Assembly (NCBI GenBank): GCA_963748865.1 | Contig: CAVVLE010000050.1 | Location: 148,360-212,359 of the forward strand | Direction of reading: 5' to 3' | Origin: an uncultured Acidobacteriota bacterium | GTDB taxonomy: Bacteria > Acidobacteriota > Terriglobia > Acidiferrales > UBA7541 | Length of the DNA stretch: 64,000 nucleotides | Shown: in pieces, positions 1 through 64,000 of the stretch | Numbering within the stretch: position 1 is the stretch's first letter | Layout of the letters: each line of letters begins with the position of its first letter | The notes under the pieces: generated by a model | What the model saw: only the letters and a program-made list of their open reading frames with translations | What the model was told of the DNA's origin: nothing | Database searches by the model: none | Made by a program: the position numbers and the translations under genes

Positions 1-231
1 TTGCTTTAGCGCTGTGCGGATTAACTCTTGAAGTTGCGGGTCTTGGAAGACCTGCCACCAGGGAAGATCAGCATAGGACACTGCCTGCGCCTGGACCTGC
101 GGGTTTTCGCTGAGGTCGCGGTACGCTGTTGGGGTTTGAACGTCTGGCCGATGATAGTTCGGACCGACCGCGCAGCCAGCCAGAAGCGCCATAGCCATCA
201 CGCCGACAATATATTGAGTTAGCTTCTCCAT
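1..231 (-). CDS. RND-efflux outer membrane factor lipoprotein (NodT/OprM family); only the 5' part is in the window
   Basis: This ORF is not in the ORF track because it has no stop in the window. My own minus-strand translation from the ATG at 231 gives MEKLTQYIVGVMAMALLAGCAVGPNYHRPDVQTPTAYRDLSENPQ... It has a lipobox (LLAGC) followed by the GPNY.RP motif typical of NodT-family OMFs. It lies 44 nt downstream of the RND pump gene on the same strand. Confidence 0.75.
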   Translation of the reverse strand, partial: MEKLTQYIVGVMAMALLAGCAVGPNYHRPDVQTPTAYRDLSENPQVQAQAVSYADLPWWQVFQDPQLQELIRTALKQ

Positions 232-275
232 CGGTCGCTCTGCGATTTTTCCAGCGCCTGTCGCGGCGGTTCATC

Positions 276-3200
276 TCAATCCCCCGGTGCCGGAGCGGGC
301 GTTGCCGGCAACGATCCTGGAGCATGCTCCTTCCCGGCGCCGGACCATTTCTCCACCATGTAGAAAATCCCGGGGACGAAGAAGATTCCGATCAGACTGG
401 CGGCCAGCATCCCGCCGATCACCGTTGTACCCATGATTTGGCGAGCAACGGCACCGGCGCCACTCGCAATCCACAGCGGCACGCATCCGAGAATAAACGC
501 GAATGAAGTCATCAAAATCGGCCGCAGGCGAAGCCTGGCTCCCGCGAGCGCGGCATCTGCCAGAGGTTTTCCGCCGTCGTATTCGTCCTTGGCGAACTCG
601 ACGATCAAGATCGCGTTCTTCGCAGCCAAACCGATCAGCATGACCAGCCCGATTTGCGAGTAGATATCGGTCTCTATTTGGTTCAAATACGGTGGAAAGA
701 AAAGCGCGATTAGTACGCGACGCAGCAACAGGATTCCAAAGGCTCCGAAAATTGCCACCGGCGTGCTCAAGAGCACGCTGAACGGCAGCGTCCAGCTTTC
801 GTACAGCGCCGCCAGAATCAGGAAGACGAACAGCAGCGAAAGCCCGAAGATCACCGACGGGGGGAACTCCTTGCCGCGCTTTCTGCTCCTGAAAGGAGAT
901 GCCGGAGTAATCGAAGCCCATCTCGCGCGGCATCGTCTGCTTGAAAACGTCTTCGAGAGCCGCCGTGGCCTGATCCGCACTGTAGCCGGGCGCGGCGCTG
1001 CCGTTAATTTGCGCTGAACGGTATTCGTTGAAGCGCAACGTAAATTCGGGACCGAGACGCGACTCCACCGTGGTCAGCGTGGATAGGGGAACGTTTTCTC
1101 CCTTATTGTTGCGCACGTAGAAGCGCCCGACGTTTTCCGACTTGGCGCGGTCTTCGGCTTCCGCTTCGATATAGACTTGCCACTGGCGGCCAAAGCGATT
1201 GAAGTAGTTGATGAAATATCCGCCCATGAAGGCCTGAATCGTACGGTACACATCGCTCAGCGCCACACCTTGCTTCAGCACTTTGTCGCGGTCCACTCGT
1301 ACAAACTGCTGCGGCACGCTGGCCAAAAAAGTGGTGCTGAGGCTGGCGATTTCCGGCCTCTTCCGCGCCGCATCGAGAAAAGTGCTCAAGTTTTTCGCGA
1401 GAAATTGAAGATCGCCGCCCGAACGGTCTTCGAGAATGAACGTGAAGCCGCCTGCAGTGCCGACACCCGGAATGGCGGGCGGAGAAAAACCGAAAGCAAC
1501 CGCCGCCGGCAATTTGCTTAATTGCTGGTTCAGATGCGCCTTGAGCGTTTGAAATTGCTGCGCTCGCGACGTGCGCTCATCCCAGGGCTTGAAAGTCACG
1601 AAAAAAGGTCGAGTTGTAACTGGTGCGCACAAAGCTGAGCAAACTAAAGCCGACAAAGGTGGTCACGTGCTCAACGCCCGGCGTGTTCATCAGGATTTTT
1701 TCCACATCGCCAGTGACGTCCGTGGTGCGTTCCAGCGACGCTCCATTCGGCAGTTGCACGTTGACGTAGGCGTAGCCTTGGTCTTCGTCCGGAAGGAAGC
1801 TCGACGGAATGCGGTTGGCAAAAAAGAAGCCCGCAGCGCAAAAGCCCACGAGCAGTACAACCACTACGACGGTCTTTTGAAGCAAAACTGCGCTCCAACG
1901 CACATAGCCCTCTGTCGCTTTTTCAAAGACGCCGTTGAACCAATCAAAAAATCTTCGCAAGAGCCCGCGGCTCGGTTCTTTCGGCTTCAGCAGCAGGGCT
2001 GCCAGAGCCGGACTGAGCGTCAGCGCATTAAACGCGGAAAGCAGAACGGAAATCGCGATGGTGACGGCGAATTGCTGGTAGAGCTTGCCGGTGATTCCGG
2101 GAATGAAAGCAGTTGGCACAAACACGGCGGAGAGAACCAGAGCGATGCCGACTACCGGCCCGGAGAGTTCTTCCATCGCTTTCAACGCCGCGTTTTTCGG
2201 CGTCATGCCCTCTTCGATGTGGCGCTCAACGCCTTCCACCACGACGATGGCGTCGTCCACCACTAGACCTATGGCCAGCACAAGACCGAAGAGAGAAAGC
2301 GTGTTGATGGAAAAACCGAACACCGGAAAGAGAATGAATGTGCCGACGAGCGAACACGGGCACGGCCAGCAGCGGAATCAACGTGGCGCGCCAGCCCTGC
2401 AAGAAGATGTACACCACGAGGATCACCAGCGCGAGGGCGATCAAAAGCGTTATGACGATTTCCTTAATTCCTTGCGTGACCGCGCGCGTGGTATCCAGCG
2501 CCACATCGAAATCCAAGTCTTCCGGGAAACGCTCCTTCATCTGCGCCATGAGCTTCTTGACCCCGGCGGCAGCATCGACCGCGTTCGACCCCGGCAGTTG
2601 ATAAGCGGCAATGACGGCGCTCGGCTTGCCATTGTAGCGTCCAGCGACGCTATAGTCCTGGGAGCCCAGCTCGATTCGCGCGACATCGCGAACCCGGACA
2701 ATTCCCCCGTCGGGAGTCTCGCGCACGACGATCTGCCCGAATTCTTCCGGGGACGTAAGCCGGCCTTGCGTCAGAACCGAGTAGGTAAATTCCGTGCCTT
2801 TGGGCGCCGGTTCGCCGCCAGCCTTACCGGCCGGGTTAACCGTATTCTGCGCTTGAATCGCGTTCACGATTTCCGTGACGGTGATGCCCAGCTTTGCCAA
2901 AGTGTCGGGTTTTACCCACAAGCGCATCGCGTATTGGCCCGCGCCGAACACTTGGACGTTGCCGATGCCCGGCGAACGCAAGACGGGATCTGCAAGATTG
3001 ATGTAGGCATAGTTGGCGAGGAACTTGGAATCGTAGGTTCCATGCGGCGAGTACACGGCGATTAGCACCAGAGGAGCGGTAACGGACTTTCGAACCAGCA
3101 CTCCATAATTGTTGACGTCCGCGGGAAGCTGAGAGGCAGCCAGCGTTTCACGGCTTTGCGCCAGGATGTAATCGGTATTCGGATCGGTTTTCGCGTCGAA

Positions 3201-3482
3201 GTCCACGATCAAGCTGGTGGTCGAGTTGCCGGTGGCATTCAGCGAATACATGTAATTCATGTTGTCCACGCCGTTCATCTGTTGCTCGATGGGAGTGGCA
3301 ACCGACTGCTCCAGGGTTTGCGCATCCGCTCCGATATAGGTCGCAACAATTTGAATCTCGGGCGGAGCGATGTTGGGAAATTGCGCGACGGGCAAACTCA
3401 GTATGGTGAGGCCGCCGACAATCACCAGGACAATGGAAATCACCATGGCGACGATGGGGCGATTGATAAAAAACTTTGACAT
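276..3482 (-). pseudogene. RND (AcrB/HAE1-type) inner-membrane efflux permease, interrupted by three +1 frameshifts
   Basis: Four consecutive minus-strand ORFs together read as one AcrB-like protein: 2226..3482, 1577..2323, 271..1656 and 276..980. The recognisable stretches are MSKFFINRPIVAMV..., ...GFSINTLSLFGLVLAIGLVVDDAIVVVE..., ...FVTFKPWDERTS... and ...LAALYESWTLPFSVLL...AKNAILIVEFA... The frame changes at about 2351-2356, at the A6 run 1601-1606 and at about 874-879. Removing one base at each site gives ...LLAVPVSLVGTFILFPVFGFSI..., ...SYNSTFFVTFKPWDE... and ...SFQEQKAGKEFPPSVIFGL... Confidence 0.85.
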
Positions 3483-3486
3483 GGGA

Positions 3487-4692
3487 TTACTTTCCCTGCG
3501 TTGCTGTGGCGAACGGCTTGGGGTTCACCTGCATCCCGGGACGAACCTTCTGTATGCCTTCGGCTACCACTCGCTCACTCGGTTTCAACCCGTCCGCGAT
3601 AATCCAGTCGTTCCCTACGCGGTCGCCCACATTCACCGTCCGAATGTTCACTTTGTTCTCGCCGTCCACGACGGCTACTTGATAGCTGCCTTGCAGCTCG
3701 GAGACGGCGCGCTGAGGCACCAGCAATGCGTCCTGTTGCACGCGGATCACTGCGCGAACTTTGCCGTAACCTCCAGGACGCAGGATATTTCCGGGATTGG
3801 GGAACAACCCGGCGATGCGAATTGCTCCTGTACTCTCGTTTACCTGGCGGTCGGCAAAGTAGAACGTGCCGTCCTGTGGATAAACAGAACCGTCGGCCAA
3901 AATTAGCTCCAGGCGCAAATTCTTGTCAGCCGCTTCCCGCGAAGTCTCCGTCGGAAACCGTTTTCTCCAGCCGAGGTACTGCGGCTCGCTTACCGTGAAA
4001 TAGACCTTGATGGGATCAACGGTGGACACGGAAGTCACAGGTCCGCTGCTGGGATTGACCAGCGCACCGACTTGCAACTGCGCCTGCCCGGCAATGCCGT
4101 CGATGGGCGCAACGAGTCGCGTGAAATCAAGATTGATCTTGGCCGTTTCGACGGCCGCCTCAGCCGTCTTGATTTGAGCCTCCGCCGTCGCGACCGTAGC
4201 CTTGGCCGCTAGATTGTTCTGAATGGCGTTATCCAGATCCTGTTGGCTGGCGGCCTGTTCCCGCGCCAGCGGAGTGTAGCGATTGACGTCCAGTTCGGTT
4301 CTCTTTTGCACCGCTTCGGCATTGGCGAGCTGGGCGGTGGCTTGCGCCAGTTGCCCCTTCGCTTGATCCAACGCCGCTTGGAAGGGTCGCGGATCGATCT
4401 CGAAAAGCAACTGTCCCTTGCTGACGTACGCTCCTTCTTGGTAGCCCTGACGCACGAGGTAGCCGGTGACCTGCGCCCGGACGTCGGCATTGGTGAATCC
4501 GTCGAGCGTGCCGATCCACTCGCCATAAATCGGGACATCCTTCTGCTCAACCTGCACGACTTCCACGTCCGGAGACGCACCCGGCTGCGCACCGGCCACG
4601 TGCCTCGGGCGGATCGCTCCGATAATCAGGCCGATGACCACAACGCAAAATGCTCCGCCGATCCAGAACTTATATTTCCAAAGCGTGTTCAT
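3487..4692 (-). CDS. RND efflux periplasmic adaptor (AcrA/MexA-type membrane fusion protein)
   Basis: This corresponds to ORF 3487..4722. The internal ATG at 4692 (MNTLWKYKFWIGGAF...) is preceded by GGGGGA. The protein has an N-terminal TM anchor, a coiled-coil region (QAALDQAKGQLAQATAQLANAEA...) and a beta-barrel C-terminal part typical of the HlyD_D23 family. Its stop lies 4 nt before the RND start codon. Confidence 0.85.
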   Translation of the reverse strand: MNTLWKYKFWIGGAFCVVVIGLIIGAIRPRHVAGAQPGASPDVEVVQVEQKDVPIYGEWIGTLDGFTNADVRAQVTGYLVRQGYQEGAYVSKGQLLFEIDPRPFQAALDQAKGQLAQATAQLANAEAVQKRTELDVNRYTPLAREQAASQQDLDNAIQNNLAAKATVATAEAQIKTAEAAVETAKINLDFTRLVAPIDGIAGQAQLQVGALVNPSSGPVTSVSTVDPIKVYFTVSEPQYLGWRKRFPTETSREAADKNLRLELILADGSVYPQDGTFYFADRQVNESTGAIRIAGLFPNPGNILRPGGYGKVRAVIRVQQDALLVPQRAVSELQGSYQVAVVDGENKVNIRTVNVGDRVGNDWIIADGLKPSERVVAEGIQKVRPGMQVNPKPFATATQGK

Positions 4693-4939
4693 CTTTTCCC
4701 CCAACGGCGTCCGCCGATGCAAGGATCCGTGAATGAAGTTGCTGCGGTGAAATAGTCTGACTAAACGAGGCGCGGGTACTTTGGCTCAAGCGTAAACGAA
4801 AGTCAACGGCAGTGCCGCGCTTCGAGCCTGGTCGCAAATCTGATTGTGTGTCCCGTGGCGACCGCGCCGCCCAACCCTCGATTGGATGCTCCTCACGGAC
4901 GCTTAGACACATTGTTTTCTTAGGGAGGACAGGGCGGGG

Positions 4940-5563
4940 CTAGGGGTCACGGTCGGGTTCCGCGATGCCGCGATAAACATACGTCATCGGTTTAGGGCCG
5001 GGCAGATAAAAATTGCGGAGCTCCACGATTTCAAAGCCGGCGCCGGAGATTAAGGCATCGATCTTCTTGTTAAGGCAACAACCCCCGCCGATGTGCCTCC
5101 ACAGCGGAGTCAGGCGGTTTTGCCATGAACGCACGTTCGGTTCCGCTGCGAGGCCGTGTTCAAGATAAAGCAGGCGGCCGTCGGGCTTGAGCACTCGTCT
5201 CATCTCTTGTAGTGCGGCCTGATCTCCCGCGATAGAACAGAGCGCGAAAGTCATGACCACGGTGTCCACAGAGTGGTCTGCAAGAGGGATTTTCTCCGCT
5301 GTTTGGCTAAGGAGCGTAACCGGAAACGGCGCTCCTTCAATTCTTTGTCGCGCTATTTTCAAGAGTTCGGGAGATGAATCGATTCCGTAGAGCTGTTTCA
5401 ACCGGGTGGAATAGTAGGGAAGGTTTAAGGCCGAGCCAATCCCCACTTCCAGAACGATTCCTTCTGCCGCAGGAACCACCTGCCCGCGCAGCTTTGCAAC
5501 GTCTTTGTTACTGCAAGCCGTATCGATCAGCCAGGGCAGAACGTATCTGGAATAAAATCCCAT
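4940..5563 (-). CDS. class I SAM-dependent methyltransferase (Methyltransf_11-like)
   Basis: The ORF encodes 207 aa. Motif I reads VLEVGIGSALN, and the post-I and motif II regions read YGIDSSPELL and DTVVMTFALCS. The substrate cannot be inferred. Confidence 0.7.
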   Translation of the reverse strand: MGFYSRYVLPWLIDTACSNKDVAKLRGQVVPAAEGIVLEVGIGSALNLPYYSTRLKQLYGIDSSPELLKIARQRIEGAPFPVTLLSQTAEKIPLADHSVDTVVMTFALCSIAGDQAALQEMRRVLKPDGRLLYLEHGLAAEPNVRSWQNRLTPLWRHIGGGCCLNKKIDALISGAGFEIVELRNFYLPGPKPMTYVYRGIAEPDRDP

Positions 5564-5699
5564 TGCTTGGCCGCCGCGCGACTATAGCACCGCTTCGCCG
5601 CTCCCACTCAACACGGACACGGCTAGAGCAAAGAGCACAGTCTTATCTAAGATTGCTGACTCACGTCGGAACGGGCATTCCGGTGTTAGGAACAAAGTA

Positions 5700-5723
5700 G
5701 CGCGCGAGCGTAAGCCCGCGCGC
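5700..5723 (-). terminator. putative intrinsic terminator downstream of the giant surface-protein gene
   Basis: A 7-bp all-GC stem pairs GCGCGCG (5700-5706) with CGCGCGC (5717-5723) around a 10-nt loop. It lies about 27 nt after the stop codon. On the transcribed (minus) strand it is followed by TACTTTGTT. Confidence 0.4.
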
Positions 5724-5750
5724 CAACCCGCGAAGAATTGAAGAACCGAA

Positions 5751-8700
5751 TCAGTTGCCGTTGCCCGAGAGCGGAACGCTCTGCGGGCTGTTCCGCGCGT
5801 TATCAGTAATCTGCACGCTGCCGGATTTCGAGCCCTTGGATGTGGGAGTGAAATTCACTTCCATAATGCAGGTTCCACCCGGCGTGAGGCTCGTCGTCTT
5901 CGTGCACGTAGTGCCGGTCGCGAACGCGAAATTGCCACTAATGCTCAGGCCTGAGAGAGTGAGCGTGGTTGTGCCAGTGTTCTTCAGCGTAACCGGTTTC
6001 GCCGCGCTAGTTGTTCCCGTTTTCTGATTGCCGAAATTGAGGCTGGACGGGCTCAGCGACGCGACCGGATTGATCACCGTTGCGGACATCAGGATCATCT
6101 GCGGGCTGCCGGACGCGTTGTCAGCGATCACCAGGTTTGCAGCGTGCGTCTTGGTGACGTTCGAGTCGGCCGTGAAGCTCATGATGATCGGGCAGCTCTT
6201 GCCGGCGTTGAGTGTCTTGGGGCAGAACTCGATGCCGAGGAAGCCCGTCGAATCATCGCCGGAAATGGAGCCGACGCTGAAGCTGGTGAAGGTGACCATG
6301 GAAGTGCCGGTGTTGGTGATGGTCATCGACAACAAACTGGTGTTGCCGACGTAAACGGTACCGAAGTTGAGGCTCGAGGGCGTGAACTTCAGCGTCGAGC
6401 CGGCCGAGTTTACGGTGAGACTGCCGGTACCGGTGCTCGGGCCAAAGTTCCCTTGCGCCGCATAGCTCGCGCTCAAGGTGTAGGTGCCGGGAGACGGACT
6501 CGTCAGCGTGAACGTAGCGACGCCGCCTGATAATGTGCCGTTCATCGGCGTTCCACTGCCAACCGTCAACGATACGTTTCCTGCCGGCGTGCCAGCCGAT
6601 GAGCTAACCGTTACCTTGATGGTCGCGTTCGCGGGATACGTCACGGCCGGCGCGCTGATGCTGATGCTTGTGCCAGCCGGGTTCACTGTGAGCGATCCTG
6701 CCGCGGGGCCGCTTGCGCCAAAGTTCCCTTGCGCCCCATAGCTCGCGCTTAACGTATAGGTGGCCGCGTTGAGACTGGAGATGGTGAATGTTGCGACGCC
6801 GCTGGACAGCGGCGCAGTCAGTGGCGAGCCGCCGTTCAGAGTCAACGTGACGTTACCGGTGGGCGTAACCGACGCCGAACTAACAGTCACTTTCACCACG
6901 GCATTGGCCGGATACGTAACTGCCGGCGAACTGGTGATGCTGGTGCTCGTGGATGCCGGGTTGACCATCAGCGTACCCGTTGCCGGTCCGCTTGCACCGT
7001 AGCTCCCTTGCGCCGCGTAGCTGGCGCTCAAGGTGTGAGAACCCGCATTGAGGCCGGTGATCGTGAATGTTGCAACGCCGCTCGCGTTCAGCGGCGCCGA
7101 TAGAGACGCGCCGCCGTCAACGCTCAACGTTGCGTTTCCGCTCGGGGTTCCGGACGTGGCGCTGACGGTCACTTGCACCACTTCGGCCGCCGGATAAGTA
7201 ACCGCCGGCGAGCTGGTGATGCTCGTGGTGGTCATGATGCCGGTGACGTTGAAGGTGTACATCTGCTGGACGGACGTCACGCTGTTGGTGGCCGTGAACG
7301 TGACTGGATACGTGCCAGGAGTGGTGGGAATTCCGCCGAGTACGCCCGAGAAAAGATTCAATATCATTCCCGGAGGCAGCGTGCCGCTCTCGCTCAACGC
7401 AGGCGGCGGGAAACCCGCGGGCGATACGATAAAGCTTCCTGCGGTTCCATTGGTGAGGCCGACCGTCGTGCCCGTGAGTGTACATGCGGTACCGGACGTG
7501 CAAGCTCCGCTAATCGTTGGTGCAGTCAGCGTCGGCGGACCCTGCGTTACGGTTCCTGTGCCCTGGCTTGTAGGTGGGAACGCGACGTTGACGTCATTGA
7601 ACTGGCGGGTGGTGCCGCCGATTCCGGAGTCAATCGGTTCCGTGGGATTGTAGTAAGTGGTGATGTTGAAATCGAATTGGCAGAAAATCGGCGGATTCGT
7701 CGGGCCGCTTTCCGTTAGCATCGCAGTGGAGCAGTCGGTTCCCCACGGCTTGCCGCTGCCGGTGTTGTCGTAATCCGGATCGTCGTAAAGCTGCGGCGTG
7801 CTGCCCGCCCAATACGATGTCGGCACGAAAGTGTCGTCGTTCCACGTGATTACCCACTCGACGGGACCGAGGTATGACGTTGTCGGGGGTTCGCCGCCGT
7901 CAACCGTGCCTGTGCTATTGATTTCGTAGTGCACACAGTTGCCGTTCGCGTAGGGATAGCACAGCGGAACAATCGTGTCGCCATTCGGGGCCATGCCGTC
8001 GCCAAAGAAGCTGACGTAGCGGCAATCGAAGTCCGTGGTCACAGTGCCGGTGGATGGGCAGCGGCCGTTGGCTTGTAGCGAGGAAACTTCTGTTTGGATG
8101 ACGTAAACGGTGAAGGCTGACGAAACTCCCTGCACTGTCAACGCCAGCGCGTTTCCGTTCGGATCGGTGCAAGGATCCGTGGTGCAGTTGAACGTTGCCT
8201 CCTGCGTTTCAGGTGTCGTACTCGTCCCGAAATTAAGAGGCGTCACAACCTGCGGGGCAACAAAGTCCGCGAGGACAGTCATCGACGAACTCAGAGTCAA
8301 CGAGCAAGTTGTTGACATGCCGGCGCTAGCGCAGTCCCCGCCCCATCCACCGAACGTGCCATTCGTCGTATTGGCTGTCAGCGTGACTGGCGTGCCAGGG
8401 CTGTAGTCGGCAAAGCAAGTTCCTGACTGCGCGCCAGCCGAGTCGGTACAGTCGATATACGACTGGTTGTCGGTCACAGTGCCAGTGCCCGTGCCGAGTG
8501 TGATGACGTTGACACCCAACGGCGCGAGAGCCCAGAACGAGCCGGACGAAGTGGTGGTGACCAGTGTGGCCGCACCCGTCGAAGTGTTGAGCGAGTAAAT
8601 GGACCATGGACCGCTCGCCGAGCCCGAGCCCGCATAGAGAACGCCGTTCTCAAAAACCATCGCGCCCAAGACAACAGCGCCGGTGTTGCCAATCAGGGTT

Positions 8701-11700
8701 GCGGCTCCTGTAATCGTATTGATCGAATAGAGGACAGCCGGCGAAGACGGCGTCGAACTGACGGTCAGATAGAGCGTCGGCGATCCTGTTGAGAGACCCG
8801 TGAAGGTAGAGCCACCGAACGTCAGTCCCGTCGATCCGATTGTGCTCGTCGAACCTGTCGTCACGTTTACCGAATACAGGATCCCAGCCGAATCAACAGC
8901 AAAAACACCACTCGTCGTCGAACCTGTATCCCAGTAGTTGAAAGGCGCGGCCGAACCGATGGCCGTCAAGCTCCCATTCGCTGGATTTACTTGATATAGC
9001 TGGCTGCTTCCGAAACCACCACCGTACAGAGCTCCGCCGGACACGCCAAGGCCCGACAGCAGCACGTTCGGTCCCCCCGCCGTCGTTGTGCCGGACTGCG
9101 TAAACGTCCCGTTGGTCAGACCTATGGTCCCAAATTTTTCCGTGCCCAAGCCGACGTAGGCCATTGGCCCCTGCGGCCCAGTCATGAACTGAGCGGTGAC
9201 GTTTTGCGCCGCGGTCATCTGCACTGCACAGGAATTGCCGGTGCCGGAAGAAGCGCAGGCGCCACCCCAAATCACGAAGGTGCTGGGAGCGGTGGGAATC
9301 GCAGTCAAGGTGACCTGTGTCCCCGAGTTGTAGTTCACCGAGCAGGTTCCGGGTTGGGTCACGCCATTCGTCTCGCTGCAACTGAGAGTCGCGCCGTCGC
9401 CGACGGTGCCGGTGCCAGTCCCCGATAGCGTCACGGACAAGGCGTACTGCACGACGTTGGCGGTGAACGTGGCTGTTGGCGATTCCGGGCCGTAGGCGGT
9501 GTTTAAAGTACACGTGCCGGTCCCGGCGCAATTCTGGCCGGGGATGCCGGCCGCGACGCCACTCCAGCCGGTAAATGTCGAGTTCGGGCCCGCGGTAGCG
9601 GTCAGCACCACCGGTACGCCGTCAAAATTCGCGCTGCAGCTGCTCGTACAGCTGTTGATTCCCGCCGGCGACGAACTAGCCGACCCCGTTCCTGTTCCAG
9701 TAATCGTGAGATTCACGGAAGCCGGAACGACTTCCCATGTGTCGACGAAGGGCTGGCTAACGTTGCCCTGGTTGTCGACCGCCTCGATGGCGTACGCGTA
9801 ATAAGTGTTTTCCTGGAGATTGGATATCGTCGTCGGGGTAGCGCATGGCGAGTAATCCGAAGAGGGCGCCGGCGGTGTCGCGCCGCTGGCGAGCGAGCAT
9901 AGGTACGAGGTCACATTGGAATCCGTGTCAGACCAGGAGAACGTGTCGCTGGTGATGTAGCTCGGGTTGGAAGCCTCCTCATTGGGCGTCGGCATCGGCA
10001 CTGTCGTGGTGCCTCCGTTACCCGAGAGGTAGACAACCTGCGTGCTGTTGCTGATTCCCAGCGAATTGTCTGTCCACGTCAGCGTGGCTGTGGCGACGCC
10101 GGTCGCCGTCGGCTGGAACGAAACGTAAATCGTGCAGGACGCATTCGAGGTCAGCGTGCCGTTGTTGGGAGAACAGCTGCTTTGATTCGAGTCGATCACG
10201 AACTCATCGGGGTTCGCGCCGCCGATCGCGTACGAGTAGGACAGGGTCGAGGCGGCTCCGCCATTGTTGATCAGAATCGGATTCGGGCTGGGGCTCGCGC
10301 CCCCCACCGGCACGGTGCCGAAGTTCATCGGATTGTTGCTCGTGGTGGAATTGATCGTGGCGATCGGCGGCGCAACCAGGAAGCCGTACGACTGGATTGT
10401 GCCGGTCACCGGGCTGGCCTGCATGCTATAGGGCCCGGAGTTCGCCGAAGTGGCATCTTCGCCGTCGGTGGCATACGCGTACATGATGTGGAAGCCTGGC
10501 GCGAGATTCGCGGCCGTCCCTGTGAAAACATTGGCCATGGTAGTGGGTCCACCGGCAATCCAAGTTCCTTGCTGGGAGTCCACCTGGAAAAAGGCGCCGT
10601 TGACGGGCGCGGAGGTGAAATTGTTCGTGACCGTAAATGTGAACACCGGTGAGACGACGTTAGTTGTGTTTCCTGAGTTGTTCGAGTTGGCCGCGAGGCT
10701 GATGCTCGTAGTAAGACTGTCGGTTATCAGCGTGTTCTCGGTATAAACCGAAAGGGCGCCCGGATTCCCACCCTGGTAAGCGAGGGAATAAACATTTCCA
10801 GTCACAGGATTGGCGGCGATTTCGTTTGGAAGAGTGTTAACGGAACCTCCGACGGGCAAGATTCCCAACCTCGTATTTGTCGCACCGTCAAAAACTACGA
10901 CCTGAGGCCCGGGTTCGTTGTCATCGCCACCGCACAGCACGTAGTATCTGTTCGAAACGCTGTTAACGGCGAATGAAGATGGCGAAAAGCAATTGTTATT
11001 AGCGAGGTTGATGGTCGTGACCGCGTTGTTGTTCGAAGCGCTAATTATGTAGAGGAACGCCTCGGCTTCGAAAGGCTCATCGGTTACGTAAATCGTATTC
11101 GTGACCGGGTTCACCACGACGTTGGTTGGACTGCTGAGAGTGTTCGTCAGGGTGATCGGTGTGGACGAACCGGGCGTGAAGCTATCCGCGCCCTGAATCA
11201 CGTCCAATGTGCCGGAGGAACCGCCGCAGGCGACGTAGATGGTGTTCGTCACAGGGTTGACATCGGCTGCGGTCGGACCGCTGCAAGCGAGGGGGCTGCC
11301 AAAACCTCCATGGACATCTGAAACTTGAAGGGCGCCACCACTGCCGCTAAGAACCGCGTAGCTGTATCCCTGAGCCGGATTTGTCCCGATGGCGACGGGC
11401 GTTGAGCCCGCAAAGAATGAATTTGCGAAAACCGTCTGATCTCCTGTGCCGCCCCCAAACGCAAACCCCAGACTGTCGGTGGTGTCCGCACCATAAACCT
11501 GATTGAGGACCGGATTGAACGCAAGCAAATTGGGCGTAAGCTGCCCGTCGGTATTGAAGTTGACTAGAGTGACGGTGGATGGAGGCGTAGTTAGCGACGC
11601 CCCGTTGATCACACTCACCGAACTGCTGCCGGAATTCGAAACGTAAACCAGGTTATTGATGGAATCGACGACTAGCGCGTTTGGATTGGTGCCGACCAGT

Positions 11701-13085
11701 ATTGGGGAGTTCGGATCAAGCGTGTTCGTATTCCCATCGATCACCGAAACCGTATTCGAAGCATTGTCGGCGACAAAAATCGTATTCGTAACGGGATTCA
11801 CGGCGACGGCCCACGGCTGATGCTGCGGATAGTTTGGCGTCGCCACATTGCTCGTCGTGTTTGCAATAACGCTGAAAGTTGGTGGTGTGTTCGCGATGCT
11901 CGTGGCGTCAAACGGCGCGGCATAGACTTTGTGAGTAACGGGATTGACGGCGATCGCTCGCGTGAACGCCTGGGTAGTGATCGTGTTCGTGCTCTGATTT
12001 GAACCATTTACCAACGTGACTGAGCCATTTCCTGAGTTCGCGACGTACGCAATGTTCGTCGCCGCGTCCACGGCGATCGAAATCCCGATACTGGAAGTTC
12101 CTCCGGCGGTCGGCACGTCCGTAACGGCGTTGTTGGCGCCGTTTATGATCGTGGTGTTGCTGCTGCCCATGTTGGCGACAAAAATCTGATTGGTCTCTGG
12201 GTTCACGGCGATTCCGCTCGGCTCAGAAGCGTTGGGGTCACTCACCGTCGCGGTGACCAAACCCGTTGTTCCGTTGATGACCGAGACGTTATTCGAGCTC
12301 TGGTTGGCCACGTAGATTGTGTCGGTGACCGAGTTGATCGCCAGCGACTGTGGCGAAGAACCAACCGTAATGGGATTTGGGTTGTTGCTCGGCAGCGTCG
12401 CCAGAGTGTTGGTGCTCCCGTTGATGACGTAAGCCGTGCCGAAGTTCGAGTCCAGAACATAGACCATATTCGTAGCTGGGTTTACAGCCACGGACGACGG
12501 CGTGCTGGGATTATTCAGTTGGATTGTTGCCACGCTGGGAGAGCTACCGCCGAATTGGATTGCGGTGACGGTTCCCGACCCGTTGTTACAAACGTAGACC
12601 GTGTTGGTTTCCGGATTCACTGCGATAGCGAAAGTATTGTTTCCGCCGGTGGAGACCGATTCCAAGAATTCTGCGCTTGACGATCCGATGGCGCCAGAAT
12701 ACACATCAACATTGCCATTGTCGCGATCCAAGGCAAACACTTGGTTGGTGACCGGATTCACGGCCACGGCCCAGTAACTGGCGAAATTCCCATTTGTGGC
12801 CGCCGTAATTGTATTCGTCGCACCATCAAGCACCGTCAGCGTGCCGTCGAAATCCGCCAGGTAGATCTTGTTCGTAACGGGATTGACGGCGATGCCGTGC
12901 GGAGCGTTGCCATCCGAAGGCGTAGCGACTACAACCTGGCCGCGAGCAGGCGCGGCGATAAGCGCCGATAATGCGACCACGAGCGCACACAATGCGGTTC
13001 GTATCCGAGATGCGGTTCTAAATTCGGTCGAGGAAATAGTGGAATAGACACACCGGGCCGGGTGAAAGGACATGGATTCTCCCAA
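5751..13085 (-). CDS. giant secreted multi-domain repeat protein: YVTN beta-propeller repeats, divergent InlB-B-like repeats, Ig-like repeats and choice-of-anchor-D-like domains
   Basis: A single uninterrupted 2,444-aa ORF, with a possible alternative ATG at 13073. The signal peptide reads ALCALVVALSALIAAPARGQ. About 20 AVNPVTN.IYVAN-type repeats occupy the N-terminal third. Three GTGTGxV...C...Y..GT.VTLTA.P...F.GWGG.C modules lie at about 8270-9730. Three Ig-like repeats and two C-terminal LNFG...V.N.G...L modules follow. Confidence 0.85.
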   Translation of the reverse strand: MGESMSFHPARCVYSTISSTEFRTASRIRTALCALVVALSALIAAPARGQVVVATPSDGNAPHGIAVNPVTNKIYLADFDGTLTVLDGATNTITAATNGNFASYWAVAVNPVTNQVFALDRDNGNVDVYSGAIGSSSAEFLESVSTGGNNTFAIAVNPETNTVYVCNNGSGTVTAIQFGGSSPSVATIQLNNPSTPSSVAVNPATNMVYVLDSNFGTAYVINGSTNTLATLPSNNPNPITVGSSPQSLAINSVTDTIYVANQSSNNVSVINGTTGLVTATVSDPNASEPSGIAVNPETNQIFVANMGSSNTTIINGANNAVTDVPTAGGTSSIGISIAVDAATNIAYVANSGNGSVTLVNGSNQSTNTITTQAFTRAIAVNPVTHKVYAAPFDATSIANTPPTFSVIANTTSNVATPNYPQHQPWAVAVNPVTNTIFVADNASNTVSVIDGNTNTLDPNSPILVGTNPNALVVDSINNLVYVSNSGSSSVSVINGASLTTPPSTVTLVNFNTDGQLTPNLLAFNPVLNQVYGADTTDSLGFAFGGGTGDQTVFANSFFAGSTPVAIGTNPAQGYSYAVLSGSGGALQVSDVHGGFGSPLACSGPTAADVNPVTNTIYVACGGSSGTLDVIQGADSFTPGSSTPITLTNTLSSPTNVVVNPVTNTIYVTDEPFEAEAFLYIISASNNNAVTTINLANNNCFSPSSFAVNSVSNRYYVLCGGDDNEPGPQVVVFDGATNTRLGILPVGGSVNTLPNEIAANPVTGNVYSLAYQGGNPGALSVYTENTLITDSLTTSISLAANSNNSGNTTNVVSPVFTFTVTNNFTSAPVNGAFFQVDSQQGTWIAGGPTTMANVFTGTAANLAPGFHIMYAYATDGEDATSANSGPYSMQASPVTGTIQSYGFLVAPPIATINSTTSNNPMNFGTVPVGGASPSPNPILINNGGAASTLSYSYAIGGANPDEFVIDSNQSSCSPNNGTLTSNASCTIYVSFQPTATGVATATLTWTDNSLGISNSTQVVYLSGNGGTTTVPMPTPNEEASNPSYITSDTFSWSDTDSNVTSYLCSLASGATPPAPSSDYSPCATPTTISNLQENTYYAYAIEAVDNQGNVSQPFVDTWEVVPASVNLTITGTGTGSASSSPAGINSCTSSCSANFDGVPVVLTATAGPNSTFTGWSGVAAGIPGQNCAGTGTCTLNTAYGPESPTATFTANVVQYALSVTLSGTGTGTVGDGATLSCSETNGVTQPGTCSVNYNSGTQVTLTAIPTAPSTFVIWGGACASSGTGNSCAVQMTAAQNVTAQFMTGPQGPMAYVGLGTEKFGTIGLTNGTFTQSGTTTAGGPNVLLSGLGVSGGALYGGGFGSSQLYQVNPANGSLTAIGSAAPFNYWDTGSTTSGVFAVDSAGILYSVNVTTGSTSTIGSTGLTFGGSTFTGLSTGSPTLYLTVSSTPSSPAVLYSINTITGAATLIGNTGAVVLGAMVFENGVLYAGSGSASGPWSIYSLNTSTGAATLVTTTSSGSFWALAPLGVNVITLGTGTGTVTDNQSYIDCTDSAGAQSGTCFADYSPGTPVTLTANTTNGTFGGWGGDCASAGMSTTCSLTLSSSMTVLADFVAPQVVTPLNFGTSTTPETQEATFNCTTDPCTDPNGNALALTVQGVSSAFTVYVIQTEVSSLQANGRCPSTGTVTTDFDCRYVSFFGDGMAPNGDTIVPLCYPYANGNCVHYEINSTGTVDGGEPPTTSYLGPVEWVITWNDDTFVPTSYWAGSTPQLYDDPDYDNTGSGKPWGTDCSTAMLTESGPTNPPIFCQFDFNITTYYNPTEPIDSGIGGTTRQFNDVNVAFPPTSQGTGTVTQGPPTLTAPTISGACTSGTACTLTGTTVGLTNGTAGSFIVSPAGFPPPALSESGTLPPGMILNLFSGVLGGIPTTPGTYPVTFTATNSVTSVQQMYTFNVTGIMTTTSITSSPAVTYPAAEVVQVTVSATSGTPSGNATLSVDGGASLSAPLNASGVATFTITGLNAGSHTLSASYAAQGSYGASGPATGTLMVNPASTSTSITSSPAVTYPANAVVKVTVSSASVTPTGNVTLTLNGGSPLTAPLSSGVATFTISSLNAATYTLSASYGAQGNFGASGPAAGSLTVNPAGTSISISAPAVTYPANATIKVTVSSSAGTPAGNVSLTVGSGTPMNGTLSGGVATFTLTSPSPGTYTLSASYAAQGNFGPSTGTGSLTVNSAGSTLKFTPSSLNFGTVYVGNTSLLSMTITNTGTSMVTFTSFSVGSISGDDSTGFLGIEFCPKTLNAGKSCPIIMSFTADSNVTKTHAANLVIADNASGSPQMILMSATVINPVASLSPSSLNFGNQKTGTTSAAKPVTLKNTGTTTLTLSGLSISGNFAFATGTTCTKTTSLTPGGTCIMEVNFTPTSKGSKSGSVQITDNARNSPQSVPLSGNGN
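6399..7232 (-). repeat. three tandem ~280-nt coding repeats (Ig-like domains of 94, 93 and 91 aa) inside the giant gene
   Basis: The protein-level repeat is TSITSSPAVTYPA..V.VTVS...TP.GN.TL...G.....L..GVATFT......G..TLSASY.AQG.FG.SG...G.L.VNPA. At the DNA level the recurring block CCCTTGCGCC.C.TAGCT.GCGCT.AAGGT appears near 6450, 6727 and 7010. Confidence 0.75.
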
Positions 13086-13239
13086 GTTCGAGTGGCAGGA
13101 CAGACACTAAGTGCACGCCCCTGAAGCTAGTAAAAACGCAAGCGCTAGACTTTAAACGATAAGGTCGAACGAATCAAGGAAATTCATGCAGTTTTCTTAG
13201 GTTTAGGAGTACTGATAGCGACCCGGCCTACGGCGCCTT

Positions 13240-15783
13240 TCATCGCCACGAAGGTGAGTCGTGCCACAATATAAATGGGGCCTCCAATGGGACGAGCGCT
13301 CCGGCATGTTGGGGAACCAATCGGGGTGTGTAGTCGGCCACAGGACGAGTCGCGGGAATTTGGGCGATGTAACTAAAGCCATTTGTGGTGCCTACGAGGT
13401 GCTCACCACGATTCAGCGGCTGCGTCACCGGCGCATCACCGTTCAGCCCGTTCGCGTACAACTCGACCCTTACGGCATCGGGATTGAGATCGTCAAGAAA
13501 AACCTGAACCTGAAAGACGAACTGGCCGGCCTTTTGTTCAACTGTCGCGTTGCCAAAACGCAGAGCGGACCAATGCTGTTCCAGCTGGGCCTGCCAATTG
13601 AGCAATTCAGCTCCCAGCGAACTTTGCTTTGCGGCGCGCTGGCGAAACGCAGCTGCAGCGGGTACGTAGTGTTCGTCGGTATATTGGCGCACCGCCCGGT
13701 TCGTCGAGAAGACCGGAGTTAAGCGAGCCATGCTTTCTCTCATGCGCGCAACCCAGCTCCGCGGAATTCCGCGGTCGTCGCGCGAGTAGAATGCGGGAAT
13801 GATCTCTCGTTCGAGAATGCTGTATAGGGCTTCGGCTTCCGCCGCGTCCCACGAAGGATCGTCGCCGTGTTCGCGTCCGTCACCGATGGCCCAGCCGACC
13901 TCAGGGGAGTACGCTTCCGCCCACCAGCCATCCAACTCCGAAAAATTAAGTCCGCCATTGACCAGCACTTTCATGCCGCTTGTGCCGCTCGCTTCCCATG
14001 GGCGTCGAGGTGTGTTCACCCACAAATCGACGCCCTGAACCAGTTGCTCTGCCATGAGCAGATCGTAGTCACTGAGGAAGACGACTCGAGACTTCGCTTC
14101 CGGGCGATGGGAGAACTCAATCCACTGATGGATCATCTCTTGGCCCGCGAGGTCTTGTGGATGGGCTTTTCCCGCGAGGACGAGCTGGACCGGACGTTCG
14201 CTGTTCGTAAGGATGCGAAGGAGACGCGCCGGATCATGCAAAAGAAGGTTGGGGCGCTTGTACGTCGCAAAACGGCGCGCGAAGCCCAACGTCAAAGTGT
14301 CGGTGTCGAGCGCCTGGGAAGCCTGCGCAATGTCCTCCGAAGAAGCTCCGCCGTCAGCCAATTGCCTTAAGTAACGTTTGCGAACGTACTGAACGAGAGA
14401 TTTGCGCCCATCGGCGCGGAGTTCCCACAGATCGGAATCGCTGACCTTGCGAATGTCCTGCTCGATTCCTTCGGTCGCTTCGCGCCAGCGATCTTTTCCG
14501 CATGCGGCTTCCCACAGGCGGTCTGCTCCTGCAGAATCCCACGTCGGCGTGTTCACTCCGTTTGTCACATACGTCACCGGTACTTCGATCTCCGGCCACC
14601 TCGGAAATAGCGGCTGAAAGATTCGCCGGCTGACCTGGCCATGCAACCGGCTGACGCCGTTAATGGCGCCACTGCCGCGGAATGCCAAGTAGGCCATATT
14701 AAATGGCTCGGATGAATCGCTGCGGTCGCGCCGTCCGAGCGCCAAGAGATCCTGCAGAGAAATCGACAAAGTTTCCTCTGCGTATTTCCTGAAATACCAC
14801 TCCATCAGGTCGGAAGCGAAACGGTCAAAGCCCGCTGGGACGGGAGTGTGGGTAGTAAAGAGGTTGCCGGCACGCGTGACCGTAAGCGACAGGTCGAATG
14901 GCTGCTTGTTATCTAGCATGTATGAGCGAGCTCGCTCCAGCACGGCGAACGCGGCATGACCCTCATTGAGGTGGCACACTTCGGGCTGCAATCCCAGCGC
15001 CCTCAGAAGCCGCCAGCCTCCGATCCCAAGGACCAATTCCTGCTTTAGGCGCAACTCCGGGCCCCCTCCATAAAGTTCCGTGGTAATGCCGCGGTGCGCC
15101 GGGGTGTTCGCAGGATCGTTTGTATCGAGGAGATACAATCTCGCTCTGCCCACCTGCACCTGCCAAGTGCGAATCCAGAGCTTGGCGCCGGGAAAGTCGA
15201 TTGATAGACGCAGCCATTGGCCGTTCGGCTGTCGCAAAGGTTGGATTGGCAGTTGCCCAGGGTCATTGAACGGATATAAAGCCTGCTGCTGACCCTGCGC
15301 GTCGATCTCCTGCCGAAAATACCCTTGTTGGTACAAAAGACTTACGCCGATAACCGGCACGCTTAGATTGCTCGCCGACTTGAGCTGGTCGCCGGCCACG
15401 TTTCCAAGTCCGCCCGAATAAATTGGCAGCCCCTCGCTCAACATGAATTCCATGCAGAAATACGCAACCGCCGAAAGACTGGAATGAGGATATGCCTTTT
15501 GAAACCAGCCTTCTGACTGCTCGAGCATTTGCTTTTCGCGATGGAGATCAGTCAGGAGCTTTTGAAAGATCGGATCAGCGGTGACGCTTTGCAGTCTTTC
15601 CCGGGATGCAGTTTGCAGCACCACCCAGGGATTGTGAGTCTGCTCCCAAAGTTCGGGGTCAATACGTTCCCAGAGTTCATCCGCCGAATGATTGAAAGAC
15701 CATCTCAGGTCCAAAGCCAGATCAGTGAGAGCATCCGACACATCGGTGTCCAGGGGACGATGGCTGAAAGCAGGGCTGCTCAT
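13240..15783 (-). CDS. glgP: alpha-glucan (glycogen/maltodextrin) phosphorylase, GT35 family
   Basis: The ORF encodes 847 aa. The N-terminus reads DLALDLRWSFNHSADELWERIDPELWEQTHNPW. Other recognisable stretches are VAYFCMEFMLSEGLPIYSGGLGNVAGD and SGTSGMKVLVNGGLNFSELDGWW, which contains the pyridoxal-phosphate Lys region. Both are typical of the alpha-glucan phosphorylase family. Confidence 0.9.
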   Translation of the reverse strand: MSSPAFSHRPLDTDVSDALTDLALDLRWSFNHSADELWERIDPELWEQTHNPWVVLQTASRERLQSVTADPIFQKLLTDLHREKQMLEQSEGWFQKAYPHSSLSAVAYFCMEFMLSEGLPIYSGGLGNVAGDQLKSASNLSVPVIGVSLLYQQGYFRQEIDAQGQQQALYPFNDPGQLPIQPLRQPNGQWLRLSIDFPGAKLWIRTWQVQVGRARLYLLDTNDPANTPAHRGITTELYGGGPELRLKQELVLGIGGWRLLRALGLQPEVCHLNEGHAAFAVLERARSYMLDNKQPFDLSLTVTRAGNLFTTHTPVPAGFDRFASDLMEWYFRKYAEETLSISLQDLLALGRRDRSDSSEPFNMAYLAFRGSGAINGVSRLHGQVSRRIFQPLFPRWPEIEVPVTYVTNGVNTPTWDSAGADRLWEAACGKDRWREATEGIEQDIRKVSDSDLWELRADGRKSLVQYVRKRYLRQLADGGASSEDIAQASQALDTDTLTLGFARRFATYKRPNLLLHDPARLLRILTNSERPVQLVLAGKAHPQDLAGQEMIHQWIEFSHRPEAKSRVVFLSDYDLLMAEQLVQGVDLWVNTPRRPWEASGTSGMKVLVNGGLNFSELDGWWAEAYSPEVGWAIGDGREHGDDPSWDAAEAEALYSILEREIIPAFYSRDDRGIPRSWVARMRESMARLTPVFSTNRAVRQYTDEHYVPAAAAFRQRAAKQSSLGAELLNWQAQLEQHWSALRFGNATVEQKAGQFVFQVQVFLDDLNPDAVRVELYANGLNGDAPVTQPLNRGEHLVGTTNGFSYIAQIPATRPVADYTPRLVPQHAGALVPLEAPFILWHDSPSWR

Positions 15784-15799
15784 AAATGGCTCCTTCGGC

Positions 15800-17467
15800 T
15801 TAGCTGCTTGCTGCTGCTCGGGCGCTGCGTGCCAGCGTCTCGGAGACTATGGACTGGGCTTCCTCTTCGATCCGTCGCAGATGGTCCTGGCCGAGGAAGC
15901 TCTCGACGTAAATCTTGTAGATATCTTCGGTGCCCGAAGGACGCGCCGCGAACCAGCCGTTTTTTGCGATCACCTTAATTCCGCCAATCGATTGGCCATC
16001 TCCGGGAGCGGCGGTCAGAATCTGCTCGACCTTTTCGCCGGCAATTTCATTCACATGGATATCGGCCGGCGCCAATTTCTCGAGTGCGGCCTTTTGTTCT
16101 GGCGTAGCGGGCGCTTCAATGCGATCGTAAAGCGGATTCCCGAGTTCGCGAGTGAGTTCGCCGTAGATTTGGCCTGGATCTTTTCCGAGACGCGCCGTGA
16201 TTTCCGCGGAAAGCAGACAAGGAATGATGCCATCCTTGTCGGTGGTCCACACGTTGCCGTCGCGCCGCAGAAACGAGGAGCCCGCGCTCTCTTCGCCGGC
16301 AAAGCCCAGTTTTCCGGCCAGCAGGCCTTCCACAAACCACCTGAATCCCACGGGCACCTCGTACAGCCGCCGTGACAAACGCGCGCTGACGCGATTGATC
16401 ATGCTGCTACTCACCACAGTTTTCCCGACGGCGACATCTTTACCCCAACCGCTCCGATTCGCAAACAAGTAGTCAATGCACACGGAGAGGTAGTGGTTTG
16501 GGGGCAACAAGCCGCTCGCCTTGGTCACGATGCCGTGCCGGTCGTGGTCAGTGTCGGCGGCAAAAGCGATGTCGAATTTGTCTTTCAATCCGATCAGCCG
16601 CTGCATGGCGTAAGGTGAGGAAGGATCCATGCGAATCTTGCCGTCCCAATCCACGGTCATGAACCGGAACGTTGGATCAACAGATTGGTTCACCACCGTC
16701 AGATTGAGACCGTACCGCTCGGCAATCACAGGCCAGTAATCAACGCCTGCCCCGCCGAGCGGATCAACGCCAAGCGTAATCCTGGAATCGCGGATCGCCG
16801 CCATATCGACCACTTTCTCAAGATCGGCGACGTAGGAGTGCAGGTAGTCGAATCTCTTGGTGGTCGAAGCTTGGAGCGCTTGCGCGAATAACATTCGCTT
16901 TACGCCGTCGAGTGCGGCCCGAATAAATTCGTTGGCTTTCGATTCGATCCAGGACGTGACTTCCAAATTGGCGGGCCCGGCATGTGGAGGATCGTACTTG
17001 AAGCCACCGTCGTCCGGCGGATTGTGAGACGGAGTGATGACGATACCGTCGGCGAGCCCGCTTTTCCTTCCGCGGTTGTAAACCAGAATCGCGTGGGAAA
17101 CGGCCGGCGTCGGCGTATAAGCAGTTCCTTCCGAAAGCATCACCTGAACGCCGTTTGCAGCCAGCACTTCGAGCGCGCTTGCGAATGCAGGCTCGGACAG
17201 CGCGTGCGTGTCCATCCCAAGGAAGACCGGACCGTCGATGTTCTGGGCTTTTCGGTAGTCACAAATCGCCTGAGTAATCGCGAGAATGTGCCACTCATTG
17301 AACGCCCCGTCGAAAGCAGATCCACGGTGACCGGACGTACCGAAGACTACCTGCTGCCGCGGGTCACTCGGATCGGGGCGCAACTCGTAATAAGCCGTGA
17401 CCAGCTTCGGAACATTAACCAGGATGGAGGGGGCAGCCGGCTTTCCGGCCGCCGGATCAATCTTCAC
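15800..17467 (-). CDS. pgm: phosphoglucomutase, alpha-D-glucose phosphate-specific
   Basis: The ORF runs to 17527, but the GTG at 17467 is preceded by GGAGG 7 nt upstream. From that start the protein aligns with E. coli-type Pgm N-termini (VKIDPAAGKPA..LVNVPKLVTAYY). The phosphoserine loop is FGTSGHRGS, the Mg site is GVDPLGGAG and the sugar loop is GEESAG. Confidence 0.9.
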   Translation of the reverse strand: MKIDPAAGKPAAPSILVNVPKLVTAYYELRPDPSDPRQQVVFGTSGHRGSAFDGAFNEWHILAITQAICDYRKAQNIDGPVFLGMDTHALSEPAFASALEVLAANGVQVMLSEGTAYTPTPAVSHAILVYNRGRKSGLADGIVITPSHNPPDDGGFKYDPPHAGPANLEVTSWIESKANEFIRAALDGVKRMLFAQALQASTTKRFDYLHSYVADLEKVVDMAAIRDSRITLGVDPLGGAGVDYWPVIAERYGLNLTVVNQSVDPTFRFMTVDWDGKIRMDPSSPYAMQRLIGLKDKFDIAFAADTDHDRHGIVTKASGLLPPNHYLSVCIDYLFANRSGWGKDVAVGKTVVSSSMINRVSARLSRRLYEVPVGFRWFVEGLLAGKLGFAGEESAGSSFLRRDGNVWTTDKDGIIPCLLSAEITARLGKDPGQIYGELTRELGNPLYDRIEAPATPEQKAALEKLAPADIHVNEIAGEKVEQILTAAPGDGQSIGGIKVIAKNGWFAARPSGTEDIYKIYVESFLGQDHLRRIEEEAQSIVSETLARSARAAASS

Positions 17468-17587
17468 GTTGTCACCTCCATCAAAATGGCTCTCTGGCCA
17501 GCCTTCTTTGCTGCAATGTCGTGCCAAGAGCCGAGACGATGCCGTCCGCGATCAGCAGCTCGCCATTGAGACAGTGCCGGCGGAATG

Positions 17588-18973
17588 TCAAATCGTCGCA
17601 TTCGCTAACGGAAGAAAAACCTGAAAACGCGTATCGCCGGGCTTCGATTGGACGTGAATATTGCCACGGTGTTTCTTCACAATCCGTTGCACCGTATCGA
17701 GTCCCAGTCCGGTGCCTTCGCCAACACCCTTGGTTGTAAAGAAAGGCTCAAAAATATGTGCTGTTATTTCCGGGGAGATTCCAGAGCCGTTATCGCCGAT
17801 CTCGATCACAACGCAGCCGTCGTCGCGATAGGTCCGTACTCGCAGCTCGCCCTGGCCATTCATAGCGTCAATCGCGTTGTCGATGAGGTTCGTCCAGACC
17901 TGGTTGAGCTCGCTTCCGAACGAGTCCACGAGAAGCGGGATCGGCTGGTAATCGCGACGCACAGTAACTCCGCGTTTAAGCTTGTGGTTCAAAATCGTTA
18001 AAGTCGTTTCCAGGCTCTTCACTACATCCACGTTTTGTACGGGCGCTTGGTCCATAAACGTGTATTCCTTGATGGCGCCAACCAAATCAGAGATTCGCGA
18101 AGTGCTGCTTTCAATTTCATTCAACAGGCTGGCAATTTCAGCAGAAGCAGCAATTCTCACCAAGGCTGCTCGTCCGGTGCCGGCATCGAGGTTTGCAAAT
18201 AGGGACTCGAGTGCCGCCGGCTGGATTCCTCTTTGCGCCAACTCGGCCGCTAGCTGCCACAAATCGTTCTGCCCGTGACTGCGCAGCAGAGAATCAATCT
18301 GGTCTTCGAGGTCACTGATGGTCAAAGAATCGGGAGGCAACTCGTCTCGCTGGGTAATCGAAGCTTCCAATTTCTCAATCTCGGCCTTCTGGGTGGGGGT
18401 CAAGTCGCGCCGGCCGAGTTCGTGGCTGGCGTCTTTGATGCGCTTCAAAGTGTCTCGCAAGTGCGCGGCCGCGCGTTTGGCGGCGGAAGCAGGGTTGTTG
18501 AGTTCGTGAGCAAGTCCCGCGGAGAGTTTTCCTAGCCCGGCTAGCCGATCGACCTGTTGTTCGATCCGTGTTAATTCGCGGATGCGATCGGACATCAGGC
18601 CGACCAGACGTTTCACCAACTCCGGCATTTTGTGAATGAGATCCGGAAAGCGTGCGGCGGGAAATTTAAGGATACGTCCATCGGTGAGGGCCCTGCCGGT
18701 GACGGTGAACTGTTTCATCCGCGAAAACGGCAATACTCCGGTCACATCGCCGACCTTGCCCGCGATTATGGTGGTATCGCCGGCGAATTCGCCGCGCCAC
18801 TCAAATTCGCCTTCCACTAGGACGAACATAGCGTCAGGAGGGTCGCCTTGCCTCGCGTACACTTCTCCCGCCTTCAAGCTGACTTCCTGTGACTGGCTGA
18901 GGAACCACGCAATCTGCTCCTCAGGCAGATCGGCGAACGTCGGGAACCCCAGAAGCTGCGAGGGAGTAATCAT
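17588..18973 (-). CDS. sensor histidine kinase with an N-terminal cyclic-nucleotide-binding domain
   Basis: The likely start is the ATG at 18973 ([20 protein letters not shown]...). It overlaps the upstream stop as TGATG. The longer ORF reaching 19219 only overlaps the upstream gene. The cNMP-binding-like region reads GDPPDAMFVLVEGEFEW...GVLPFSRM. The H-box is AGLAHELNNPASAA, the N-box is NLIDNAIDAM, and the G-boxes are GDNGSGI and GTGLGL. Confidence 0.85.
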   Translation of the reverse strand: MITPSQLLGFPTFADLPEEQIAWFLSQSQEVSLKAGEVYARQGDPPDAMFVLVEGEFEWRGEFAGDTTIIAGKVGDVTGVLPFSRMKQFTVTGRALTDGRILKFPAARFPDLIHKMPELVKRLVGLMSDRIRELTRIEQQVDRLAGLGKLSAGLAHELNNPASAAKRAAAHLRDTLKRIKDASHELGRRDLTPTQKAEIEKLEASITQRDELPPDSLTISDLEDQIDSLLRSHGQNDLWQLAAELAQRGIQPAALESLFANLDAGTGRAALVRIAASAEIASLLNEIESSTSRISDLVGAIKEYTFMDQAPVQNVDVVKSLETTLTILNHKLKRGVTVRRDYQPIPLLVDSFGSELNQVWTNLIDNAIDAMNGQGELRVRTYRDDGCVVIEIGDNGSGISPEITAHIFEPFFTTKGVGEGTGLGLDTVQRIVKKHRGNIHVQSKPGDTRFQVFLPLANATI

Positions 18974-19980
18974 CAGACCTTGCTCAAATATTGATGAATG
19001 AATTGCACAGCCACGGAGCCCTCGCCTACACCGGAAGCCACCCTCTTCACCGAGCCGTGACGCACGTCTCCGACCGCGAACACCCCGGGAACATTTGTTT
19101 CCAGCAGGAAGGGATCGCGCTCGAGCGACCACTCTTTCGGCCGCTCGCCATCTTGTATCAAGTCCGGGCCAGTCAGGATAAACCCACGATCGTCGCGCTC
19201 GACCAAGCCGGCCAGCCACTCGGTCCGCGGCAGCGCGCCAATGAAGATGAACATGGAACTGGCGGGTACGCGTTCAATTTTGTTCGTATCGGTGCACAGT
19301 ACCGAGATCTCTTCCAATCTCCTGTCTCCGTGCGCTTCTGCCACGCTGGCGCGAGTCCAGATTTGGATATTGGGAGTTCGTTGGACTTGGTCAATCAGAT
19401 ATTGGGACATGGTGGCGGCGAGTCCTTCACCGCGCACCAGAATCACCACCCTCTCGGCATACTTGGCAAAATTCATGGCCGCCTGGCCTGCGGAGTTCGC
19501 GCCGCCGACCACATAAACGATTTCGCCTTTAGAAGAAAGCGCCTCCGTCGCGCCCCCGCCGTAATAGACTCCGGCCCCTTGTAGCCGATCAACTCCCGGA
19601 ACCTCTAATCGCCGCCACTGCACTCCGGTTGCGACCAGCAAAGCGTGACAAGAGATCTCGTTTCCGTCGGCCAGCTTGATGATTCGGTAGGAACCTTCGG
19701 TACGGATTCCGACCGCTTCTTGCGGCGACAAGATTTCCACTCCAAAGCGCTGAGCCTGCACAACGGCGCGCCGCGCCAGATCACCCCCGCTCAGCCCCAT
19801 TGGAAATCCAAGATAATTTTCGATGCGCGAGCTCATCCCCGCTTGCCCGCCGGGAGCTTCGCGTTCGATCATGACCGTTTTAAGACCTTCAGAGGCGCCG
19901 TAAACAGCCGCAGCCAAACCAGCAGGGCCTCCACCGATGATCGCCAAATCGTAGAAATCAGTCTGCGCTCGCGTGCGCAA
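18973..19980 (-). CDS. thioredoxin-reductase-like FAD/NAD(P)-dependent oxidoreductase; probably the C-terminal part of a fused response regulator/TrxR-like protein
   Basis: The FAD motif is [23 protein letters not shown]. The NAD(P) motif is [14 protein letters not shown], and a GVFAVGDVR motif is also present. The position where TrxB carries CATC reads GATE, so no redox-active CxxC is present. The ORF starts only at a TTG immediately after a TAG. It overlaps the upstream REC gene by 23 nt in the adjacent frame. Confidence 0.8.
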
Positions 19981-20644
19981 TCCCTACTTTCTGCGCAACG
20001 TCCGCTGGCAGGCTTTCGAGCAGCTTTGTCCCGTCTGGAAATAAGACGATGGGAAGATTGGCCACCTCCGGTCCAAGCACTTCGAGAAGCCGCTTGGTTT
20101 CGGGGTCGTTGACCGAGAGCTCAACATCGATCCACTGATAGGGGACATGGTTTCGTGCCAGGAAATCGCGCATTTCGTAGCTTCGCGGCGACCACCTGGT
20201 CCCGAGCACTCGTATGCCTTCAAACGCCGGCCGATAGGACGCCTTCCAATCATCGAGCAAGTCATCCAGTTGCGGATACAAATGCTCACCCGGCGGATCC
20301 CACGGCTTCATAAAGAAGTAGTTGATGCCCGCTTCATTTATGGCGCTGATCGCGGCGTTGGTGTCCGCGTAGGCAGTCAACAGCGCCCGCTTGGCGTCGG
20401 GAAAGATATGCATGGCCTGGTGAAGAAATTCGACTCCATTCACGCGAGGCATCCGCTGGTCGGCGAGCAGAAGAGCCACACTGTCATTGCGCACCTTTAG
20501 CTGTTTGAGAAGATCGAGCGCCTTCTCCGGCGAATCGCTTCCAATCACTCGATAATCGGCGCCGTACTGGGAGCGAAGATCACGCTCGATCGCCCGCAAC
20601 ACATCGGTATCATCATCCACGCTGAGCAGTATTGGCTTAGCCAT
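19958..20644 (-). CDS. response regulator receiver domain plus a thioredoxin/glutaredoxin-fold linker domain; probably the N-terminal part of a fused response regulator/TrxR-like protein
   Basis: The REC domain reads ILLSVDDD...LLLADQRMP...[10 protein letters not shown]. It is followed by about 100 aa ([31 protein letters not shown]...[10 protein letters not shown]) and there is no DNA-binding output domain. The reading frame ends 8 codons after the point where the TrxR-like frame takes over. Confidence 0.8.
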
Positions 20645-20869
20645 AGATAGCCTTCAATGAGGCGAAGAGACTCGAAGCTAAAATGTGCATCCTAACGCTG
20701 ATTGGATTCAATATGTGCCGGGTTGGTCGCGGATAGCCGCATCCCTGGTTTGCAAAGCTTCGAGATGAAATCAGGACAATTCCGGGCTGTATTCCGGACG
20801 CGCATTGGTGGCCCCCATTTGCCCGCCCCTATGCAGGCGGGTGGCGCAGCCCTTCTTGTCTCTCATATT

Positions 20870-23338
20870 CTATTCGCTTCTCAGCGACACTATTGGATCG
20901 ATCCGCGCTGCGCGCCACGCCGGGACCAATGAAGTAAGTAACGCGACCAAGGTCAACGCGGCTGGAATCACCGCAAACGTCAGCGCATCCGTTGGCCTCA
21001 CGGCGAACAGCAGACTCGCGATCAATCGCGTCAAGCCCAGCGCCGCCGCCAAGCCAATTCCCACTCCCGCAATTGCCAGCGCCATCCCTTGCCGCACCAC
21101 AAGCCCCAGAATATTCACCGGAGAGGCCCCCAGCGCGATGCGAATCCCGAGTTCGCGCGTCCCCTGGCTCACCAAATACGCCATCACGCCGTACACGCCA
21201 ATCGTAGCCAGCACAAACGCGAATCCCCCGAACGCGGCGAGCAGCACCATGGAGAATTTCCTCCGCGCCAGCGAAGTATCGAGGCGCCGCTCCATCGTCT
21301 GCACGTTGTACATCGGCAAGTCTGCATCCAGCGCGCGTAGCTCGCGTTTCACTGCTGCGGTCAAATTCGCTGGATCCGTGCGGCTGCGCAATACCACGTT
21401 CATGTTCCTCGAAGGATACTGCGTCTGCGGCAAATACAGCGCGATGCGCGAATCGGAATCGAGCGTGTACTGCTTTACGCGCCCGACGACGCCGACAATG
21501 GTGATCCACTTTCCGTCGGCATCCAAACCGCCGAAGCGAATCCTCTTGCCCAATGGGTCTTCTTTCGGCCAATACTCACGCGCCATGAAGTCATCAATGA
21601 TTGCCACGGGCGGTTTGTCAATCGTGTCCTGCTCGTTGAAAAGCCTTCCACTGCGCAGCGGAATCTCCATAGCCTGAAAATAGTCCCCGCCGGCGATTCT
21701 TTGATCGGCGTTGATGAACTGCTCGCCGGGAGGCGGTTGCCGGTTCTCAATCACGATCGGACCCCAGGCGTACATTTCGCTTAAAGGCAAGGAAGTCACG
21801 GCCCCCGCAGCTTGCACTCCCGGCAAGGCCTCCAGCCTCTGCCAGAGCTGGCGATAAACGGCGAGCACCGAAGGCCCGTCTTTGTATTTGTCCCCGTTCA
21901 TCGAGAGCTCGATCGTCAGCACGTTCTGAGGATTGAATCCCGGCGAGACACTCAATAGGCGCGTGAAACTGCGAATCAGAAGCCCCGCGCCGATCAACAG
22001 AACCACGGAAAGGGCCATTTCCGCCACTACCAGCACGCGCCGCAGATTTTTCCCGCGTCCCCAAACGCTTCCGGCGCCCGCCGCTCCGCGGCCGGCATCT
22101 TTCAACGTGCCGTGCAAGTCGATCTGTGTGGCGCGCCAAGCCGGCGCCAGTCCGAAAAGAATCGCGGACACCACGCACAACGCGACGGTGAAAAGCAGCG
22201 CCGTGCCATCCACTTTGATGGCATCAATCCGCGGCACACTTTTCGGACCAAGCACGCGCACCCAGTGCAAGGACACAAACGCAAAAATCACACCCAGCGC
22301 GCCACCGCCCAAGGCCAGCAGCACGCTTTCTGTAAAAAGTTGGCGCACGATCCGCCCGCGGCTCGCTCCGAGTGCCGCGCGCACCGCAATTTCTCTTTGC
22401 CGCGCCACCGCGCGCGATAGCTGCAAATTGGCCACGTTGGCGCAGGCGATCAGCAGCACGAACGCGACAGCGCCGAGCAGCACCATCAGGGAATATCGCG
22501 CGTCGCCCGCCACTTGCTCCCGCAGTGGAAAAATCCCGAAAGTGAGCCCGCCATTCGGCGGATAGACCTCAGGAAAATCGTGGCGCAGCCGCGCCGTGAT
22601 CGCATCCATTTCCGCCTGCGCCTGCTGCACGGTCACGCCGCGCTTCAACCGGCCGATGATGTTGTAGTCCTCGTGCGATCGGATGCGGGGAGCGTCCGCA
22701 GGCAGCGGCAACGGAAGCAAGATGTCGGCTTGTTCGGCGTTAAACAGCGTGGGCAGCACTTCCTTCGGCAGCGAGAACGATCGCGGCAGCACGCCCAGGA
22801 TCTCGCGGGACACTCCGTCCACCCGCACTGATTTCCCGATAATTTCAGGATCGCTGCCGAATCGTCGCACCCATATTCCGTAACTCAGCACCGCGGTTTG
22901 CGGACCGCCCTGCTTGTCCTCTTCCGAATTGAACAATCGTCCCAGCGCCGCTTTTTCGCCCAGCAGCGGCAGCAAGTTCGACGACACGTGAATCGTACCC
23001 TCGCGCTCGGGTTCGCCGTTACCAGTGAGAGTTTCATTCCCGCCGATAGCGATAGCCACATCTTCGAATCCGCTGTGGCTGGTCTTGATATCGAAATACT
23101 GCGCGGTCGAAAACCAATCTTGCGTGATATTCAAGCCGGGCGAGCGATTCCACAGGATCACCAGCCGGTCGGAATCCTTATAAGGCAGCGGCCGCAGCAG
23201 CAATGCGTCGGCGATGCTGAAGAGCGAAGTACAAGCTCCGATTCCGATCGCCAGTGATACCGCTACCACGGCGATGAATCCAGGATTTTTCTTAAACGTG
23301 CGCCATGCGAACTGAATATCTTGGAGGAGTGTTTTCAT
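20870..23338 (-). CDS. ADOP-family duplicated ABC-type permease (two MacB_PCD + FtsX modules), with no cognate ATPase nearby
   Basis: This is an 828-aa ORF, and the likely start is MKTLLQDIQFAWRTFKKNPGF at 23338. It contains two copies of a TM, large periplasmic domain and FtsX 3-TM module. Both copies end in the FtsX signature (...LGASRGRIVRQLFTES... and ...LGASPVNILGLVVRQG...). The C-terminal AARIDPIVSLRSE is typical of this family. Confidence 0.85.
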   Translation of the reverse strand: MKTLLQDIQFAWRTFKKNPGFIAVVAVSLAIGIGACTSLFSIADALLLRPLPYKDSDRLVILWNRSPGLNITQDWFSTAQYFDIKTSHSGFEDVAIAIGGNETLTGNGEPEREGTIHVSSNLLPLLGEKAALGRLFNSEEDKQGGPQTAVLSYGIWVRRFGSDPEIIGKSVRVDGVSREILGVLPRSFSLPKEVLPTLFNAEQADILLPLPLPADAPRIRSHEDYNIIGRLKRGVTVQQAQAEMDAITARLRHDFPEVYPPNGGLTFGIFPLREQVAGDARYSLMVLLGAVAFVLLIACANVANLQLSRAVARQREIAVRAALGASRGRIVRQLFTESVLLALGGGALGVIFAFVSLHWVRVLGPKSVPRIDAIKVDGTALLFTVALCVVSAILFGLAPAWRATQIDLHGTLKDAGRGAAGAGSVWGRGKNLRRVLVVAEMALSVVLLIGAGLLIRSFTRLLSVSPGFNPQNVLTIELSMNGDKYKDGPSVLAVYRQLWQRLEALPGVQAAGAVTSLPLSEMYAWGPIVIENRQPPPGEQFINADQRIAGGDYFQAMEIPLRSGRLFNEQDTIDKPPVAIIDDFMAREYWPKEDPLGKRIRFGGLDADGKWITIVGVVGRVKQYTLDSDSRIALYLPQTQYPSRNMNVVLRSRTDPANLTAAVKRELRALDADLPMYNVQTMERRLDTSLARRKFSMVLLAAFGGFAFVLATIGVYGVMAYLVSQGTRELGIRIALGASPVNILGLVVRQGMALAIAGVGIGLAAALGLTRLIASLLFAVRPTDALTFAVIPAALTLVALLTSLVPAWRAARIDPIVSLRSE

Positions 23339-23443
23339 ACCCGCTATTAGACGCATGCGACGCCGAGTAGTGATAATTACAGTGCTAAGGACACCGCAAG
23401 GGGAGAGTAAAAACTAAGGGAACTGGCCACGAACTTCCTCGAC

Positions 23444-23516
23444 CTCAGCCAACATCAGCGGCCCGACTTCGGGATGCGCGCTAGTCAACCGCGATTTTCG
23501 TGCCGCGCTGACTCGC
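23444..23516. repeat. dispersed repeat family 1, copy 1 (73 nt)
   Basis: The sequence is CTCAGCCAACAT + CAGCGGCCCGACTTCGGGATGCGCGCTAGTCAACCGCGATTTTCGTGCCGCGCTGACTCGC. By hand alignment the 61-nt core matches 35600..35660 at 55 of 61 positions. The 12-nt left arm matches 35540..35551. Confidence 0.8.
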
Positions 23517-23720
23517 CTTCGAAAGGTTCTCAATGCGCTCGTCGAGCACGACGCGGATGGCCTTGAGGAACTCGACGCGCGAGTTCTCCAGGTGCTTGCG
23601 TACCTCGGATGAAACGCCGAGGCGCGTGCGAAAGAAATCCATGATTTCCAGGCACGGGCAGCGTTCTCCCGAAGCACTCTTTCGTGCAGTGTTTCTGTTC
23701 GTCTGCCGTTGCGGGCTCAT
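23481..23720 (-). CDS. hypothetical 79-aa helical protein, translationally coupled to the ArsA/Get3-like ATPase gene
   Basis: Its ATG overlaps the upstream stop as ATGA (23717-23720). I recognise no domain. The protein is charged and predicted helical (VRKHLENSRVEFLKAIRVVLDERIENLSK). Its last ~12 codons lie inside a dispersed repeat, whose second copy is at 35600..35660. Confidence 0.5.
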   Translation of the reverse strand: MSPQRQTNRNTARKSASGERCPCLEIMDFFRTRLGVSSEVRKHLENSRVEFLKAIRVVLDERIENLSKASQRGTKIAVD

Positions 23721-24907
23721 GATGCCTCCTTCATTTCGACCGTGAGGAGTCCCTTTTCAAGCTTTGCGTGAGACGGGGAAAGCATGGCCATCGAGCGCGG
23801 CAAGCCGATGTGACGGCGCAAGGTGCCGATCTCGACGACTAGTTCATCGCCCTTCTTGAATAGGCCGACTTCGCCTTTCGTCGCGAAGGGGAGAAGAACC
23901 CGAATTTCATACGTGCCGTTGCGCTTCCCGAAGGAGTACGGCTTCTCCGTCCGGGTGACGGCCGCCGGGTCTTCTTTTCCAGGATACAGCAGGGCGGCCA
24001 GGTCGCGCAGCCGACGCTGGCCCAGGACTTCGTGCGAGAAGAGCGGGATACGTTTGACGGGCACGGGCGCGAAATACTCTTCGATCTCGCGCAGGACGCA
24101 TTCCTGCGAGGTGTGCCATTCCTTGAACCAGGCGTCCGAGACTTCGGCGGGCAGGATGCGGTTGACGATGATGGAGTCCACCGTCAAGCCGTGGAGAGAG
24201 AAGTAAACGAAGGCGCGCTGCGTTTCACGGAGCACCATTTTTTCCGGGTTGGTGACCAGGCGGACGCTCGTGGTGCGCGGGTCCTCGAGCACCTCGTCAA
24301 TGCCTCCCAGCTTTTCGAACAAGTCGCGGATATTCAAAAAATAGCTGTCAGCCGGCAACTCGAACGGGCCGACGCGGTTGGCGATGGGGCGCACGGCTTT
24401 CACCAAATTGCGCTGGTAGGGAAAGATGTGCTTCATGTACCAGTCGAGCGTGGTGGGCATGCTGATAAAGCGCAGGGATTCGGCGGTGGGCGCGGCGTCG
24501 AGGACGATGACGTCGTAACGCTTTTCGCGCCGGTATTGATTGATATAGAGCATGGCGCTGAGTTCTTCCATGCCGGGAAGGATGGCTAGCTCTTCGGCTT
24601 CGACCCCGCTGATGCCGGTGGTGCGCAGGACGGCGCTGATGTAGGCGGAGATTTCCTGCCAGTGGCGCTTGATCTCTTTTTGAATATTCAGTTCGAGAAT
24701 CGAGAGGTGATTGTTGATTACCAGCGGATCGGAGGTCGGGACGTGGAAAAGATCGTTCTCGAGGTCAAAGCAATCGGCAAGGCTGTGGGCTGGATCAATG
24801 CTCATGATGAGCGTGGAGCGGCCGAGCTCAGCGAGTTTGACGCCAGTGGCCGCAGCGAGGCTGGTTTTGCCCACGCCGCCCTTGCCCGTGAACATGAGAA
24901 CCCTCAT
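23717..24907 (-). CDS. ArsA/GET3/TRC40-family ATPase with a C-terminal HSP20/alpha-crystallin-like domain
   Basis: The P-loop reads FTGKGGVGKTSLAAA. An IDPAHSL motif and the switch II-like VLDAAPTAESLRF are present. The last ~90 aa (YEIRVLLPFATKGEVGLFKKGDELVVEIGTLRRHIGLP...LEKGLLTVEM) look like an HSP20-type beta-sandwich. Confidence 0.85.
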   Translation of the reverse strand: MRVLMFTGKGGVGKTSLAAATGVKLAELGRSTLIMSIDPAHSLADCFDLENDLFHVPTSDPLVINNHLSILELNIQKEIKRHWQEISAYISAVLRTTGISGVEAEELAILPGMEELSAMLYINQYRREKRYDVIVLDAAPTAESLRFISMPTTLDWYMKHIFPYQRNLVKAVRPIANRVGPFELPADSYFLNIRDLFEKLGGIDEVLEDPRTTSVRLVTNPEKMVLRETQRAFVYFSLHGLTVDSIIVNRILPAEVSDAWFKEWHTSQECVLREIEEYFAPVPVKRIPLFSHEVLGQRRLRDLAALLYPGKEDPAAVTRTEKPYSFGKRNGTYEIRVLLPFATKGEVGLFKKGDELVVEIGTLRRHIGLPRSMAMLSPSHAKLEKGLLTVEMKEAS

Positions 24908-25220
24908 AGCCCCATTATAGAACCGACCGACCGACTTGATGGCTCAAGATCGTCGAATTTAATGGATTCGATTCGTCATTACCGGTCGAGCTGGGGCTTC
25001 TATCCCGGAGGCCTTCCAGTCTGGGGGCGGGATTCGAACTTTTAGGGCTCTTCGAAAGGGAACTGGCTGCTCATCGGTAGAGAATGTCGTCCGCTCTCCC
25101 CGCCCGCAGTAACTCGAATGCGAACTGAGAGATCCAGCGCGTCGCAAATGGCCGCAGAAATGAGCCGAAAATGACGGCTTCGGGCCAGTTCGCTCTACTG
25201 CCTAGGCAAGTGTTGACTAC

Positions 25221-25415
25221 ATGGCGGAGGAGCCAGTCACGAGCGAACCATTCTCCGCGCAAAAGATCAGGGAAAAATACTGGGAAAGATGCCGCCACCG
25301 AGAGGCTCTCGGGCCCGACGAATGGCGGAATCCTGCTGTAGTGCCTGCGGTTATAAGCACGACGGGGAATTTGCCCGACTATTCGAACAGGGAATTACAG
25401 GGATTTGATCAGGGA
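25221..25415. repeat. dispersed mosaic repeat family 2, copy A
   Basis: Three blocks are shared with 57670..57809. ATGGCGGAG.AGCCAGTCACGA and GAATGG..GAATCC...GCCTGCGGTT are shared in the same orientation. A 63-nt module (25353..25415) matches the reverse complement of 57747..57809 at 59 of 63 positions by hand count. Confidence 0.8.
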
Positions 25416-26013
25416 CGGCCTCCGCTGGAACAACGCTAGCGATCGACGCGAAAGAAGTCGAGCGCAAGCCCTTCGAGAGACGACTAGTCACGGATTCTCC
25501 TCCACAGGGCCTCATTGTAAACTCATTGATTCTCGCTAATGCATTCTGTTGGGTGGCTTTGACAAGTTGTACGCCGGGGTCTGGTTTGTGCATTTCAGCT
25601 AGACCGGACGGAAGGGTGTCTTGCTTGGCGAAGGCGAAGGCGCAAGTTTCCGCAACCGTCCTCTCGTCGCGCTCCACATTGCGGCCTACGGCCAGGACCG
25701 ATTTTTTTTCTCCTCAAGATCGCTCCGCATGAGTCATACGAATGGTGCGCCGCAGAGCTTGCTTTAGGTTGCCCGCAATGGTTACGATGCCGCAAGTAAA
25801 GGGCAAAAAGCCTGTTCGGACGCACCTAACCGGTCCGGCAAGACTCCAACGCCCACCGGCGGCGAATGCCTGCGCAAATCCACGCTATCCGCTGACGGCC
25901 GAGGTGCAAGTAACCGACGTGCGTCGCTCCCCGCTCTCCCTCGACTGCACCAGGGAAGAAGATAGGGGCGTTGGAGTTCCGTCTCGAGCAGCGCTGAAAC
26001 ACAAGAACTGGGT

Positions 26014-26862
26014 TTGCCGATGAATTCGTACATCCGGCCGACAACGCTACAGGAAGCCGTGCACGCACTCGGGGAAACGCGCGGCATCGTGCTCTCGGGC
26101 GGCACGGATTTCTTTCCCGCCCGCGTGGACAGGCCGATCACCGAGCCCGTCATTGATATTTCTGGCGTCCGAGAGTTGAAGGGCGTGTCAGTCGAGGCGG
26201 ATCGCGTGGTCATCGGCGGCAGGACGACGTGGAGCGAAATCGTTGCGAGCAATCTTCCCCGAGGGTTCGCCGGGCTAAAAGCCGCGGCGCGGGAAATCGG
26301 CTCGATTCAGATACAGAATTTCGGCACCGTGGCGGGAAATTTGTGCAATGCATCGCCCGCCGCCGACGGCGTGCCACCGTTGCTGGCGCTGGATGCCGAA
26401 GTGCGGCTTGCTTCGACGACGGGCACGAGGATGCTGACGCTTGGCGAGTTCATCCTAGGCAACAGAAAAACGGCGCGGCGCACGGATGAGATTTTGACGA
26501 GCGTCGCAATTCCGCGGCGGCTCGAAGCCGCCGCATCATCATTTCTCAAACTCGGCGCGCGGCGGTATCTGGTAATTTCCATCACGATGGTTGCGGTGAC
26601 GATCCTCGCGGACGATCGCGAGCGCGTGGCTGAAGTACGGGTCGCTGTCGGCTCATGCTCGGAGCGAGCGATGCGATTGACGGCGCTCGAAGAAACGCTC
26701 GTCGGCGCAAGCGCTCGACCGGGACTGGGGAAAACCGTTATGGAGAAGCATGTCGAAGCGCTTTCGCCGATTGACGACGTCCGCGCGACGGCTGCGTATC
26801 GCCGCGATGCGTCGCTCACGCTGATCGAACGCGCGCTGGAAGCTTGCGTGGGGGCCGCATGA
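26014..26862 (+). CDS. molybdenum hydroxylase FAD-binding subunit (CoxM/XdhB-type, FAD_binding_5)
   Basis: The ORF encodes 282 aa. Recognisable stretches are LSGGTDFFPA, GGRTTWSEI, IQNFGTVAGNLCNASPAAD and a C-terminal CO_deh_flav_C-like ...DDVRATAAYRRDASLTL. Its stop overlaps the next start as ATGA. Confidence 0.85.
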   Translation: MPMNSYIRPTTLQEAVHALGETRGIVLSGGTDFFPARVDRPITEPVIDISGVRELKGVSVEADRVVIGGRTTWSEIVASNLPRGFAGLKAAAREIGSIQIQNFGTVAGNLCNASPAADGVPPLLALDAEVRLASTTGTRMLTLGEFILGNRKTARRTDEILTSVAIPRRLEAAASSFLKLGARRYLVISITMVAVTILADDRERVAEVRVAVGSCSERAMRLTALEETLVGASARPGLGKTVMEKHVEALSPIDDVRATAAYRRDASLTLIERALEACVGAA

Positions 26863-29681
26863 ACGCGCAAGTGGGATCGCCGACCGCCGTTCTCACGGTG
26901 AATGGCAATCAGGTGGCGATTCACGCGCCGCCGATTCACCGGCTTTCGCGAGTTCTTCGCGACGAGCTCGGATTGACAGGAACGAAAGTCGGTTGTGACG
27001 CGGGCGATTGCGGCGCGTGCACGGTACTCATTGACGGGAGGGCCGCGTGCTCATGCCTGATCGCCGTCGGGCAACTCGACGGTGCCGAAGTCACGACGGT
27101 GGAAGGGCTGGGGCGCTTCTCCCGGAGATTCGAGAGCTTGAAACGCGCATTTCTCGAGCACGGCGCTGCGCAGTGCGGGATTTGCACGCCCGGCATGCTC
27201 GTCGCGGCCACGGCGCTGCTGGAATCGAATCCCGGTAACGGCAGCGCAGCGAAAGAGTCGGCTGCGCGTGAGCAGCGCGGGAAGCTTGACGAAATGCAGG
27301 TGCTAGATGCGCTCGGCGGCGTGCTGTGTCGTTGCACGGGCTACCGGAAGATTGTCGTTGCGGTACTCGATGCCGCGAACGGAGCGGCCGGGCAGCCCCG
27401 GGCGCCCGCGACCAGCGCGGTTGGCGGGCGAGTGGCGCGGGTGGATGGCGGGCGCAAAATCGCTGGCACGGAAATCTACGGCGCAGACGAAGCGCCCGCC
27501 GACGCGCTCTGGCTGCGGGTGGTTCGCAGCCCGCACGATCGCGCGCGATTCCGTTTCGGGGATCTCGAGGGGTTCGTTGCCAATCATCCTGGAATTCATG
27601 CGGTGTTTACCGCGAAGGACGTGCCGGGCAAAAATTGCTACGGCGTAATTCCAGATTGCGCCGATCAACCGGTGTTCGCGGAAGGCGAATCGCGATTTCG
27701 AGGAGAAGCCGTGGCGGCGATTGCCGGAGACGCGGGCGCCATCGCCGCATTTGACTCGGCGAGCTTTCCGGTAGCGTGGGAAGTGTTGCCGGCGCTTCGG
27801 ACGATTGAAGACGCGCTGGACGCGAATGCGCCACTCGTGCACGAGAAGCGTCCAGGCAACGTGCTCGTCCGCGGGCGCGTGGTGCGCGGCGACGTGGAAG
27901 CGGCGCTCGGGCAATCGGACGTGGTCGCTAGCCTGGAGATCGAAACCGGTTTTGTCGAGCACGCGTGCATCGAGCCCGAAGCCGGATTCGCGCGGCGAGT
28001 GGGCGAACGGATCGAGGTCCAATCTTGCACGCAGGCGCCGTACATGGCGCGCAAGGATATCGCGGCCATTCTCGGCATTGACGAACGCGCGGTGCGAATC
28101 CTCCCGACGGCAGTCGGCGGCGGATTTGGGACGAAGCTCGATCTCTCCGTGCAGCCATTTCTCGCTGTCGCGGCGTGGCGCCTGCGGCGACCGGTGCGCA
28201 TGACGTACTCGCGGCCGGAGTCCATCATGGCGACGACGAAGCGGCACCCGGCGCGCGTCCGCGCTTGTGCAGGAGCGAAGCACGACGGCACGCTGCTTGC
28301 GATGGATTTTCAAGCGGACTTCAACACGGGAGCGTATGCATCGTGGGGGCCGACAGTGGCGTATCGGGTCCCGATTCACGCGTCGGGGCCGTACAAGGTG
28401 CCAAACTACCGGGCACGGACGCGTGCGATTCACACGCATCTGGTTCCTGCTGGCGCGTTCCGCGGATTCGGCGTGCCGCAGGGAACCGTAGCGCAGGAAC
28501 AGCTCTATGACGAACTTGCCGAAAAGCTAGGCATGGACGCGCTCGAATTCCGAATCCTGAACGCTCTGGACAATGAAAGCCCGACCGTGACGGGGCAAAT
28601 CTTCGGTAGTGGCGTGGGAATCCGCAAGTGCTTCGAAGCGCTACGCGAAAAATGGGCAGCGGCGCGGGCGGAGGCCAAAGCAGCGAACAGGTCAGCGAAA
28701 GGGCCAGTTCGCCGCGGTGTGGGCGTCGCGGGAATGTGGTACGGCTGCGGAAACACATCGTTGCCAAACCCTTCGACGATGCGCGTCGGCCTGAAGCGCG
28801 ACGGGCGGATCGCACTGCACCAAGGCGCCGTGGACATCGGCCAAGGTTCCGCGACGGTAGTGACGCAAATCTGCGCGGAGGCGGCCGGCGCGCCGATGGA
28901 GAACTTCGATCTTCTTCCGGCGGACACAGATCTGACGCCGGACTGCGGGAAAACGTCGGCATCGCGGCAAACGTTTGTCTCGGGCAAAGCGGCGAGCCTC
29001 GCCGGTACGGAATTGAGAAAGGCAATATTGCGGCTCGGGAAAGCCCGCGATTGCGCGCGAATCGAATTCGGCAAGAGCGAGATTGGGATTGAAGAGCGCG
29101 GCGCAAGGCGAACGATTTCGCTTCGCGAGCTGCCTGTTGATGCGCATGGTTACGTGGCGTCGGCCGAGGCGACATTCGACCCCCCGACGAGCCCGCTCGA
29201 TGCCGACGGCCAGGGAAACCCGTACGCGGTTTATGGTTTTGGTGCGCACATGGCGGAAGTCAGCGTGGATCTCGAGCTGGGCACAGTGCGTGTGCTGAAA
29301 ATTGCCGCGGCGCACGACGTGGGCCGCGCCATTAATCCGACACTTGTCGAGGGCCAAATCGAAGGTGGCGCGGCGCAGGGGCTGGGCTTCGCATTGATGG
29401 AAGAGTTCTTCCCCGGCAAAGGCGAAAATCTGCACGACTACCTTATTCCGTCGGCCGGCGACGTCCCTCCCGTCGATTCCATCCTGATCGAAGATCCATC
29501 GCCAATCGGCCCGTTCGGCGCGAAAGGCGTCGGCGAACAAGCCCTGATTCCCACGGCGCCTGCGATTCTGAACGCAATTCGCCACGCGACCGGAGTCCGC
29601 ATCCGGAGGATTCCCGCCACACCCGAGCGCGTGCGCGCGGAGATTCTCGTCGCAGCAAAAACTGAGGTGCACGATGCCTGA
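26859..29681 (+). CDS. molybdenum hydroxylase with fused [2Fe-2S] small subunit and molybdopterin-binding large subunit; context suggests nicotinate dehydrogenase
   Basis: The ATG at 26859 gives MNAQVGSPTAVLTVNGNQV... The first 2Fe-2S motif is GCDAGDCGACTV. The second cluster reads GAAQCGICTPGM...CRCTGY. An aldehyde-oxidase/XDH a/b-hammerhead and Moco domains follow (...GGGFGTKL...GQG...AHDVGRAINP...EGQIEGGAAQG...). The substrate assignment is inference from neighbouring genes only. Confidence 0.85.
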   Translation: MNAQVGSPTAVLTVNGNQVAIHAPPIHRLSRVLRDELGLTGTKVGCDAGDCGACTVLIDGRAACSCLIAVGQLDGAEVTTVEGLGRFSRRFESLKRAFLEHGAAQCGICTPGMLVAATALLESNPGNGSAAKESAAREQRGKLDEMQVLDALGGVLCRCTGYRKIVVAVLDAANGAAGQPRAPATSAVGGRVARVDGGRKIAGTEIYGADEAPADALWLRVVRSPHDRARFRFGDLEGFVANHPGIHAVFTAKDVPGKNCYGVIPDCADQPVFAEGESRFRGEAVAAIAGDAGAIAAFDSASFPVAWEVLPALRTIEDALDANAPLVHEKRPGNVLVRGRVVRGDVEAALGQSDVVASLEIETGFVEHACIEPEAGFARRVGERIEVQSCTQAPYMARKDIAAILGIDERAVRILPTAVGGGFGTKLDLSVQPFLAVAAWRLRRPVRMTYSRPESIMATTKRHPARVRACAGAKHDGTLLAMDFQADFNTGAYASWGPTVAYRVPIHASGPYKVPNYRARTRAIHTHLVPAGAFRGFGVPQGTVAQEQLYDELAEKLGMDALEFRILNALDNESPTVTGQIFGSGVGIRKCFEALREKWAAARAEAKAANRSAKGPVRRGVGVAGMWYGCGNTSLPNPSTMRVGLKRDGRIALHQGAVDIGQGSATVVTQICAEAAGAPMENFDLLPADTDLTPDCGKTSASRQTFVSGKAASLAGTELRKAILRLGKARDCARIEFGKSEIGIEERGARRTISLRELPVDAHGYVASAEATFDPPTSPLDADGQGNPYAVYGFGAHMAEVSVDLELGTVRVLKIAAAHDVGRAINPTLVEGQIEGGAAQGLGFALMEEFFPGKGENLHDYLIPSAGDVPPVDSILIEDPSPIGPFGAKGVGEQALIPTAPAILNAIRHATGVRIRRIPATPERVRAEILVAAKTEVHDA

Positions 29682-31137
29682 GGATACCATTCGCTGCGAC
29701 GCGTGCCCCGTTCTCTGCTACATCAAGCGGGGCATGACCGGAGCGTGTGATCGCTACGCAAATCACGACGGCCTTCTCGTGCGCGTGGACCCGCAGGCGA
29801 TGCTCGATCGCGCGAGATCGCACGGCACGCCGCTCGTCCGGTTTCTCGGACCCGATCGGGACTGGGACGGGCGGCTCGTGAAAGGGCCCGAAACATTCGT
29901 GACCGCCATTGGCGCGGGCACGACGTATCCCGATTACAAGCCCGCACCGTTCATTGTGTCTTCGATAGTCGAAGGCGTGGATATAGTGACGGTCGTGACC
30001 GAGGGGATCTTCAGTTATTGCGGCGTGAAAGTAAAAATTGACACCGACCGGCACCTCGGGCCGGAAAGAAATCTCGTGCGGGCACAAGGCGAGCCGGTCG
30101 GACACGTCACCACCGGAGAGTACGGCTCGCAAATGCTCTCGCTCGGCGGCGTGAAACATCTCACGGGCGGCACGAAGAAGGAAGGTCGAGTCACGTGCGA
30201 GACGCTGCTCGATTTGTGCAACCAGAAGCCGGTGGAATTGGCGATTGACGACGGCGCACGCGTGATCGTCGAGGCCGGAAAGCCGCCTATCGTGAACGGC
30301 ATGCTCGAAGCGCGTATGCGCGTAGGATGCGGCTCGGCGACGATCGGCATGTTCGCGCGGCAGTGGTTCGGCAAAGTGGACGAAGTCGTGGTCGTGGACG
30401 ATCACATCACCGGCGTGCTGTCCGAACATCAGGCCGGAAAACTTCTAGGCGTGCGGGATACCGGCATTCGGATCAAGGGCCGGCGCTCGACGCCGGGGAG
30501 ATATTTTCAAGTCGCGGAGCCCGGAACCGGCTGGGGCGGCACGGACATCAGCGATCCGCTGTCCATCCTGGATGCATTCAAGCCCAGGATTGCGTGGCCG
30601 CGGCTGCGGCTGCTGATGGTCAGTACGACAGGCGAACAATATGCATACTACGAGCTCGACGAAGACTTGCGGCCCGTAGCACGCGAGTTGCCGGATCAGC
30701 TGGTCGAGTCCGTCGAGCGAATCCGGGAGAATTGTGAACCGGCGCTTACGACGGTTCTCTTCATGGGCGGCGCGGGAGGATCGCTACGCGCGGGAGTGAC
30801 GGACAATCCGGTGAAGCTGACACGTTCGGTGAAGCATAATTTTACGCGAGTGACATGCGGCGGCGCACCGGTCTACGTATGGCCCGGAGGCGGGATCACC
30901 TTCATGGTGGACGTAACGCGAGTGCCCGAAAACGGATTCGGCTATGTGCCGACGCCCGCGCTGGTCGCGCCTATCGAATTCACGCTAAAGCTCGAAGACT
31001 ACGCCGTGCTCGGCGGCCACATGGACTACGTCCGGCCGCTCAGCGAGATCGTGGGTAGCGATCGCCGGCTTCAAACATCGCCGCACGAGAAGCCGTCGCC
31101 ACTGCGGGCGATCTCGTTAGGGGACGCGGAATCATGA
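29674..31137 (+). CDS. 6-hydroxynicotinate reductase-like iron-sulfur protein
   Basis: The ORF encodes 487 aa. The N-terminal Cys cluster is IRCDACPVLCYIKRGMTGACDRYAN. From memory this matches proteins annotated as 6-hydroxynicotinate reductase, which co-occur with UPF0280 and amino-acid-synthesis-family genes. It overlaps the upstream stop by 8 nt and the downstream start by ATGA. Confidence 0.6.
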   Translation: MPEDTIRCDACPVLCYIKRGMTGACDRYANHDGLLVRVDPQAMLDRARSHGTPLVRFLGPDRDWDGRLVKGPETFVTAIGAGTTYPDYKPAPFIVSSIVEGVDIVTVVTEGIFSYCGVKVKIDTDRHLGPERNLVRAQGEPVGHVTTGEYGSQMLSLGGVKHLTGGTKKEGRVTCETLLDLCNQKPVELAIDDGARVIVEAGKPPIVNGMLEARMRVGCGSATIGMFARQWFGKVDEVVVVDDHITGVLSEHQAGKLLGVRDTGIRIKGRRSTPGRYFQVAEPGTGWGGTDISDPLSILDAFKPRIAWPRLRLLMVSTTGEQYAYYELDEDLRPVARELPDQLVESVERIRENCEPALTTVLFMGGAGGSLRAGVTDNPVKLTRSVKHNFTRVTCGGAPVYVWPGGGITFMVDVTRVPENGFGYVPTPALVAPIEFTLKLEDYAVLGGHMDYVRPLSEIVGSDRRLQTSPHEKPSPLRAISLGDAES

Positions 31138-32049
31138 GAGAACCGCCGGTAGTTCGCTTCCTTCCTGACGAGCGCCGATTGCACCTGCACGACGGCCCGA
31201 TTGATCTTATAATCGAAGCATTCGGGAAGCCGAGCGAGATCGAGACCGCATATCGCGCGGCGGCGCGGCGATTCATCACCGTGCTCGACGAATTGTGCGA
31301 AGAGCTGCAGCTTCTGCGGTCGGAGGCGCGCGCGGACGGCCCGATGCCAAAAGGGCAAGTCGCGCGGAGGATGGCAAAAGCGGTCGCGCCCTTCGCGCGC
31401 GAGGCATTCATCACGCCGATGGCCGCGGTGGCCGGCAGCGTCGCGGAAGAAATTTTGGACGCGATGATGCAGGCCGCTTCGCCTTCGCGCGCCTACGTGA
31501 ATGACGGCGGGGACATCGCGATTCATCTTTCGGCCGGCGAATTTATTCGAATCGGCATGATCGAGCGGCCGGATCGTCCATCGTTGCTCGGTATGGTTCT
31601 GCTCCGCGCCGAGCGACGTATCCACGGAGTTGCGACGAGCGGTTGGCGCGGACGAAGCTTTCTCTCTGGGAATCGCAGACGCCGTCACGGTTCTTGCGGA
31701 TCGCGCAGCGATGGCTGACGCCGCCGCTACCATGATCGCAAACGCGGTGGATTTGCCCGGCACCGCGCGATTACTCGCGTTCCGGCGCGCGATATCGCTC
31801 CGGACAACGACCTCGGCGCGCACCTCGTGACTCGCGGGGTGGGTGAACTTACCGCGCGCGACATCGATACCGCGCTCGATTCGGGCGCCGCAACCGCCGA
31901 GAATTATGTCGCTGAAGGGCTAGTCTGCGCCGCGGCGATTTGCCTTCAGAAAGAGACTCGAATCGTCGGATTGCGAGATGCCAATCCGCAATTGATCATC
32001 GCCGGGGCGGAGGATTCGGCGAGGAGAGTCGGCGGTTGCCGGAAGTTAA
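31134..32049 (+). pseudogene. UPF0280 (ApbE-like fold) family gene, disrupted by two internal indels and with its stop lost to a third indel
   Basis: Frame 0 reads MREPPVVRFLPDERRLHLHDGPIDLII...GVATSGWRGRSF. The frame then shifts to +1 for SLGIADAVTVLADRAAMADAAATMIANAVDLPG, which is the family's conserved core. It returns to frame 0 for HRAITRVPARDIAPDNDLGAHLVTRGVGELT...AAICLQKETRIVG... A natural TAA at 32047-32049 is reached only if one base near 32045 is removed. Confidence 0.6.
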
Positions 32050-32622
32050 GAGTTCGAAAACTCGCGACTCTCGTGGAGGAAATTCTTCACGAAGGTGGGC
32101 CCATGCCCTCGATACCTCCTGCGGCGCGCGGCCGTACTGGCGGCGATTTCAAATCCCTTTGCCGGGTCGTATGTCGCTGAAATCACTTGGTTTATGGATG
32201 AGCTAAAGCCACTCGGACTTGAGATGTCGAAGACTCTCGTCGCGGCGCTGGGAGGCGACCGGCACGAGATCGAAGGATATGGCAAGGGCGCGATTGTGGG
32301 CGCGGCCGGCGAACTCGAGCATGGAGCACTGTGGCACGTTCCCGGAGGGTATGCGATGCGCGAGATCCTCGGAGGCGCGAAAGCCATCGTGGCTTCGTCG
32401 AAGAAAGTTGGAGGCCCGGGAGCGCGGCTCGACGTCCCAATCACACACATCAACGCGTCATACGTTCGCAGTCATTTCGATTCGATGGAGGTCGGATTGG
32501 CGGACGCGCCGCGCGCGGACGAAATTCTGCTCGCACTGGTGATGACAACGGGGCCGCGCGTTCACGCTCGCGTCGGCGGCCTCAAGGCTTCGGAGATCAA
32601 AGGAGAGGATGGCTTGCGATGA
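32036..32622 (+). pseudogene. amino acid synthesis family (PF06684/DUF1185-like) gene, copy 1, with two +1 indels near the 5' end
   Basis: The body, LLRRAAVLAAISNPFAGSYVAEI...SSKKVGGPGARLDVPITHINASYVRSHFDSMEV...KGEDGLR, is co-linear with the intact paralog at 32619..33215. The N-terminal part (LRVRKLATLVEEILHEGGP) is in another frame. The only plausible start is the TTG at 32036, with AGGAG 9 nt upstream, and it is in a third frame. Confidence 0.6.
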
Positions 32623-33215
32623 CGGCGGCGCGGAAAGCGAAAATCCGGAAGCTGGTCACGTTCGTTGAAGAGACCCGAAACGAAATGGGACGAGCGATCG
32701 ATCCACCGACGCGGCGCGCCGCTGCGCTCGCCGTGATCGAAAATCCGTACGCGGGAAAATTTGTCGAGGACTTGAGCGAGCTAATGGAGATCGGAGAAGA
32801 GTTGGGCGGCGTCCTAGCACAACGCGCCGTGGCTGCGCTGGGCATTCCGGGCGCGGCGGTTGAGAGCTATGGCAAGGCCGCGGCGGTCGGCGAGAACGGC
32901 GAAATCGAGCACGCGGCGGCGGTTCTGCACCCGAAGCTTGGCGCACCGGTGCGAGAAACTCTGGGCAAAGGCGCCGCGCTCATTCCCTCCTCGAAGAAGT
33001 GCGGAGGGCTCGGCGTCACGCTCGACGTTCCTCTCGGACACAAAGACGCAGCGTTCGTGCGCAGCCACTTCGACGGCATGGAAGTGAGAATCAACGATGC
33101 GCCGCGCGCGAACGAGATCATCGTTGCGGTCGCCGTAACCGACAGCGGACGCCCACTCGCGCGGGTCGGCGGGTTGAAGAAAGAAGAAATCAAGGGCGAA
33201 GACGGCTTGCATTAG
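32619..33215 (+). CDS. amino acid synthesis family (PF06684/DUF1185-like) protein, copy 2
   Basis: The ATG at 32619 overlaps the previous stop as ATGA. The sequence begins MTAARKAKIRKLVTFVEETRNEMGRAIDPPTRRAAALAVIENPYAGKF and continues ...SSKKCGGLGVTLDVPLGHKDAAFVRSHFDGMEV...KGEDGLH. It is 198 aa, the typical family size. Confidence 0.75.
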   Translation: MTAARKAKIRKLVTFVEETRNEMGRAIDPPTRRAAALAVIENPYAGKFVEDLSELMEIGEELGGVLAQRAVAALGIPGAAVESYGKAAAVGENGEIEHAAAVLHPKLGAPVRETLGKGAALIPSSKKCGGLGVTLDVPLGHKDAAFVRSHFDGMEVRINDAPRANEIIVAVAVTDSGRPLARVGGLKKEEIKGEDGLH

Positions 33216-33262
33216 AGATCGAGCGCGCGCAACATGAGGGCGATTTCGAATGACTCGGGGGA
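33180..33262. repeat. left copy of an ~84-nt direct repeat bracketing the nicotinamidase gene
   Basis: This copy covers the last 10 codons of the gene at 32619..33215 (KEEIKGEDGLH-stop) plus 47 nt downstream. By hand alignment it matches 34016..34099 at about 71 of 84 columns. Confidence 0.8.
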
Positions 33263-33400
33263 CACCTGAAGCGCGCAAACGCTGCCGCGCCGGGCTTGCG
33301 AAGCCGCCGGAGCGCTACCGGCAGTCTTTGAAACGCTGCTCGGGACTCAAGGAGCGCGTAAGCCGCGCGAAGGCGAAGTAACTGTCCGCAGGGCGGATCG

Positions 33401-34009
33401 ATGGCTTCCAAATCGGTAGTCTTTTGGGAGGTTGATGCGCAGCGCGATTTCATGCTGCCGGGCGGCGCGCTGTATGTGCCTGACGCCGAGAAAATCCTTC
33501 CGAATCTGAAGCGCCTCGTCGATGCAGCGAACGCAGGACGCGTGTTTTTGGTGTCGAGCGCCTGCCAGCACGCGCCGGATGATCCGGAGTTTAAATCATT
33601 CGGGCCGCACTGCATTCGCGGCACGTTCGGCGCGGAGATTGTCATCGAGGGGCTGACCAGCGATTTCTTCCGCATTCCCAGCGCGCAGAATTTCACTTGG
33701 CCTGACGACTGGAATCGGCGTCATCAAGTCATTTTCGAAAAGCAGCAGCTCGATGTCTTCAGCAATCCGCAAGCTGCGGTGCTGGTCGAGAAGCTGGGCT
33801 CGGATGTGCAGTACGTTGTGTTCGGAGTGGTGACGGAGTATTGCGTGAACCAGGCTGCGCGCGGCTTACTTGAACGCGGAAGAAAAGTTGCCGTGGTGAA
33901 AGATGCAATCGAGACGCTCAAGCCGCAAGAAGGGCAACGAACACTGAATGACCTCGCGGCGGACGGCGCTCGCCTGATTACCACAGATGAGGCACTCGCT
34001 CTAATCTGA
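33401..34009 (+). CDS. isochorismatase-family cysteine hydrolase, nicotinamidase-like
   Basis: The ORF encodes 202 aa. The Asp motif is FWEVDAQRDFMLPGGALYV. An H..D metal/substrate region (ACQHAPDDPEF...GPHCIRGT) is present, and the catalytic Cys lies in VVFGVVTEYCVNQAARG. Placement next to nicotinate-pathway genes supports a nicotinamidase role, which remains inference. Confidence 0.7.
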   Translation: MASKSVVFWEVDAQRDFMLPGGALYVPDAEKILPNLKRLVDAANAGRVFLVSSACQHAPDDPEFKSFGPHCIRGTFGAEIVIEGLTSDFFRIPSAQNFTWPDDWNRRHQVIFEKQQLDVFSNPQAAVLVEKLGSDVQYVVFGVVTEYCVNQAARGLLERGRKVAVVKDAIETLKPQEGQRTLNDLAADGARLITTDEALALI

Positions 34010-34015
34010 GTCGAA

Positions 34016-34099
34016 AAAGAAGAAATCAAGGACGAAGACGACGTGCAGTAGTGATCGAGCGGGCGCAGCACGAGGCGCGATTTCAAATCACTCGAGGAA
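34016..34099. repeat. right copy of the ~84-nt direct repeat bracketing the nicotinamidase gene
   Basis: It contains a decayed copy of the amino-acid-synthesis gene terminus (EKEEIKDEDDVQ-stop). It also contains the genuine 3' end of the enamidase-like gene on the opposite strand (...LPRVI-stop). Confidence 0.8.
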
Positions 34100-35243
34100 G
34101 CCTCGTTGGGGGCGGCGTGTTGCGGCTTCGCTCGGAACGCACGGTGCCATCAATCACAGTCATTCCAATTCCGGGCAAGTCGCCCAGGCGAACGCTTTCC
34201 AAGAGTGATTTTCCCGCCGAATGCTGCGCGCAATCCAGAAAAACGAAATCGGCAGCTCGTCCCGGCTCGATCAATCCGCAGTCGAGCTTTCGCGCTTTGG
34301 CGGTATTACCTGTGGCGAAGCAGAACGCAATTTCCGCCGAAATGTCGCCTAGCGATGAAAGCATCGAAATCAGCCGAATGATTCCGAGAGGCTGAACGCC
34401 CGATCCTGCTGGCGCATCAGTGCCGAGAATCACGCGATCGAGATGGTTCAGTTCCTTCGCGAGACGCAGGGTGAGAAGTGCGGCTCGCTCGTTGCCGTTG
34501 TGAACGATTTCCAGGGCTCGCGGCGATTGCTCACACAGTGCCCGAATTTGATTGTCGGGGAGTGCCGTGTGACCGCCGTTGATGTGACCGATGATGTCGG
34601 CATCCGCCGCAAGAACAATGTCCTTGTCGATCAGGCTCGAACCGGGAATGGAAGGCCCGCCGGTGTGAATCGTGCTTTGAATGCCGTATTTGCGTGCCCA
34701 CGCTACCATTTGCCGGGCAGTCTCGCCATCTTTCACGCTGCCGAGTCCAACCTCGCCGAGCAGCTTAACCCCGGCATCGGCGAGCGATTGAAAGTCTTCT
34801 TCGACCATGCCGTGCTCGATCACCGGGGCGCCAGCGTGAACCTTTACGCCGCTGGGACGCAGGGCGGCAAATGAACGCTGGGCGGTGATCGCCATGGCCT
34901 TCACGCCGACGACATCCTTCGGGCGTCCCGGTGTATGCACTTCTCCCGCCGAAATCATAGTGGTCACGCCGCCGTGCAGGCAGCTGTCAATCCAGCCAAC
35001 CTGATTCTGGCGCGGCGTCCAATCGCCAACAACCGGATGAACGTGACTGTCAATCAAACCCGGGGCAATCGCGCAGCCATTTGCATCGATCGTGGTCGTT
35101 GCGTCGGACGTGTCCAAGTCTTTTTCGTTGCCAACGGCTAAGATTCTGCCATTTACGGCGATGAGGGTGTCGGCTTCGAAGATCGGCCGCGCCAGATCGC
35201 CACTGAGGACTAGGCCGAGGTTGACGATTACCAGTTTCGTCAT
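34083..35243 (-). CDS. enamidase-like amidohydrolase (1,4,5,6-tetrahydro-6-oxonicotinate hydrolase-like)
   Basis: The ORF encodes 386 aa. The metal-binding HxH is PGLIDSHVHP. Other conserved stretches are GGVTTMISAGEVHTPGRPKD, GEVGLGSVK, HTGGPSIPGSS, GHINGG and LGTDAPAGSG. From memory it is co-linear with, and the same length as, Eubacterium barkeri enamidase (PDB 2VUN). Confidence 0.75.
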   Translation of the reverse strand: MTKLVIVNLGLVLSGDLARPIFEADTLIAVNGRILAVGNEKDLDTSDATTTIDANGCAIAPGLIDSHVHPVVGDWTPRQNQVGWIDSCLHGGVTTMISAGEVHTPGRPKDVVGVKAMAITAQRSFAALRPSGVKVHAGAPVIEHGMVEEDFQSLADAGVKLLGEVGLGSVKDGETARQMVAWARKYGIQSTIHTGGPSIPGSSLIDKDIVLAADADIIGHINGGHTALPDNQIRALCEQSPRALEIVHNGNERAALLTLRLAKELNHLDRVILGTDAPAGSGVQPLGIIRLISMLSSLGDISAEIAFCFATGNTAKARKLDCGLIEPGRAADFVFLDCAQHSAGKSLLESVRLGDLPGIGMTVIDGTVRSERSRNTPPPTRLPRVI

Positions 35244-35365
35244 GAAGGCGTCTTCGTGGCCAAGTCGTGAGGCATGCGATTCTTCTCCTCACCGGCCGCC
35301 GTTGCATTGCCGGAAGCGCTGCTCGGCTGAATTTGTATACAAACGTGCGAAAGAGAGCAACTTGA

Positions 35366-35590
35366 TTATTTTAACTTTTCAACGTCCTGCTCGGCCAGGA
35401 CCGGCACGTGCTCAGGATTCATTTCGAAATCCCAGTTCGCAGCCCAGATCGTAAGCTCAAAGTCTTCAGCTTCGGGAAGAAGTTGCCTAGGGGCCTCTTC
35501 AGTTGATTCCGGTGACGCAGCCGGTTCCGTGAGAACTAGCTCAGCCAACATCCTGGCTGCAGCAAAACTGGTTTGCTTGCAGCGCGGCAC
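35366..35590 (-). CDS. hypothetical 74-aa acidic ORF (weak)
   Basis: No domain is recognised. Its first ~17 codons are built from the repeat-family-1 insertion sequence and no clear RBS is visible. It is listed only because gene callers might call it. Confidence 0.25.
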   Translation of the reverse strand: MPRCKQTSFAAARMLAELVLTEPAASPESTEEAPRQLLPEAEDFELTIWAANWDFEMNPEHVPVLAEQDVEKLK

Positions 35591-35660
35591 GAGCTAAGTC
35601 AGCGGCCCGACTTCGGGATGCGCACTACTCAACCGCGATCTTCGTGCCGTGCTGACTAGG
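35540..35660. repeat. dispersed repeat family 1, copy 2, with a 48-nt internal insertion
   Basis: The left arm at 35540..35551 and the core at 35600..35660 match copy 1. They are separated by 48 extra nt (35552..35599). The insertion contains a 10-bp stem-loop, CTGCAGCAAA/TTTGC(T)TGCAG, at 35557..35582. Confidence 0.8.
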
Positions 35661-35873
35661 CTCAGAAAAAACTGGTCAGCAAGACAGCAGGAACAGATTT
35701 GCCCACCAGACCCGACTTCTTCGACCTTTTTTCAACAGCCTTGTTATGAAAAGGACCAACCAATTGTCTGTATAAGCGGAGCTTGTGTGTCTCGCCACGG
35801 CTCGGTAACCGATCAGTGCCAAGGAAATGGCCGTGAGCGACATGCCGTCAAGCCGCCGCCGGGCATTGACCGA

Positions 35874-37808
35874 ATGGAGGTGCAAGTGAGCATCGCACAA
35901 CAGAAAGCGCGGTCCCCCCAATGGACTGGACGATCGCCGAGGCTTTTGGTTTTTCTATCGACATTAGTGGTCATTGCGATGGTCCGGGCCTCAGCGAGCG
36001 GCGGTTCCGCCGAAATGGATTCACCGCGCGTGATCGTTGGGTCCAATATGTTGGTGAGCCGGGACGGAGACATTCCGCACGTGGAGTTAAGCGTGGCGTC
36101 AAATCCGCAGGATCCCAATAATCTTGTCGGCGCATCGATTACGGCAACGCGCCTGGAAGGCGGGTGGGCGTGCAAGGTCTATTCGTCCCACAACGCCGGA
36201 GATTCGTGGGCGGATGCGGTGGTGCCCGAGCAACATATTAATGGAGGCGGAGATCCGCAAGTGGCGTTCGGGCCAAACGGAACGGCGTATTTCGCAGCGC
36301 TCGGCGCGATGAAAGATTCCAAAGGGCGGGACCGCGATGGGCTGTTTGTCTATCGCTCTGAGGATGGCGGCACGACCTGGCACAAGCCCGTGAATCTGGG
36401 ACCAGGGTATGACCACGACGTAATGGCCGTCGATGAGAGCGCCGGGCGGTTCGCTGGACGTATATACATTTCGATTCTTTACGGCTATCCGGTGTATCGC
36501 CTTGGTGTGTTTCGGTCCGACGATGACGGGCGGAGTTTTTATGGCCCCGCCGAATCGGCAAATGGCGGCGGAAAGCTGGGGATCAACACGGCCGCGAATA
36601 TCTTGATTCTGTCGGACGGAACGCTGGTGATTCCGTACGAGGACTTTGAGTTTTTGCCTGAAAAAGTGAAAGAAAGCCACACCCAGAATGTCTGGATTGT
36701 CTCATCGAGTGATGGAGGCGTGACGTTTGCGGCTCCACGCAAAATCGGAACGCAGGAAAGCAACAAAGCTCCCGATGCGCCGATGATCATGACCTTCCCA
36801 AGTTTCGCAGCTGACAACCGTTCGGAAGCCTATAAAGATCGCATCTACAGGGCTTGGACGGATTTCCGCGACAACGAATATCGCGTCTGGTTTTCCTTCT
36901 CGAAAGATCGCGGGACTACCTGGTCGGAACCGAGGAAGATCGACGACAGCGTTGCGAAAGGCACTTGGCAATATCAGCCAATGCTGGCAGTGAACTCGAA
37001 CGGTGTCGTAGGTCTCAGTTGGTTCGACACGCGTGCGAGCAACGATAACCGCGTGTACGATGAGTACTTTGCCGCCTCGCTTGACGGGGGCGATACCTTC
37101 TTGCCGCCGACGCGCGTTTCGTCAGAACATTCTGCATTTCCAGGCAAAGGAAATCTTGCGACCTATCCGGGCGCGTGGAGCTATAAGGGCGAGATTCGGT
37201 TGACATTTTTGTCCGCTGCCAGCCGCTGGCCGATGGGTGGAGACTACATCGGGTTGGGGGTTGATGCGGATGGAAACTTTCATCCGTTCTGGCCTGACAA
37301 CCGGACAGGAACTTCGCTGATCGAAACGGCAACGGTTCGCGTCGAAGGAGCGCCGAAGAATCGTTCGGCGGCCGCCGACGAAAGTGAAGAGGCACCTCCG
37401 GCCCCACCCTCCAAGCCGCACCTGGCGCAAACGGACGTGACGTCGCGGCTCGAGCTTGTGTTTGACCCGGCGAATTTTGATCCGGCGTCCGGTGAGCTGG
37501 AGCTGAGAGTCCGCCTCAAGAACGTCTCCAATCAGATTGTCTATGCGCCGATTGTGGCGACAGTTCAGAGTTTTGGGAGCGGCATGGGCGAAGAAGAAAG
37601 AGAAAACAGCCCGAAGATTCAGAACGCCTCGAACGGCATGGCGGGCGCGGGAGCTACATTCAGTTTCGATCCAGCGCTGGGGGACTCACAACAAATCCCG
37701 CCCGGAGGAGTTTCCGGAGCAGTGATGATGAAGCTGCAACTTTCAAAACCCCTGCGGACTCCCGACATGCACCTCCGGCTGAGCGGATCTCTCGCCGAAG
37801 CCAAGTAG
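35874..37808 (+). CDS. exported BNR/Asp-box repeat protein (sialidase-like beta-propeller)
   Basis: The likely start is the ATG at 35874 (MEVQVSIAQQ...LLVFLSTLVVIAMVRASA, a signal peptide); the ORF itself extends to 35649. Six Asp-box-like motifs are present: SHNAGDSW, SEDGGTTW, SDDDGRSF, SSDGGVTF, SKDRGTTW and SLDGGDTF. Confidence 0.8.
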   Translation: MEVQVSIAQQKARSPQWTGRSPRLLVFLSTLVVIAMVRASASGGSAEMDSPRVIVGSNMLVSRDGDIPHVELSVASNPQDPNNLVGASITATRLEGGWACKVYSSHNAGDSWADAVVPEQHINGGGDPQVAFGPNGTAYFAALGAMKDSKGRDRDGLFVYRSEDGGTTWHKPVNLGPGYDHDVMAVDESAGRFAGRIYISILYGYPVYRLGVFRSDDDGRSFYGPAESANGGGKLGINTAANILILSDGTLVIPYEDFEFLPEKVKESHTQNVWIVSSSDGGVTFAAPRKIGTQESNKAPDAPMIMTFPSFAADNRSEAYKDRIYRAWTDFRDNEYRVWFSFSKDRGTTWSEPRKIDDSVAKGTWQYQPMLAVNSNGVVGLSWFDTRASNDNRVYDEYFAASLDGGDTFLPPTRVSSEHSAFPGKGNLATYPGAWSYKGEIRLTFLSAASRWPMGGDYIGLGVDADGNFHPFWPDNRTGTSLIETATVRVEGAPKNRSAAADESEEAPPAPPSKPHLAQTDVTSRLELVFDPANFDPASGELELRVRLKNVSNQIVYAPIVATVQSFGSGMGEEERENSPKIQNASNGMAGAGATFSFDPALGDSQQIPPGGVSGAVMMKLQLSKPLRTPDMHLRLSGSLAEAK

Positions 37809-37857
37809 GTCGGCCGGGAGTCATTCGATCGAAGAAATTAGAATTCGCCGCGACGCA

Positions 37858-40302
37858 TTAATGTTTGGCCGGCCGGACTACGTCTCCATCGAATACTACC
37901 GCGCCGTCTGAATCCACGGCCATGTTCAGATGCTCGGCCAGAAAATCAAGACGCCGCTGCCAGAAGTCCAGAATGTCCGCCGATTTGGTGAGCACGTGTC
38001 CTTCGCCCTCATAAACTCGGTATTCAGCCACTTTGTTCAAGCGTTTCAGCCCTTCAAAGATCGCGTCCGAGGGAGTCAGGTCGCCGTCGTCCGCGCCTTG
38101 TCCGATCAACAGCGGAGTTTGCACGCGATCGAAAGAGAAAAGCGGTGAGTTCTCGAGGTAGCGATCGTGAAACTCCCAAATCGTGCCGTGCATATTGCCT
38201 TGGCCGTGCTCGTAGTAACCCGTCGCACGCAAGTAGTCGGTGAATAAATCGGGATTGAGCACGGCGGCGGTAATCACGGCGGCTTTGAACCGCGTAGTCT
38301 GCGTAATGAGCGCCAGGACGCAGTAGGAACCGTAGCTCTGTCCCATGACCGCGGTGCGCTCGGGATCGGCGTATCCCTGTTGCACTGCCGCATCCACGCC
38401 AGGAATGACCGTCTTCATCAAATCCTGCATGGGCGTGCCTTCGCCGAGCGGCGTATCGGGAAAAAGAATGGCGTAGCCTCGGGTATCGAGAATGTGAAAA
38501 TCGAACTGCGGATAATCGCCCCAGAATCCGAAGCGATTTACGTAATTTGAGCCCTGCGATCCGCCGTAAACCCAGACGACGAGCGGCAAGCGGAGGCCAC
38601 GCTCATAGTTCGGCGGTAGGAGCAGCGCGCCGCGGAGTTTTTGGCCGTCCATCCCGTACCATTCGATCACTCGCGCAGTTCCCAGGGCGTAATGCTCCAT
38701 GGGTTCGTTGAGGTGGGTGGCCTGATGCGTCGCGCCGGTTTTAGTGTCGAGGATCCAGATGTCGGCGAGATGCTGCTGATCTTTTGCGACAAAAGCGATA
38801 GATGAGGCCGCGTCGGAGCCGTCCAGGCAGAACACGTCGTTGTAGGACCTGGAATCCTCGATGACCGCCGTTCCTTTTCCTGTGGCCGTGTCGAGTTTGA
38901 ATATTCCTTGTTTGCCAGCTTGTGGGTCGTGGGCTACGACCCACAAGGTTTGACCGCCGTCGGTGGACCAGAGAGTTCTACGCTCGTTGCGAGTCACGAG
39001 CGCGACAATTTTGTGTCCCGGAATTTCGCCGACGGGCACGGCCTCGCCGCTGCTGACATTAGTTTTCCAGACCTTATTTACCTGACCGGAGTCCTCATGA
39101 AGCACGCTGACTGTCTGTCCCACGGCGTAAATATTCTGTCCCGAGCGATCGAACAGAGGCGGCCATTCGCCTTCGCCATTGTTGAATGTGGGAGCATCCT
39201 TGGCGTTCGCGGCAAGAACGCGAACCGAGCCATCCGCAACATCGATGAGCGAAATGCCGCCTTTGCCCATTTGTCCGCTGGCGATATAGGCGATGGACTT
39301 GCTGTCGGGCGACCAATTCAATTCAATTCCGTAGTTGAGGAAAACATTCTCGCCAAGCTTGCTGGTTTTGCCGTCGGCGATGGAGTAGGCGAAGATTCGC
39401 CATTGTGACTGCTGCGTGTTGGAGAGAAAACCCATCAACGAGGTGTAAGCGACGTACTTGTTGTCCGGCGAAAATTCAAACCATCCCGGTTTAACTCGCG
39501 GTGCGACACGCGTGACACTTTTGTTCTCGAGATTCAGGATGGCCACATCGCCGAGCGAACGGTTGGTCCAGGCGTTGTCCTCCAAGCTGGGTGACGCGGA
39601 TGCCGGCTTCTCGTCATGCTCATTTTTTTCGCCGGCATTCTTCACGATGACCGAAGCTTGGCCGGGCTCGACCTTGGGGAATTCTCTGCCCGCAAAATTC
39701 TTGGGTATCAGCGCGTTGGCTTGTGCGAGCGTCATGCCATCCGGCAGGATCTTTGCAAGGAGCTTCCTGCCGTCGTTCGACCAGCGCAGCACTTCAAAGC
39801 CAAACATCGCCCGCGCAATCACGCCGGGGAAACGCGTAGCCTTGCCGGTGCTCTTCTCCCAAATCCAGATTCCCGCTTCACCGCCTTCATCGGAATAGAA
39901 AGCAATGCGGCTTCCGTCGGGCGACCAAATCGGAGCCCAGTTGTAACTATCGTGGCTGCCCAGAACGATCGATTCGCCGGTCTTGACATTGGTGATGCTT
40001 ACTTGCTTTTGATAATTGCCTTCCGCCAGCGGGGCGCCCGTGGATGTGAATGCCAGGCCTTCCGGCACAGTGTTTTCGGTGGACCAGGTGTAGGCGATCC
40101 ACTGACCGTCGGGTGAGAATTCGAAGGACGAACGGACGTCGTGGTCGTGCGAAGCGACCGCGATTTTGAGCGGCAAGGGCGCCGCGGATTGCTGAGCGTG
40201 CGCCGGCTTCGACAATGCGATGAGCGCGGCGAACGCGCCACACGCCATCAGCAGGAGTCCTGCTTTGCATCCGTTTTCAAATCCATTCTGGCGATTGGTC
40301 AT
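37858..40302 (-). CDS. exported S9-family serine peptidase (PD40/TolB-like propeller + prolyl-oligopeptidase-type alpha/beta hydrolase), paralog 1
   Basis: The ORF encodes 814 aa. The signal peptide reads LLLMACGAFAALIALSKPAHA. PD40-type repeats include FSPDGQWIAY, WSPDGSRIAF, FSPDNKYVAY and WSPDSKSIAY. The nucleophile is VMGQSYGSY, the Asp lies in GQGADDGDL and the His in GEGHVL. Confidence 0.85.
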   Translation of the reverse strand: MTNRQNGFENGCKAGLLLMACGAFAALIALSKPAHAQQSAAPLPLKIAVASHDHDVRSSFEFSPDGQWIAYTWSTENTVPEGLAFTSTGAPLAEGNYQKQVSITNVKTGESIVLGSHDSYNWAPIWSPDGSRIAFYSDEGGEAGIWIWEKSTGKATRFPGVIARAMFGFEVLRWSNDGRKLLAKILPDGMTLAQANALIPKNFAGREFPKVEPGQASVIVKNAGEKNEHDEKPASASPSLEDNAWTNRSLGDVAILNLENKSVTRVAPRVKPGWFEFSPDNKYVAYTSLMGFLSNTQQSQWRIFAYSIADGKTSKLGENVFLNYGIELNWSPDSKSIAYIASGQMGKGGISLIDVADGSVRVLAANAKDAPTFNNGEGEWPPLFDRSGQNIYAVGQTVSVLHEDSGQVNKVWKTNVSSGEAVPVGEIPGHKIVALVTRNERRTLWSTDGGQTLWVVAHDPQAGKQGIFKLDTATGKGTAVIEDSRSYNDVFCLDGSDAASSIAFVAKDQQHLADIWILDTKTGATHQATHLNEPMEHYALGTARVIEWYGMDGQKLRGALLLPPNYERGLRLPLVVWVYGGSQGSNYVNRFGFWGDYPQFDFHILDTRGYAILFPDTPLGEGTPMQDLMKTVIPGVDAAVQQGYADPERTAVMGQSYGSYCVLALITQTTRFKAAVITAAVLNPDLFTDYLRATGYYEHGQGNMHGTIWEFHDRYLENSPLFSFDRVQTPLLIGQGADDGDLTPSDAIFEGLKRLNKVAEYRVYEGEGHVLTKSADILDFWQRRLDFLAEHLNMAVDSDGAVVFDGDVVRPAKH

Positions 40303-40304
40303 GT

Positions 40305-42899
40305 TTATTCCCCGTCTTTCGCCTTATCGGCGTTCGTATCCGGCTTCGCTTTCGGCGCCGCCAAGAATTCATCGAACCAGGCCAAGAGCCGTTGCCACAT
40401 GTCCGCGATGTTCGCCGGACTTTCGAGCACGTGCCCTTCGCCCCAGTAGCGAACGAATTCGGCGCGCTTGCCCTGACGATAGAGAGCGTTGAAGAATTCC
40501 TCGCCCTGCTGCATGGCGACGTAATCCATATCGCCCTGCATGATCAGCAGCGGAGTATCGACGCGTTCGACATAAAAGATGGGGCTGTTTCGGAGATAGC
40601 GGCCCAAATCGTCCCAGGGAGCGCGGCCCATGCGGGCCTGGCCATTCTCGAAGAGCCACATCATGAAAATATCTTCCTGGGGAAATTCGGTGTAGCGAAG
40701 GCGCGCGTCGAATTGGCCGTAGAGGCTGAACAGATCGGAAAGTCCAGCGAGAGCGGCGGCGGCATGGAATCGATGAGTTTGGGTGATCAGGCCGTAGGTG
40801 CTGAAGCCACCGTAGCTCTGCCCCATCACGCCGACGCGGTCTGAATCGGCCATGCCCATTTCGACCACTTTATCGACCGCGGGAAGCACGCCATTGGTGA
40901 GATCGAGCATCGGATCGGAGGTCACGCCTTCAGCGGAGAGCGGCATACTCGGGAACAGTACAGCGTAACCGCGCATCGCGAAGAGCTGCATGTTCAAGGC
41001 GATCGGATCGTCCAGGCGGCTTAAAAACGGTTTGCGAGCTTCGCTCATCATGCTGCCCGCGTAGACCCAGACGATCATCGGAACCTTGGTGCCCTCTTTG
41101 TAATCGATGGGAAGAATGAGCCAGGCCTTCAGAGGCTTGCCGTCGAGTGAGCGGTAGTCGATCAATTTCAATTTGCCTTCGGCGACGCCATCGAGAAACG
41201 CATTGATGTGCACTACTTCGCCGAATTTGCCGGAATCTTCGCGGCCGGTCCAAAGCCAATCGCCACTGCGGCTGCTGCCGTTGAAAATGAGTGCTCCACC
41301 TTTTTGAGGCCGCGCCGCGAGCACTGCGAACTCTGCAGGCTTCGCTATTGGTTTCAATTCTGAGCTCGAGAGATTTAGTCGGTAGAGCGAGGGCCATTCG
41401 CCTTCGCCGGCGCCGACGATGATGTCGGCCGTCCCGATAGCCTCGGGAGTGTTTTCCTTCGGCCAGACGATTGAACTTATTTTTTCATTTGCCTTCGGCG
41501 TCAAATCCTGCGGGGTTCCATCGACCGGAATGCGCCAAACGTGGCCATCCGCTACGCCGACGAACGTGTCCAGTCCGGCCTCGGCCATCAGCTGGCCGGG
41601 AACCCGTTCGTCTTTCAGTGACTCCGTGATATTTCGAGGTTTACTGCCTGGCGAAACCAGCCACCAATCCGATCGCTTCGCATCGTGACGTTTCGCATAG
41701 AGCAGCAGCGAATTGCGGGAGGACCAGGCAAATGGCGCGGCGTTAGCGCCTTGCACGCGGGCTTGGGACATCGCGGTCTGCAACCCCTCGCCAACCCGCT
41801 CGCACTCTCCGGCGGCGATGCGGCAAAGGAGAGTTACAGCACCGCCTTCAGCCGCGTCGGCCGGATCTTGTGCGAGCGCCAAATGGCTGCCATCCTCCGA
41901 CCATTTAAGCGAGCCCTGCAGAATGTACTTTGCCTTGCCCAGGTCTTCGCTGACGAGATTGCCGCCGCGGTCGAAAATTTTCAGTGAATACTGGCCGGGA
42001 ACCGCCCACGGCAAATGGCCCTTCGCGGGCGTAGAGAAATTCGTCTCCTGAAGAAGCGCGACGTACTTCCGGTCTGGAGAAGAGGTCAGATCGGAGAACG
42101 CCGGCGCTTCGATGAGAGTCTTCGCACTATTCTCCGCATTCTGAACATCAATGAGGATCAACCTGTCCTGAGGATGCTTAGCCACTTCGGAAGGAACGCC
42201 GCTTTCCAGAACGCTGGGAGTGGCTTCCTCGCCCTTCCAGCTCTTGGCCCATTTCTTCATTGCAATCTCGCCTGTCTGCATCTCGACGGACATGCTCATG
42301 GGCCGCTCGTTTTCGGGCAGCGCGATAGCAATGAGCTCGTGATTCGAGATCCAAACAAAAGAATGCGCGCCAATCAGCTCAACTCCGCCGCTCGTGAGCC
42401 TTCGCGGCTCGCCGCCACCCGGCTCGCAGACCCACAGGCGCACGTTTCGCTCTCCGTCGCCGCGCGTGGAGACGAATGCGATGTATTTGCCGTCGGGCGA
42501 CCAAACCGGAGACCAAGCACCCGAGCCATCGCTGGCGCCGTCGGTCAGTTTCCTGGGGGTTCCGCCGGTGGTAGGCACGACGTAGAGATCCGATCGGTCG
42601 CCGCCACCAAGAAACGGCTCCTGATGAAAATTGCCGGCCTTCGGCCGCTGAATCGTATAAGCGAACCATGATCCATCCGGTGATATCACACCGACATTTC
42701 CAAATCCGTCGCCTAACGATTCCAATTTTGAAAGGTCGGCCGGAGTCAGCGGGCGCAGCTTTTCATCGCTGCGCGGCGACTGGCCCTTCGCCGGTGATAC
42801 GAACAAAACAGTCAAGGCAATCACGGCGACGACATGCTCAACCTGCCTGGTGAACTGATCTGCGACCATTCGTACCCCCGGAAGAAACAGCGGCCACAC
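40305..42899 (-). CDS. exported S9-family serine peptidase, paralog 2
   Basis: The ORF encodes 864 aa, with a possible alternative start at 42869 (MVADQF...). PD40 repeats include ISPDGSWFAY, WSPDGKYIAF and SSPDRKYVAL. The nucleophile is VMGQSYGGF, the Asp lies in MQGDMDYV and the His in GEGHVL. It begins 2 nt upstream of paralog 1. Confidence 0.85.
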   Translation of the reverse strand: MWPLFLPGVRMVADQFTRQVEHVVAVIALTVLFVSPAKGQSPRSDEKLRPLTPADLSKLESLGDGFGNVGVISPDGSWFAYTIQRPKAGNFHQEPFLGGGDRSDLYVVPTTGGTPRKLTDGASDGSGAWSPVWSPDGKYIAFVSTRGDGERNVRLWVCEPGGGEPRRLTSGGVELIGAHSFVWISNHELIAIALPENERPMSMSVEMQTGEIAMKKWAKSWKGEEATPSVLESGVPSEVAKHPQDRLILIDVQNAENSAKTLIEAPAFSDLTSSPDRKYVALLQETNFSTPAKGHLPWAVPGQYSLKIFDRGGNLVSEDLGKAKYILQGSLKWSEDGSHLALAQDPADAAEGGAVTLLCRIAAGECERVGEGLQTAMSQARVQGANAAPFAWSSRNSLLLYAKRHDAKRSDWWLVSPGSKPRNITESLKDERVPGQLMAEAGLDTFVGVADGHVWRIPVDGTPQDLTPKANEKISSIVWPKENTPEAIGTADIIVGAGEGEWPSLYRLNLSSSELKPIAKPAEFAVLAARPQKGGALIFNGSSRSGDWLWTGREDSGKFGEVVHINAFLDGVAEGKLKLIDYRSLDGKPLKAWLILPIDYKEGTKVPMIVWVYAGSMMSEARKPFLSRLDDPIALNMQLFAMRGYAVLFPSMPLSAEGVTSDPMLDLTNGVLPAVDKVVEMGMADSDRVGVMGQSYGGFSTYGLITQTHRFHAAAALAGLSDLFSLYGQFDARLRYTEFPQEDIFMMWLFENGQARMGRAPWDDLGRYLRNSPIFYVERVDTPLLIMQGDMDYVAMQQGEEFFNALYRQGKRAEFVRYWGEGHVLESPANIADMWQRLLAWFDEFLAAPKAKPDTNADKAKDGE

Positions 42900-42942
42900 C
42901 GATTCGGTGGCAAACGTCTCGCGCGGCCTTCTTGTCGCCGGC

Positions 42943-45417
42943 TTATTTCTGATCGCTAGTTACCGACGTTGCTTGCAGGTGCTTATCGAACCAGTCGAGC
43001 ACTCGATTCCAGTAATCCTGGACGTTCGGCATGCCCCAGGTTCCTTCCCAGTGGTCTTCGCCCGCGTAGTTCGCGTACGTGACTTCTTTGTTGAGCCGGC
43101 GCAAGGCCACAAAGACTGCGTCGGCCTGCTGGCGCGGTACAGCGTTATCCAACCCTCCCTGGATAATCAGCAGCGGGGTCTGGACGCGATCGAGATAGTA
43201 GAAGGGCGAATTTTCGATGTAGCGATCGCGGTATTGCCAAGGCGTGCCGCCCATTCTTCCCTGGCCGGTCTCGGCCCAACCGATGGCCCAGCTCGAGCCT
43301 TTCTCGTCCATGATCGCGTAATCGCTGATCAGGTCTCCGGGACCCGCGCTATCCACGGCTGCTTTGAAACGGGTGGTCTGCACGATGAGAGACAGCGTCG
43401 AATAGCCGCCGTAACTGTGGCCCATAACGCCCAATCGGTCTGGATCGGCAATGCCAAGCTCAATGGCACGATTGACTGCCGGAATTACCGTCTTGAGCAG
43501 GTCCGACATTGGATTGTTTCCGTGCATCGGCGTATCGGGCAGCAGGGCTGCGTAGCCGCGAGTGGCCAAGATTTGCAAGTTCTCGACGCCCGCGCCGGAA
43601 AGTCCGAAGCGGAACACCGTCTCCGAACGGTACGAGCCGCCATACGGATCGACAATCAGCGGGTACTTCTTGCCTTCCTGATAGTTCGCAGGAAGAAGCA
43701 GGGCGCCATGGAGATGCTCGCCATCGACGCTGTAGTAGTCGATCACCTGAGCCTTGCCAAACGTGATGCTGTCCAGGCTTTTGTTAATGGACGAGACCCG
43801 CTTTGGATCTTTGAAATCCGGACTACTAGCCCAAATGTCTTCGGGATGCTGCGCATCCTGGGAGACGAACACGATCGTTTTCTTGTCGCTGCTGATATCG
43901 ACGCCGAAAATCATGTCGCGGCCGAAGTAAATACTGCGCTCGAGGAGCTTGGTCGCTTTGCCGGTGGAAACGTTCAGGCTGTAGAAGCCTTCGTTCTTGG
44001 TCGCTTCGCCGCGCGCGCCGACGATGAGAGAGTCGCCGCCGAACAACTCCGCTTTGCCGCCGATGGACGGTGAGACGATTTCCAGGACAACGCGGTCTGG
44101 AATCACGCCGGCTACCGAGAAGTTGTGTTCAGCAACGGACGCTTTCCAGACTTTGTCTGTGCCGAGCCGCCCGTAGTTTTCCGAGCTGATCAGATAAAGA
44201 TACTTTCCGGCGGAGTCCCATAACGGGGCACGATGCTCGTCGCTGAACGGCGGATGATCACCGGGCGTAAGCAGTTGCGGCGTGCCACCGGCGGCCGAGA
44301 CAACATAGCAATCGCCTTTGGTCAACGGCCCTGCAGTCAGGTAGGCCAGCGATTTGCTATCAGGCGCCCAGCTAATCGAAATTCCGTATTCCTGCGCAAG
44401 GTCGGGGACAACAGTCTTGGTCGATCCGTCAGCAAACGAGTAGGTTCGCAGTTCGTAGGTGGTTTGCTGGGTGTTTTCCTTGGTACCCTTCCAGTGAGTG
44501 TAGGCCAGCGTTTTGCCGTCCGGCGAAACCCAATACCCGAGCGGCCGGACAGCCTTGACGATGTGTTCCGACTTGCCGCTCTTGACGTCAAAAAGAGTGA
44601 GGTCGGCGAGATAACGATTCATCCAGGGCTCTTCAAGCGGTTGCTTCTCCGGTTTTGCCCCACTGCTACTCGCCGAGGATGAGCCCGGCGTGGACGGAAC
44701 AAAACTTAAAACAGTTGCGGTGACTCCGGGAGGTGCGTCTGGCTTTTTGTCTCCGTCATCCTTCTTAACTGGTCCATATAGTAGATCGGCGGCCTGTTCG
44801 ACCGTCTGGCCCGCCGGCAAAGTCTTGGCGATCAGGTTCTGACTGTCTGGGGTCCATCGCGCGACTTGAAAATTGAAAAATGGGCGGACCACATCGTCGG
44901 AGAGCTGGCGCATTTGATTCGAATTCTTCTCCCAGACCCAAAGATGTGCGGTGCCGCTACGGTCTGAATAGAACGCGAGGTATCTGCCGTCCGGCGACCA
45001 TACCGGAGCCCAGCTTGTTCCTTGTCCTTCGGTCAGATTGCGCGATTCTTTCGTTGCAGTATTGGTGATCCAGACGTCGCATCCGAGAGCTTCGGTGAAG
45101 GCGCCGGTGGGCGAATAGGCGCTGTAGCGCTCGCTGCCCGTCGTTTTCCGCTTGCTGTTGTCTTCTACCGTGTACGCCACCCACGCGCCATCGGGCGAGA
45201 GTGCCAAATACGTCCGGTTCGAGAGGTCCAACACCGTCATGGCCTGCTCGACGCTCAGAGGTGGACTCTGTGTGCCTTTCGCGGCCTTGTCTTGCGGCGC
45301 ACCTGCCGTAACAGTCGCGAGAAGCAGTACGGCCAATGCACAGCAAGTCGCGCCAAGCCCAGCGCCGACCGGTCCGTTCAGCTTCATTCTGTCTCGATTA
45401 GACACTGTCGTATTCAC
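42943..45417 (-). CDS. exported S9-family serine peptidase, paralog 3
   Basis: The ORF encodes 824 aa and has a signal peptide. PD40 repeats include LSPDGAWVAY, WSPDGRYLAF, VSPDGKTLAY and WAPDSKSLAY. The nucleophile is VMGHSYGGY, the Asp lies in IQGGLDNAV and the His in GEDHWE. Confidence 0.85.
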   Translation of the reverse strand: MNTTVSNRDRMKLNGPVGAGLGATCCALAVLLLATVTAGAPQDKAAKGTQSPPLSVEQAMTVLDLSNRTYLALSPDGAWVAYTVEDNSKRKTTGSERYSAYSPTGAFTEALGCDVWITNTATKESRNLTEGQGTSWAPVWSPDGRYLAFYSDRSGTAHLWVWEKNSNQMRQLSDDVVRPFFNFQVARWTPDSQNLIAKTLPAGQTVEQAADLLYGPVKKDDGDKKPDAPPGVTATVLSFVPSTPGSSSASSSGAKPEKQPLEEPWMNRYLADLTLFDVKSGKSEHIVKAVRPLGYWVSPDGKTLAYTHWKGTKENTQQTTYELRTYSFADGSTKTVVPDLAQEYGISISWAPDSKSLAYLTAGPLTKGDCYVVSAAGGTPQLLTPGDHPPFSDEHRAPLWDSAGKYLYLISSENYGRLGTDKVWKASVAEHNFSVAGVIPDRVVLEIVSPSIGGKAELFGGDSLIVGARGEATKNEGFYSLNVSTGKATKLLERSIYFGRDMIFGVDISSDKKTIVFVSQDAQHPEDIWASSPDFKDPKRVSSINKSLDSITFGKAQVIDYYSVDGEHLHGALLLPANYQEGKKYPLIVDPYGGSYRSETVFRFGLSGAGVENLQILATRGYAALLPDTPMHGNNPMSDLLKTVIPAVNRAIELGIADPDRLGVMGHSYGGYSTLSLIVQTTRFKAAVDSAGPGDLISDYAIMDEKGSSWAIGWAETGQGRMGGTPWQYRDRYIENSPFYYLDRVQTPLLIIQGGLDNAVPRQQADAVFVALRRLNKEVTYANYAGEDHWEGTWGMPNVQDYWNRVLDWFDKHLQATSVTSDQK

Positions 45418-45522
45418 GAGCGCCTCCCTTGGAACGCACTTCGACCGGTCCAGCGGTTCGCGGATCGTTTCTAATTCTGCAGCGAGGCAACGGCTTTCGC
45501 AGGAACCCTTTCGCGCTAAGTG

Positions 45523-47790
45523 CTATGGGTTCTGCGCCACTTTTGACGCATTGTTCTTCAAATCTTCTTTCAGCGAGCCCCATTGCGAATACTGCTCGCG
45601 TTTCTCGGGCGCAGGATCCTCGTAGCCCTGCAGCCAGAATCGAAACCAGTCGAGATTGCGCTGCATCGAGGCGATACGATGCTGAGGCTGTGAATAAATG
45701 TGGCCCTCATCGGGATAGATCACCATCTGCACCGGCTTACCGAGGCGCTTCAGTTTTGTGTAGAACTCGAGCGAACCGAGCATTTCGGAGGTGTTGGTCT
45801 CGATCAGCAGCGGTGTGGTCACGTCCTCGGCGCGTTTCACGGTCGAGAGATCATCAAAGCGCTTGTCATAATTGCCGTAGGGAGAGCCGGCCATGGTTCC
45901 TTCGATGTAATGCCTGAAAGGCCCACCGAAGAGCCAGTATTCGCCGGGATTATTTGATCCACCCGATCCCGCGGAAGCCGCTGCGAACGTGTGGCTGTGC
46001 GTGATCTCCAGATTGGTCAGCTCGCTTCCGTAGCTCCAGCCCATGATTCCGGCGCGCTTGGGATCGGCAATTCCCATTTTGTCGAGGTACTGCACAGCAG
46101 CTTCAATGCTCGCCAAAGCGTTGTAGTCGCGATCAAAAGCGAACTGCTGGAAATTTCCGTAGCTCCAGCCGTATTCCTTCGGCTGAGTCGTAAGCAGGAC
46201 CGCGAAGCCATTCGAGGCGAAAGGTTGCGCCGGATAACTTGATATCCATTCTGCCTGGGCGGTGAAAGAGCCGTGGAAACCGTAAAGAATTATGAGTAGA
46301 GGATAGCGCTTGCCCTGTTCGTAGCCGACGGGCTTGATCAGGTAGCCGAACGTGTCGATTCCGAACTTATTCGCCCAATTGATTTTGGTGACTTGCCCCA
46401 AATCGATCTGGGAGAAACCGGCGTTCAAACTGGTGAGGTTAGAGACTTTGCCATCGGGCAGGGAGATCGAAGCGAGTTCGGGCGGGCGCATTGAGCCCTC
46501 GGCGACGCACGTGCCCTTCATCCGATCCGCACTTAGCGAAAACTCCGAAAGATAGGCGTCGCTATCCGCGATTTTCTTCGCTTTACCGCCCTCGGCAGGC
46601 ACCTCATACAGCGTCGCCGCTTCTCGATTGACGTCCGAGAACAAAAGGGACTCGCCATCAGGTGTCCACCAGATTCGGCCATCCGAGCGAATTTCCACTC
46701 CGGGAGTTAGCTCGCGCGGATGATCCTCACCCAGCGGCTGAGCCAGCAGCGTGCCGCGATAACCGGCGCGCGGCGTATGCGTCTCGACCTCGCCAACGTA
46801 CGCGATGGTGCGGCCATCGGGCGACCAACTCGGTGCACTCTGATAGGAATGGCTGGACGGCAGAGGAGTCAACTTGCCGGCGGCCAGCGTGATCACTCCG
46901 ATGCCGGAATCAAACGCAACCGCAGCGTCGCTCGACGTGCTAGCCGACGTGTTGTAGGTGACAGCGATGCATTTGCCGTCCGGCGACCATTCAATGCCGC
47001 TGATGGAAAGCCCGGGTGCAAAGTGAATCGACGGCTCTTCTTCCATTAGCTGGGTCATTGTCTTATCGGCAGCGTGGAAGATCCAAATGCGGCTCGGCTT
47101 GCGAATCCAGGAATGCGTCATGAAGCGCCAGAAATTGAATGTCACCTCGTCGTCGTAGACGATGCCCTTGGACGACGCATCCGCAAGTTCCTTGTCCGTC
47201 GGCGCGGCGGCAGAGATGAACGCCAAGGCGCTTCCATCCGGAGCCCATTCGAACTCGCTGACGTCTTCGGAGTGCGTGAACAAAGCCACGGGTTCGCCGC
47301 CGCTGGCGGCAATCTGCCAGACTTTGCCGTCCGAGAGATAATCGACAGCATTATTTCCCGGCGCCCAGCGCACATTGGAAATGCTTTTCGCGCTGAGCAG
47401 TTCCTTGGGCTGGCTGACCAGATCCGTAGCGCCGCTTGCACTCTTCGCTGGCGGACCGAAAGCTGGCATCACAAAAAGTGTGTACTTGTAATCGTTCGTC
47501 GGGATCTGGGCGTCTTTAACGATGAATGCGACATTGCCGCCATCCGAGGAGATCGCTTGGCCGGCAATCTCTCGGACGGACAGCACATCCCGAACGGTCA
47601 TGGGCCGGTTGTCCGCCTTCGCGTTCGAAATCGCCGTGGGCCGAGGCGGAACGGCGAGCCAGAGCGAAGCTGCGAACATCATGCAGGCCGCACCAGCTGC
47701 GCATTCGAGGTCTATCTGGCCAAGTTGCCTCACCCGCGAGAGTCCATTCGCACTCCACCCGGACTTAAACTCCGAACGAGGGGTCGGCAT
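45523..47790 (-). CDS. exported S9-family serine peptidase homolog, paralog 4 (divergent acid-residue region)
   Basis: The ORF encodes 755 aa and has a signal peptide. The nucleophile is IMGWSYGSE and the His lies in PDEGHIY. The segment that carries the catalytic Asp in the other three paralogs reads LLIETNTSEMLGS. Confidence 0.8.
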   Translation of the reverse strand: MPTPRSEFKSGWSANGLSRVRQLGQIDLECAAGAACMMFAASLWLAVPPRPTAISNAKADNRPMTVRDVLSVREIAGQAISSDGGNVAFIVKDAQIPTNDYKYTLFVMPAFGPPAKSASGATDLVSQPKELLSAKSISNVRWAPGNNAVDYLSDGKVWQIAASGGEPVALFTHSEDVSEFEWAPDGSALAFISAAAPTDKELADASSKGIVYDDEVTFNFWRFMTHSWIRKPSRIWIFHAADKTMTQLMEEEPSIHFAPGLSISGIEWSPDGKCIAVTYNTSASTSSDAAVAFDSGIGVITLAAGKLTPLPSSHSYQSAPSWSPDGRTIAYVGEVETHTPRAGYRGTLLAQPLGEDHPRELTPGVEIRSDGRIWWTPDGESLLFSDVNREAATLYEVPAEGGKAKKIADSDAYLSEFSLSADRMKGTCVAEGSMRPPELASISLPDGKVSNLTSLNAGFSQIDLGQVTKINWANKFGIDTFGYLIKPVGYEQGKRYPLLIILYGFHGSFTAQAEWISSYPAQPFASNGFAVLLTTQPKEYGWSYGNFQQFAFDRDYNALASIEAAVQYLDKMGIADPKRAGIMGWSYGSELTNLEITHSHTFAAASAGSGGSNNPGEYWLFGGPFRHYIEGTMAGSPYGNYDKRFDDLSTVKRAEDVTTPLLIETNTSEMLGSLEFYTKLKRLGKPVQMVIYPDEGHIYSQPQHRIASMQRNLDWFRFWLQGYEDPAPEKREQYSQWGSLKEDLKNNASKVAQNP

Positions 47791-47800
47791 ATCGGCCCCA

Positions 47801-50800
47801 CTAAAACTCGAACCCGGCTCGCAGCGCGATCATCCGGACCGAAGAATCTCCTCCGAGCCCGGAGCCTAGCAACCCGGTGGATGGACCCACCGTGGTGTTT
47901 ATGTTGCCGAAGCCAGCCAAGGTAGAGGGTATACCCGGGATGCCGGCGGCCCCGTTTCCTGGGAATCCTCCTGCACCGTTCGGAAATCCGAAGTTAGGAT
48001 GATTAAACAGATTGTAGAACTGGACGTCGAATCGCAGGCCAAAGCGCTCATGGAGGGTAAAGCGTTTGGTTACGTCGAAGTCGGTCCACTTGAATCCGGG
48101 GGCGCGCAGTGTGTTGCGGCCCGCGTCGCCATTTTGGCAAGTAGTGGGTCCGGTCGCTGGGTAGCAACTGAAATCAACCGGGTTGATCACGGAAGTAAAC
48201 GCGTTCGGGTTCACCCACTGGATCGAACCGGGTTGAGTCACTCCAGAGATGGGTTCCTTTTCGTATAGCGACTGGCCCGAATCCTTATTTGCAAAAACCG
48301 TCGGGAATGCATTTACGAAACCTGAGGGGCTGGTGCTAAACACGGAGAACGGGAAACCGCCCCGGATGAAAACAGTCCCACTCACCTGCCAGCCGCCAAT
48401 CGCCTGATTCAGTGCGCTGTTGGAAGATTTGAACGGCAGGCTATAGACGTACGAGCCGTTCAGAGAGTGGCGCACATCGAAGTCACAATTCCCATACAGC
48501 TGTCTTACGTCACCGTTATACGCATCGAAATTCTCGTTCTCGTTGAAGATTTCCACGCCGCCGTTGGAGATGTAATCCAGGCAGTGGCTGTAGGTGTAGT
48601 TGACCTGGAAGGACAGGCCATGCCCAAACCGCTTGGTGAGATTGGCCTGCATCGCGTTGTACGAGCTTCCCACTCCGGTCTCGAAGGGGAAGATGTTTCC
48701 AAACCTTGCGTCCGGCGGCGCACCGAACGCGTAGTTCTTCCAGCATCCAGCGCAAACCACTTGGTATCCGTTCGGCGAATCCGAATAGAACATGTCCGAA
48801 GCGTGCGTGCCGACGTATTTAATGGAGAACAGGAAATTCGCGCCCAGTTCCTGGTCAATTCCCAGACTCCATTGGTAAAACATGGGGAATTTCTGGCGCT
48901 TGCTCTCGAAAGAAGTGAAGCTCAGCTGCGGAATGCAATTCGACCCCGCACCCGGCGAGGAGCAGGAAAGCGCGCCACTGGAGAACCCCGACTGAAATGC
49001 CGCGTTGGCTGCCACGGCGTTGTCCACCACGCTATTCGGCACGCCGGGAGCGATAGCTAATCCACCCACCGGTCCGAAGATGCCGCCCTCGAAGAAGACG
49101 TCCGATGGAGCGTTCTCATCGAGGTAGCTCGGGAGAAAGCCCATCACGGGATTGGTGAACACGCCGGCGCCGACCCGCACCACGGTCTTGGGCCTCACTT
49201 GCCATGCGATTGCCGCGCGCGGCTGCCAGACGAGCAGCGGCGTTGACGCAAACATTTTGTGCTGATTCCCGAGAATCGCCTGGTTCAGCGGAGTGTTAAC
49301 GTCGTGGTTTAGATCAGCGAACGGAGTTACCAGGCGCGCCAACACATTCTCCTGGCTCACCGGATTTGAATTCCAGGAAGCGCGCACGCCGAGGGTCACC
49401 GTTAAATTGGAGCGCACTTTGTATGTGTCCATGGCATAGAGATCGAGTCCGACCCCGCGCAAATGATCGACGCCGTAGGTCGGGAACGCCTGGAAACTCT
49501 CGCAGGCGGCCCCGTAAATGAATTCCGCCAAGGAACACTGATAGACGTACGGCGTTACCGCGTATCCCTCCGATTCAGCGGAACTGAACAGAACGCGGCG
49601 CAGATTTTCGCCGAACTTGAACGTATGCCGGCGAACGGTCCAACTCAAGTTGTCGTTAAGCTGCCACGTGGTGGTGCGGTCTCCATACGGAATATTTCCC
49701 AATACCCCGCCAATTGAAGACATCCCGAATTCTGGCAGGGACGCCACCGGCAACTGGTGCGCTTTCGCCGGATCGGCCAAATTGTGCACGCGGTCCTGGT
49801 AGGAGATGCCCGGGTTGAATTGGTTGACCAGGCTCGACCCGAACACGTGAGTCCAATCCGCGGATGCCTCCTCCTCTGGTTCGTTATCCACCGTGTTGAA
49901 TACCGGATTGACCGCGTCAACGCGGACGTTCGTTCCACGGTTCAGCTGGAAGCGGAACCAAAAACTGTCTTTGGGACTCAAAGAGTAGTCGAGCTTAAGC
50001 GTCCACAACGTCTCACTAACGGGTGGCGATGCCGAGAAAAGGCGTTGAATCGCACAGCCATCCGCATTGGCACCGATTGGGCAACCGGGAAGCGCGATCG
50101 GAGTACCGCTCGGCGTGCCAACGAGACCAAACAGAGTCGTGTATAGCGGAACTTCGCCGGGCTGGGGTGGCAAGAGAACACCCGAAGCCGGATCAACCTG
50201 ATTGCCGATGGGAAGTTGCTGGAGAACGTAAGTCTGAAACGCCGACGATGGAACGATAGCGCTCAACAGTTGCGGCAGCACAATTCGAATCGCCTCTACG
50301 TCGGTGAAGAAAAACAGCTTGTCCTTCAAAATCGGGCCGCCAAAATTTCCGCCGAATTCGTTGGTGTTGGAAAATGGCTTTTTCGTCGGAACCGGGTTGG
50401 CATTGATGAAATAATTCGTGGCATTCATCGAAGAGCCATTCCAAATTTCGTAGGCGTTGCCGTGAAACGTGTTGGTGCCCGACTTGGTGATGTAGTTGAC
50501 TTGAGATGCGCCCAGCCGCCCAAGGTCTGCCGAGTACGATTCCGTATTCACGGAAGCTTCCTGCACGGAATTCAGTCCCAGCATCAGCCCGCTGGCACCG
50601 GAGCGATTGATGCTTTGCCAGGCATCGTTCGCATCCAGGCCGTCAATCGTGAAGTCGTTGGCGATGGACGGCAGGCCATTGAACTCCACATTGCCGCCGT
50701 TATAGCCACTGGCCGAGTTGACGTTCATGATCGCGCCCGGCGCGACATTTGCGACGTAAGTCAAATCCTGACCGGGATTGGGTAGGTTTTGCAGGTCGCG

Positions 50801-51226
50801 ATCGGAGATGGTCGTCGTGGTATTCGGATTGCCTGTTTCTATTAGCTGTGCTTCCGCTTTCACATTAATTTCGGTGTTCACAGATCCGACTTGCAGACGG
50901 AAGTCGACGCGCGCGCTGTGATCGATGGCCACTGTAACGCCCTCGCGGGTTACAGTTTGAAATCCCTGCGCTCTTACCGTAAGTAGATACGTTCCCGGAG
51001 GCAATAGAGGGAGTGAATAGTATCCATCGGCGTTGCTCTTCGTCTCCCGCTGTATACCGGTGTTCCTGCTCACTGCTAAGATGCCGGCGTTCGGGACAGC
51101 CGCATTCAAAGCATCCGTAATAACGCCGCTGATCTCAGCGGTCGTTTGATTCTGTGCCAGTGCCGATGCACGTCCGCTGAACAAAACCACCAGAAGCAGC
51201 AATATACGCACCGACGAGCGCCCCAT
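47801..51226 (-). CDS. TonB-dependent outer membrane receptor with an N-terminal carboxypeptidase-regulatory-like domain
   Basis: The ORF encodes 1,141 aa. The signal peptide is ILLLLVVLFSGRASALA. The CarboxypepD_reg region reads SGVITDALNAAVPNAGILAVS...ADGYYSLPLLPPGTYLLTVRAQGF. A plug region (ISDRDLQNLPNPG) and a long beta-barrel follow, ending in the aromatic terminus ...ALRAGFEF. No FecA-type N-terminal signalling extension is visible. Confidence 0.85.
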   Translation of the reverse strand: MGRSSVRILLLLVVLFSGRASALAQNQTTAEISGVITDALNAAVPNAGILAVSRNTGIQRETKSNADGYYSLPLLPPGTYLLTVRAQGFQTVTREGVTVAIDHSARVDFRLQVGSVNTEINVKAEAQLIETGNPNTTTTISDRDLQNLPNPGQDLTYVANVAPGAIMNVNSASGYNGGNVEFNGLPSIANDFTIDGLDANDAWQSINRSGASGLMLGLNSVQEASVNTESYSADLGRLGASQVNYITKSGTNTFHGNAYEIWNGSSMNATNYFINANPVPTKKPFSNTNEFGGNFGGPILKDKLFFFTDVEAIRIVLPQLLSAIVPSSAFQTYVLQQLPIGNQVDPASGVLLPPQPGEVPLYTTLFGLVGTPSGTPIALPGCPIGANADGCAIQRLFSASPPVSETLWTLKLDYSLSPKDSFWFRFQLNRGTNVRVDAVNPVFNTVDNEPEEEASADWTHVFGSSLVNQFNPGISYQDRVHNLADPAKAHQLPVASLPEFGMSSIGGVLGNIPYGDRTTTWQLNDNLSWTVRRHTFKFGENLRRVLFSSAESEGYAVTPYVYQCSLAEFIYGAACESFQAFPTYGVDHLRGVGLDLYAMDTYKVRSNLTVTLGVRASWNSNPVSQENVLARLVTPFADLNHDVNTPLNQAILGNQHKMFASTPLLVWQPRAAIAWQVRPKTVVRVGAGVFTNPVMGFLPSYLDENAPSDVFFEGGIFGPVGGLAIAPGVPNSVVDNAVAANAAFQSGFSSGALSCSSPGAGSNCIPQLSFTSFESKRQKFPMFYQWSLGIDQELGANFLFSIKYVGTHASDMFYSDSPNGYQVVCAGCWKNYAFGAPPDARFGNIFPFETGVGSSYNAMQANLTKRFGHGLSFQVNYTYSHCLDYISNGGVEIFNENENFDAYNGDVRQLYGNCDFDVRHSLNGSYVYSLPFKSSNSALNQAIGGWQVSGTVFIRGGFPFSVFSTSPSGFVNAFPTVFANKDSGQSLYEKEPISGVTQPGSIQWVNPNAFTSVINPVDFSCYPATGPTTCQNGDAGRNTLRAPGFKWTDFDVTKRFTLHERFGLRFDVQFYNLFNHPNFGFPNGAGGFPGNGAAGIPGIPSTLAGFGNINTTVGPSTGLLGSGLGGDSSVRMIALRAGFEF

Positions 51227-51238
51227 TTTCGTATCCCC

Positions 51239-53107
51239 CTATCGTTCGGCTGGTTCGTTTCCGGTCAGAAAATTTCCGCTCACTTCCCGGCTGATGTTAG
51301 GCAGCACCTCTATGAGTTTTTGAATCGTGTCGTTCAGCTCCTGAACTTTGCAGTCCACGTTTTGGGAATTCTGCGATCCCGCAAGCAACAACGTAGTGTC
51401 GTCCTGCACCTTCTCGAGACACGCAAAAGCTGCCTTGGTGCTCGACCTCCAGTCCTCGCCCGAACAGCTAATGGCGTACACCCCGACTTCCGGAGCGTGG
51501 GGCGGCAAAACTTGTTTGAGCAGTTCGGATTCCGCCTCAATTTCCTCCCACATCGCGGCCACGTGATCGCGAACAAGAAGACTGAGCATCTGCCGCGTGG
51601 AAGGATCCAGCTGCGCGACGGCATCCGGTGAGTAGCGTTCCCTCAAGCGACGAACCGCCCAAGCATGCGCCATCGCAGACTGCGCGGCTTCGAGGGTCGA
51701 GTCGACGAACGTCTTGCGCGCATCTGCATCGGGAAATTTCGTCTTCAGCGTGAACTTCAGCAGAGGCTCGTCCGCGACGACCACCGGCGCATCCTCGATG
51801 AGATCTTTCTCGGAGTCAGCGGCATCCACGTTGGCATCGGATGTAAGGCCGTCGCCTGCAACCGCCAGACTGGCGTGGACATCTCGAATGCCACGAAGCT
51901 CAGACTCAATTTCTCTCTTTCTGATCTCAGACGGGAGCACACCCTGCACAATTACCGCATTCGCGTCGCCGCGCTGGATATTAATTTGATCTCCCAAGTC
52001 GGCTCTTACCGAGTGCAAGGCCACGCGCGCCAGCATCTCGGCCGTCTGCAGTTCGTTCTCGTTGGGTACGTGAATGGCTGCCGTCGGCGGAAGAATGGGC
52101 TTCCCCACCGGCTCAGGTTGAGCGCCCTCGTTCAGAGCAAAAATATTCGAATCGATCACGTTCATGCTGAAGACTTCGAAAAATGACTCGGTAATCCGCA
52201 CCAGGCTTGAATCCCTGAAATGGATGTCTTCCGCAACGGGGTGGAAGTCCGACCCTCGAAAAGTGAATCGAAGCTCGGCGACTGATCCGCTTGGGATTGT
52301 GGAACGAATTGAAACCAGCCCGGGATCACTGCCGTCAACGCGCTCCGCGGATTGCGGATGCAAATCTTGCCAACGTTTGAATGAATCGATCGAGAGTGGG
52401 TTCGACCAATCGAGCCCGGCCTCGTCGAACGTGTGCTTCAAGCGTTCGGACGGGAAACCAGACTGCCCGGTGTCGATATCGGTTCTGCCTTCCACCAGTC
52501 TGTTCGCAATAGGATCAGAATAAATCGCCCGATCCATCGTCGCCCAACGCGACGGCTCAACCGAAGTCTCAGTTATTTGAATTTCGAACTTTTGGTAGAT
52601 CACGGGCCGGGGAACGCTTGTCACCAATTGCCTCTGGGCATTGGTAGACTTGCGCACCAGTTCGTCCGCTGAAACGACCGCCGGAGACCGGAAGGTCCTG
52701 ATCAGCAATGCGAAAATGCATACCATCGCGATCGCGGCTGTCCACGCCGGCCTTCGTGGCACGCCTCTCAAAAAATCAAACAGTCCCGTCAGCCGGGCCC
52801 ACGGAGAAGGCCGGCGCCCTTTCTCCGCCAGTTGGTGCAAGCTCTTCAAGAATCTGGTCTGCCCTTGCTCCGAAGGTGGATACTTTTCGCGAATCAAAAG
52901 ATTGCTGTATTCAACGACTCCGTTTATCGACTCATTGATCTGTTCGAGGCGCGCCCGGCAAGTCCAGCACGCCTCCAGATGAAGCCGCACCTCGTTTGCG
53001 TCGTGCGCGTTTAGTTCCCCGTCCACTGAGAGCAAGAGCAGCTTGTCGGAAAGATGAGCGTCAATCGACTCGTCTTTTTTCCCGAACAAAGAATTTCTCT
53101 TATTCAT
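51239..53107 (-). CDS. transmembrane anti-sigma factor (zf-HC2/ZAS motif) with a large extracytoplasmic domain of unknown function
   Basis: The ORF encodes 622 aa. The N-terminal H-x3-C-x2-C motif is HLEACWTCRARLEQ. A single TM segment (AWTAAIAMVCIFALLI) lies near residue 125. The remaining ~470 aa contain no domain I recognise. The gene starts 67 nt downstream of the ECF sigma gene. Confidence 0.75.
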   Translation of the reverse strand: MNKRNSLFGKKDESIDAHLSDKLLLLSVDGELNAHDANEVRLHLEACWTCRARLEQINESINGVVEYSNLLIREKYPPSEQGQTRFLKSLHQLAEKGRRPSPWARLTGLFDFLRGVPRRPAWTAAIAMVCIFALLIRTFRSPAVVSADELVRKSTNAQRQLVTSVPRPVIYQKFEIQITETSVEPSRWATMDRAIYSDPIANRLVEGRTDIDTGQSGFPSERLKHTFDEAGLDWSNPLSIDSFKRWQDLHPQSAERVDGSDPGLVSIRSTIPSGSVAELRFTFRGSDFHPVAEDIHFRDSSLVRITESFFEVFSMNVIDSNIFALNEGAQPEPVGKPILPPTAAIHVPNENELQTAEMLARVALHSVRADLGDQINIQRGDANAVIVQGVLPSEIRKREIESELRGIRDVHASLAVAGDGLTSDANVDAADSEKDLIEDAPVVVADEPLLKFTLKTKFPDADARKTFVDSTLEAAQSAMAHAWAVRRLRERYSPDAVAQLDPSTRQMLSLLVRDHVAAMWEEIEAESELLKQVLPPHAPEVGVYAISCSGEDWRSSTKAAFACLEKVQDDTTLLLAGSQNSQNVDCKVQELNDTIQKLIEVLPNISREVSGNFLTGNEPAER

Positions 53108-53174
53108 TCGTTTTTCCGTTGTCCCCGGCGACCCTGCTGCTCTTCGGTCCGGAGCGACGCAACACGTCGCAGTG

Positions 53175-53738
53175 CTAGCAGTGCCGCTCTGGTGCTAGCT
53201 TCACCACTGCGCGCCGCAGCGATTCAGCCACCGTGGGAACCGACAAGCCCAAGATTTCCGCGATTTCTCGATACCGAAATCCTTCAATCCGTAGGTGAAC
53301 ACACTGCTGCTGCAAGCGTGACAGCCTTCCAAGAGTTTCGTGAATGTGGCTCATCTTTTCTTTGTCCAGGAGTTGCTCTTCCGGCCCTGGATGCGGATCC
53401 TCGCGCGTTTGCAACATGCTGTCCCACTGCTCCGGCGTCATGCACGTCAGGTACTTGCGCGCTCTTAGTTTGTTTACCGCCAGGTTGTGCGCGACTCGAA
53501 AAACCCAGCCACGAATGTTCTCAATTCCCCGGCGGCCGCTAAGTTGCTCGAACAAGCGCAGAAACGTCTCCTGAATCAACTCATCCGCTTCTTCGGGAGT
53601 GACGTGAATGCCCACCAGGTAGCGGTACATCGGGATCCGCAGTTGGCTAAAGCACTCAATAACTTGGTCTTCGATTTTGTGGGCAGAAGGGCAGCGCACG
53701 CCCGTCACGGCCGCGGGCATAAGACAGTCGGGGCCCAC
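53175..53738 (-). CDS. ECF-type RNA polymerase sigma-70 family factor
   Basis: The ORF encodes 187 aa. Region 2 reads EADELIQETFLRLFEQL...WVFRVAHNLAVNKLR. The region 4 HTH reads LSRLQQQCVHLRIEGFRYREIAEILGLSVPTVAESLRRAVVKL. Confidence 0.85.
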   Translation of the reverse strand: MGPDCLMPAAVTGVRCPSAHKIEDQVIECFSQLRIPMYRYLVGIHVTPEEADELIQETFLRLFEQLSGRRGIENIRGWVFRVAHNLAVNKLRARKYLTCMTPEQWDSMLQTREDPHPGPEEQLLDKEKMSHIHETLGRLSRLQQQCVHLRIEGFRYREIAEILGLSVPTVAESLRRAVVKLAPERHC

Positions 53739-54242
53739 AGCAGCTTGGGTCGCCAGGTTAAGGCCTATCGGTCCCGTTTTACTGATGACACGCCCCTACG
53801 AGCCCTCCGCATTTACTTGCGATCGCCTGGCAAATCTATGCGGTGCTCGTATGCTACAAACTGACAATCGGTGGCTGTGTTTTTACGACAGCACGCTCGA
53901 AAAATAAATGAATTTCTCAAAAAATTCTCTCTCTGTGTATATTCGCCGGACCTACGCGCAGCTTTTGTCATAAAAAAGTTGTCGCGATTGTCTTCATCCG
54001 TGAATGCCTGCTTCGAGATTCAGCAGCAGGGGTGTATGGCAGCGAGGAGCTCCGGCCTCTAGGAAAATCTCACGAGCTGGGCAGCGAATTGCACCGGCAG
54101 CAACGCGCGGCCGTTCGGAAATCGCCTGCTCACTTTTGTAGTGCGTTCGATCTGCGAGACTTACTTGCTATCGTCGGAGTCAATTGTTGCAGCAACCGCG
54201 ACTATCGCAATCCGCGGTTCGGCAGCGCCAGGAGGTCCCAAA

Positions 54243-57200
54243 ATGCAATTCCGCCGCTCTCCCCGGCTGATGAGAACTGTGTGGATGGTCACAGTACTTA
54301 CCTCCGGAGTTTCGCTTCTGTTCGGCCTCGAATCTCGGTGCACCCCGTTGCGCGCCGGCGAACCCGCGCGCCACGACCGCATGTACAAGCATGCCCGGAT
54401 GTTGATCGCCTTGGCGAAGGTACGAAATGAAAAGGACGCCGTCGTCCTGGTGGCCTCGCGGCCAGGCCAGAACGCCGCAGCCGTGGCGGAGTTCACCAAG
54501 CTAGGCGGCGAAGTTCACTACCGCGCTGACGATGTGGACTACTTTCGCGGACGCCTGCCGGTGGATCAAATTCTGGCCTTTGCCGGCTCCCCGCTCGTCG
54601 AGAGTTTCGACCTCGACGTGAACATTGACCGCTTCGATCCGACCGTAGATTTTCCCGAGCCGCCCGAGCTGCCATCCTCAGGACCTTCAGATCCCGACAC
54701 GCCGCTCAGCCACCCGTATCTGCCAGAAAAAGACATGGATATCACAGATATGCAGGCCGCCCACCCCACCTACGACGGCCGCGGAGTGGGCATGGCCATC
54801 CTGGACGCTACGCCGGACATGCTCGTACCCGAGCTGCAATCGGCCACATCCCTCGATGGCCAGCCCATCCGCAAGATTTCCGAACTACTCTCCGTCACCG
54901 ACCCGCGCGACGACGTCGATCCCATGTGGGTGAAGATGGACCGCGTGGTGCAAGCCGCCGGTCAAAAGTTCGAAGTCGATGGAGTCATCTACGTGGCGCC
55001 CGCCGACGGTGAGTTTCGCTTCGGAATCTTCAACGAGCGCGATCTGAAGAATCCTGCCTACCTGCATAAGGACGTCAACTTCGACGGAAACCCCGAAGGC
55101 AGCAGTGGTTTATTTGCAGTGCTCTGGGACGAAAAGGCCAACACTGTTTGGGTTGACACTGATCAGGATCACAGTTTCCAGAACGAGCGCGCCTTGCAGG
55201 ATTACGCGCGCAAGGGCGACATCGGGATTTTCGGGAAAAATCAGCCGCCCGCCGCGCGGCGCCACACCGTGGGCTTCGCCGTACAAACCAACCCGGAGCT
55301 GCATTATGTGCGCCTCAACCTTGGTGTCTGGCAACATGTGACGGAGGTTTCGGGAGCGACGCTGGGAAAGGGTTTCTACGGCCACGCTTATAACGGCATC
55401 GCAAGCGAAGCCACTTTCGTAAGTTATTTCAGTAGCGACAATTCCATGTACCGCCGGGTGGAAGCGGTTATCGAGGCAGCCCGCAATCCCAAGGTTGACG
55501 TTATATGTCTTGAGCCGGCGGTGGTCGACGACGTGACCAGCCCGCTCCACGATGGCACGCTGGTCGCCGGAGTAATTTTCGACCGCGTCACCGAAAAATA
55601 CAAAAAGCCGCTACTCTCTCCCGCGAACAATACTTTTGGCATGACCACAGTTCTCGACGAAGTTTCGAGTCATGGAATCCTTGCCGTTGGCGCATACCAG
55701 GCAGGCGAGGCTTACAAGATCAACAATGGCGCCGATGTCGCCGAGCACGACAATCTCCACTTGGTCGGCTCGTTCGGACCCGCAGGTAATGGCGCTCTCA
55801 AGCCGGACATCATTAGCCCATCGGAGCTGATCAGCACGGATTGTGGCTACAAACCTCCGGAAAAAGTTAAGGGCGTTTACGAGCTGCCTCCGGGCTACTC
55901 CGTCGCTGGCGGGACGTCCACCGCAGGGCCTTCTGCCACAGCGGCGATGGCGCTGCTTGTGAGTGCCGCGAAGCAGGCGAAAATTAAATACGATGCCGAA
56001 CGTCTGCGCGTTGCCGTGATTTCCACTGCCAGATTCGTCCCCAGATTCCAGGCGTACGAGCAGGGTAACGGGCTTGTGCAAGTCAACGCGGCCTGGAAAA
56101 TGCTTCAGGAACTCGACAAAAAGTGGGACCCGGTAACCATTAAGAGCAGCGCGCCGGTGAAGACCGAAACGGCTGCTTATCTCGATCCGCCATTCGAAGG
56201 CCCTGGGATCTTCGAGAGAGAAGGCTGGACGGCCGGGCAGAGTGCGACACGAAACGTGACCTTCACGCGCACTTCCGGCGGCGCATCGCCCATGACCTTC
56301 GATGTGCAATGGGTGGGGAACAATGGCGCGTTTGAATCCGCTTCGATCATCTCCTTGCCCCTGAATAAGCCGGTCGAGTTCCCGATTAAGATCCAGACCA
56401 AAGACCCCGGTGTGTACAGCGCCATCCTGAATCTTCGTCGTGCCAGCTATCCGGGCATCGCCTATCAAATTCTGAATACGGTAGTCGCCGCGAGCGCCTT
56501 CAATCCCAAAAACAATTTCACAATTGAGGACAAATTCAGCGCCCCGCGCCCGGGAACGGAGAGCCGCTTTTACTATGTTCCCGCCGGAACGTCCGCGCTC
56601 CGCGTGCATCTCACGATTCCCAACGCCAAGCCAACCATCCGCGTTTCCGCGTTCGCCCCCGATCGAAATGCGGATCTGGCGTGGGATTACGTCGGAGTCA
56701 CGGATAAGGGCACGCTCGACAAGATAATTCTCAATCCCGTCCCAGGCGTCTGGGAAATCGAGCTGTGGGACAACAACTTCGTCTTCCAACCCGAGCAGAT
56801 CGATTCGAATCCGCTGGCGCCGGTGCCGGCCGATCTCACCGTTTCACTGCTCGGCTTCAGCGCTTCTCCCGATGCCGTGAATCACTCGGCCTCAGCCGAT
56901 GGCAAATCGCATGCGGACCAACTGAAGTTCTCTAATTCCTTTGCTCCGATCGATGCGAAATCGAGCTCTTTCCCTCTTGGCAGCGAGTTCCAAATCTCCA
57001 AAACCATTTCGCCGGGAGAAATGCAAATCACGGAGCTCGAGATTCCCGAAGGCACCGCGCGGCTCGAAGCCAGCATCGGCCACGCTTCCGATCCACATGC
57101 CGATCTGGATCTCTATCTTTATCTGGAGACGAAAGGCACGATGGTCCTGAGGGGCCGTTCGGATTCCACATCCTCAAATGAGGCCGTCGTTATCGATCAT

Positions 57201-57551
57201 CCTGCCGCTGGCAGGTGGAAAGTCGTCGTTGACGCGTTTCGGGCGCCCGGCGGTTCGGTCGAATACAAATACCGTGACGTATATTTCCACCCGGCGTTCG
57301 GCTCGGTCTCGATCGATGACAAAGATCAACTGCGAAATCGCAACGACAGTTGGGATGTTTCCGCCGACGTGCAAGTCCGAGCGATGCCTGTGGGCGAGCG
57401 CACTCTTACAGGAATTGCCCCGGTAGTCGCTGCCGCGAAATCTGGCGATCCTGTGCCATCCCGCCCGGAGACGCCGCTGGCAACCGGGTCTGCAGGTTCA
57501 GCTCCCGTCGAAGTGGTAATTGGGGAGTCTCGCGTGAAGCTTAAGGAATGA
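54243..57551 (+). CDS. secreted S8 subtilase with tripeptidyl-peptidase-II-like architecture and a C-terminal PPC-like domain
   Basis: The ATG at 54243 is preceded by AGGAGG 8 nt upstream, and the signal peptide is MVTVLTSGVSLLFGL. The catalytic Asp lies in HPTYDGRGVGMAILDAT (codon at 54804). The His lies in WQHVTEVSGA (55335), about 177 aa later. The oxyanion Asn lies in SPANNTFG and the Ser in AGGTSTAGPSATAAMALL (55917). Several blocks resemble human TPP2 from memory: P.YDGRGV..A.LD, V.WD....W.D...D, GTS...P and QG.G..QV. The C-terminal HADLDLYLY is PPC-like. Confidence 0.8.
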   Translation: MQFRRSPRLMRTVWMVTVLTSGVSLLFGLESRCTPLRAGEPARHDRMYKHARMLIALAKVRNEKDAVVLVASRPGQNAAAVAEFTKLGGEVHYRADDVDYFRGRLPVDQILAFAGSPLVESFDLDVNIDRFDPTVDFPEPPELPSSGPSDPDTPLSHPYLPEKDMDITDMQAAHPTYDGRGVGMAILDATPDMLVPELQSATSLDGQPIRKISELLSVTDPRDDVDPMWVKMDRVVQAAGQKFEVDGVIYVAPADGEFRFGIFNERDLKNPAYLHKDVNFDGNPEGSSGLFAVLWDEKANTVWVDTDQDHSFQNERALQDYARKGDIGIFGKNQPPAARRHTVGFAVQTNPELHYVRLNLGVWQHVTEVSGATLGKGFYGHAYNGIASEATFVSYFSSDNSMYRRVEAVIEAARNPKVDVICLEPAVVDDVTSPLHDGTLVAGVIFDRVTEKYKKPLLSPANNTFGMTTVLDEVSSHGILAVGAYQAGEAYKINNGADVAEHDNLHLVGSFGPAGNGALKPDIISPSELISTDCGYKPPEKVKGVYELPPGYSVAGGTSTAGPSATAAMALLVSAAKQAKIKYDAERLRVAVISTARFVPRFQAYEQGNGLVQVNAAWKMLQELDKKWDPVTIKSSAPVKTETAAYLDPPFEGPGIFEREGWTAGQSATRNVTFTRTSGGASPMTFDVQWVGNNGAFESASIISLPLNKPVEFPIKIQTKDPGVYSAILNLRRASYPGIAYQILNTVVAASAFNPKNNFTIEDKFSAPRPGTESRFYYVPAGTSALRVHLTIPNAKPTIRVSAFAPDRNADLAWDYVGVTDKGTLDKIILNPVPGVWEIELWDNNFVFQPEQIDSNPLAPVPADLTVSLLGFSASPDAVNHSASADGKSHADQLKFSNSFAPIDAKSSSFPLGSEFQISKTISPGEMQITELEIPEGTARLEASIGHASDPHADLDLYLYLETKGTMVLRGRSDSTSSNEAVVIDHPAAGRWKVVVDAFRAPGGSVEYKYRDVYFHPAFGSVSIDDKDQLRNRNDSWDVSADVQVRAMPVGERTLTGIAPVVAAAKSGDPVPSRPETPLATGSAGSAPVEVVIGESRVKLKE

Positions 57552-57669
57552 CGAACTGCACCGGTAGAAAGCAGGTCGCGCCGCTCGCCTAATACTGTGG
57601 GACCGGCGATTTTGAGGTCTTCTGAGCGAAGAGTTTTAGGAAGGAACCTAACCCGTCGAATGCAAAGGA

Positions 57670-57809
57670 ATGGCGGAGCAGCCAGTCACGACTGAATCCC
57701 TATCCACGAGAATGGTCGAATCCTTCAGGGGCCTGCGGTTATAGACTCCCTGATCAGTTCCCTGTAATTCACTGTTCGAATAGTCAGGCAAATTCCCCGT
57801 CGTGCTTAT
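57670..57809. repeat. dispersed mosaic repeat family 2, copy B
   Basis: It shares the two direct blocks with copy A (25221..25415). It lacks about 60 nt between them and carries the 63-nt module (57747..57809) in the opposite orientation. Confidence 0.8.
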
Positions 57810-58335
57810 CAAACAGGCCGACAAGTGGCGTTGTTGAATTTTCTTGGGAAAGCTTCGTCGCAGCGCGCAGTCTAAGCCCTTTTACGCGTCTTACACCACG
57901 CCGAGTGCCGACGCACTTTTTAGAAACAATTGAATCGCAGTCTCAAAATCATGTGATATTGGGTAGCGGAATTTGCAAATTTGCAGTGCGTGGTCAATCA
58001 CTTACAGCTCAGGCGTGGCATAGGTTATTGGGCAGGTTTTCGAACGTAAGCGAACTCCTCGCGATCGTGTGGGCCAATAGGCGGGGGCGTCCTGCAATGT
58101 ATCGAGCACCCGGATCATTCTCAACTCCCTGGGAACGGCACAGCTCATAAGAACGGCAGTGAGGTCGCCAACCATTCACACGTTACGCCGCATCGCACCG
58201 CACGAGTAACTCGGTCCGAAGGATCTGAATCGCGATGACGAATGGCGGGGGTCCCTATCGAGTCAGAGCGAAGCAAAATTGTCTCGACATACTGTATAGT
58301 TTGACAACGTATTAGCTAATGTTAGAAGGTCTTGA

Positions 58336-59688
58336 ATGAAGTATTCGATCCACGCTGGTTCGACGACCCAGCATCGGGACGAATTGGGCCCGCGAGGAGG
58401 GCTCCCGCCTCAGGGCCGATTAGAATCACCCAATGGCACCCGCCGATACCCTTTCACGCCAGCCGCGATCGTACTAGCCATCCTAGCTGCAGGAATCGTC
58501 TACATTTTTCTTAACCGCGGCCAATCGCAACACTCCGAGCGCCGGCAAACAGAGATCGTGACGGCGAGAACGGAAGACTTTGTCAAGAGTCTTCGGCTGA
58601 CTGGTCGAACCGAAGCAGTGCACTCGCGCGCCATGCTCGCTCCAACTCTCGAAGGAGCTCAACTCAGCTCGATGGTCGTCACAAAGTTGACGCCGGCGGG
58701 AACGCGAGTCAAAAAGGGCGATGTGCTAGTCGGATTCGACCGTCAGGCGCAACTGAAAGACGCTCTCGACAAGCGCGCCGCTTATCAGGATCTCGTCGAT
58801 CAGTTTGCTGAGAAACGTGCCGCCGAGGATGCCGCTCGCGCCAAAGACGAAACCGAGCTCCAAAAGGCTGAGGACGATCTGAAAAAGGCGCAGCTCGAAG
58901 TTTCCAAGAACGACCTCGTTTCGCGCATCGACGCTGAGAAGAACACCGAAACTCTTCAGGAGGCAGAAGCGACTCTGATGCAGCTCCAGCAAACGTTCAA
59001 ACTTAAGCGCGATGCCGCCGCCGCCGATATTCGCATCGTTGAAATTCAGGTTGAGAGCGCGAAAGAGACCATGCTTTACGCCGAAGGAAACGCGAGCAAA
59101 ATGACGCTCATTTCACCAATGGACGGCGTCACTGTTCTGAATATGGTCTGGACTGGCGGCAGGATGGGAGAAATTCAGGAAGGAGACGAAGTCCGCCCTG
59201 GCGTTCCTTTTATGAAAGTAGTTGACCCGTCGCAAATGCGCGTTTCGATTCAAGTCAACCAAGCTGATTTCCTCAGTTTGCGATTCGGGCAGCATGCTCG
59301 GGTTTTTCTCGACGCGTATCCAGGCCTTGCCTTTTCGGGCCGCCTCGACGAGCTCACTCCGCTGGCACATATTGCAGACTTCTCCGACAAAGTTCGCAGC
59401 TTTTCAGCAATGCTTGCGATTGAAGGAAGCAATCCGAAATTGATGCCTGATCTATCTGCGGCCGTGGATGTCGAGCTCGACATTCGTAAGGACGCCGTGG
59501 TCGTTCCCGCCGAAAGCGTTGCAGCTGAAGATGGACGCACCTACGTGTGGCTCCGCGACGGCGCAGGTTTCGTGAAGCACCCTGTAAAAGTGGGACCAAG
59601 TAACGATCTCGATGTTGTGATCGAGTCAGGACTGAAATCAGGGGACACGCTTCGGCGCAATGCGGCAGCGAGCGTCGGGAGTTCGTGA
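58336..59688 (+). CDS. HlyD-family periplasmic adaptor (membrane fusion protein) 1
   Basis: The ORF encodes 450 aa, with GAAGG 6 nt upstream of the ATG. The TM anchor is AAIVLAILAAGIVYIF. A lipoyl-like motif (GTRVKKGDVLVGFD), a long coiled coil and a beta-barrel region (ISPMDGVTV...) are present. Confidence 0.8.
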   Translation: MKYSIHAGSTTQHRDELGPRGGLPPQGRLESPNGTRRYPFTPAAIVLAILAAGIVYIFLNRGQSQHSERRQTEIVTARTEDFVKSLRLTGRTEAVHSRAMLAPTLEGAQLSSMVVTKLTPAGTRVKKGDVLVGFDRQAQLKDALDKRAAYQDLVDQFAEKRAAEDAARAKDETELQKAEDDLKKAQLEVSKNDLVSRIDAEKNTETLQEAEATLMQLQQTFKLKRDAAAADIRIVEIQVESAKETMLYAEGNASKMTLISPMDGVTVLNMVWTGGRMGEIQEGDEVRPGVPFMKVVDPSQMRVSIQVNQADFLSLRFGQHARVFLDAYPGLAFSGRLDELTPLAHIADFSDKVRSFSAMLAIEGSNPKLMPDLSAAVDVELDIRKDAVVVPAESVAAEDGRTYVWLRDGAGFVKHPVKVGPSNDLDVVIESGLKSGDTLRRNAAASVGSS

Positions 59689-60950
59689 GCTACATGCCAC
59701 ATATCCAGCACCTCTGGCGCGGCAAAAAACGCGCGAGCGCAGTCGTGGGCGTGCTGCTGGGTGCATTACTCATCTTTGGAGCATTCCGGCTGGCCAATCC
59801 CGCTCCGCGGATCCCAACGGCGCTCGTTCAGCGCGGCGAATTCGTCGAGCATCTCGAGCTTCGAGGTGAAGTCAAGGCCGCCATTTCGGTCACTATTACG
59901 GCGCCCTACGAGGCCGGCGATCTGCAAATTCTCAAAGTCACCCCGACCGGCGCACAGGTCAAAAAAGGCGATGTCATCGTGGAGTTCGATACCACCAATC
60001 CCAAGCAAAAACTCGCGCAGGATCAATCGGAACTTAAATCTGCTAATGGTGAGGTCGAGCAGGCCCGCGCTCAATCCCGCCTGAAAGAAGAGCAAGACCT
60101 AACCGACGTAATGAAGGCCCGCTTCGATGTCGAGTCCGCAAAACTCGATGCCAGTAAGCAGGAGATCCTCTCGAAAATTGACGGCGAAGAAGCACTGCTC
60201 AAATTGGCGGATGCAGAGCAAAGACTAAAAGAAGCCGAAGCTAAGCTAAGAGCCGACAAGACCTCAGACGTCGCGGATGTCGCGGGTAAGCTCCAAAAAC
60301 ACGACGAGGCAGAGTTCAGCGTTCGGCAGACGCAACGCGCACTTTCCGTTCTGGAATTGAAGGCGCCGACTGACGGGGTCGTGACGGTGCTTAATAATTG
60401 GCGGGCGTCAGGATTCTTCGGAGGTGGCGCACCGTTCAAGCAGGGAGACCGCGCCTGGCCCGGGGCCGCCATCGCGGAATTGCCGGATTTGTCCACTTTG
60501 CGGGTTACGGCGCGGGTTGACGAAACCGAGCGCGGACAAATTCAAGTCCGGCAGCCACTTACGATACGAATCGACGCCATACCCGACCGCGAATTCAGCG
60601 GCAGCATCGCAACGATCACCACGACTGCAAGCGTAGATTTCACCGCCGGCTGGCCGTTTCCGCGAGACTTCGCCGTGCAAATCGCGATTGATAATCCGGA
60701 CTCCAGATTGCGCCCAGGCATGCAGGCCAATCTGCGCATCGCCACGAATCGTGTGCCCGATGGCATCATCATCCCCTCGCAAGCTTTGTTTCATGACAGT
60801 GGGAGGACTGTCGCATACGTTCTGAACGACCGACAATTCTCTGAGCAGATTATCGAGGTGGCCCGTCGAAGCGGCGATCAACTCCTCGTCGCCAAAGGTC
60901 TCAAGCCCGGGGAACGTGTAGCGCTCCAAGATCCAACTCTGGCCCGATAG
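59685..60950 (+). CDS. HlyD-family periplasmic adaptor 2
   Basis: The ORF encodes 421 aa. The GTG at 59685 overlaps the upstream stop, and an alternative ATG lies at 59694. The TM anchor is VVGVLLGALLIFGAF. It has the lipoyl-like motif GAQVKKGDVIVEFD, a coiled coil and the motif LKAPTDGVVTV. Confidence 0.8.
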   Translation: MSYMPHIQHLWRGKKRASAVVGVLLGALLIFGAFRLANPAPRIPTALVQRGEFVEHLELRGEVKAAISVTITAPYEAGDLQILKVTPTGAQVKKGDVIVEFDTTNPKQKLAQDQSELKSANGEVEQARAQSRLKEEQDLTDVMKARFDVESAKLDASKQEILSKIDGEEALLKLADAEQRLKEAEAKLRADKTSDVADVAGKLQKHDEAEFSVRQTQRALSVLELKAPTDGVVTVLNNWRASGFFGGGAPFKQGDRAWPGAAIAELPDLSTLRVTARVDETERGQIQVRQPLTIRIDAIPDREFSGSIATITTTASVDFTAGWPFPRDFAVQIAIDNPDSRLRPGMQANLRIATNRVPDGIIIPSQALFHDSGRTVAYVLNDRQFSEQIIEVARRSGDQLLVAKGLKPGERVALQDPTLAR

Positions 60951-60953
60951 GGA

Positions 60954-62270
60954 ATGCTGATGACGGCTGGCTTTCGCTCCATCACGATGATCGTCCTTTC
61001 ATTCGCTGTGGCAGCCAGTCTCGTCTCTTGTTCGGGACACGCCGGTGCCCGCGCCGCTGATCGAAACATCCCCCTCGCCAGCGTAAAGCAAAGCAACCTT
61101 CAGCTCGAAGTCAATACGACGGGAGAATTACGAGCAACGCGGACGGCCACGGCGCTGGCGCCGTCCGTCGCGGGCGATACGCTTCAGATCATTCGTCTAG
61201 CGAAATCAGGCACGCTCGCAAGAGCTGGAGACAATATCGTGGCGTTCGATCCCAGTGAGCAGGAATTCAAGCTCGCGCAAAGCCGCTCCAATTCCGAGCA
61301 AGCCGAACAGGAAATCGTGAAGGCTAAGGCCAATGCCGTGGTCCAAGTCGCTCAGGATCAAACGGCGCTATTGAAGGCAAAATTCGCCATTCGCCAAGCG
61401 GAGCTGGATGTGAGCAAGAATGAAATCGTCAGCGCCATCGACGGTAAGAAAAACCTGCTCACACTCCAAGAGGCCAAGCGCGCCCTAGCCCAGCTAGAAC
61501 AGGATATTCAATCGCATGGGTACTCGAATGAAGCCAGCATCGGGGTGGCTGAAGAAAAGCGGAACAAGGCGCGGCTGGAAATGGCGCAAGCAAAGAAAAA
61601 CATCGAAAACATGCAGGTGCGCTCTTCCATCGATGGCATCGTCATAGTTCGCGCAAACCAGGATTCCAACGGAGGATTTTTCCTCGGCGGAATGACGCTG
61701 CCGCCGTATCAGGAAGGCGATCAAGTCAATCCCGGCCGGGTGGTGGCAGAGGTCATTGACGTCGGCCAGATGGAAGTGAGCGCGAAAGTGAAAGAAAGCG
61801 ATCGCGCTTCGGTAAAAAATGGCCAGCCGGTCGAGGTGCGCGTTGATGCGCTTCCCGGAGAATTATTTTGTGCCAAGGTGAAAGCGGTGGCGGGGATGGT
61901 CTCGAACATGTGGTTCGACGACCCCGCTCACAATTTCGACGTATCGGCCGAGCTGGATCATCCCGATGACCGTTTAAGGCCAGGCTTTACCGTGCACATC
62001 GTTATATTCGGCGACCATCTCGATCACGCCCTGTCGATTCCCAGGCAAGCCATATTCGATCTGGAGAGCAAGCCCAAGGTTTACGTGAAAACGGCCTCCG
62101 GCTTCGAGCCGCGCGAAATCAAGATTCGCTATCTGACGGAAGGGATCGCGGTGATTGAGGGGCTGAAGGAGGGAACCCAGCTCGCTCTCGTTAATCCGGA
62201 GGAGAAAACAAGCGGGCCGTCGCAGCCGCGCGGTGCCTCGGGCCCGCCCATCGGAACTGCGACGTGGTGA
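60954..62270 (+). CDS. HlyD-family periplasmic adaptor 3 (lipoprotein-type signal)
   Basis: The ORF encodes 438 aa. The signal peptide with lipobox is MIVLSFAVAASLVSCSG. It has the lipoyl-like motif GTLARAGDNIVAFD, a coiled coil and the motif VRSSIDGIVIV. Confidence 0.8.
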   Translation: MLMTAGFRSITMIVLSFAVAASLVSCSGHAGARAADRNIPLASVKQSNLQLEVNTTGELRATRTATALAPSVAGDTLQIIRLAKSGTLARAGDNIVAFDPSEQEFKLAQSRSNSEQAEQEIVKAKANAVVQVAQDQTALLKAKFAIRQAELDVSKNEIVSAIDGKKNLLTLQEAKRALAQLEQDIQSHGYSNEASIGVAEEKRNKARLEMAQAKKNIENMQVRSSIDGIVIVRANQDSNGGFFLGGMTLPPYQEGDQVNPGRVVAEVIDVGQMEVSAKVKESDRASVKNGQPVEVRVDALPGELFCAKVKAVAGMVSNMWFDDPAHNFDVSAELDHPDDRLRPGFTVHIVIFGDHLDHALSIPRQAIFDLESKPKVYVKTASGFEPREIKIRYLTEGIAVIEGLKEGTQLALVNPEEKTSGPSQPRGASGPPIGTATW

Positions 62271-63568
62271 ACTCCAGCACGAACCAGATCGCCGGGATTC
62301 GTCCTACCTACGCAAGGAACTTGCGCCAATACCTACCCGATCTTCGCCTTGGTCTCGAGAATCTTCTTGTCCACAAGTTGCGCTCGCTGCTCACCATGCT
62401 AGGCATGATTTTCGGAGTGGCTGCCGTCGTTTCGATGCTATCAATCGGAGCGGGCGCTCAGCAGAAAGTGATGGCGTTCATCGAACAGATGGGCGTGCGC
62501 AACTTGATTGTCGAGGCCAAAGAAGCGACGAGCGACTCGGGTCTCCAGAAAATTCGTCGCACTTCTCCAGGCCTGACCTTCGACGATTACCGCGTGATCC
62601 GCAAAGATGTTGCCGGCGTTGTGGATGCCAGTCCGCGCAAGCGACTCGTTCCCACTAAATTGATTCCAAAAGCACAGCAGGATTCGCCCGTAGTTTACGG
62701 CGTGGCTCCGAGCTATCAACAGATCGCCGGGCTTCGCACTGTTGACGGCCGCTTCTTCGACACGAGGGAAAGCGATGCCGCGGCTCCAGTTTGCGTACTC
62801 GGCGCGGCGGCCAAACTCAGCCTGTTCGGCTCGGAGGATGCGATCGGCCAATACTTGAAAATCAACGAGCAATGGTTCCACGTGATTGGTGTCGTCGCCC
62901 CGCAATTATCCGCGCAGACCGAAATCACCGGCCTGCCGAACCAGGACTCCAACAATTTGATCTACGCTCCGGTGAACTCGGTGATCGGGCGCCTGCAAGA
63001 TTCCGAAAGCTATCTCAAGGACGAAATTGACGGCGTCTATCTTCGGCTCGGTTCAGCGGATGATTCTCCGAAAGTCGCGGAAGTCGTGCGCGGAGTCTTA
63101 AACGCTTCGCATCACAACTCCGGGGATTTCAGCTTGATTGTTCCGGCGGAGCTTCTCGCCGAGCAGCGCCGCACCGAGCGCCTGTTCAGCACGGTGATGG
63201 TCGCGATCGCCTCGATTTCCTTGCTGGTCGGCGGGATCGGAATCATGAACATCATGCTCGCCAGCATTTTGGAGCGCACGCGGGAAATCGGCGTGCGTCG
63301 CGCGGTGGGCGCGCGGCAATTCGATATCGTGCGTCAATTCGTGGTCGAAGCCGTCCTCATTTCCTTTGCCGGTGGACTGCTGGGGATTTTCTTCGGTTTC
63401 GGAATGTCGCGACTGATCGCGTGGCTCGCTGGTTGGTCCACGATTGTGACCGCCAATTCGATATTGCTGGCCTTTCTCGTTTCGATTTCCGTGGGCCTGG
63501 TCTTTGGAATTTATCCGGCAGTCAAAGCCGCGCGTCTCGACCCGGTCGAAGCAATTCGATACGAATAA
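62264..63568 (+). CDS. MacB/DevC-type ABC transporter permease (MacB_PCD + FtsX) without a fused or adjacent ATPase
   Basis: The ORF encodes 434 aa. TM1 reads RSLLTMLGMIFGVAAVVSMLSIG. A periplasmic domain of about 230 aa follows. The FtsX module reads GGIGIMNIMLASILERTREIGVRRAVGARQFDIVRQF...PAVKAARLDPVEAIRYE. It overlaps the upstream stop by 7 nt. Confidence 0.85.
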   Translation: MVNSSTNQIAGIRPTYARNLRQYLPDLRLGLENLLVHKLRSLLTMLGMIFGVAAVVSMLSIGAGAQQKVMAFIEQMGVRNLIVEAKEATSDSGLQKIRRTSPGLTFDDYRVIRKDVAGVVDASPRKRLVPTKLIPKAQQDSPVVYGVAPSYQQIAGLRTVDGRFFDTRESDAAAPVCVLGAAAKLSLFGSEDAIGQYLKINEQWFHVIGVVAPQLSAQTEITGLPNQDSNNLIYAPVNSVIGRLQDSESYLKDEIDGVYLRLGSADDSPKVAEVVRGVLNASHHNSGDFSLIVPAELLAEQRRTERLFSTVMVAIASISLLVGGIGIMNIMLASILERTREIGVRRAVGARQFDIVRQFVVEAVLISFAGGLLGIFFGFGMSRLIAWLAGWSTIVTANSILLAFLVSISVGLVFGIYPAVKAARLDPVEAIRYE

Positions 63569-63609
63569 AAGTTCGCGCAGCGGCCAGGCGTCACTCCAGA
63601 GGAGGGAAA

Positions 63610-64000
63610 ATGGGACTCGTACGCCGCCTGAGTTGGTGTGTTCTGATTCTTGCGCTCGCGCAGCCTCTCCGCGCGCAGATTTCGCCGCGAGGACATTCTG
63701 CCTTGGAGTTCAAGGAGCATCGGAAAAACATTCAGGCCACTCCGGAGCCCACGGGGTTTCTTGAGAACGTGGTGAACGGAAAGCTGACGCTGAGCCTTGA
63801 CGTCGCGACACGCCTGGCGCTGGCAAATAACACGGATATCCGCATCGACAAGGAACAGATCGCGACGGCGAAGGACGCATTGCAACGGTCCTTCGCGGCG
63901 TTCGATCCTAATCTGCAGGCGAGTTTCAATTCCACGCGCCAGGTGTCGCCTCAATACACCGAACTTGGTGGCGCGCCAACGCTGAGCTCGCTTTCTCAAG
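63610..64000 (+). CDS. TolC-family outer membrane efflux protein; only the 5' part is in the window
   Basis: This ORF is not in the ORF track because it has no stop in the window. My own translation from the ATG at 63610 (GGAGGG upstream) gives MGLVRRLSWCVLILALAQPLRAQ...LTLSLDVATRLALANNTDIRIDKEQIATAKDALQRSFAAFDPNLQASFNS... This shows a signal peptide plus the typical TolC/OEP N-terminal repeat motif. Confidence 0.75.
   Translation, partial: MGLVRRLSWCVLILALAQPLRAQISPRGHSALEFKEHRKNIQATPEPTGFLENVVNGKLTLSLDVATRLALANNTDIRIDKEQIATAKDALQRSFAAFDPNLQASFNSTRQVSPQYTELGGAPTLSSLSQ

What the first reader, a model, noticed from the sequence alone, without database searches (positions are those of the whole stretch)
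26014..35243. Reductive (Eubacterium barkeri / Azorhizobium-type) nicotinate catabolism module in an apparent Acidobacterium
**Seen in the sequence**
- A tightly overlapped plus-strand operon encodes an FAD subunit, a fused 2Fe-2S/Moco hydroxylase, a 6-hydroxynicotinate-reductase-like Fe-S protein, UPF0280 and two amino-acid-synthesis-family genes.
- The gene junctions are ATGA, ATGCCTGA, ATGA and ATGA.
- A nicotinamidase-like gene follows, then a convergent 386-aa enamidase-like amidohydrolase.

**Established knowledge**
- In E. barkeri the pathway is nicotinate to 6-hydroxynicotinate (Mo hydroxylase), then to 1,4,5,6-tetrahydro-6-oxonicotinate (HnR), then to 2-formylglutarate (enamidase).
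- Azorhizobium uses the same early steps aerobically.

**Inference**
- This block encodes nicotinamide to 2-formylglutarate.
- The UPF0280 and PF06684 genes that always travel with hnr-like genes have no assigned role in the pathway.
- The downstream genes (2-hydroxymethylglutarate dehydrogenase and later steps) are not in the window.
Basis: partly seen in the sequence, partly recalled or inferred. Interest (0 to 1): 0.62.

Follow-up and report, generated by a model that had tools for sequence, protein, structure and literature searches.

The report
Nicotinate breakdown gene cluster, Acidobacteria
This is a soil Acidobacterium's copy of the known gene cluster that turns vitamin B3 (nicotinate or nicotinamide) into 2-formylglutarate; the call is correct but not new, and two of its genes are frameshifted in this sequence, probably through assembly errors.

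Summary
The 386-aa amidohydrolase matches E. barkeri enamidase end to end. The Fe-S protein is 41% identical to E. barkeri 6-hydroxynicotinate reductase (Hnr). Both halves of the molybdenum domain score far higher against E. barkeri nicotinate dehydrogenase than against any other solved Mo hydroxylase.

UPF0280 and PF06684 genes lie inside the characterised E. barkeri cluster itself. UPF0280 followed hnr in 66 of 66 related metagenome loci, and PF06684 lay nearby in 41 of 42.

Three corrections apply:
- **Broken genes.** As written, UPF0280 and the first PF06684 gene carry five single-base indels. Short-read contigs of a ~96% identical strain lack all five. I favour assembly error over pseudogenes.
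- **Shorter Hnr.** It lacks the N-terminal two-[4Fe-4S] ferredoxin domain of the E. barkeri enzyme.

New leads: UPF0280 has an ApbE flavin-transferase fold and is always coupled to hnr. PF06684 tracks the enamidase gene.

The parts
26014..26862 (+). FAD-binding subunit of the Mo hydroxylase (NdhF equivalent). The start is probably the ATG at 26020, which gives 280 aa.
   Evidence: PF00941 at 135 bits and PF03450 at 54 bits. 35% identical to E. barkeri NdhF. Relatives encode 280 aa.
26859..29681 (+). Single polypeptide fusing the 2x[2Fe-2S] domain with the whole Moco domain. It corresponds to NdhS+NdhL+NdhM and is the predicted nicotinate 6-hydroxylase.
   Evidence: Five Pfam domains. The best solved relative for each Moco half is E. 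barkeri nicotinate dehydrogenase: 248 and 233 bits, against 170 bits or less for other specificities. No NCBIfam equivalog of another specificity reaches its cut-off. The start overlaps the FAD gene stop as ATGA.
29674..31137 (+). 6-hydroxynicotinate reductase homologue (Hnr), short form without the N-terminal 2x[4Fe-4S] ferredoxin domain.
   Evidence: 41% identical over 467 aa to the E. barkeri hnr ORF. Invariant C8, C11, C15, C25, C219 and C354. No room for an upstream extension. JGI names homologues 6-hydroxynicotinate reductase. No Pfam match, no PDB sequence match and no PDB fold match.
31134..32049 (+). UPF0280 (ApbE-superfamily) gene, broken as written by indels at 31662 (+1), after 31757 (-1) and 32033 (+1). 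A stop falls in frame at 31716-31718.
   Evidence: The repaired product is 304 aa. A hand-made read-through scores 399.6 bits against NF003322, cut-off 290. A homologue model matches PDB 2O34, then only ApbE/Ftp/FmnB flavin transferases.
32036..32622 (+). First PF06684 (AA_synth/DUF1185) gene with a TTG start, broken as written by +1 indels at 32052 and 32120.
   Evidence: The repaired product is 194 aa. A read-through scores 229 bits against PF06684. 76-87% identical to intact genes in related loci.
32619..33215 (+). Second PF06684 gene, intact. It is the orthologue of the single copy in the E. barkeri cluster.
   Evidence: PF06684 at 252 bits. PDB 2QTP at 288 bits and 3BYQ at 124 bits. 55% identical to the E. 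barkeri ORF next to ena.
33401..34009 (+). Nicotinamidase-like cysteine hydrolase of the isochorismatase family.
   Evidence: PF00857 at 82 bits. Best PDB match is P. horikoshii pyrazinamidase/nicotinamidase 1ILW/1IM5, E 1e-17, with the Asp, Lys and Cys positions aligned and the zinc-ligand Asp position occupied by Cys (residue roles from memory). Homologues of 52-60% identity occur in 16 of 33 related loci that hold ena.
34083..35243 (-). Enamidase homologue (Ena), convergent with the operon.
   Evidence: 2VUN at 371 bits, E 6e-110, residues 1-385. The HxH, GEVGLG, HTGG, HINGG and DAP motifs are conserved in the alignment. 45% identical to the E. barkeri ena ORF.
30600..32190 (.). Patch where the window departs by about 3-4% from the haplotype seen in short-read contigs. 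All five frameshifting indels of the block lie inside it.
   Evidence: Outside the patch, contigs of runs X1-X4 match with 0 gaps and 0-11 mismatches per piece. Inside it they show 15-47 mismatches and 7 gaps. In the Hnr part, 10 of 12 listed substitutions are at third codon positions (my count).

Best explanation
The block is the upper module of the reductive (E. barkeri / Azorhizobium type) nicotinate pathway in a member of the Acidobacteriota (Terriglobia, Acidiferrales-like).

**Inferred order of reactions**
1. The isochorismatase-family enzyme deamidates nicotinamide to nicotinate.
2. The two-gene Mo hydroxylase (an FAD subunit plus a fused 2Fe-2S/Moco protein) hydroxylates nicotinate at C6.
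3. Hnr reduces 6-hydroxynicotinate to 1,4,5,6-tetrahydro-6-oxonicotinate (THON).
4. Enamidase opens the ring, giving 2-formylglutarate and ammonia.

Homology and conserved gene order are shown here. The chemistry is carried over from the characterised E. barkeri enzymes and was not tested.

**The two families without an assigned role**
- They are core parts of the module, not passengers.
- UPF0280 is always translationally coupled to hnr and has an ApbE flavin-transferase fold. The most likely role is a cytoplasmic maturation factor for Hnr, possibly installing its covalent flavin.
- The PF06684 proteins track ena and most likely act at the enamidase step. This guess is weaker.

**The frameshifts.** The five single-base indels in UPF0280 and PF06684-1 are more likely consensus errors of a long-read assembly in a low-coverage strain patch than real inactivating mutations.
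For: **Assignments**
- Ena: 371 bits, full length, to 2VUN, with conserved motifs.
- Hnr: 41% identical over 467 aa to the E. barkeri ORF. That ORF sits in the published cluster: LysR, hnr, UPF0280, hgd-like, ndhFSLM with subunit lengths 425 and 330 aa matching PDB 3HRD, transporter, ena, PF06684, then B12 mutase, PrpF, PEP-mutase-family and aconitase-family genes.
- Hydroxylase: nearest to nicotinate dehydrogenase by 78 and 90 bits over the next solved enzyme.

**Synteny**
- The same order occurs in Acidiferrales genomes L001-L003.
- In 80 metagenome loci found through Hnr: UPF0280 adjacent in 66 of 66, PF06684 within 4.5 kb in 41 of 42, the Moco gene directly upstream on the same strand in 41 of 47, and ena present in 22 of 27 loci with at least 7 kb downstream.
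- In 24 loci found through Ena alone, hnr-UPF0280 and ena-PF06684 are the conserved pairs.

**Nicotinamidase.** The catalytic positions align. Homologues sit at three different positions around the cluster.

**UPF0280.** Foldseek ranks 3-41 are all ApbE/Ftp/FmnB. The invariant D195-x3-T199 aligns with the ADAWDT segment of E. coli Ftp.

**Literature.** The Proteobacterial cluster carries the first three steps plus two conserved unknown proteins, and strain SG-6C, which has the cluster, degrades nicotinate via 6-hydroxynicotinate (PMC3511419).

**Indels as errors**
- All five are absent from short-read contigs in four runs.
- The repaired ORFs are full length.
- The AcrB-like gene at 271-3482 is also split, with single-base differences in the same direction.
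- A relative from a long-read-style assembly has a split Moco gene.
Against: - No activity data exist for this organism or any Acidobacterium.
- Identity to the characterised enzymes is only 35-45%.
- Hnr lacks the ferredoxin domain of the characterised enzyme, so its electron donor is unknown.
- The nicotinamidase-like protein is far below the NCBIfam PncA cut-off (41.7 against 174 bits). A Cys sits where the P. horikoshii enzyme has a zinc-ligand Asp.
- The canonical ApbE target motif D-x-x-[S/T]-G-A-[S/T] (PMC12052999) is not present in Hnr.
- UPF0280 has a gap where E. coli Ftp has the SHVIDPQTG segment. From memory, that segment holds the catalytic His. The hhalign alignment behind this is weak, E 0.18.
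- The exact window haplotype with its indels was not found in any public run, so real pseudogenes cannot be excluded.
- No downstream route for 2-formylglutarate is in the window.
Confidence: 0.8

Rival explanations
1. The module is a recently inactivated remnant in this strain. The five indels are real, UPF0280 is truncated at 194 aa, PF06684-1 is unreadable, and the pathway is impaired or lost.
For: The indels are in the sequence as given. They cluster in a 460-bp stretch, while the other long ORFs checked (apart from the split AcrB-like gene) are intact. They are not in long homopolymers. They lie in a truly different haplotype with mostly third-position substitutions. The MarR regulator found upstream in relatives is absent.
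Against: The repaired proteins are full length, without stops, and strongly conserved, which leaves little time for decay. The nearest strain lacks all five indels in four independent runs. A second, unrelated gene in the window shows the same kind of single-base breaks. The other six genes of the block are intact.
Confidence: 0.25
2. The cluster degrades a different N-heterocyclic carboxylate or carboxamide (for example another pyridine or pyrazine carboxylate) by the same hydroxylate, reduce, hydrolyse logic, rather than nicotinate itself.
For: Only 35-45% identity to the characterised enzymes. No NCBIfam equivalog is matched. A second amidohydrolase of about 469 aa recurs inside related clusters. 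The nicotinamidase-like protein has an unusual metal-site residue.
Against: All five conserved partners co-occur from Firmicutes to Acidobacteria. Proteobacteria whose Hnr is about 42% identical to the E. barkeri enzyme, as here, grow on nicotinate via 6-hydroxynicotinate (PMC3511419). The hydroxylase is clearly closest to nicotinate dehydrogenase.
Confidence: 0.12
3. The Mo hydroxylase is a generic xanthine, aldehyde or CO dehydrogenase that merely sits next to unrelated hydrolase genes.
For: Whole-protein searches rank D. gigas aldehyde oxidoreductase first, because the E. barkeri enzyme is split into separate chains. The top NCBIfam rows are selenium-dependent xanthine dehydrogenase and an aldehyde oxidoreductase, both below cut-off.
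Against: Scored half by half, nicotinate dehydrogenase wins by 78 and 90 bits. The gene overlaps hnr (ATGCCTGA) and lies directly upstream of hnr in 41 of 47 loci.
Confidence: 0.03

Closest known systems
Eubacterium barkeri nicotinate fermentation cluster (Alhapel et al. 2006; genome locus L004 here)
   Same: It has NDH, Hnr, Ena, UPF0280 and PF06684 homologues (35-55% identity). The hnr-UPF0280 overlap and the link between PF06684 and ena are shared.
   Different: - The window fuses NdhS, NdhL and NdhM into one protein, where E. barkeri has three genes with a split Moco subunit.
- The window Hnr lacks the 2x[4Fe-4S] domain.
- PF06684 is duplicated in the window.
- The window has no hgd, B12 mutase, PrpF isomerase, lyase or aconitase-type genes.
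- A nicotinamidase-like gene is added.
- The host is probably aerobic (inference from its lineage).
Azorhizobium caulinodans / Bradyrhizobiaceae nicotinate cluster (PMC3511419, Fig. 4; Kitts et al. 1992)
   Same: [quoted passage not shown] The pathway runs via THON.
   Different: [quoted passage not shown] I could not see the Proteobacterial sequences, so equating their two unknown proteins with UPF0280 and PF06684 is an inference. The phylum differs.
ApbE / Ftp / FmnB FAD:protein FMN transferases
   Same: UPF0280 shares the fold. The NxGGD, ATSG and D-x3-T segments align. It is encoded next to its presumed flavoprotein client.
   Different: - It has no signal peptide or lipobox (by inspection).
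- There is no Pfam ApbE hit at E 0.01 or better.
- The segment that holds the catalytic His in Ftp is missing in the alignment.
- The client lacks the D-x-x-[S/T]-G-A-[S/T] motif.
DUF1185 / PF06684 structures BB2672 (3BYQ) and SPO0826 (2QTP)
   Same: The window's second copy scores 288 bits to 2QTP. [quoted passage not shown]
   Different: That paper proposed amino-acid metabolism from ABC-transporter neighbours. The context found here is nicotinate catabolism next to enamidase.

Membership tests
E. barkeri-type nicotinate upper pathway (NDH + Hnr + Ena) | Xanthine-dehydrogenase-family Mo hydroxylase closest to nicotinate dehydrogenase | tested here: met
   248 and 233 bits to 3HRD chains A and B, against 170 bits or less for other specificities. 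The domain set is complete.
E. barkeri-type nicotinate upper pathway (NDH + Hnr + Ena) | Moco subunit split into NdhL and NdhM, giving a four-subunit enzyme | tested here: not met
   One 940-aa protein carries the FeS domain and both Moco domains. E. barkeri has separate ORFs of 164, 425 and 330 aa.
E. barkeri-type nicotinate upper pathway (NDH + Hnr + Ena) | Full-length homologue of 6-hydroxynicotinate reductase | tested here: met
   41% identity over 467 aa, E 1e-90, with about 100 invariant columns across both clades.
E. barkeri-type nicotinate upper pathway (NDH + Hnr + Ena) | N-terminal 2x[4Fe-4S] ferredoxin domain on Hnr (ferredoxin-dependent enzyme, EC 1.3.7.1) | tested here: not met
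   Absent from the window and from all 80 soil loci. Present, with PF00037-type hits, on the Firmicute type.
E. barkeri-type nicotinate upper pathway (NDH + Hnr + Ena) | Enamidase homologue with conserved metal-site motifs | tested here: met
   2VUN at 371 bits over residues 1-385, with HxH, GEVGLG, HTGG, HINGG and DAP conserved. Assigning these motifs as metal ligands rests on general amidohydrolase knowledge.
E. barkeri-type nicotinate upper pathway (NDH + Hnr + Ena) | Downstream fermentation genes (hgd, dehydratase, B12 mutase, isomerase, dimethylmalate enzymes) | tested here: not met
   None is in the 64-kb window. They are present in L004.
E. barkeri-type nicotinate upper pathway (NDH + Hnr + Ena) | Conversion of nicotinate to 6-hydroxynicotinate, THON and 2-formylglutarate | not testable with these tools
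   Needs enzyme or resting-cell assays.
Proteobacterial (Azorhizobium-type) nicotinate cluster | First three steps, plus two conserved unknown proteins, plus an ABC transporter | tested here: inconclusive
   The three enzymes and two unknown families are present. No ABC transporter is adjacent. The description comes from PMC3511419, and the Proteobacterial sequences were not compared.
ApbE flavin transferase (for UPF0280) | ApbE fold | tested here: met
   A homologue model (pLDDT 77) matches 2O34, then 39 ApbE/Ftp/FmnB chains, with probability about 1 and TM 0.3-0.45. PF27030 is recorded on homologues.
ApbE flavin transferase (for UPF0280) | Client carries the D-x-x-[S/T]-G-A-[S/T] flavinylation motif | tested here: not met
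   Hnr has only the invariant G80-A-G82-T83 and G220-S221-A-T223. The motif is taken from PMC12052999.
ApbE flavin transferase (for UPF0280) | Catalytic His loop and Mg-binding D-x3-T | tested here: inconclusive
   D195 and T199 are invariant and align with ADAWDT of E. coli Ftp. The SHVIDPQTG segment falls in a gap. The alignment is weak, E 0.18.
Nicotinamidase PncA | Isochorismatase fold with the Asp-Lys-Cys triad | tested here: met
   PF00857 at 82 bits. D12, the Lys of EKQ and the Cys of TEYCV align with the P. horikoshii enzyme. Residue roles are from memory.
Nicotinamidase PncA | Asp-His-His metal site, and a score above the curated family cut-off | tested here: not met
   Cys replaces the Asp (ACQH against RDWH). 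NF008623 scores 41.7 bits against a cut-off of 174.
PF06684 (AA_synth / DUF1185) | Full-length match above the gathering score | tested here: met
   252 bits for copy 2 and 229 bits for the repaired copy 1, against a cut-off of 27.

The most novel reading that the evidence does not exclude
UPF0280 may be a cytoplasmic, non-canonical member of the ApbE superfamily dedicated to maturing Hnr. It would install the reductase's covalent flavin at a site unlike the known D-x-x-[S/T]-G-A-[S/T] motif.

PF06684 hexamers may work with enamidase on the labile enamine or 2-formylglutarate product.

In the soil-type cluster, the ferredoxin-domain-less Hnr may take its two electrons directly from the co-translated Mo hydroxylase. 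Nicotinate to THON would then be a redox-neutral, self-contained conversion.
Probability: 0.3. Interest if true: 0.65.

Novelty: new member of a known kind. Interest (0 to 1): 0.36.

Why it matters
**Ecology.** The cluster is very common in soil data. Reductive nicotinate or nicotinamide breakdown is therefore probably a widespread trait of soil Acidobacteria.

**Biochemistry.** The strict pairings hnr-UPF0280 and ena-PF06684 give two long-unassigned families (UPF0280/COG2122 and DUF1185) a concrete, testable job.

**Enzymology.** The short Hnr raises the question of where aerobes get the electrons for ring reduction.

**Annotation.** The PF06684 name "amino acid synthesis" appears to rest only on neighbouring ABC-transporter genes and is probably misleading.

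Tried and rejected
- **Regulatory RNA upstream.** Rfam gave no match over the whole window at gathering scores, or over 24850-26100 at E up to 1.
- **Promoters and terminators.** The scans found nothing above shuffled expectation.
- **MarR regulator.** Relatives have one upstream, but tblastn found none in the window. The 93-aa ORF at 25742-26023 has no Pfam match.
- **Fold of Hnr.** The model (pLDDT 77) has no PDB match with E below 0.02, so nothing is learned about flavin or substrate sites. The region around T83 is low confidence.
- **Independent evidence for the indels.** No public run holds the exact haplotype of 31590-32180; the best share of words was 0.24. The window's Hnr is not on record in the assembly index.
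- **Primary papers.** Alhapel 2006 and Kitts 1992 are not held. Statements about the covalent flavin and cluster content of Hnr, and about the Azorhizobium downstream route, are therefore from memory.
- **Literature on UPF0280.** No papers were found.
- **Rejected idea.** PF06684 as a 2-formylglutarate decarboxylase: E. barkeri keeps the gene, although, from memory of Alhapel 2006, it reduces rather than decarboxylates that intermediate.
Full report
**What is in the sequence**

The block 26014-35243 holds eight genes.

| Coordinates | Strand | Product |
|---|---|---|
| 26014-26862 | + | FAD subunit (PF00941, PF03450) |
| 26859-29681 | + | 940-aa protein with two [2Fe-2S] domains, the a/b hammerhead and both Moco domains |
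| 29674-31137 | + | 487-aa protein with no Pfam or NCBIfam match (Hnr-like) |
| 31134 onward | + | UPF0280 gene |
| up to 32622, then 32619-33215 | + | two PF06684 genes |
| 33401-34009 | + | isochorismatase-family gene |
| 34083-35243 | - | 386-aa amidohydrolase, convergent |

**The flaw in the observation**

- UPF0280 and the first PF06684 gene are not open as written. The ORF from 31134 ends at 31718, and the remaining conserved protein sequence is spread over other frames.
- Alignment with intact relatives and with short-read contigs of four soil-metagenome runs locates five single-base differences. The window has an extra base at 31662, 32033, 32052 and 32120, and lacks one after 31757.
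- Undoing them gives a 304-aa UPF0280 and a 194-aa PF06684 protein with no stops. These are the lengths in relatives. The two genes then overlap by 14 nt, as in the relatives.
- A hand-made read-through of UPF0280 scores 399.6 bits against NF003322, cut-off 290. The PF06684-1 read-through scores 229 bits.

**Are the indels real?**

- Across 25000-36500, the short-read contigs match the window almost perfectly and without gaps, except in about 30600-32190.
- In that patch they differ by 3-4%, and all the gaps fall there.
- In the Hnr part of the patch, 10 of 12 listed substitutions are at third codon positions. The patch is therefore a true alternative haplotype, not noise.
- No public run holds this haplotype.
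- An AcrB-type gene at 271-3482 (-) is also split into three ORFs. Short-read contigs there also lack single bases at about 861, 1600 and 2355.
- A relative from an assembly with Flye-style contig names has a split Moco gene.

I read this as a long-read consensus that is error-prone where a minor strain diverges. I put about 70-75% on artefact. Real, very recent pseudogenes remain possible.

**Tests of the interpretation**

- *Enamidase.* PDB 2VUN matches at 371 bits, E 6e-110, over residues 1-385. The next hit scores 29 bits, and the HxH, GEVGLG, HTGG, HINGG and DAP motifs are conserved.
- *Locating the E. barkeri cluster.* I used the 2VUN sequence to fetch the E. barkeri VPI 5359 locus, L004. 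Its gene content is the published cluster:
  - LysR regulator, hnr, UPF0280 and a 3-hydroxyisobutyrate-dehydrogenase-family gene;
  - ndhF, ndhS, ndhL and ndhM, where the 425- and 330-aa products match the 3HRD chain lengths;
  - a transporter, ena and PF06684;
  - then a B12-binding mutase, a PrpF isomerase, a MutL-like protein, a PEP-mutase-family lyase and aconitase-family genes.
- *Identities of the window proteins to the E. barkeri ORFs.*

| Protein | Identity |
|---|---|
| Hnr | 41% over 467 aa |
| Ena | 45% |
| NdhF | 35% |
| NdhS | 41% |
| NdhL | 35% |
| NdhM | 41% |
| UPF0280 | 33% |
| PF06684 | 55% (copy 2), 46% (copy 1) |

- *Naming.* NCBI names a 100%-identical fragment of the L004 hnr ORF 6-hydroxynicotinate reductase. 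JGI gives the same name to many close homologues of the window protein.
- *Hydroxylase specificity.* A whole-protein search ranks aldehyde oxidoreductase first, only because the E. barkeri enzyme is deposited as separate chains. Scored half by half, nicotinate dehydrogenase is best by wide margins: 248 against 170, 148 and about 133 bits, and 233 against 142, 138, 133 and 129 bits. No NCBIfam equivalog of another specificity reaches its cut-off.

**Linkage of the unassigned families**

- In 24 loci recovered through Ena alone, mostly Firmicutes, hnr is followed by UPF0280. PF06684 directly follows ena even where hnr lies elsewhere, as in L004, L010, L011 and L012.
- In 80 metagenome loci recovered through Hnr:
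  - UPF0280 directly follows hnr in 66 of 66 loci with enough sequence;
  - PF06684 lies within 4.5 kb in 41 of 42 (two copies in 36, one in 5);
  - the Moco gene lies directly upstream on the same strand in 41 of 47;
  - ena is present in 22 of 27 loci with at least 7 kb downstream;
  - a homologue of the nicotinamidase-like gene (52-60% identity) is present in 16 of 33 loci that hold ena.
- The nicotinamidase-like homologue appears in three different positions: divergent from ena, divergent from the hydroxylase operon, or, as in the window, between PF06684-2 and ena.
- These 80 loci are one clade (73-89% identical Hnr), so the counts are not phylogenetically independent. The Firmicute set and the literature supply breadth.

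**What the extra genes may do**

- *UPF0280.* A model of an intact homologue (pLDDT 77) matches PDB 2O34, then only ApbE/Ftp/FmnB flavin transferases at ranks 3-41.
  - Its invariant D195-x3-T199, NxGGD and ATSG segments align with E. coli Ftp. The segment holding the Ftp His loop falls in a gap, and the alignment is weak.
  - From memory of the Alhapel et al. 2006 abstract, E. barkeri Hnr carries a covalently bound flavin, one [2Fe-2S] and two [4Fe-4S] clusters. The paper is not held.
  - A dedicated cytoplasmic flavin-attachment role for UPF0280 fits this.
  - However, Hnr lacks the canonical ApbE target motif.
- *PF06684.* The JCSG structures 3BYQ and 2QTP show a chorismate-mutase-like hexamer with a conserved His cluster. 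The amino-acid label came only from neighbouring ABC-transporter genes. Its attachment to ena suggests a role at the ring-opening or deamination step. This is a guess.

**Differences from the E. barkeri model**

- The window Hnr has only the C8/C11/C15/C25 motif. It lacks the N-terminal ferredoxin domain found on all Firmicute-type and one Deltaproteobacterial homologue. None of the 80 soil loci has that domain.
- The hydroxylase is two genes rather than four.
- PF06684 is duplicated.
- A nicotinamidase-like gene is added. Its best PDB match is the P. horikoshii enzyme. The triad positions are conserved, and a Cys replaces the zinc-ligand Asp.
- No downstream genes occur in the window. The rest encodes efflux systems, glycogen phosphorylase, phosphoglucomutase, a two-component pair, MacB, an ArsA/Get3 ATPase, a BNR protein, four S9 peptidases, an outer-membrane barrel and a subtilase.

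**Comparison with what is known, and verdict**

- The cluster type is documented outside Firmicutes. [quoted passage not shown] It also shows nicotinate degradation via 6-hydroxynicotinate in SG-6C.
- The nearest homologues of the window proteins carry Acidiferrales, Terriglobales and Sulfotelmatobacter names, which places the window in Acidobacteriota, class Terriglobia.
- The finding is a correct identification of a new phylum-level member of a known pathway module.
- Its added value lies in the testable roles for UPF0280 and PF06684, and in the ferredoxin-less Hnr.

Noticed in passing
window 271-3482 (-): An AcrB/RND efflux gene is split into three ORFs (2226-3482, 1577-2323 and 271-1656). 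Short-read contigs of related strains lack single bases at about 861, 1600-1607 and 2355. This is the same kind of break as in the nicotinate block.
   Followed up: partly
window 30600-32190: A patch of about 1.6 kb differs by 3-4% from the haplotype in runs X1-X4, while the flanks are essentially identical. Substitutions in the Hnr part are mostly at third codon positions. It could be a recombination tract or a minor strain captured by the assembler.
   Followed up: partly
window 24908-26013: A 1.1-kb stretch upstream of the operon has no convincing ORF, no Rfam match and no MarR gene. Relatives L001-L003 carry a MarR regulator at this position.
   Followed up: yes
L053, L054, L059, L065, L071, L091, L100 and L105, between PF06684-2 and ena: A second amidohydrolase of about 469 aa (PF01979 with a HutI-like composite domain in the two copies scanned, L065 and L091) recurs inside related clusters and is absent from the window. 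Its substrate is unknown.
   Followed up: partly
window 37858-51226 (-): Four tandem S9 (prolyl-oligopeptidase family) peptidase paralogues with PD40 propeller repeats sit next to a 1141-aa outer-membrane barrel with a CarboxypepD_reg domain. This looks like a peptide-uptake and degradation locus.
   Followed up: no
window 5751-13085 (-): A very long ORF of 2444 aa was not analysed.
   Followed up: no
window 58336-62270 (+): Three consecutive HlyD-family membrane-fusion genes, followed by a further 434-aa ORF.
   Followed up: no
L001 7235-10008: In this relative, from a 3.3-Mb contig, the fused FeS/Moco gene is called as two overlapping genes (718 and 213 aa). This is probably another frameshift in a long-read-style assembly.
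   Followed up: no
window 29674-31137 (the Hnr family in general): A reasonably confident model (pLDDT 77, pTM 0.73) has no structural neighbour in the PDB (best E 0.03). The reductase family appears to have no solved representative.
   Followed up: yes
L002/L003 16643-20732 (-): A second, three-gene Mo hydroxylase (FAD, Moco and 2Fe-2S subunits) lies about 3 kb beyond ena in these relatives, together with DJ-1/PfpI and HAD genes. It is not present in the window.
   Followed up: no

Follow-up and report, generated by a model that had tools for sequence, protein, structure and literature searches.

Judged from sequence, the locus studied here, from a soil Acidobacteriota genome, is a real, conserved functional module, and we see a little better than an even chance that it is a dedicated ECF-controlled regulon for the import and breakdown of peptides and protein fragments. 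It encodes a sigma/anti-sigma pair, a TonB-dependent transporter (TBDT), five exported serine peptidases (four of type S9 and one of type S8) and a β-propeller protein, apparently under common regulation. In the 64-kb window, i.e. the whole stretch of DNA that was analysed, seven genes from sigma to the last S9 peptidase (S9d) run on the minus strand from 53738 down to 37858, with intergenic gaps of 67, 12, 10, 105, 43 and 2 nt according to the ORF coordinates, and the S8 gene lies on the plus strand, opposite to them. Terminator-like sites inside the operon show no excess over chance and no stable structure was found in the 105-nt gap; together with the short gaps, these observations count for the peptide regulon. 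The S8 ORF opens at GTG 54141, and its likely start is ATG 54243, with AGGAGG 8 nt upstream, which makes the divergent spacer to the sigma operon 504 bp. An earlier sequence-only reading of this DNA proved correct at each checkable point of its description: coordinates, gaps, domains, GxSYG motifs, the spacer and the size of S8 (1102 aa, against 1,100 aa given there). The locus reaches beyond the bounds given there, since a BNR-propeller gene at 35874..37808 also belongs to it.

The same gene set, namely sigma, anti-sigma, TBDT, S9a, an S9b-type peptidase, S8 and in some cases the BNR protein, has counterparts in at least seven further lineages of Acidobacteriota (L001, L003, L005, L007, L013, L017 and L018), with its order partly rearranged; a synteny search of this kind had been proposed in the sequence-only reading. 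The L013 locus ends within its TBDT, leaving the S9 genes there out of view. Anti-sigma identity among the conserved loci goes down to 33%. Most loci have a divergent S8, but it heads the operon in L013 and lies within it in L018; in some loci a BNR propeller has moved into the operon along with S8. Specifically, a BNR orthologue (63%) sits inside the L018 operon between S9a and S8, and BNR homologues (30%) are found between S8 and sigma in L013. The arrangement is shared by independent lineages and is thus not due to chance.

A promoter-like motif of 27–28 nt, TGTCATAAAAA-N9-10-RTTGTC, is present upstream of both the sigma operon (TGTCGTAAAAACACAGCCACCGATTGTC, 53863..53890, minus strand) and S8 (TGTCATAAAAAAGTTGTCGCGATTGTC, 53966..53992, plus strand). 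The exact pattern occurs twice in 64 kb, with 0 occurrences expected. A relaxed pattern gives three copies in the window, where 200 Markov simulations lead one to expect 0.13, and the third copy (TGTTATGAAAAGGACCAACCAATTGTC, 35742..35768, plus strand) begins 132 nt 5′ of the BNR-propeller start codon. Each of the three relaxed copies lies on the strand of the locus gene that it precedes, and the window holds copies nowhere else. The sigma-facing motif keeps its position in L001, L003, L005, L007, L017 and L018; the S8-facing one is kept in L001, L005, L007 and L017, with L003 showing a variant form. An operon of the order S8-BNR-BNR-sigma-anti-sigma-TBDT in L013 has the motif ahead of its leading S8 gene. 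When genes are rearranged, the motif stays with its units. The spacer of 16–17 nt corresponds to promoter geometry, and we infer that the motif is a putative promoter of the ECF sigma.

The sigma factor (187 aa, 53175..53738, minus strand) has Sigma70_r2 and r4_2 regions and exceeds the cut-off of the sigma70-ECF model TIGR02937 (76.2 against 42.9 bits). The transmembrane anti-sigma (622 aa, 51239..53107, minus strand) consists of a ZAS-type N-terminus, one TM helix (~118–139) and a periplasmic part. Its zf-HC2 match is weak (17.3 bits, cut-off 22.2); the ZAS motif HxxxCxxC (H43, C47, C50) is invariant across 67 family members. An AF2 model (pLDDT 84.5) predicts three periplasmic domains: LolA/RseB-like (~147–315), α-β-β-α-β (350–416) and a helical bundle (451–609). 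Foldseek with this model places LolA at the top (E 2.7e-6) and also matches MucB and RseB. The TBDT (1141 aa, 47801..51226, minus strand) is of the Oar class, with a signal peptide, a CarboxypepD_reg N-terminal extension (PF13620, 77.9 bits), a plug and a large barrel (OMP_b-brl_4, PF25183, 482.5 bits); its orthologues are 65–94% identical. The Plug match of 19.1 bits is below the Pfam cut-off, which counts against peptide import. An STN domain was not found in the TBDT by domain search, and the domain boundaries at 32–112 and 134–237 leave no space for one. FecIRA resembles the locus in that an ECF sigma, a transmembrane anti-sigma and a TBDT are encoded together, with autoregulation probable. 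However, the proposed analogy to a FecIRA-type triad fails at the defining parts: STN is absent from the TBDT, and the anti-sigma carries a sensor domain predicted to be LolA/RseB-like in place of FecR. Moreover, the cargo consists of peptidases and not of iron-uptake genes.

We propose the following mechanism. The ZAS-type anti-sigma would keep the ECF sigma at the inner membrane, and the LolA/RseB-like domain that opens its periplasmic part would bind a ligand. A periplasmic or envelope signal, presumably sensed in this way, would free the sigma, which would then transcribe three motif-bearing units: sigma-anti-sigma-TBDT-S9a-d, S8 and the BNR propeller. The TBDT would carry what are probably oligopeptides inwards through the outer membrane, and the exported, propeller-gated S9 peptidases, with S9a as the AtxE2-like member of the set, would trim them to sizes suited to inner-membrane carriers encoded elsewhere. 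The TPPII-like S8 may work alongside the S9 enzymes or extracellularly. The flow may also run the other way, with the peptidases supplying the importer, as the sequence-only reading proposed, and not being supplied by it in the periplasm. In favour of the peptide reading are the apparently intact parts, i.e. Ser/acid/His of the S9 enzymes, the S8 tetrad and the export signals. A profile scan of the large window ORFs revealed neither an inner-membrane peptide permease nor TonB-ExbBD genes in the locus, and this counts against it.

A precedent that counts for the peptide reading is P. gingivalis, where the TBDT RagAB imports 7–29-mer peptides and periplasmic S9 exopeptidases trim them (PMC8048996). 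Its protein nutrition (gingipains, RagAB, DPP4/DPP5/PTP-A/AOP) is the same physiology as proposed here, with trimming before inner-membrane uptake (PMC8048996). The parts differ: RagA is SusC-type with the lipoprotein RagB, unlike the locus TBDT, and the extracellular endopeptidases are cysteine gingipains, whereas the locus has S8. The P. gingivalis genes are scattered and are not known to be assembled in one sigma-controlled locus. No close sequence kinship to P. gingivalis beyond family S9 was found, DPP4 (2d5l and related entries) being only a distant PDB match of S9a.

The four S9 enzymes are all encoded on the minus strand: S9a (755 aa, 45523..47790) directly 3′ of the TBDT gene, S9b (824 aa, 42943..45417), S9c (864 aa, 40305..42899) and S9d (814 aa, 37858..40302). 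Each matches Peptidase_S9 with 72–93 bits (cut-off 22.6), contains PD40 repeats, the propeller in the case of S9d, and has Ser, acid and His present. Their nucleophile motifs are GHSYG in S9b, GQSYG in S9c and S9d, and GWSYG. A hydrophobic N-terminal stretch precedes the conserved mature sequence in all four by inspection, in agreement with the earlier assignment of an export signal to each, and export signals were likewise seen on all enzymes and the TBDT. Kinship among the four is uneven: S9b and S9d share 36% identity along their full length, S9c reaches 38–39% identity to these two in the catalytic domain only, and S9a, with 25–28% identity to the other three, is no simple paralogue. Orthologues of S9b (70–95% identity) were found in L001, L003, L005, L007, L017 and L018, those of S9c (64–91%) in the same lineages except L018, and that of S9d (65%) at the same position in L017.

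S9a is by its sequence an AtxE2-like (lasso-isopeptidase-like) Ser-Glu-His enzyme. Its score on the NCBIfam lasso_peptidase model, 347.8 bits, is short of the cut-off of 400, and its best PDB matches are AtxE2 (5txc, 177 bits), with identity limited to the catalytic domain, and then 5jrk. The latter, titled in the PDB as a generic S9, is presumably the sphingopyxin I isopeptidase. Ser586, Glu669 and His697 are invariant among S9a orthologues, and the Glu lies at what we take to be the position of the catalytic Glu610 of AtxE2. The orthogroup is discrete, with members 62–100% identical and the next sequences at ≤29%. The nearest characterised relatives of S9a cut one specific lasso isopeptide bond, which counts against a role in general peptide breakdown.

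The locus could instead serve the catabolism or recycling of a single protease-resistant peptide, such as a lasso peptide or other RiPP, a cyclic or peptidic metallophore or a peptide antibiotic: the TBDT would import the compound, S9a would open it and the other peptidases would finish the linear product. We regard this as unlikely. The model score, the solved relatives and the Glu of S9a speak for it, as does the fact that S9a always adjoins the TBDT. Lasso-isopeptidase clusters (AtxE2, SpI-IsoP) always hold an S9 isopeptidase beside a TBDT and a sigma/anti-sigma pair, and the isopeptidase triad has been reported as Ser-His-Glu/Asp (PMC9266682). S9a shares this arrangement and is the nearest thing in the locus to a characterised enzyme. 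On the other hand, its score is below cut-off and its identity to AtxE2 is confined to one domain; lasso cyclase, leader peptidase and PqqD-like genes were not found in the large window ORFs scanned, nor lasso biosynthetic genes in the related loci, of which the called genes and larger ORFs were inspected. The locus also differs from these clusters in having no GntR regulator, regulators that are not FecI/FecR-like, and a BNR propeller. A single compound would not need four further general-looking peptidases.

Further anti-sigmas of this family, from other Acidobacteriota, define sister cassettes of sigma, anti-sigma and a CarboxypepD_reg-TBDT. Next in line come tannase, FAD oxidoreductases and glyoxalases in L014, an aldehyde dehydrogenase in L009, a nitroreductase in L010 and another S9 in L016. 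This reuse beside other catabolic sets bears out the suggested logic of regulator, TonB transporter and hydrolase battery. Bacteroidota PULs of the ECF sigma/anti-sigma type have the same components (ECF sigma, membrane anti-sigma, CarboxypepD_reg-type TBDT, exported hydrolases) and the same modular reuse with different enzyme sets. The Acidobacteriota locus differs in having no SusD-like partner, no STN on the TBDT, an anti-sigma with a ZAS N-terminus and LolA-like sensor that is not FecR-like, and serine peptidases instead of CAZymes. The statement that no characterised system has this composition was too strong, given the lasso-isopeptidase clusters (PMC9266682) and the RagAB/S9 physiology of P. 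gingivalis (PMC8048996); Oar/PopC of Myxococcus is a further precedent. The locus is a protein-directed variant of transporter-plus-enzyme nutrient loci already known and no new system type. What survives of the sequence-only reading is the single module, with its regulator/transporter/hydrolase logic; the FecIRA analogy, the specificity labels and the lack of precedent do not.

The sole characterised member of the Oar class, Myxococcus xanthus Oar, exports the subtilisin-like protease PopC (PMC6434023), which counts against import. Its gene was chosen in that study as a TBDT gene clustered with a complete Ton system, and its architecture, with a CarboxypepD_reg extension, plug and barrel and without STN, is that of the locus TBDT (PMC6434023). 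If the locus TBDT acted likewise, it would move S8, and possibly the S9 enzymes as well, out of the periplasm onto the cell surface or into the medium, and the locus would be an extracellular protease battery equipped with a secretion pore of its own, a possibility that we consider distinctly unlikely. The TBDT is invariably linked to a large PPC-domain subtilase, typical of secreted proteases, the link being genetic here and functional in Oar/PopC, and the locus encodes no other secretion system. However, PopC has no signal peptide (PMC6434023), whereas S8 and the other locus enzymes have one, and the short-peptide action of propeller-gated S9 enzymes fits the periplasm. The sister cassettes flank cytoplasmic-type enzymes (aldehyde dehydrogenase, FAD oxidoreductases, glyoxalases, nitroreductase), which points to import, and their cargo fits a modular nutrient-import cassette better than a secretion device.

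Regarding substrate, the labels tripeptidyl, dipeptidyl and oligopeptidase given earlier to the peptidases are unsupported: the best matches of S9b and S9c are an uncharacterised-type S9 (8wt1) and glutamyl-endopeptidase-like enzymes, those of S9a are the lasso isopeptidases, and S8 has TPPII as its best solved relative at only 34 bits. The exported S8 (54243..57551, plus strand) has a Peptidase_S8 domain (39.5 bits, cut-off 21.8) and a C-terminal PPC domain; its tetrad D188/H365/N463/S559 is invariant, with a 177-aa insertion separating Asp and His, and its orthologues (52–96% identity) are found in the module every time. S9b and S9c also exceed the cut-off of the BD-FAE esterase model (36.9 and 33.8 against 26.8 bits), and weak PHA-depolymerase and PETase-like matches were recorded in the profile search. 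The BNR protein (~644 aa, plus strand, BNR_2 42 bits), a member of the module overlooked earlier, has six Asp-boxes and a signal-like N-terminus; its ORF opens at 35649 and its start is likely ATG 35874. The esterase-type matches, and a propeller that could hint at glycoconjugates, count against the peptide reading. S9-fold esterases or amidases and a BNR glycosidase might act on a glycoconjugate, polyester or other polymer (e.g. of the cell wall or EPS), which we find very unlikely: the Peptidase_S9 scores are much higher, a genuine subtilase with intact tetrad is an obligatory member, and profile searches detected no CAZyme families. Similarity of the BNR protein to sialidase and GH74 propellers is at repeat level only, and the sialidase FRIP motif was not seen in its translation by eye.

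That the locus is an envelope quality-control regulon, whose RseB/LolA-like domain senses mislocalised lipoproteins or lipids and whose peptidases clear damaged periplasmic proteins, is suggested by the predicted LolA/MucB/RseB-like fold and the PD40/Tricorn-type propellers, but is highly improbable given the repeated, tight linkage of the sigma/anti-sigma pair to a TBDT and assorted catabolic enzymes. The uncharacterised anti-sigma family is strongly expanded (3,281 representative clusters), and its members pair with CarboxypepD_reg transporters, with assorted catabolic genes alongside; an expansion of this size is easier to reconcile with substrate-specific sensors than with a single housekeeping stress system.

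We favour, with moderate confidence, the view that the locus is an ECF-controlled regulon of peptide import and hydrolysis. The TonB-dependent transporter (TBDT) would import peptides, exported serine peptidases would hydrolyse the imported peptides stepwise, and the S8 peptidase would be either an extracellular or a periplasmic enzyme. There is a precedent for such an order of events in P. gingivalis, where gingipains act first, RagAB imports 7-29-mers and periplasmic S9 exopeptidases follow (PMC8048996).

On the minus strand, the six-frame ORF list gives the ECF sigma factor (53738-53175, 187 aa), the anti-sigma factor (53107-51239, 622 aa) and the TBDT (51226-47801, 1141 aa). They are followed on the same strand by four S9 peptidase genes: S9a (47790-45523, 755 aa, nucleophile motif GWSYG), S9b (45417-42943, 824 aa, GHSYG), S9c (42899-40305, 864 aa, GQSYG) and S9d (40302-37858, 814 aa, GQSYG). 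The intergenic gaps of 67, 12, 10, 105, 43 and 2 nt reported in the sequence-only reading are reproduced exactly from the ORF coordinates, and its domain calls (sigma factor, TBDT and four S9 peptidases with PD40) are confirmed by Pfam and NCBIfam. The S8 ORF lies on the plus strand; it opens at 54141 and has an ATG at 54243 with AGGAGG 8 nt upstream; counted from this ATG the protein has 1102 aa and the divergent spacer 504 bp, in agreement with the earlier values of 1,100 aa and about 500 bp. A BNR/Asp-box propeller gene (35649-37808, plus strand, likely start 35874) is convergent on S9d and abuts it. The sigma factor scores 76.2 bits on the NCBIfam model TIGR02937 (sigma70-ECF, cut-off 42.9), and a co-encoded ECF factor is a feature of FecIRA systems also found here. 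In the locus enzymes and the BNR protein a variable hydrophobic N-terminus precedes conserved mature sequence, so that all are predicted to be exported. GC content is even through the locus and its flanks and thus gives no sign of foreign origin. Terminator-like sites within the operon are not in excess over chance, and stable RNA structure is absent from the 105-nt gap between S9a and S9b (z = +1.46).

That these genes form a functional module, as had been proposed from their arrangement, holds: gene set and synteny recur in related Acidobacteriota loci. A word-indexed homology search with the anti-sigma factor returned nine relatives, and the contigs of these relatives, together with a GTDB scan, all come from Acidobacteriota MAGs. 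They share a layout in which S8 diverges from a run of sigma, anti-sigma, TBDT, S9a, S9b and S9c. Enzymes and transporter are 64-84% identical in relatives whose anti-sigma factors are only 49-58% identical, and one related locus (L017) carries orthologues of all four S9 peptidases in unchanged order at 64-71% identity. In two distant lineages the order is different. L013 has S8, BNR, BNR, sigma, anti-sigma and TBDT, all co-directional, and L018 has sigma, anti-sigma, TBDT, BNR, S9a, BNR, S8 and S9b. The gene set outlasts this reshuffling, which is strong evidence for functional coupling. In L018 and L013 the operon itself contains BNR orthologues, so that the locus extends beyond the interval first assigned to it; one orthologue in L018 (63%) is placed between S9a and S8.

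The relatives also differ from the window in smaller features. Most have a fifth S9 gene downstream of S8 (L001 3266-5565, L003 3250-5692, L007 3136-5421, L017 1-230), which is intact in L007 and L017 and split into propeller and catalytic ORFs in L001/L002 and L003/L004; the split recurs across independent assemblies. The window has neither a copy nor a remnant of it, and there is no convincing ORF at 57552-58335 downstream of S8. The spacer between sigma and anti-sigma genes (window 53108-53174) is 67 nt long and about 70 nt in the sibling locus L005 (94%). As the two genes overlap or sit 4 nt apart in L001, L003 and L017, the spacer is specific to the lineage of the window and L005.

All four S9 proteins have the PF00326 domain (72-93 bits) and PD40 repeats, and the GxSYG nucleophile noticed before aligns in all of them together with the acid (Asp, in S9a Glu) and the His. 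Of the enzymes described as four paralogues, S9a is not a simple paralogue: it is AtxE2-like and only 25-28% identical to the other three. On the NCBIfam model for the lasso isopeptidase AtxE2 (NF033523) S9a scores 347.8 bits, under the equivalog cut-off of 400, as compared to 113-151 bits for S9b, S9c and S9d. Its best solved relatives are AtxE2 itself (5txc, 177 bits) and 5jrk, an entry with a generic S9 name that we take to be the sphingopyxin I isopeptidase. The Glu that S9a carries in place of the canonical S9 Asp aligns with a residue of AtxE2 that is presumably the catalytic Glu610. The lasso isopeptidase triad has been given as Ser-His-Glu/Asp, and known isopeptidase clusters have a neighbouring TBDT and sigma/anti-sigma pair (PMC9266682). 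S9a likewise comes immediately after the genes for the transporter, the anti-sigma factor and the sigma factor. Eleven orthologues all retain its Ser586, Glu669 and His697, and the orthogroup is sharply bounded, with identities of 62-100% and then 29% or less.

The nature of S9a, taken with the known architecture of lasso clusters, suggests that the locus could serve the catabolism of one specific protease-resistant peptide. We consider this unlikely, as lasso genes are found in no inspected locus. Among the large window ORFs that were scanned, none has a precursor, leader peptidase or cyclase domain, and the related loci that were inspected have no lasso biosynthetic domain in their called genes or larger ORFs. 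In addition, the regulators are of a different type from those of lasso clusters.

Concerning the remaining hydrolases, the best match of S9b and S9c is 8wt1, which is an S9 peptidase cited together with structures of AARE; plant glutamyl endopeptidase is a further match of S9c, and S9d is 36% identical to S9b. The labels tripeptidyl, dipeptidyl and oligopeptidase, which had been attached to the enzymes, are not upheld; the specificities of S9b-S9d cannot be read from sequence. S8 has a subtilase domain (PF00082, 39.5 bits, cut-off 21.8) and a PPC domain near its C-terminus; its D188, H365, N463 and S559 do not vary among six orthologues. TPPII (3lxu) is its best solved match, a weak one of 26 bits with the single sequence and 34 bits with a profile (E 5e-8, His-to-Ser region). 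The distance from Asp to His is 177 aa in S8, about 228 aa in TPPII with the Asp read from the alignment, and about 32 aa in subtilisin. The BNR protein has six Asp-boxes and resembles sialidases (GH33) and GH74 at the level of repeats only, and NCBIfam gives no assignment for the propeller.

In the transporter, Pfam places CarboxypepD_reg (PF13620, 77.9 bits) at 32-112, a weakly matching Plug (19.1 bits, cut-off 23.9) at 134-237 and the barrel (OMP_b-brl_4, 482 bits) at 246-1112. By inspection, a TonB-box-like segment, TEINVKA, follows the N-terminal extension. There is no Pfam match to STN (PF07660), nor an unassigned stretch long enough for one, and a search against PDB sequences gave no match. 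The Oar subclass is defined by an N-terminal CarboxypepD_reg domain that differs from STN (PMC6434023), and by this published definition the protein, with PF13620 before plug and barrel and no STN, is classified as a member on its domain order. L018 has, after its peptidase operon, a second CarboxypepD_reg TBDT (20831-22190, 1218 aa) that shares about 30% identity with the transporter of the locus.

The anti-sigma factor has the ZAS motif HxxxCxxC (H43, C47, C50), invariant among 67 family members, although zf-HC2 scores below the Pfam cut-off (17.3 vs 22.2). One TM helix is followed by about 480 periplasmic residues, in which Pfam and NCBIfam find no match; a FecR domain was not found by either. 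The nine word-indexed matches had pointed to a tiny family, and this was overturned by an exhaustive profile search with 3,281 representative clusters at E < 1e-3 and 683 at < 1e-30, mostly full-length. AlphaFold (AF2) with 10 sequences gave an unusable model (pLDDT 53.7), and with the 67-sequence alignment pLDDT rose to 84.5. In Foldseek the first periplasmic domain of this model matches LolA (E 2.7e-6) and other proteins of the LolA superfamily including MucB and RseB; the rest of the periplasmic part is predicted to be an alpha-beta-beta-alpha-beta domain and then a helical bundle. Against PDB sequences, the anti-sigma profile has a marginal RsiW match only.

Members of this family in four further loci sit in triads of sigma factor, anti-sigma factor and CarboxypepD_reg TBDT with differing cargo: tannases, esterases, FAD oxidoreductases and glyoxalases in L014, an aldehyde dehydrogenase in L009, a nitroreductase in L010 and an S9 peptidase in L016. 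The same triad with varied cargo looks like a reusable, modular sensing-and-uptake cassette of Acidobacteriota, and such reuse favours import over export for the locus transporter. Oar-like export of the peptidases by the TBDT, for which the argument is that the sole characterised Oar exports a protease (PMC6434023), appears quite unlikely, since the sister cassettes carry catabolic enzymes of cytoplasmic type. A non-peptide substrate we regard as very unlikely, and an envelope quality-control regulon as extremely so.

Peptide import with stepwise hydrolysis thus remains our preferred reading of the locus. As to its regulation, we tentatively suggest that the sigma factor, the anti-sigma factor with ZAS and LolA domains and the Oar-class TBDT may constitute an undescribed trans-envelope signalling cassette without STN or FecR, which would exist in many copies in Acidobacteriota and switch on substrate-specific catabolic loci in the style of PULs, the present locus being its protein/peptide version. 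If this is true, we would have here a dedicated 'peptide utilisation locus' that brings its own regulator and transporter as well as five serine peptidases and a propeller protein. If the anti-sigma family signals transporter occupancy or imported ligand, it would provide a second way, next to the Fec/STN route, of linking outer-membrane uptake with transcription. The locus also points to a large uncharacterised anti-sigma family with a predicted LolA/RseB-like sensor domain, repeatedly paired with STN-less transporters.

Two comparisons made in the sequence-only reading fared differently. The Fec analogy fails and FecIRA membership is rejected, as the TBDT has no STN and the anti-sigma factor has no FecR and a periplasmic fold predicted to be LolA/RseB-like. 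The PUL-like logic of regulator, transporter and hydrolase set is upheld, given that the triad recurs with varied cargo. Membership in the SusCD systems of Bacteroidota PULs is rejected: S9a, not SusD, follows the transporter, and no gene of the window locus or of the related loci has a SusD-family match. The cargo also differs, being S9 and S8 peptidases and not carbohydrate-active enzymes. The locus is alike to PULs in logic and to P. gingivalis in its proposed physiology. As compared to both it lacks SusD, STN and FecR, and it is distinguished by the ZAS anti-sigma factor with predicted LolA domain, the Oar-class barrel, the BNR propeller and an AtxE2-like hydrolase without a surrounding lasso cluster. 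The statement that no characterised system has this composition was too strong in view of lasso-isopeptidase clusters (PMC9266682) and P. gingivalis (PMC8048996). The regulatory cassette is the more novel element, rather than the peptidase battery. In the literature, of which coverage was incomplete, we found nothing specific on an Acidobacteriota sigma/anti-sigma/TBDT/peptidase locus or on a 'peptide utilisation locus'. Acidobacteriota, which belong to the most abundant bacteria of soils, possess many peptidases and TonB-dependent transporters, and to our knowledge almost nothing is known about their substrate sensing and uptake. As a concrete, conserved and testable unit of proposed protein or peptide turnover, the locus combines a defined regulator and a candidate promoter motif with one transporter and six exported proteins. 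Moreover, a non-lasso home of an AtxE2-like hydrolase may help to explain the transporters and sigma/anti-sigma pairs in lasso-isopeptidase clusters.

When the divergent spacer between sigma and S8 was aligned across five lineages, two conserved, mutually reverse-complementary blocks were found, while the remaining sequence has diverged. Within the 64-kb window the pattern TGTCNTAAAA-N9-14-TTGTC has exactly two occurrences (none expected), once facing sigma (53890-53863, minus strand) and once facing S8 (53966-53992, plus strand). A relaxed scan adds a third copy (35742-35768, plus strand), whose start precedes the BNR start codon by 132 nt and whose strand is the correct one. Per window, 0.13 matches to the relaxed pattern are expected; three were observed, all of them upstream of locus genes. 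The divergent pair is also present in L001/L002, L005, L007 and L017 and in a variant form in L003. L018 has a single copy upstream of sigma, and L013 one directly before S8, there the first gene of the sigma-containing operon. TGTCAT and TTGTC are separated by 16-17 nt, which is promoter geometry. From this arrangement we infer a candidate ECF promoter under autoregulation and, probably, three co-regulated units in the window. A conserved A/T-rich core of 75 bp (53891-53965) separates the two divergent motifs (ATTTATTTTTCG, GAGAAATTCATTT) and holds a sigma-70-like match, TTCTCA-18-TATATT, at 53914-53943; matches in the sigma-70 promoter scan were not above chance. The core may serve as an UP element, as a basal promoter or as the binding site of a regulator.

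Beyond S8, at 58336-63568 on the plus strand, three HlyD-family membrane-fusion genes stand in tandem (450, 421 and 438 aa) and are followed by a MacB/FtsX-type permease. They were rejected as members of the locus, the relatives having different genes there, and are probably unrelated to it. Elsewhere in the window, a giant ORF of 2444 aa (5751-13085, minus strand) combines NHL/lactonase-type propeller repeats with Big_3_5 and Cep192/ASH/HYDIN-type Ig-like domains. An ArsA-type ATPase with an HSP20-like domain at its C-terminus is encoded at 23717-24907 on the minus strand, and a fused 2Fe-2S/molybdopterin oxidoreductase of the xanthine-dehydrogenase family (945 aa) at 26844-29681 on the plus strand.
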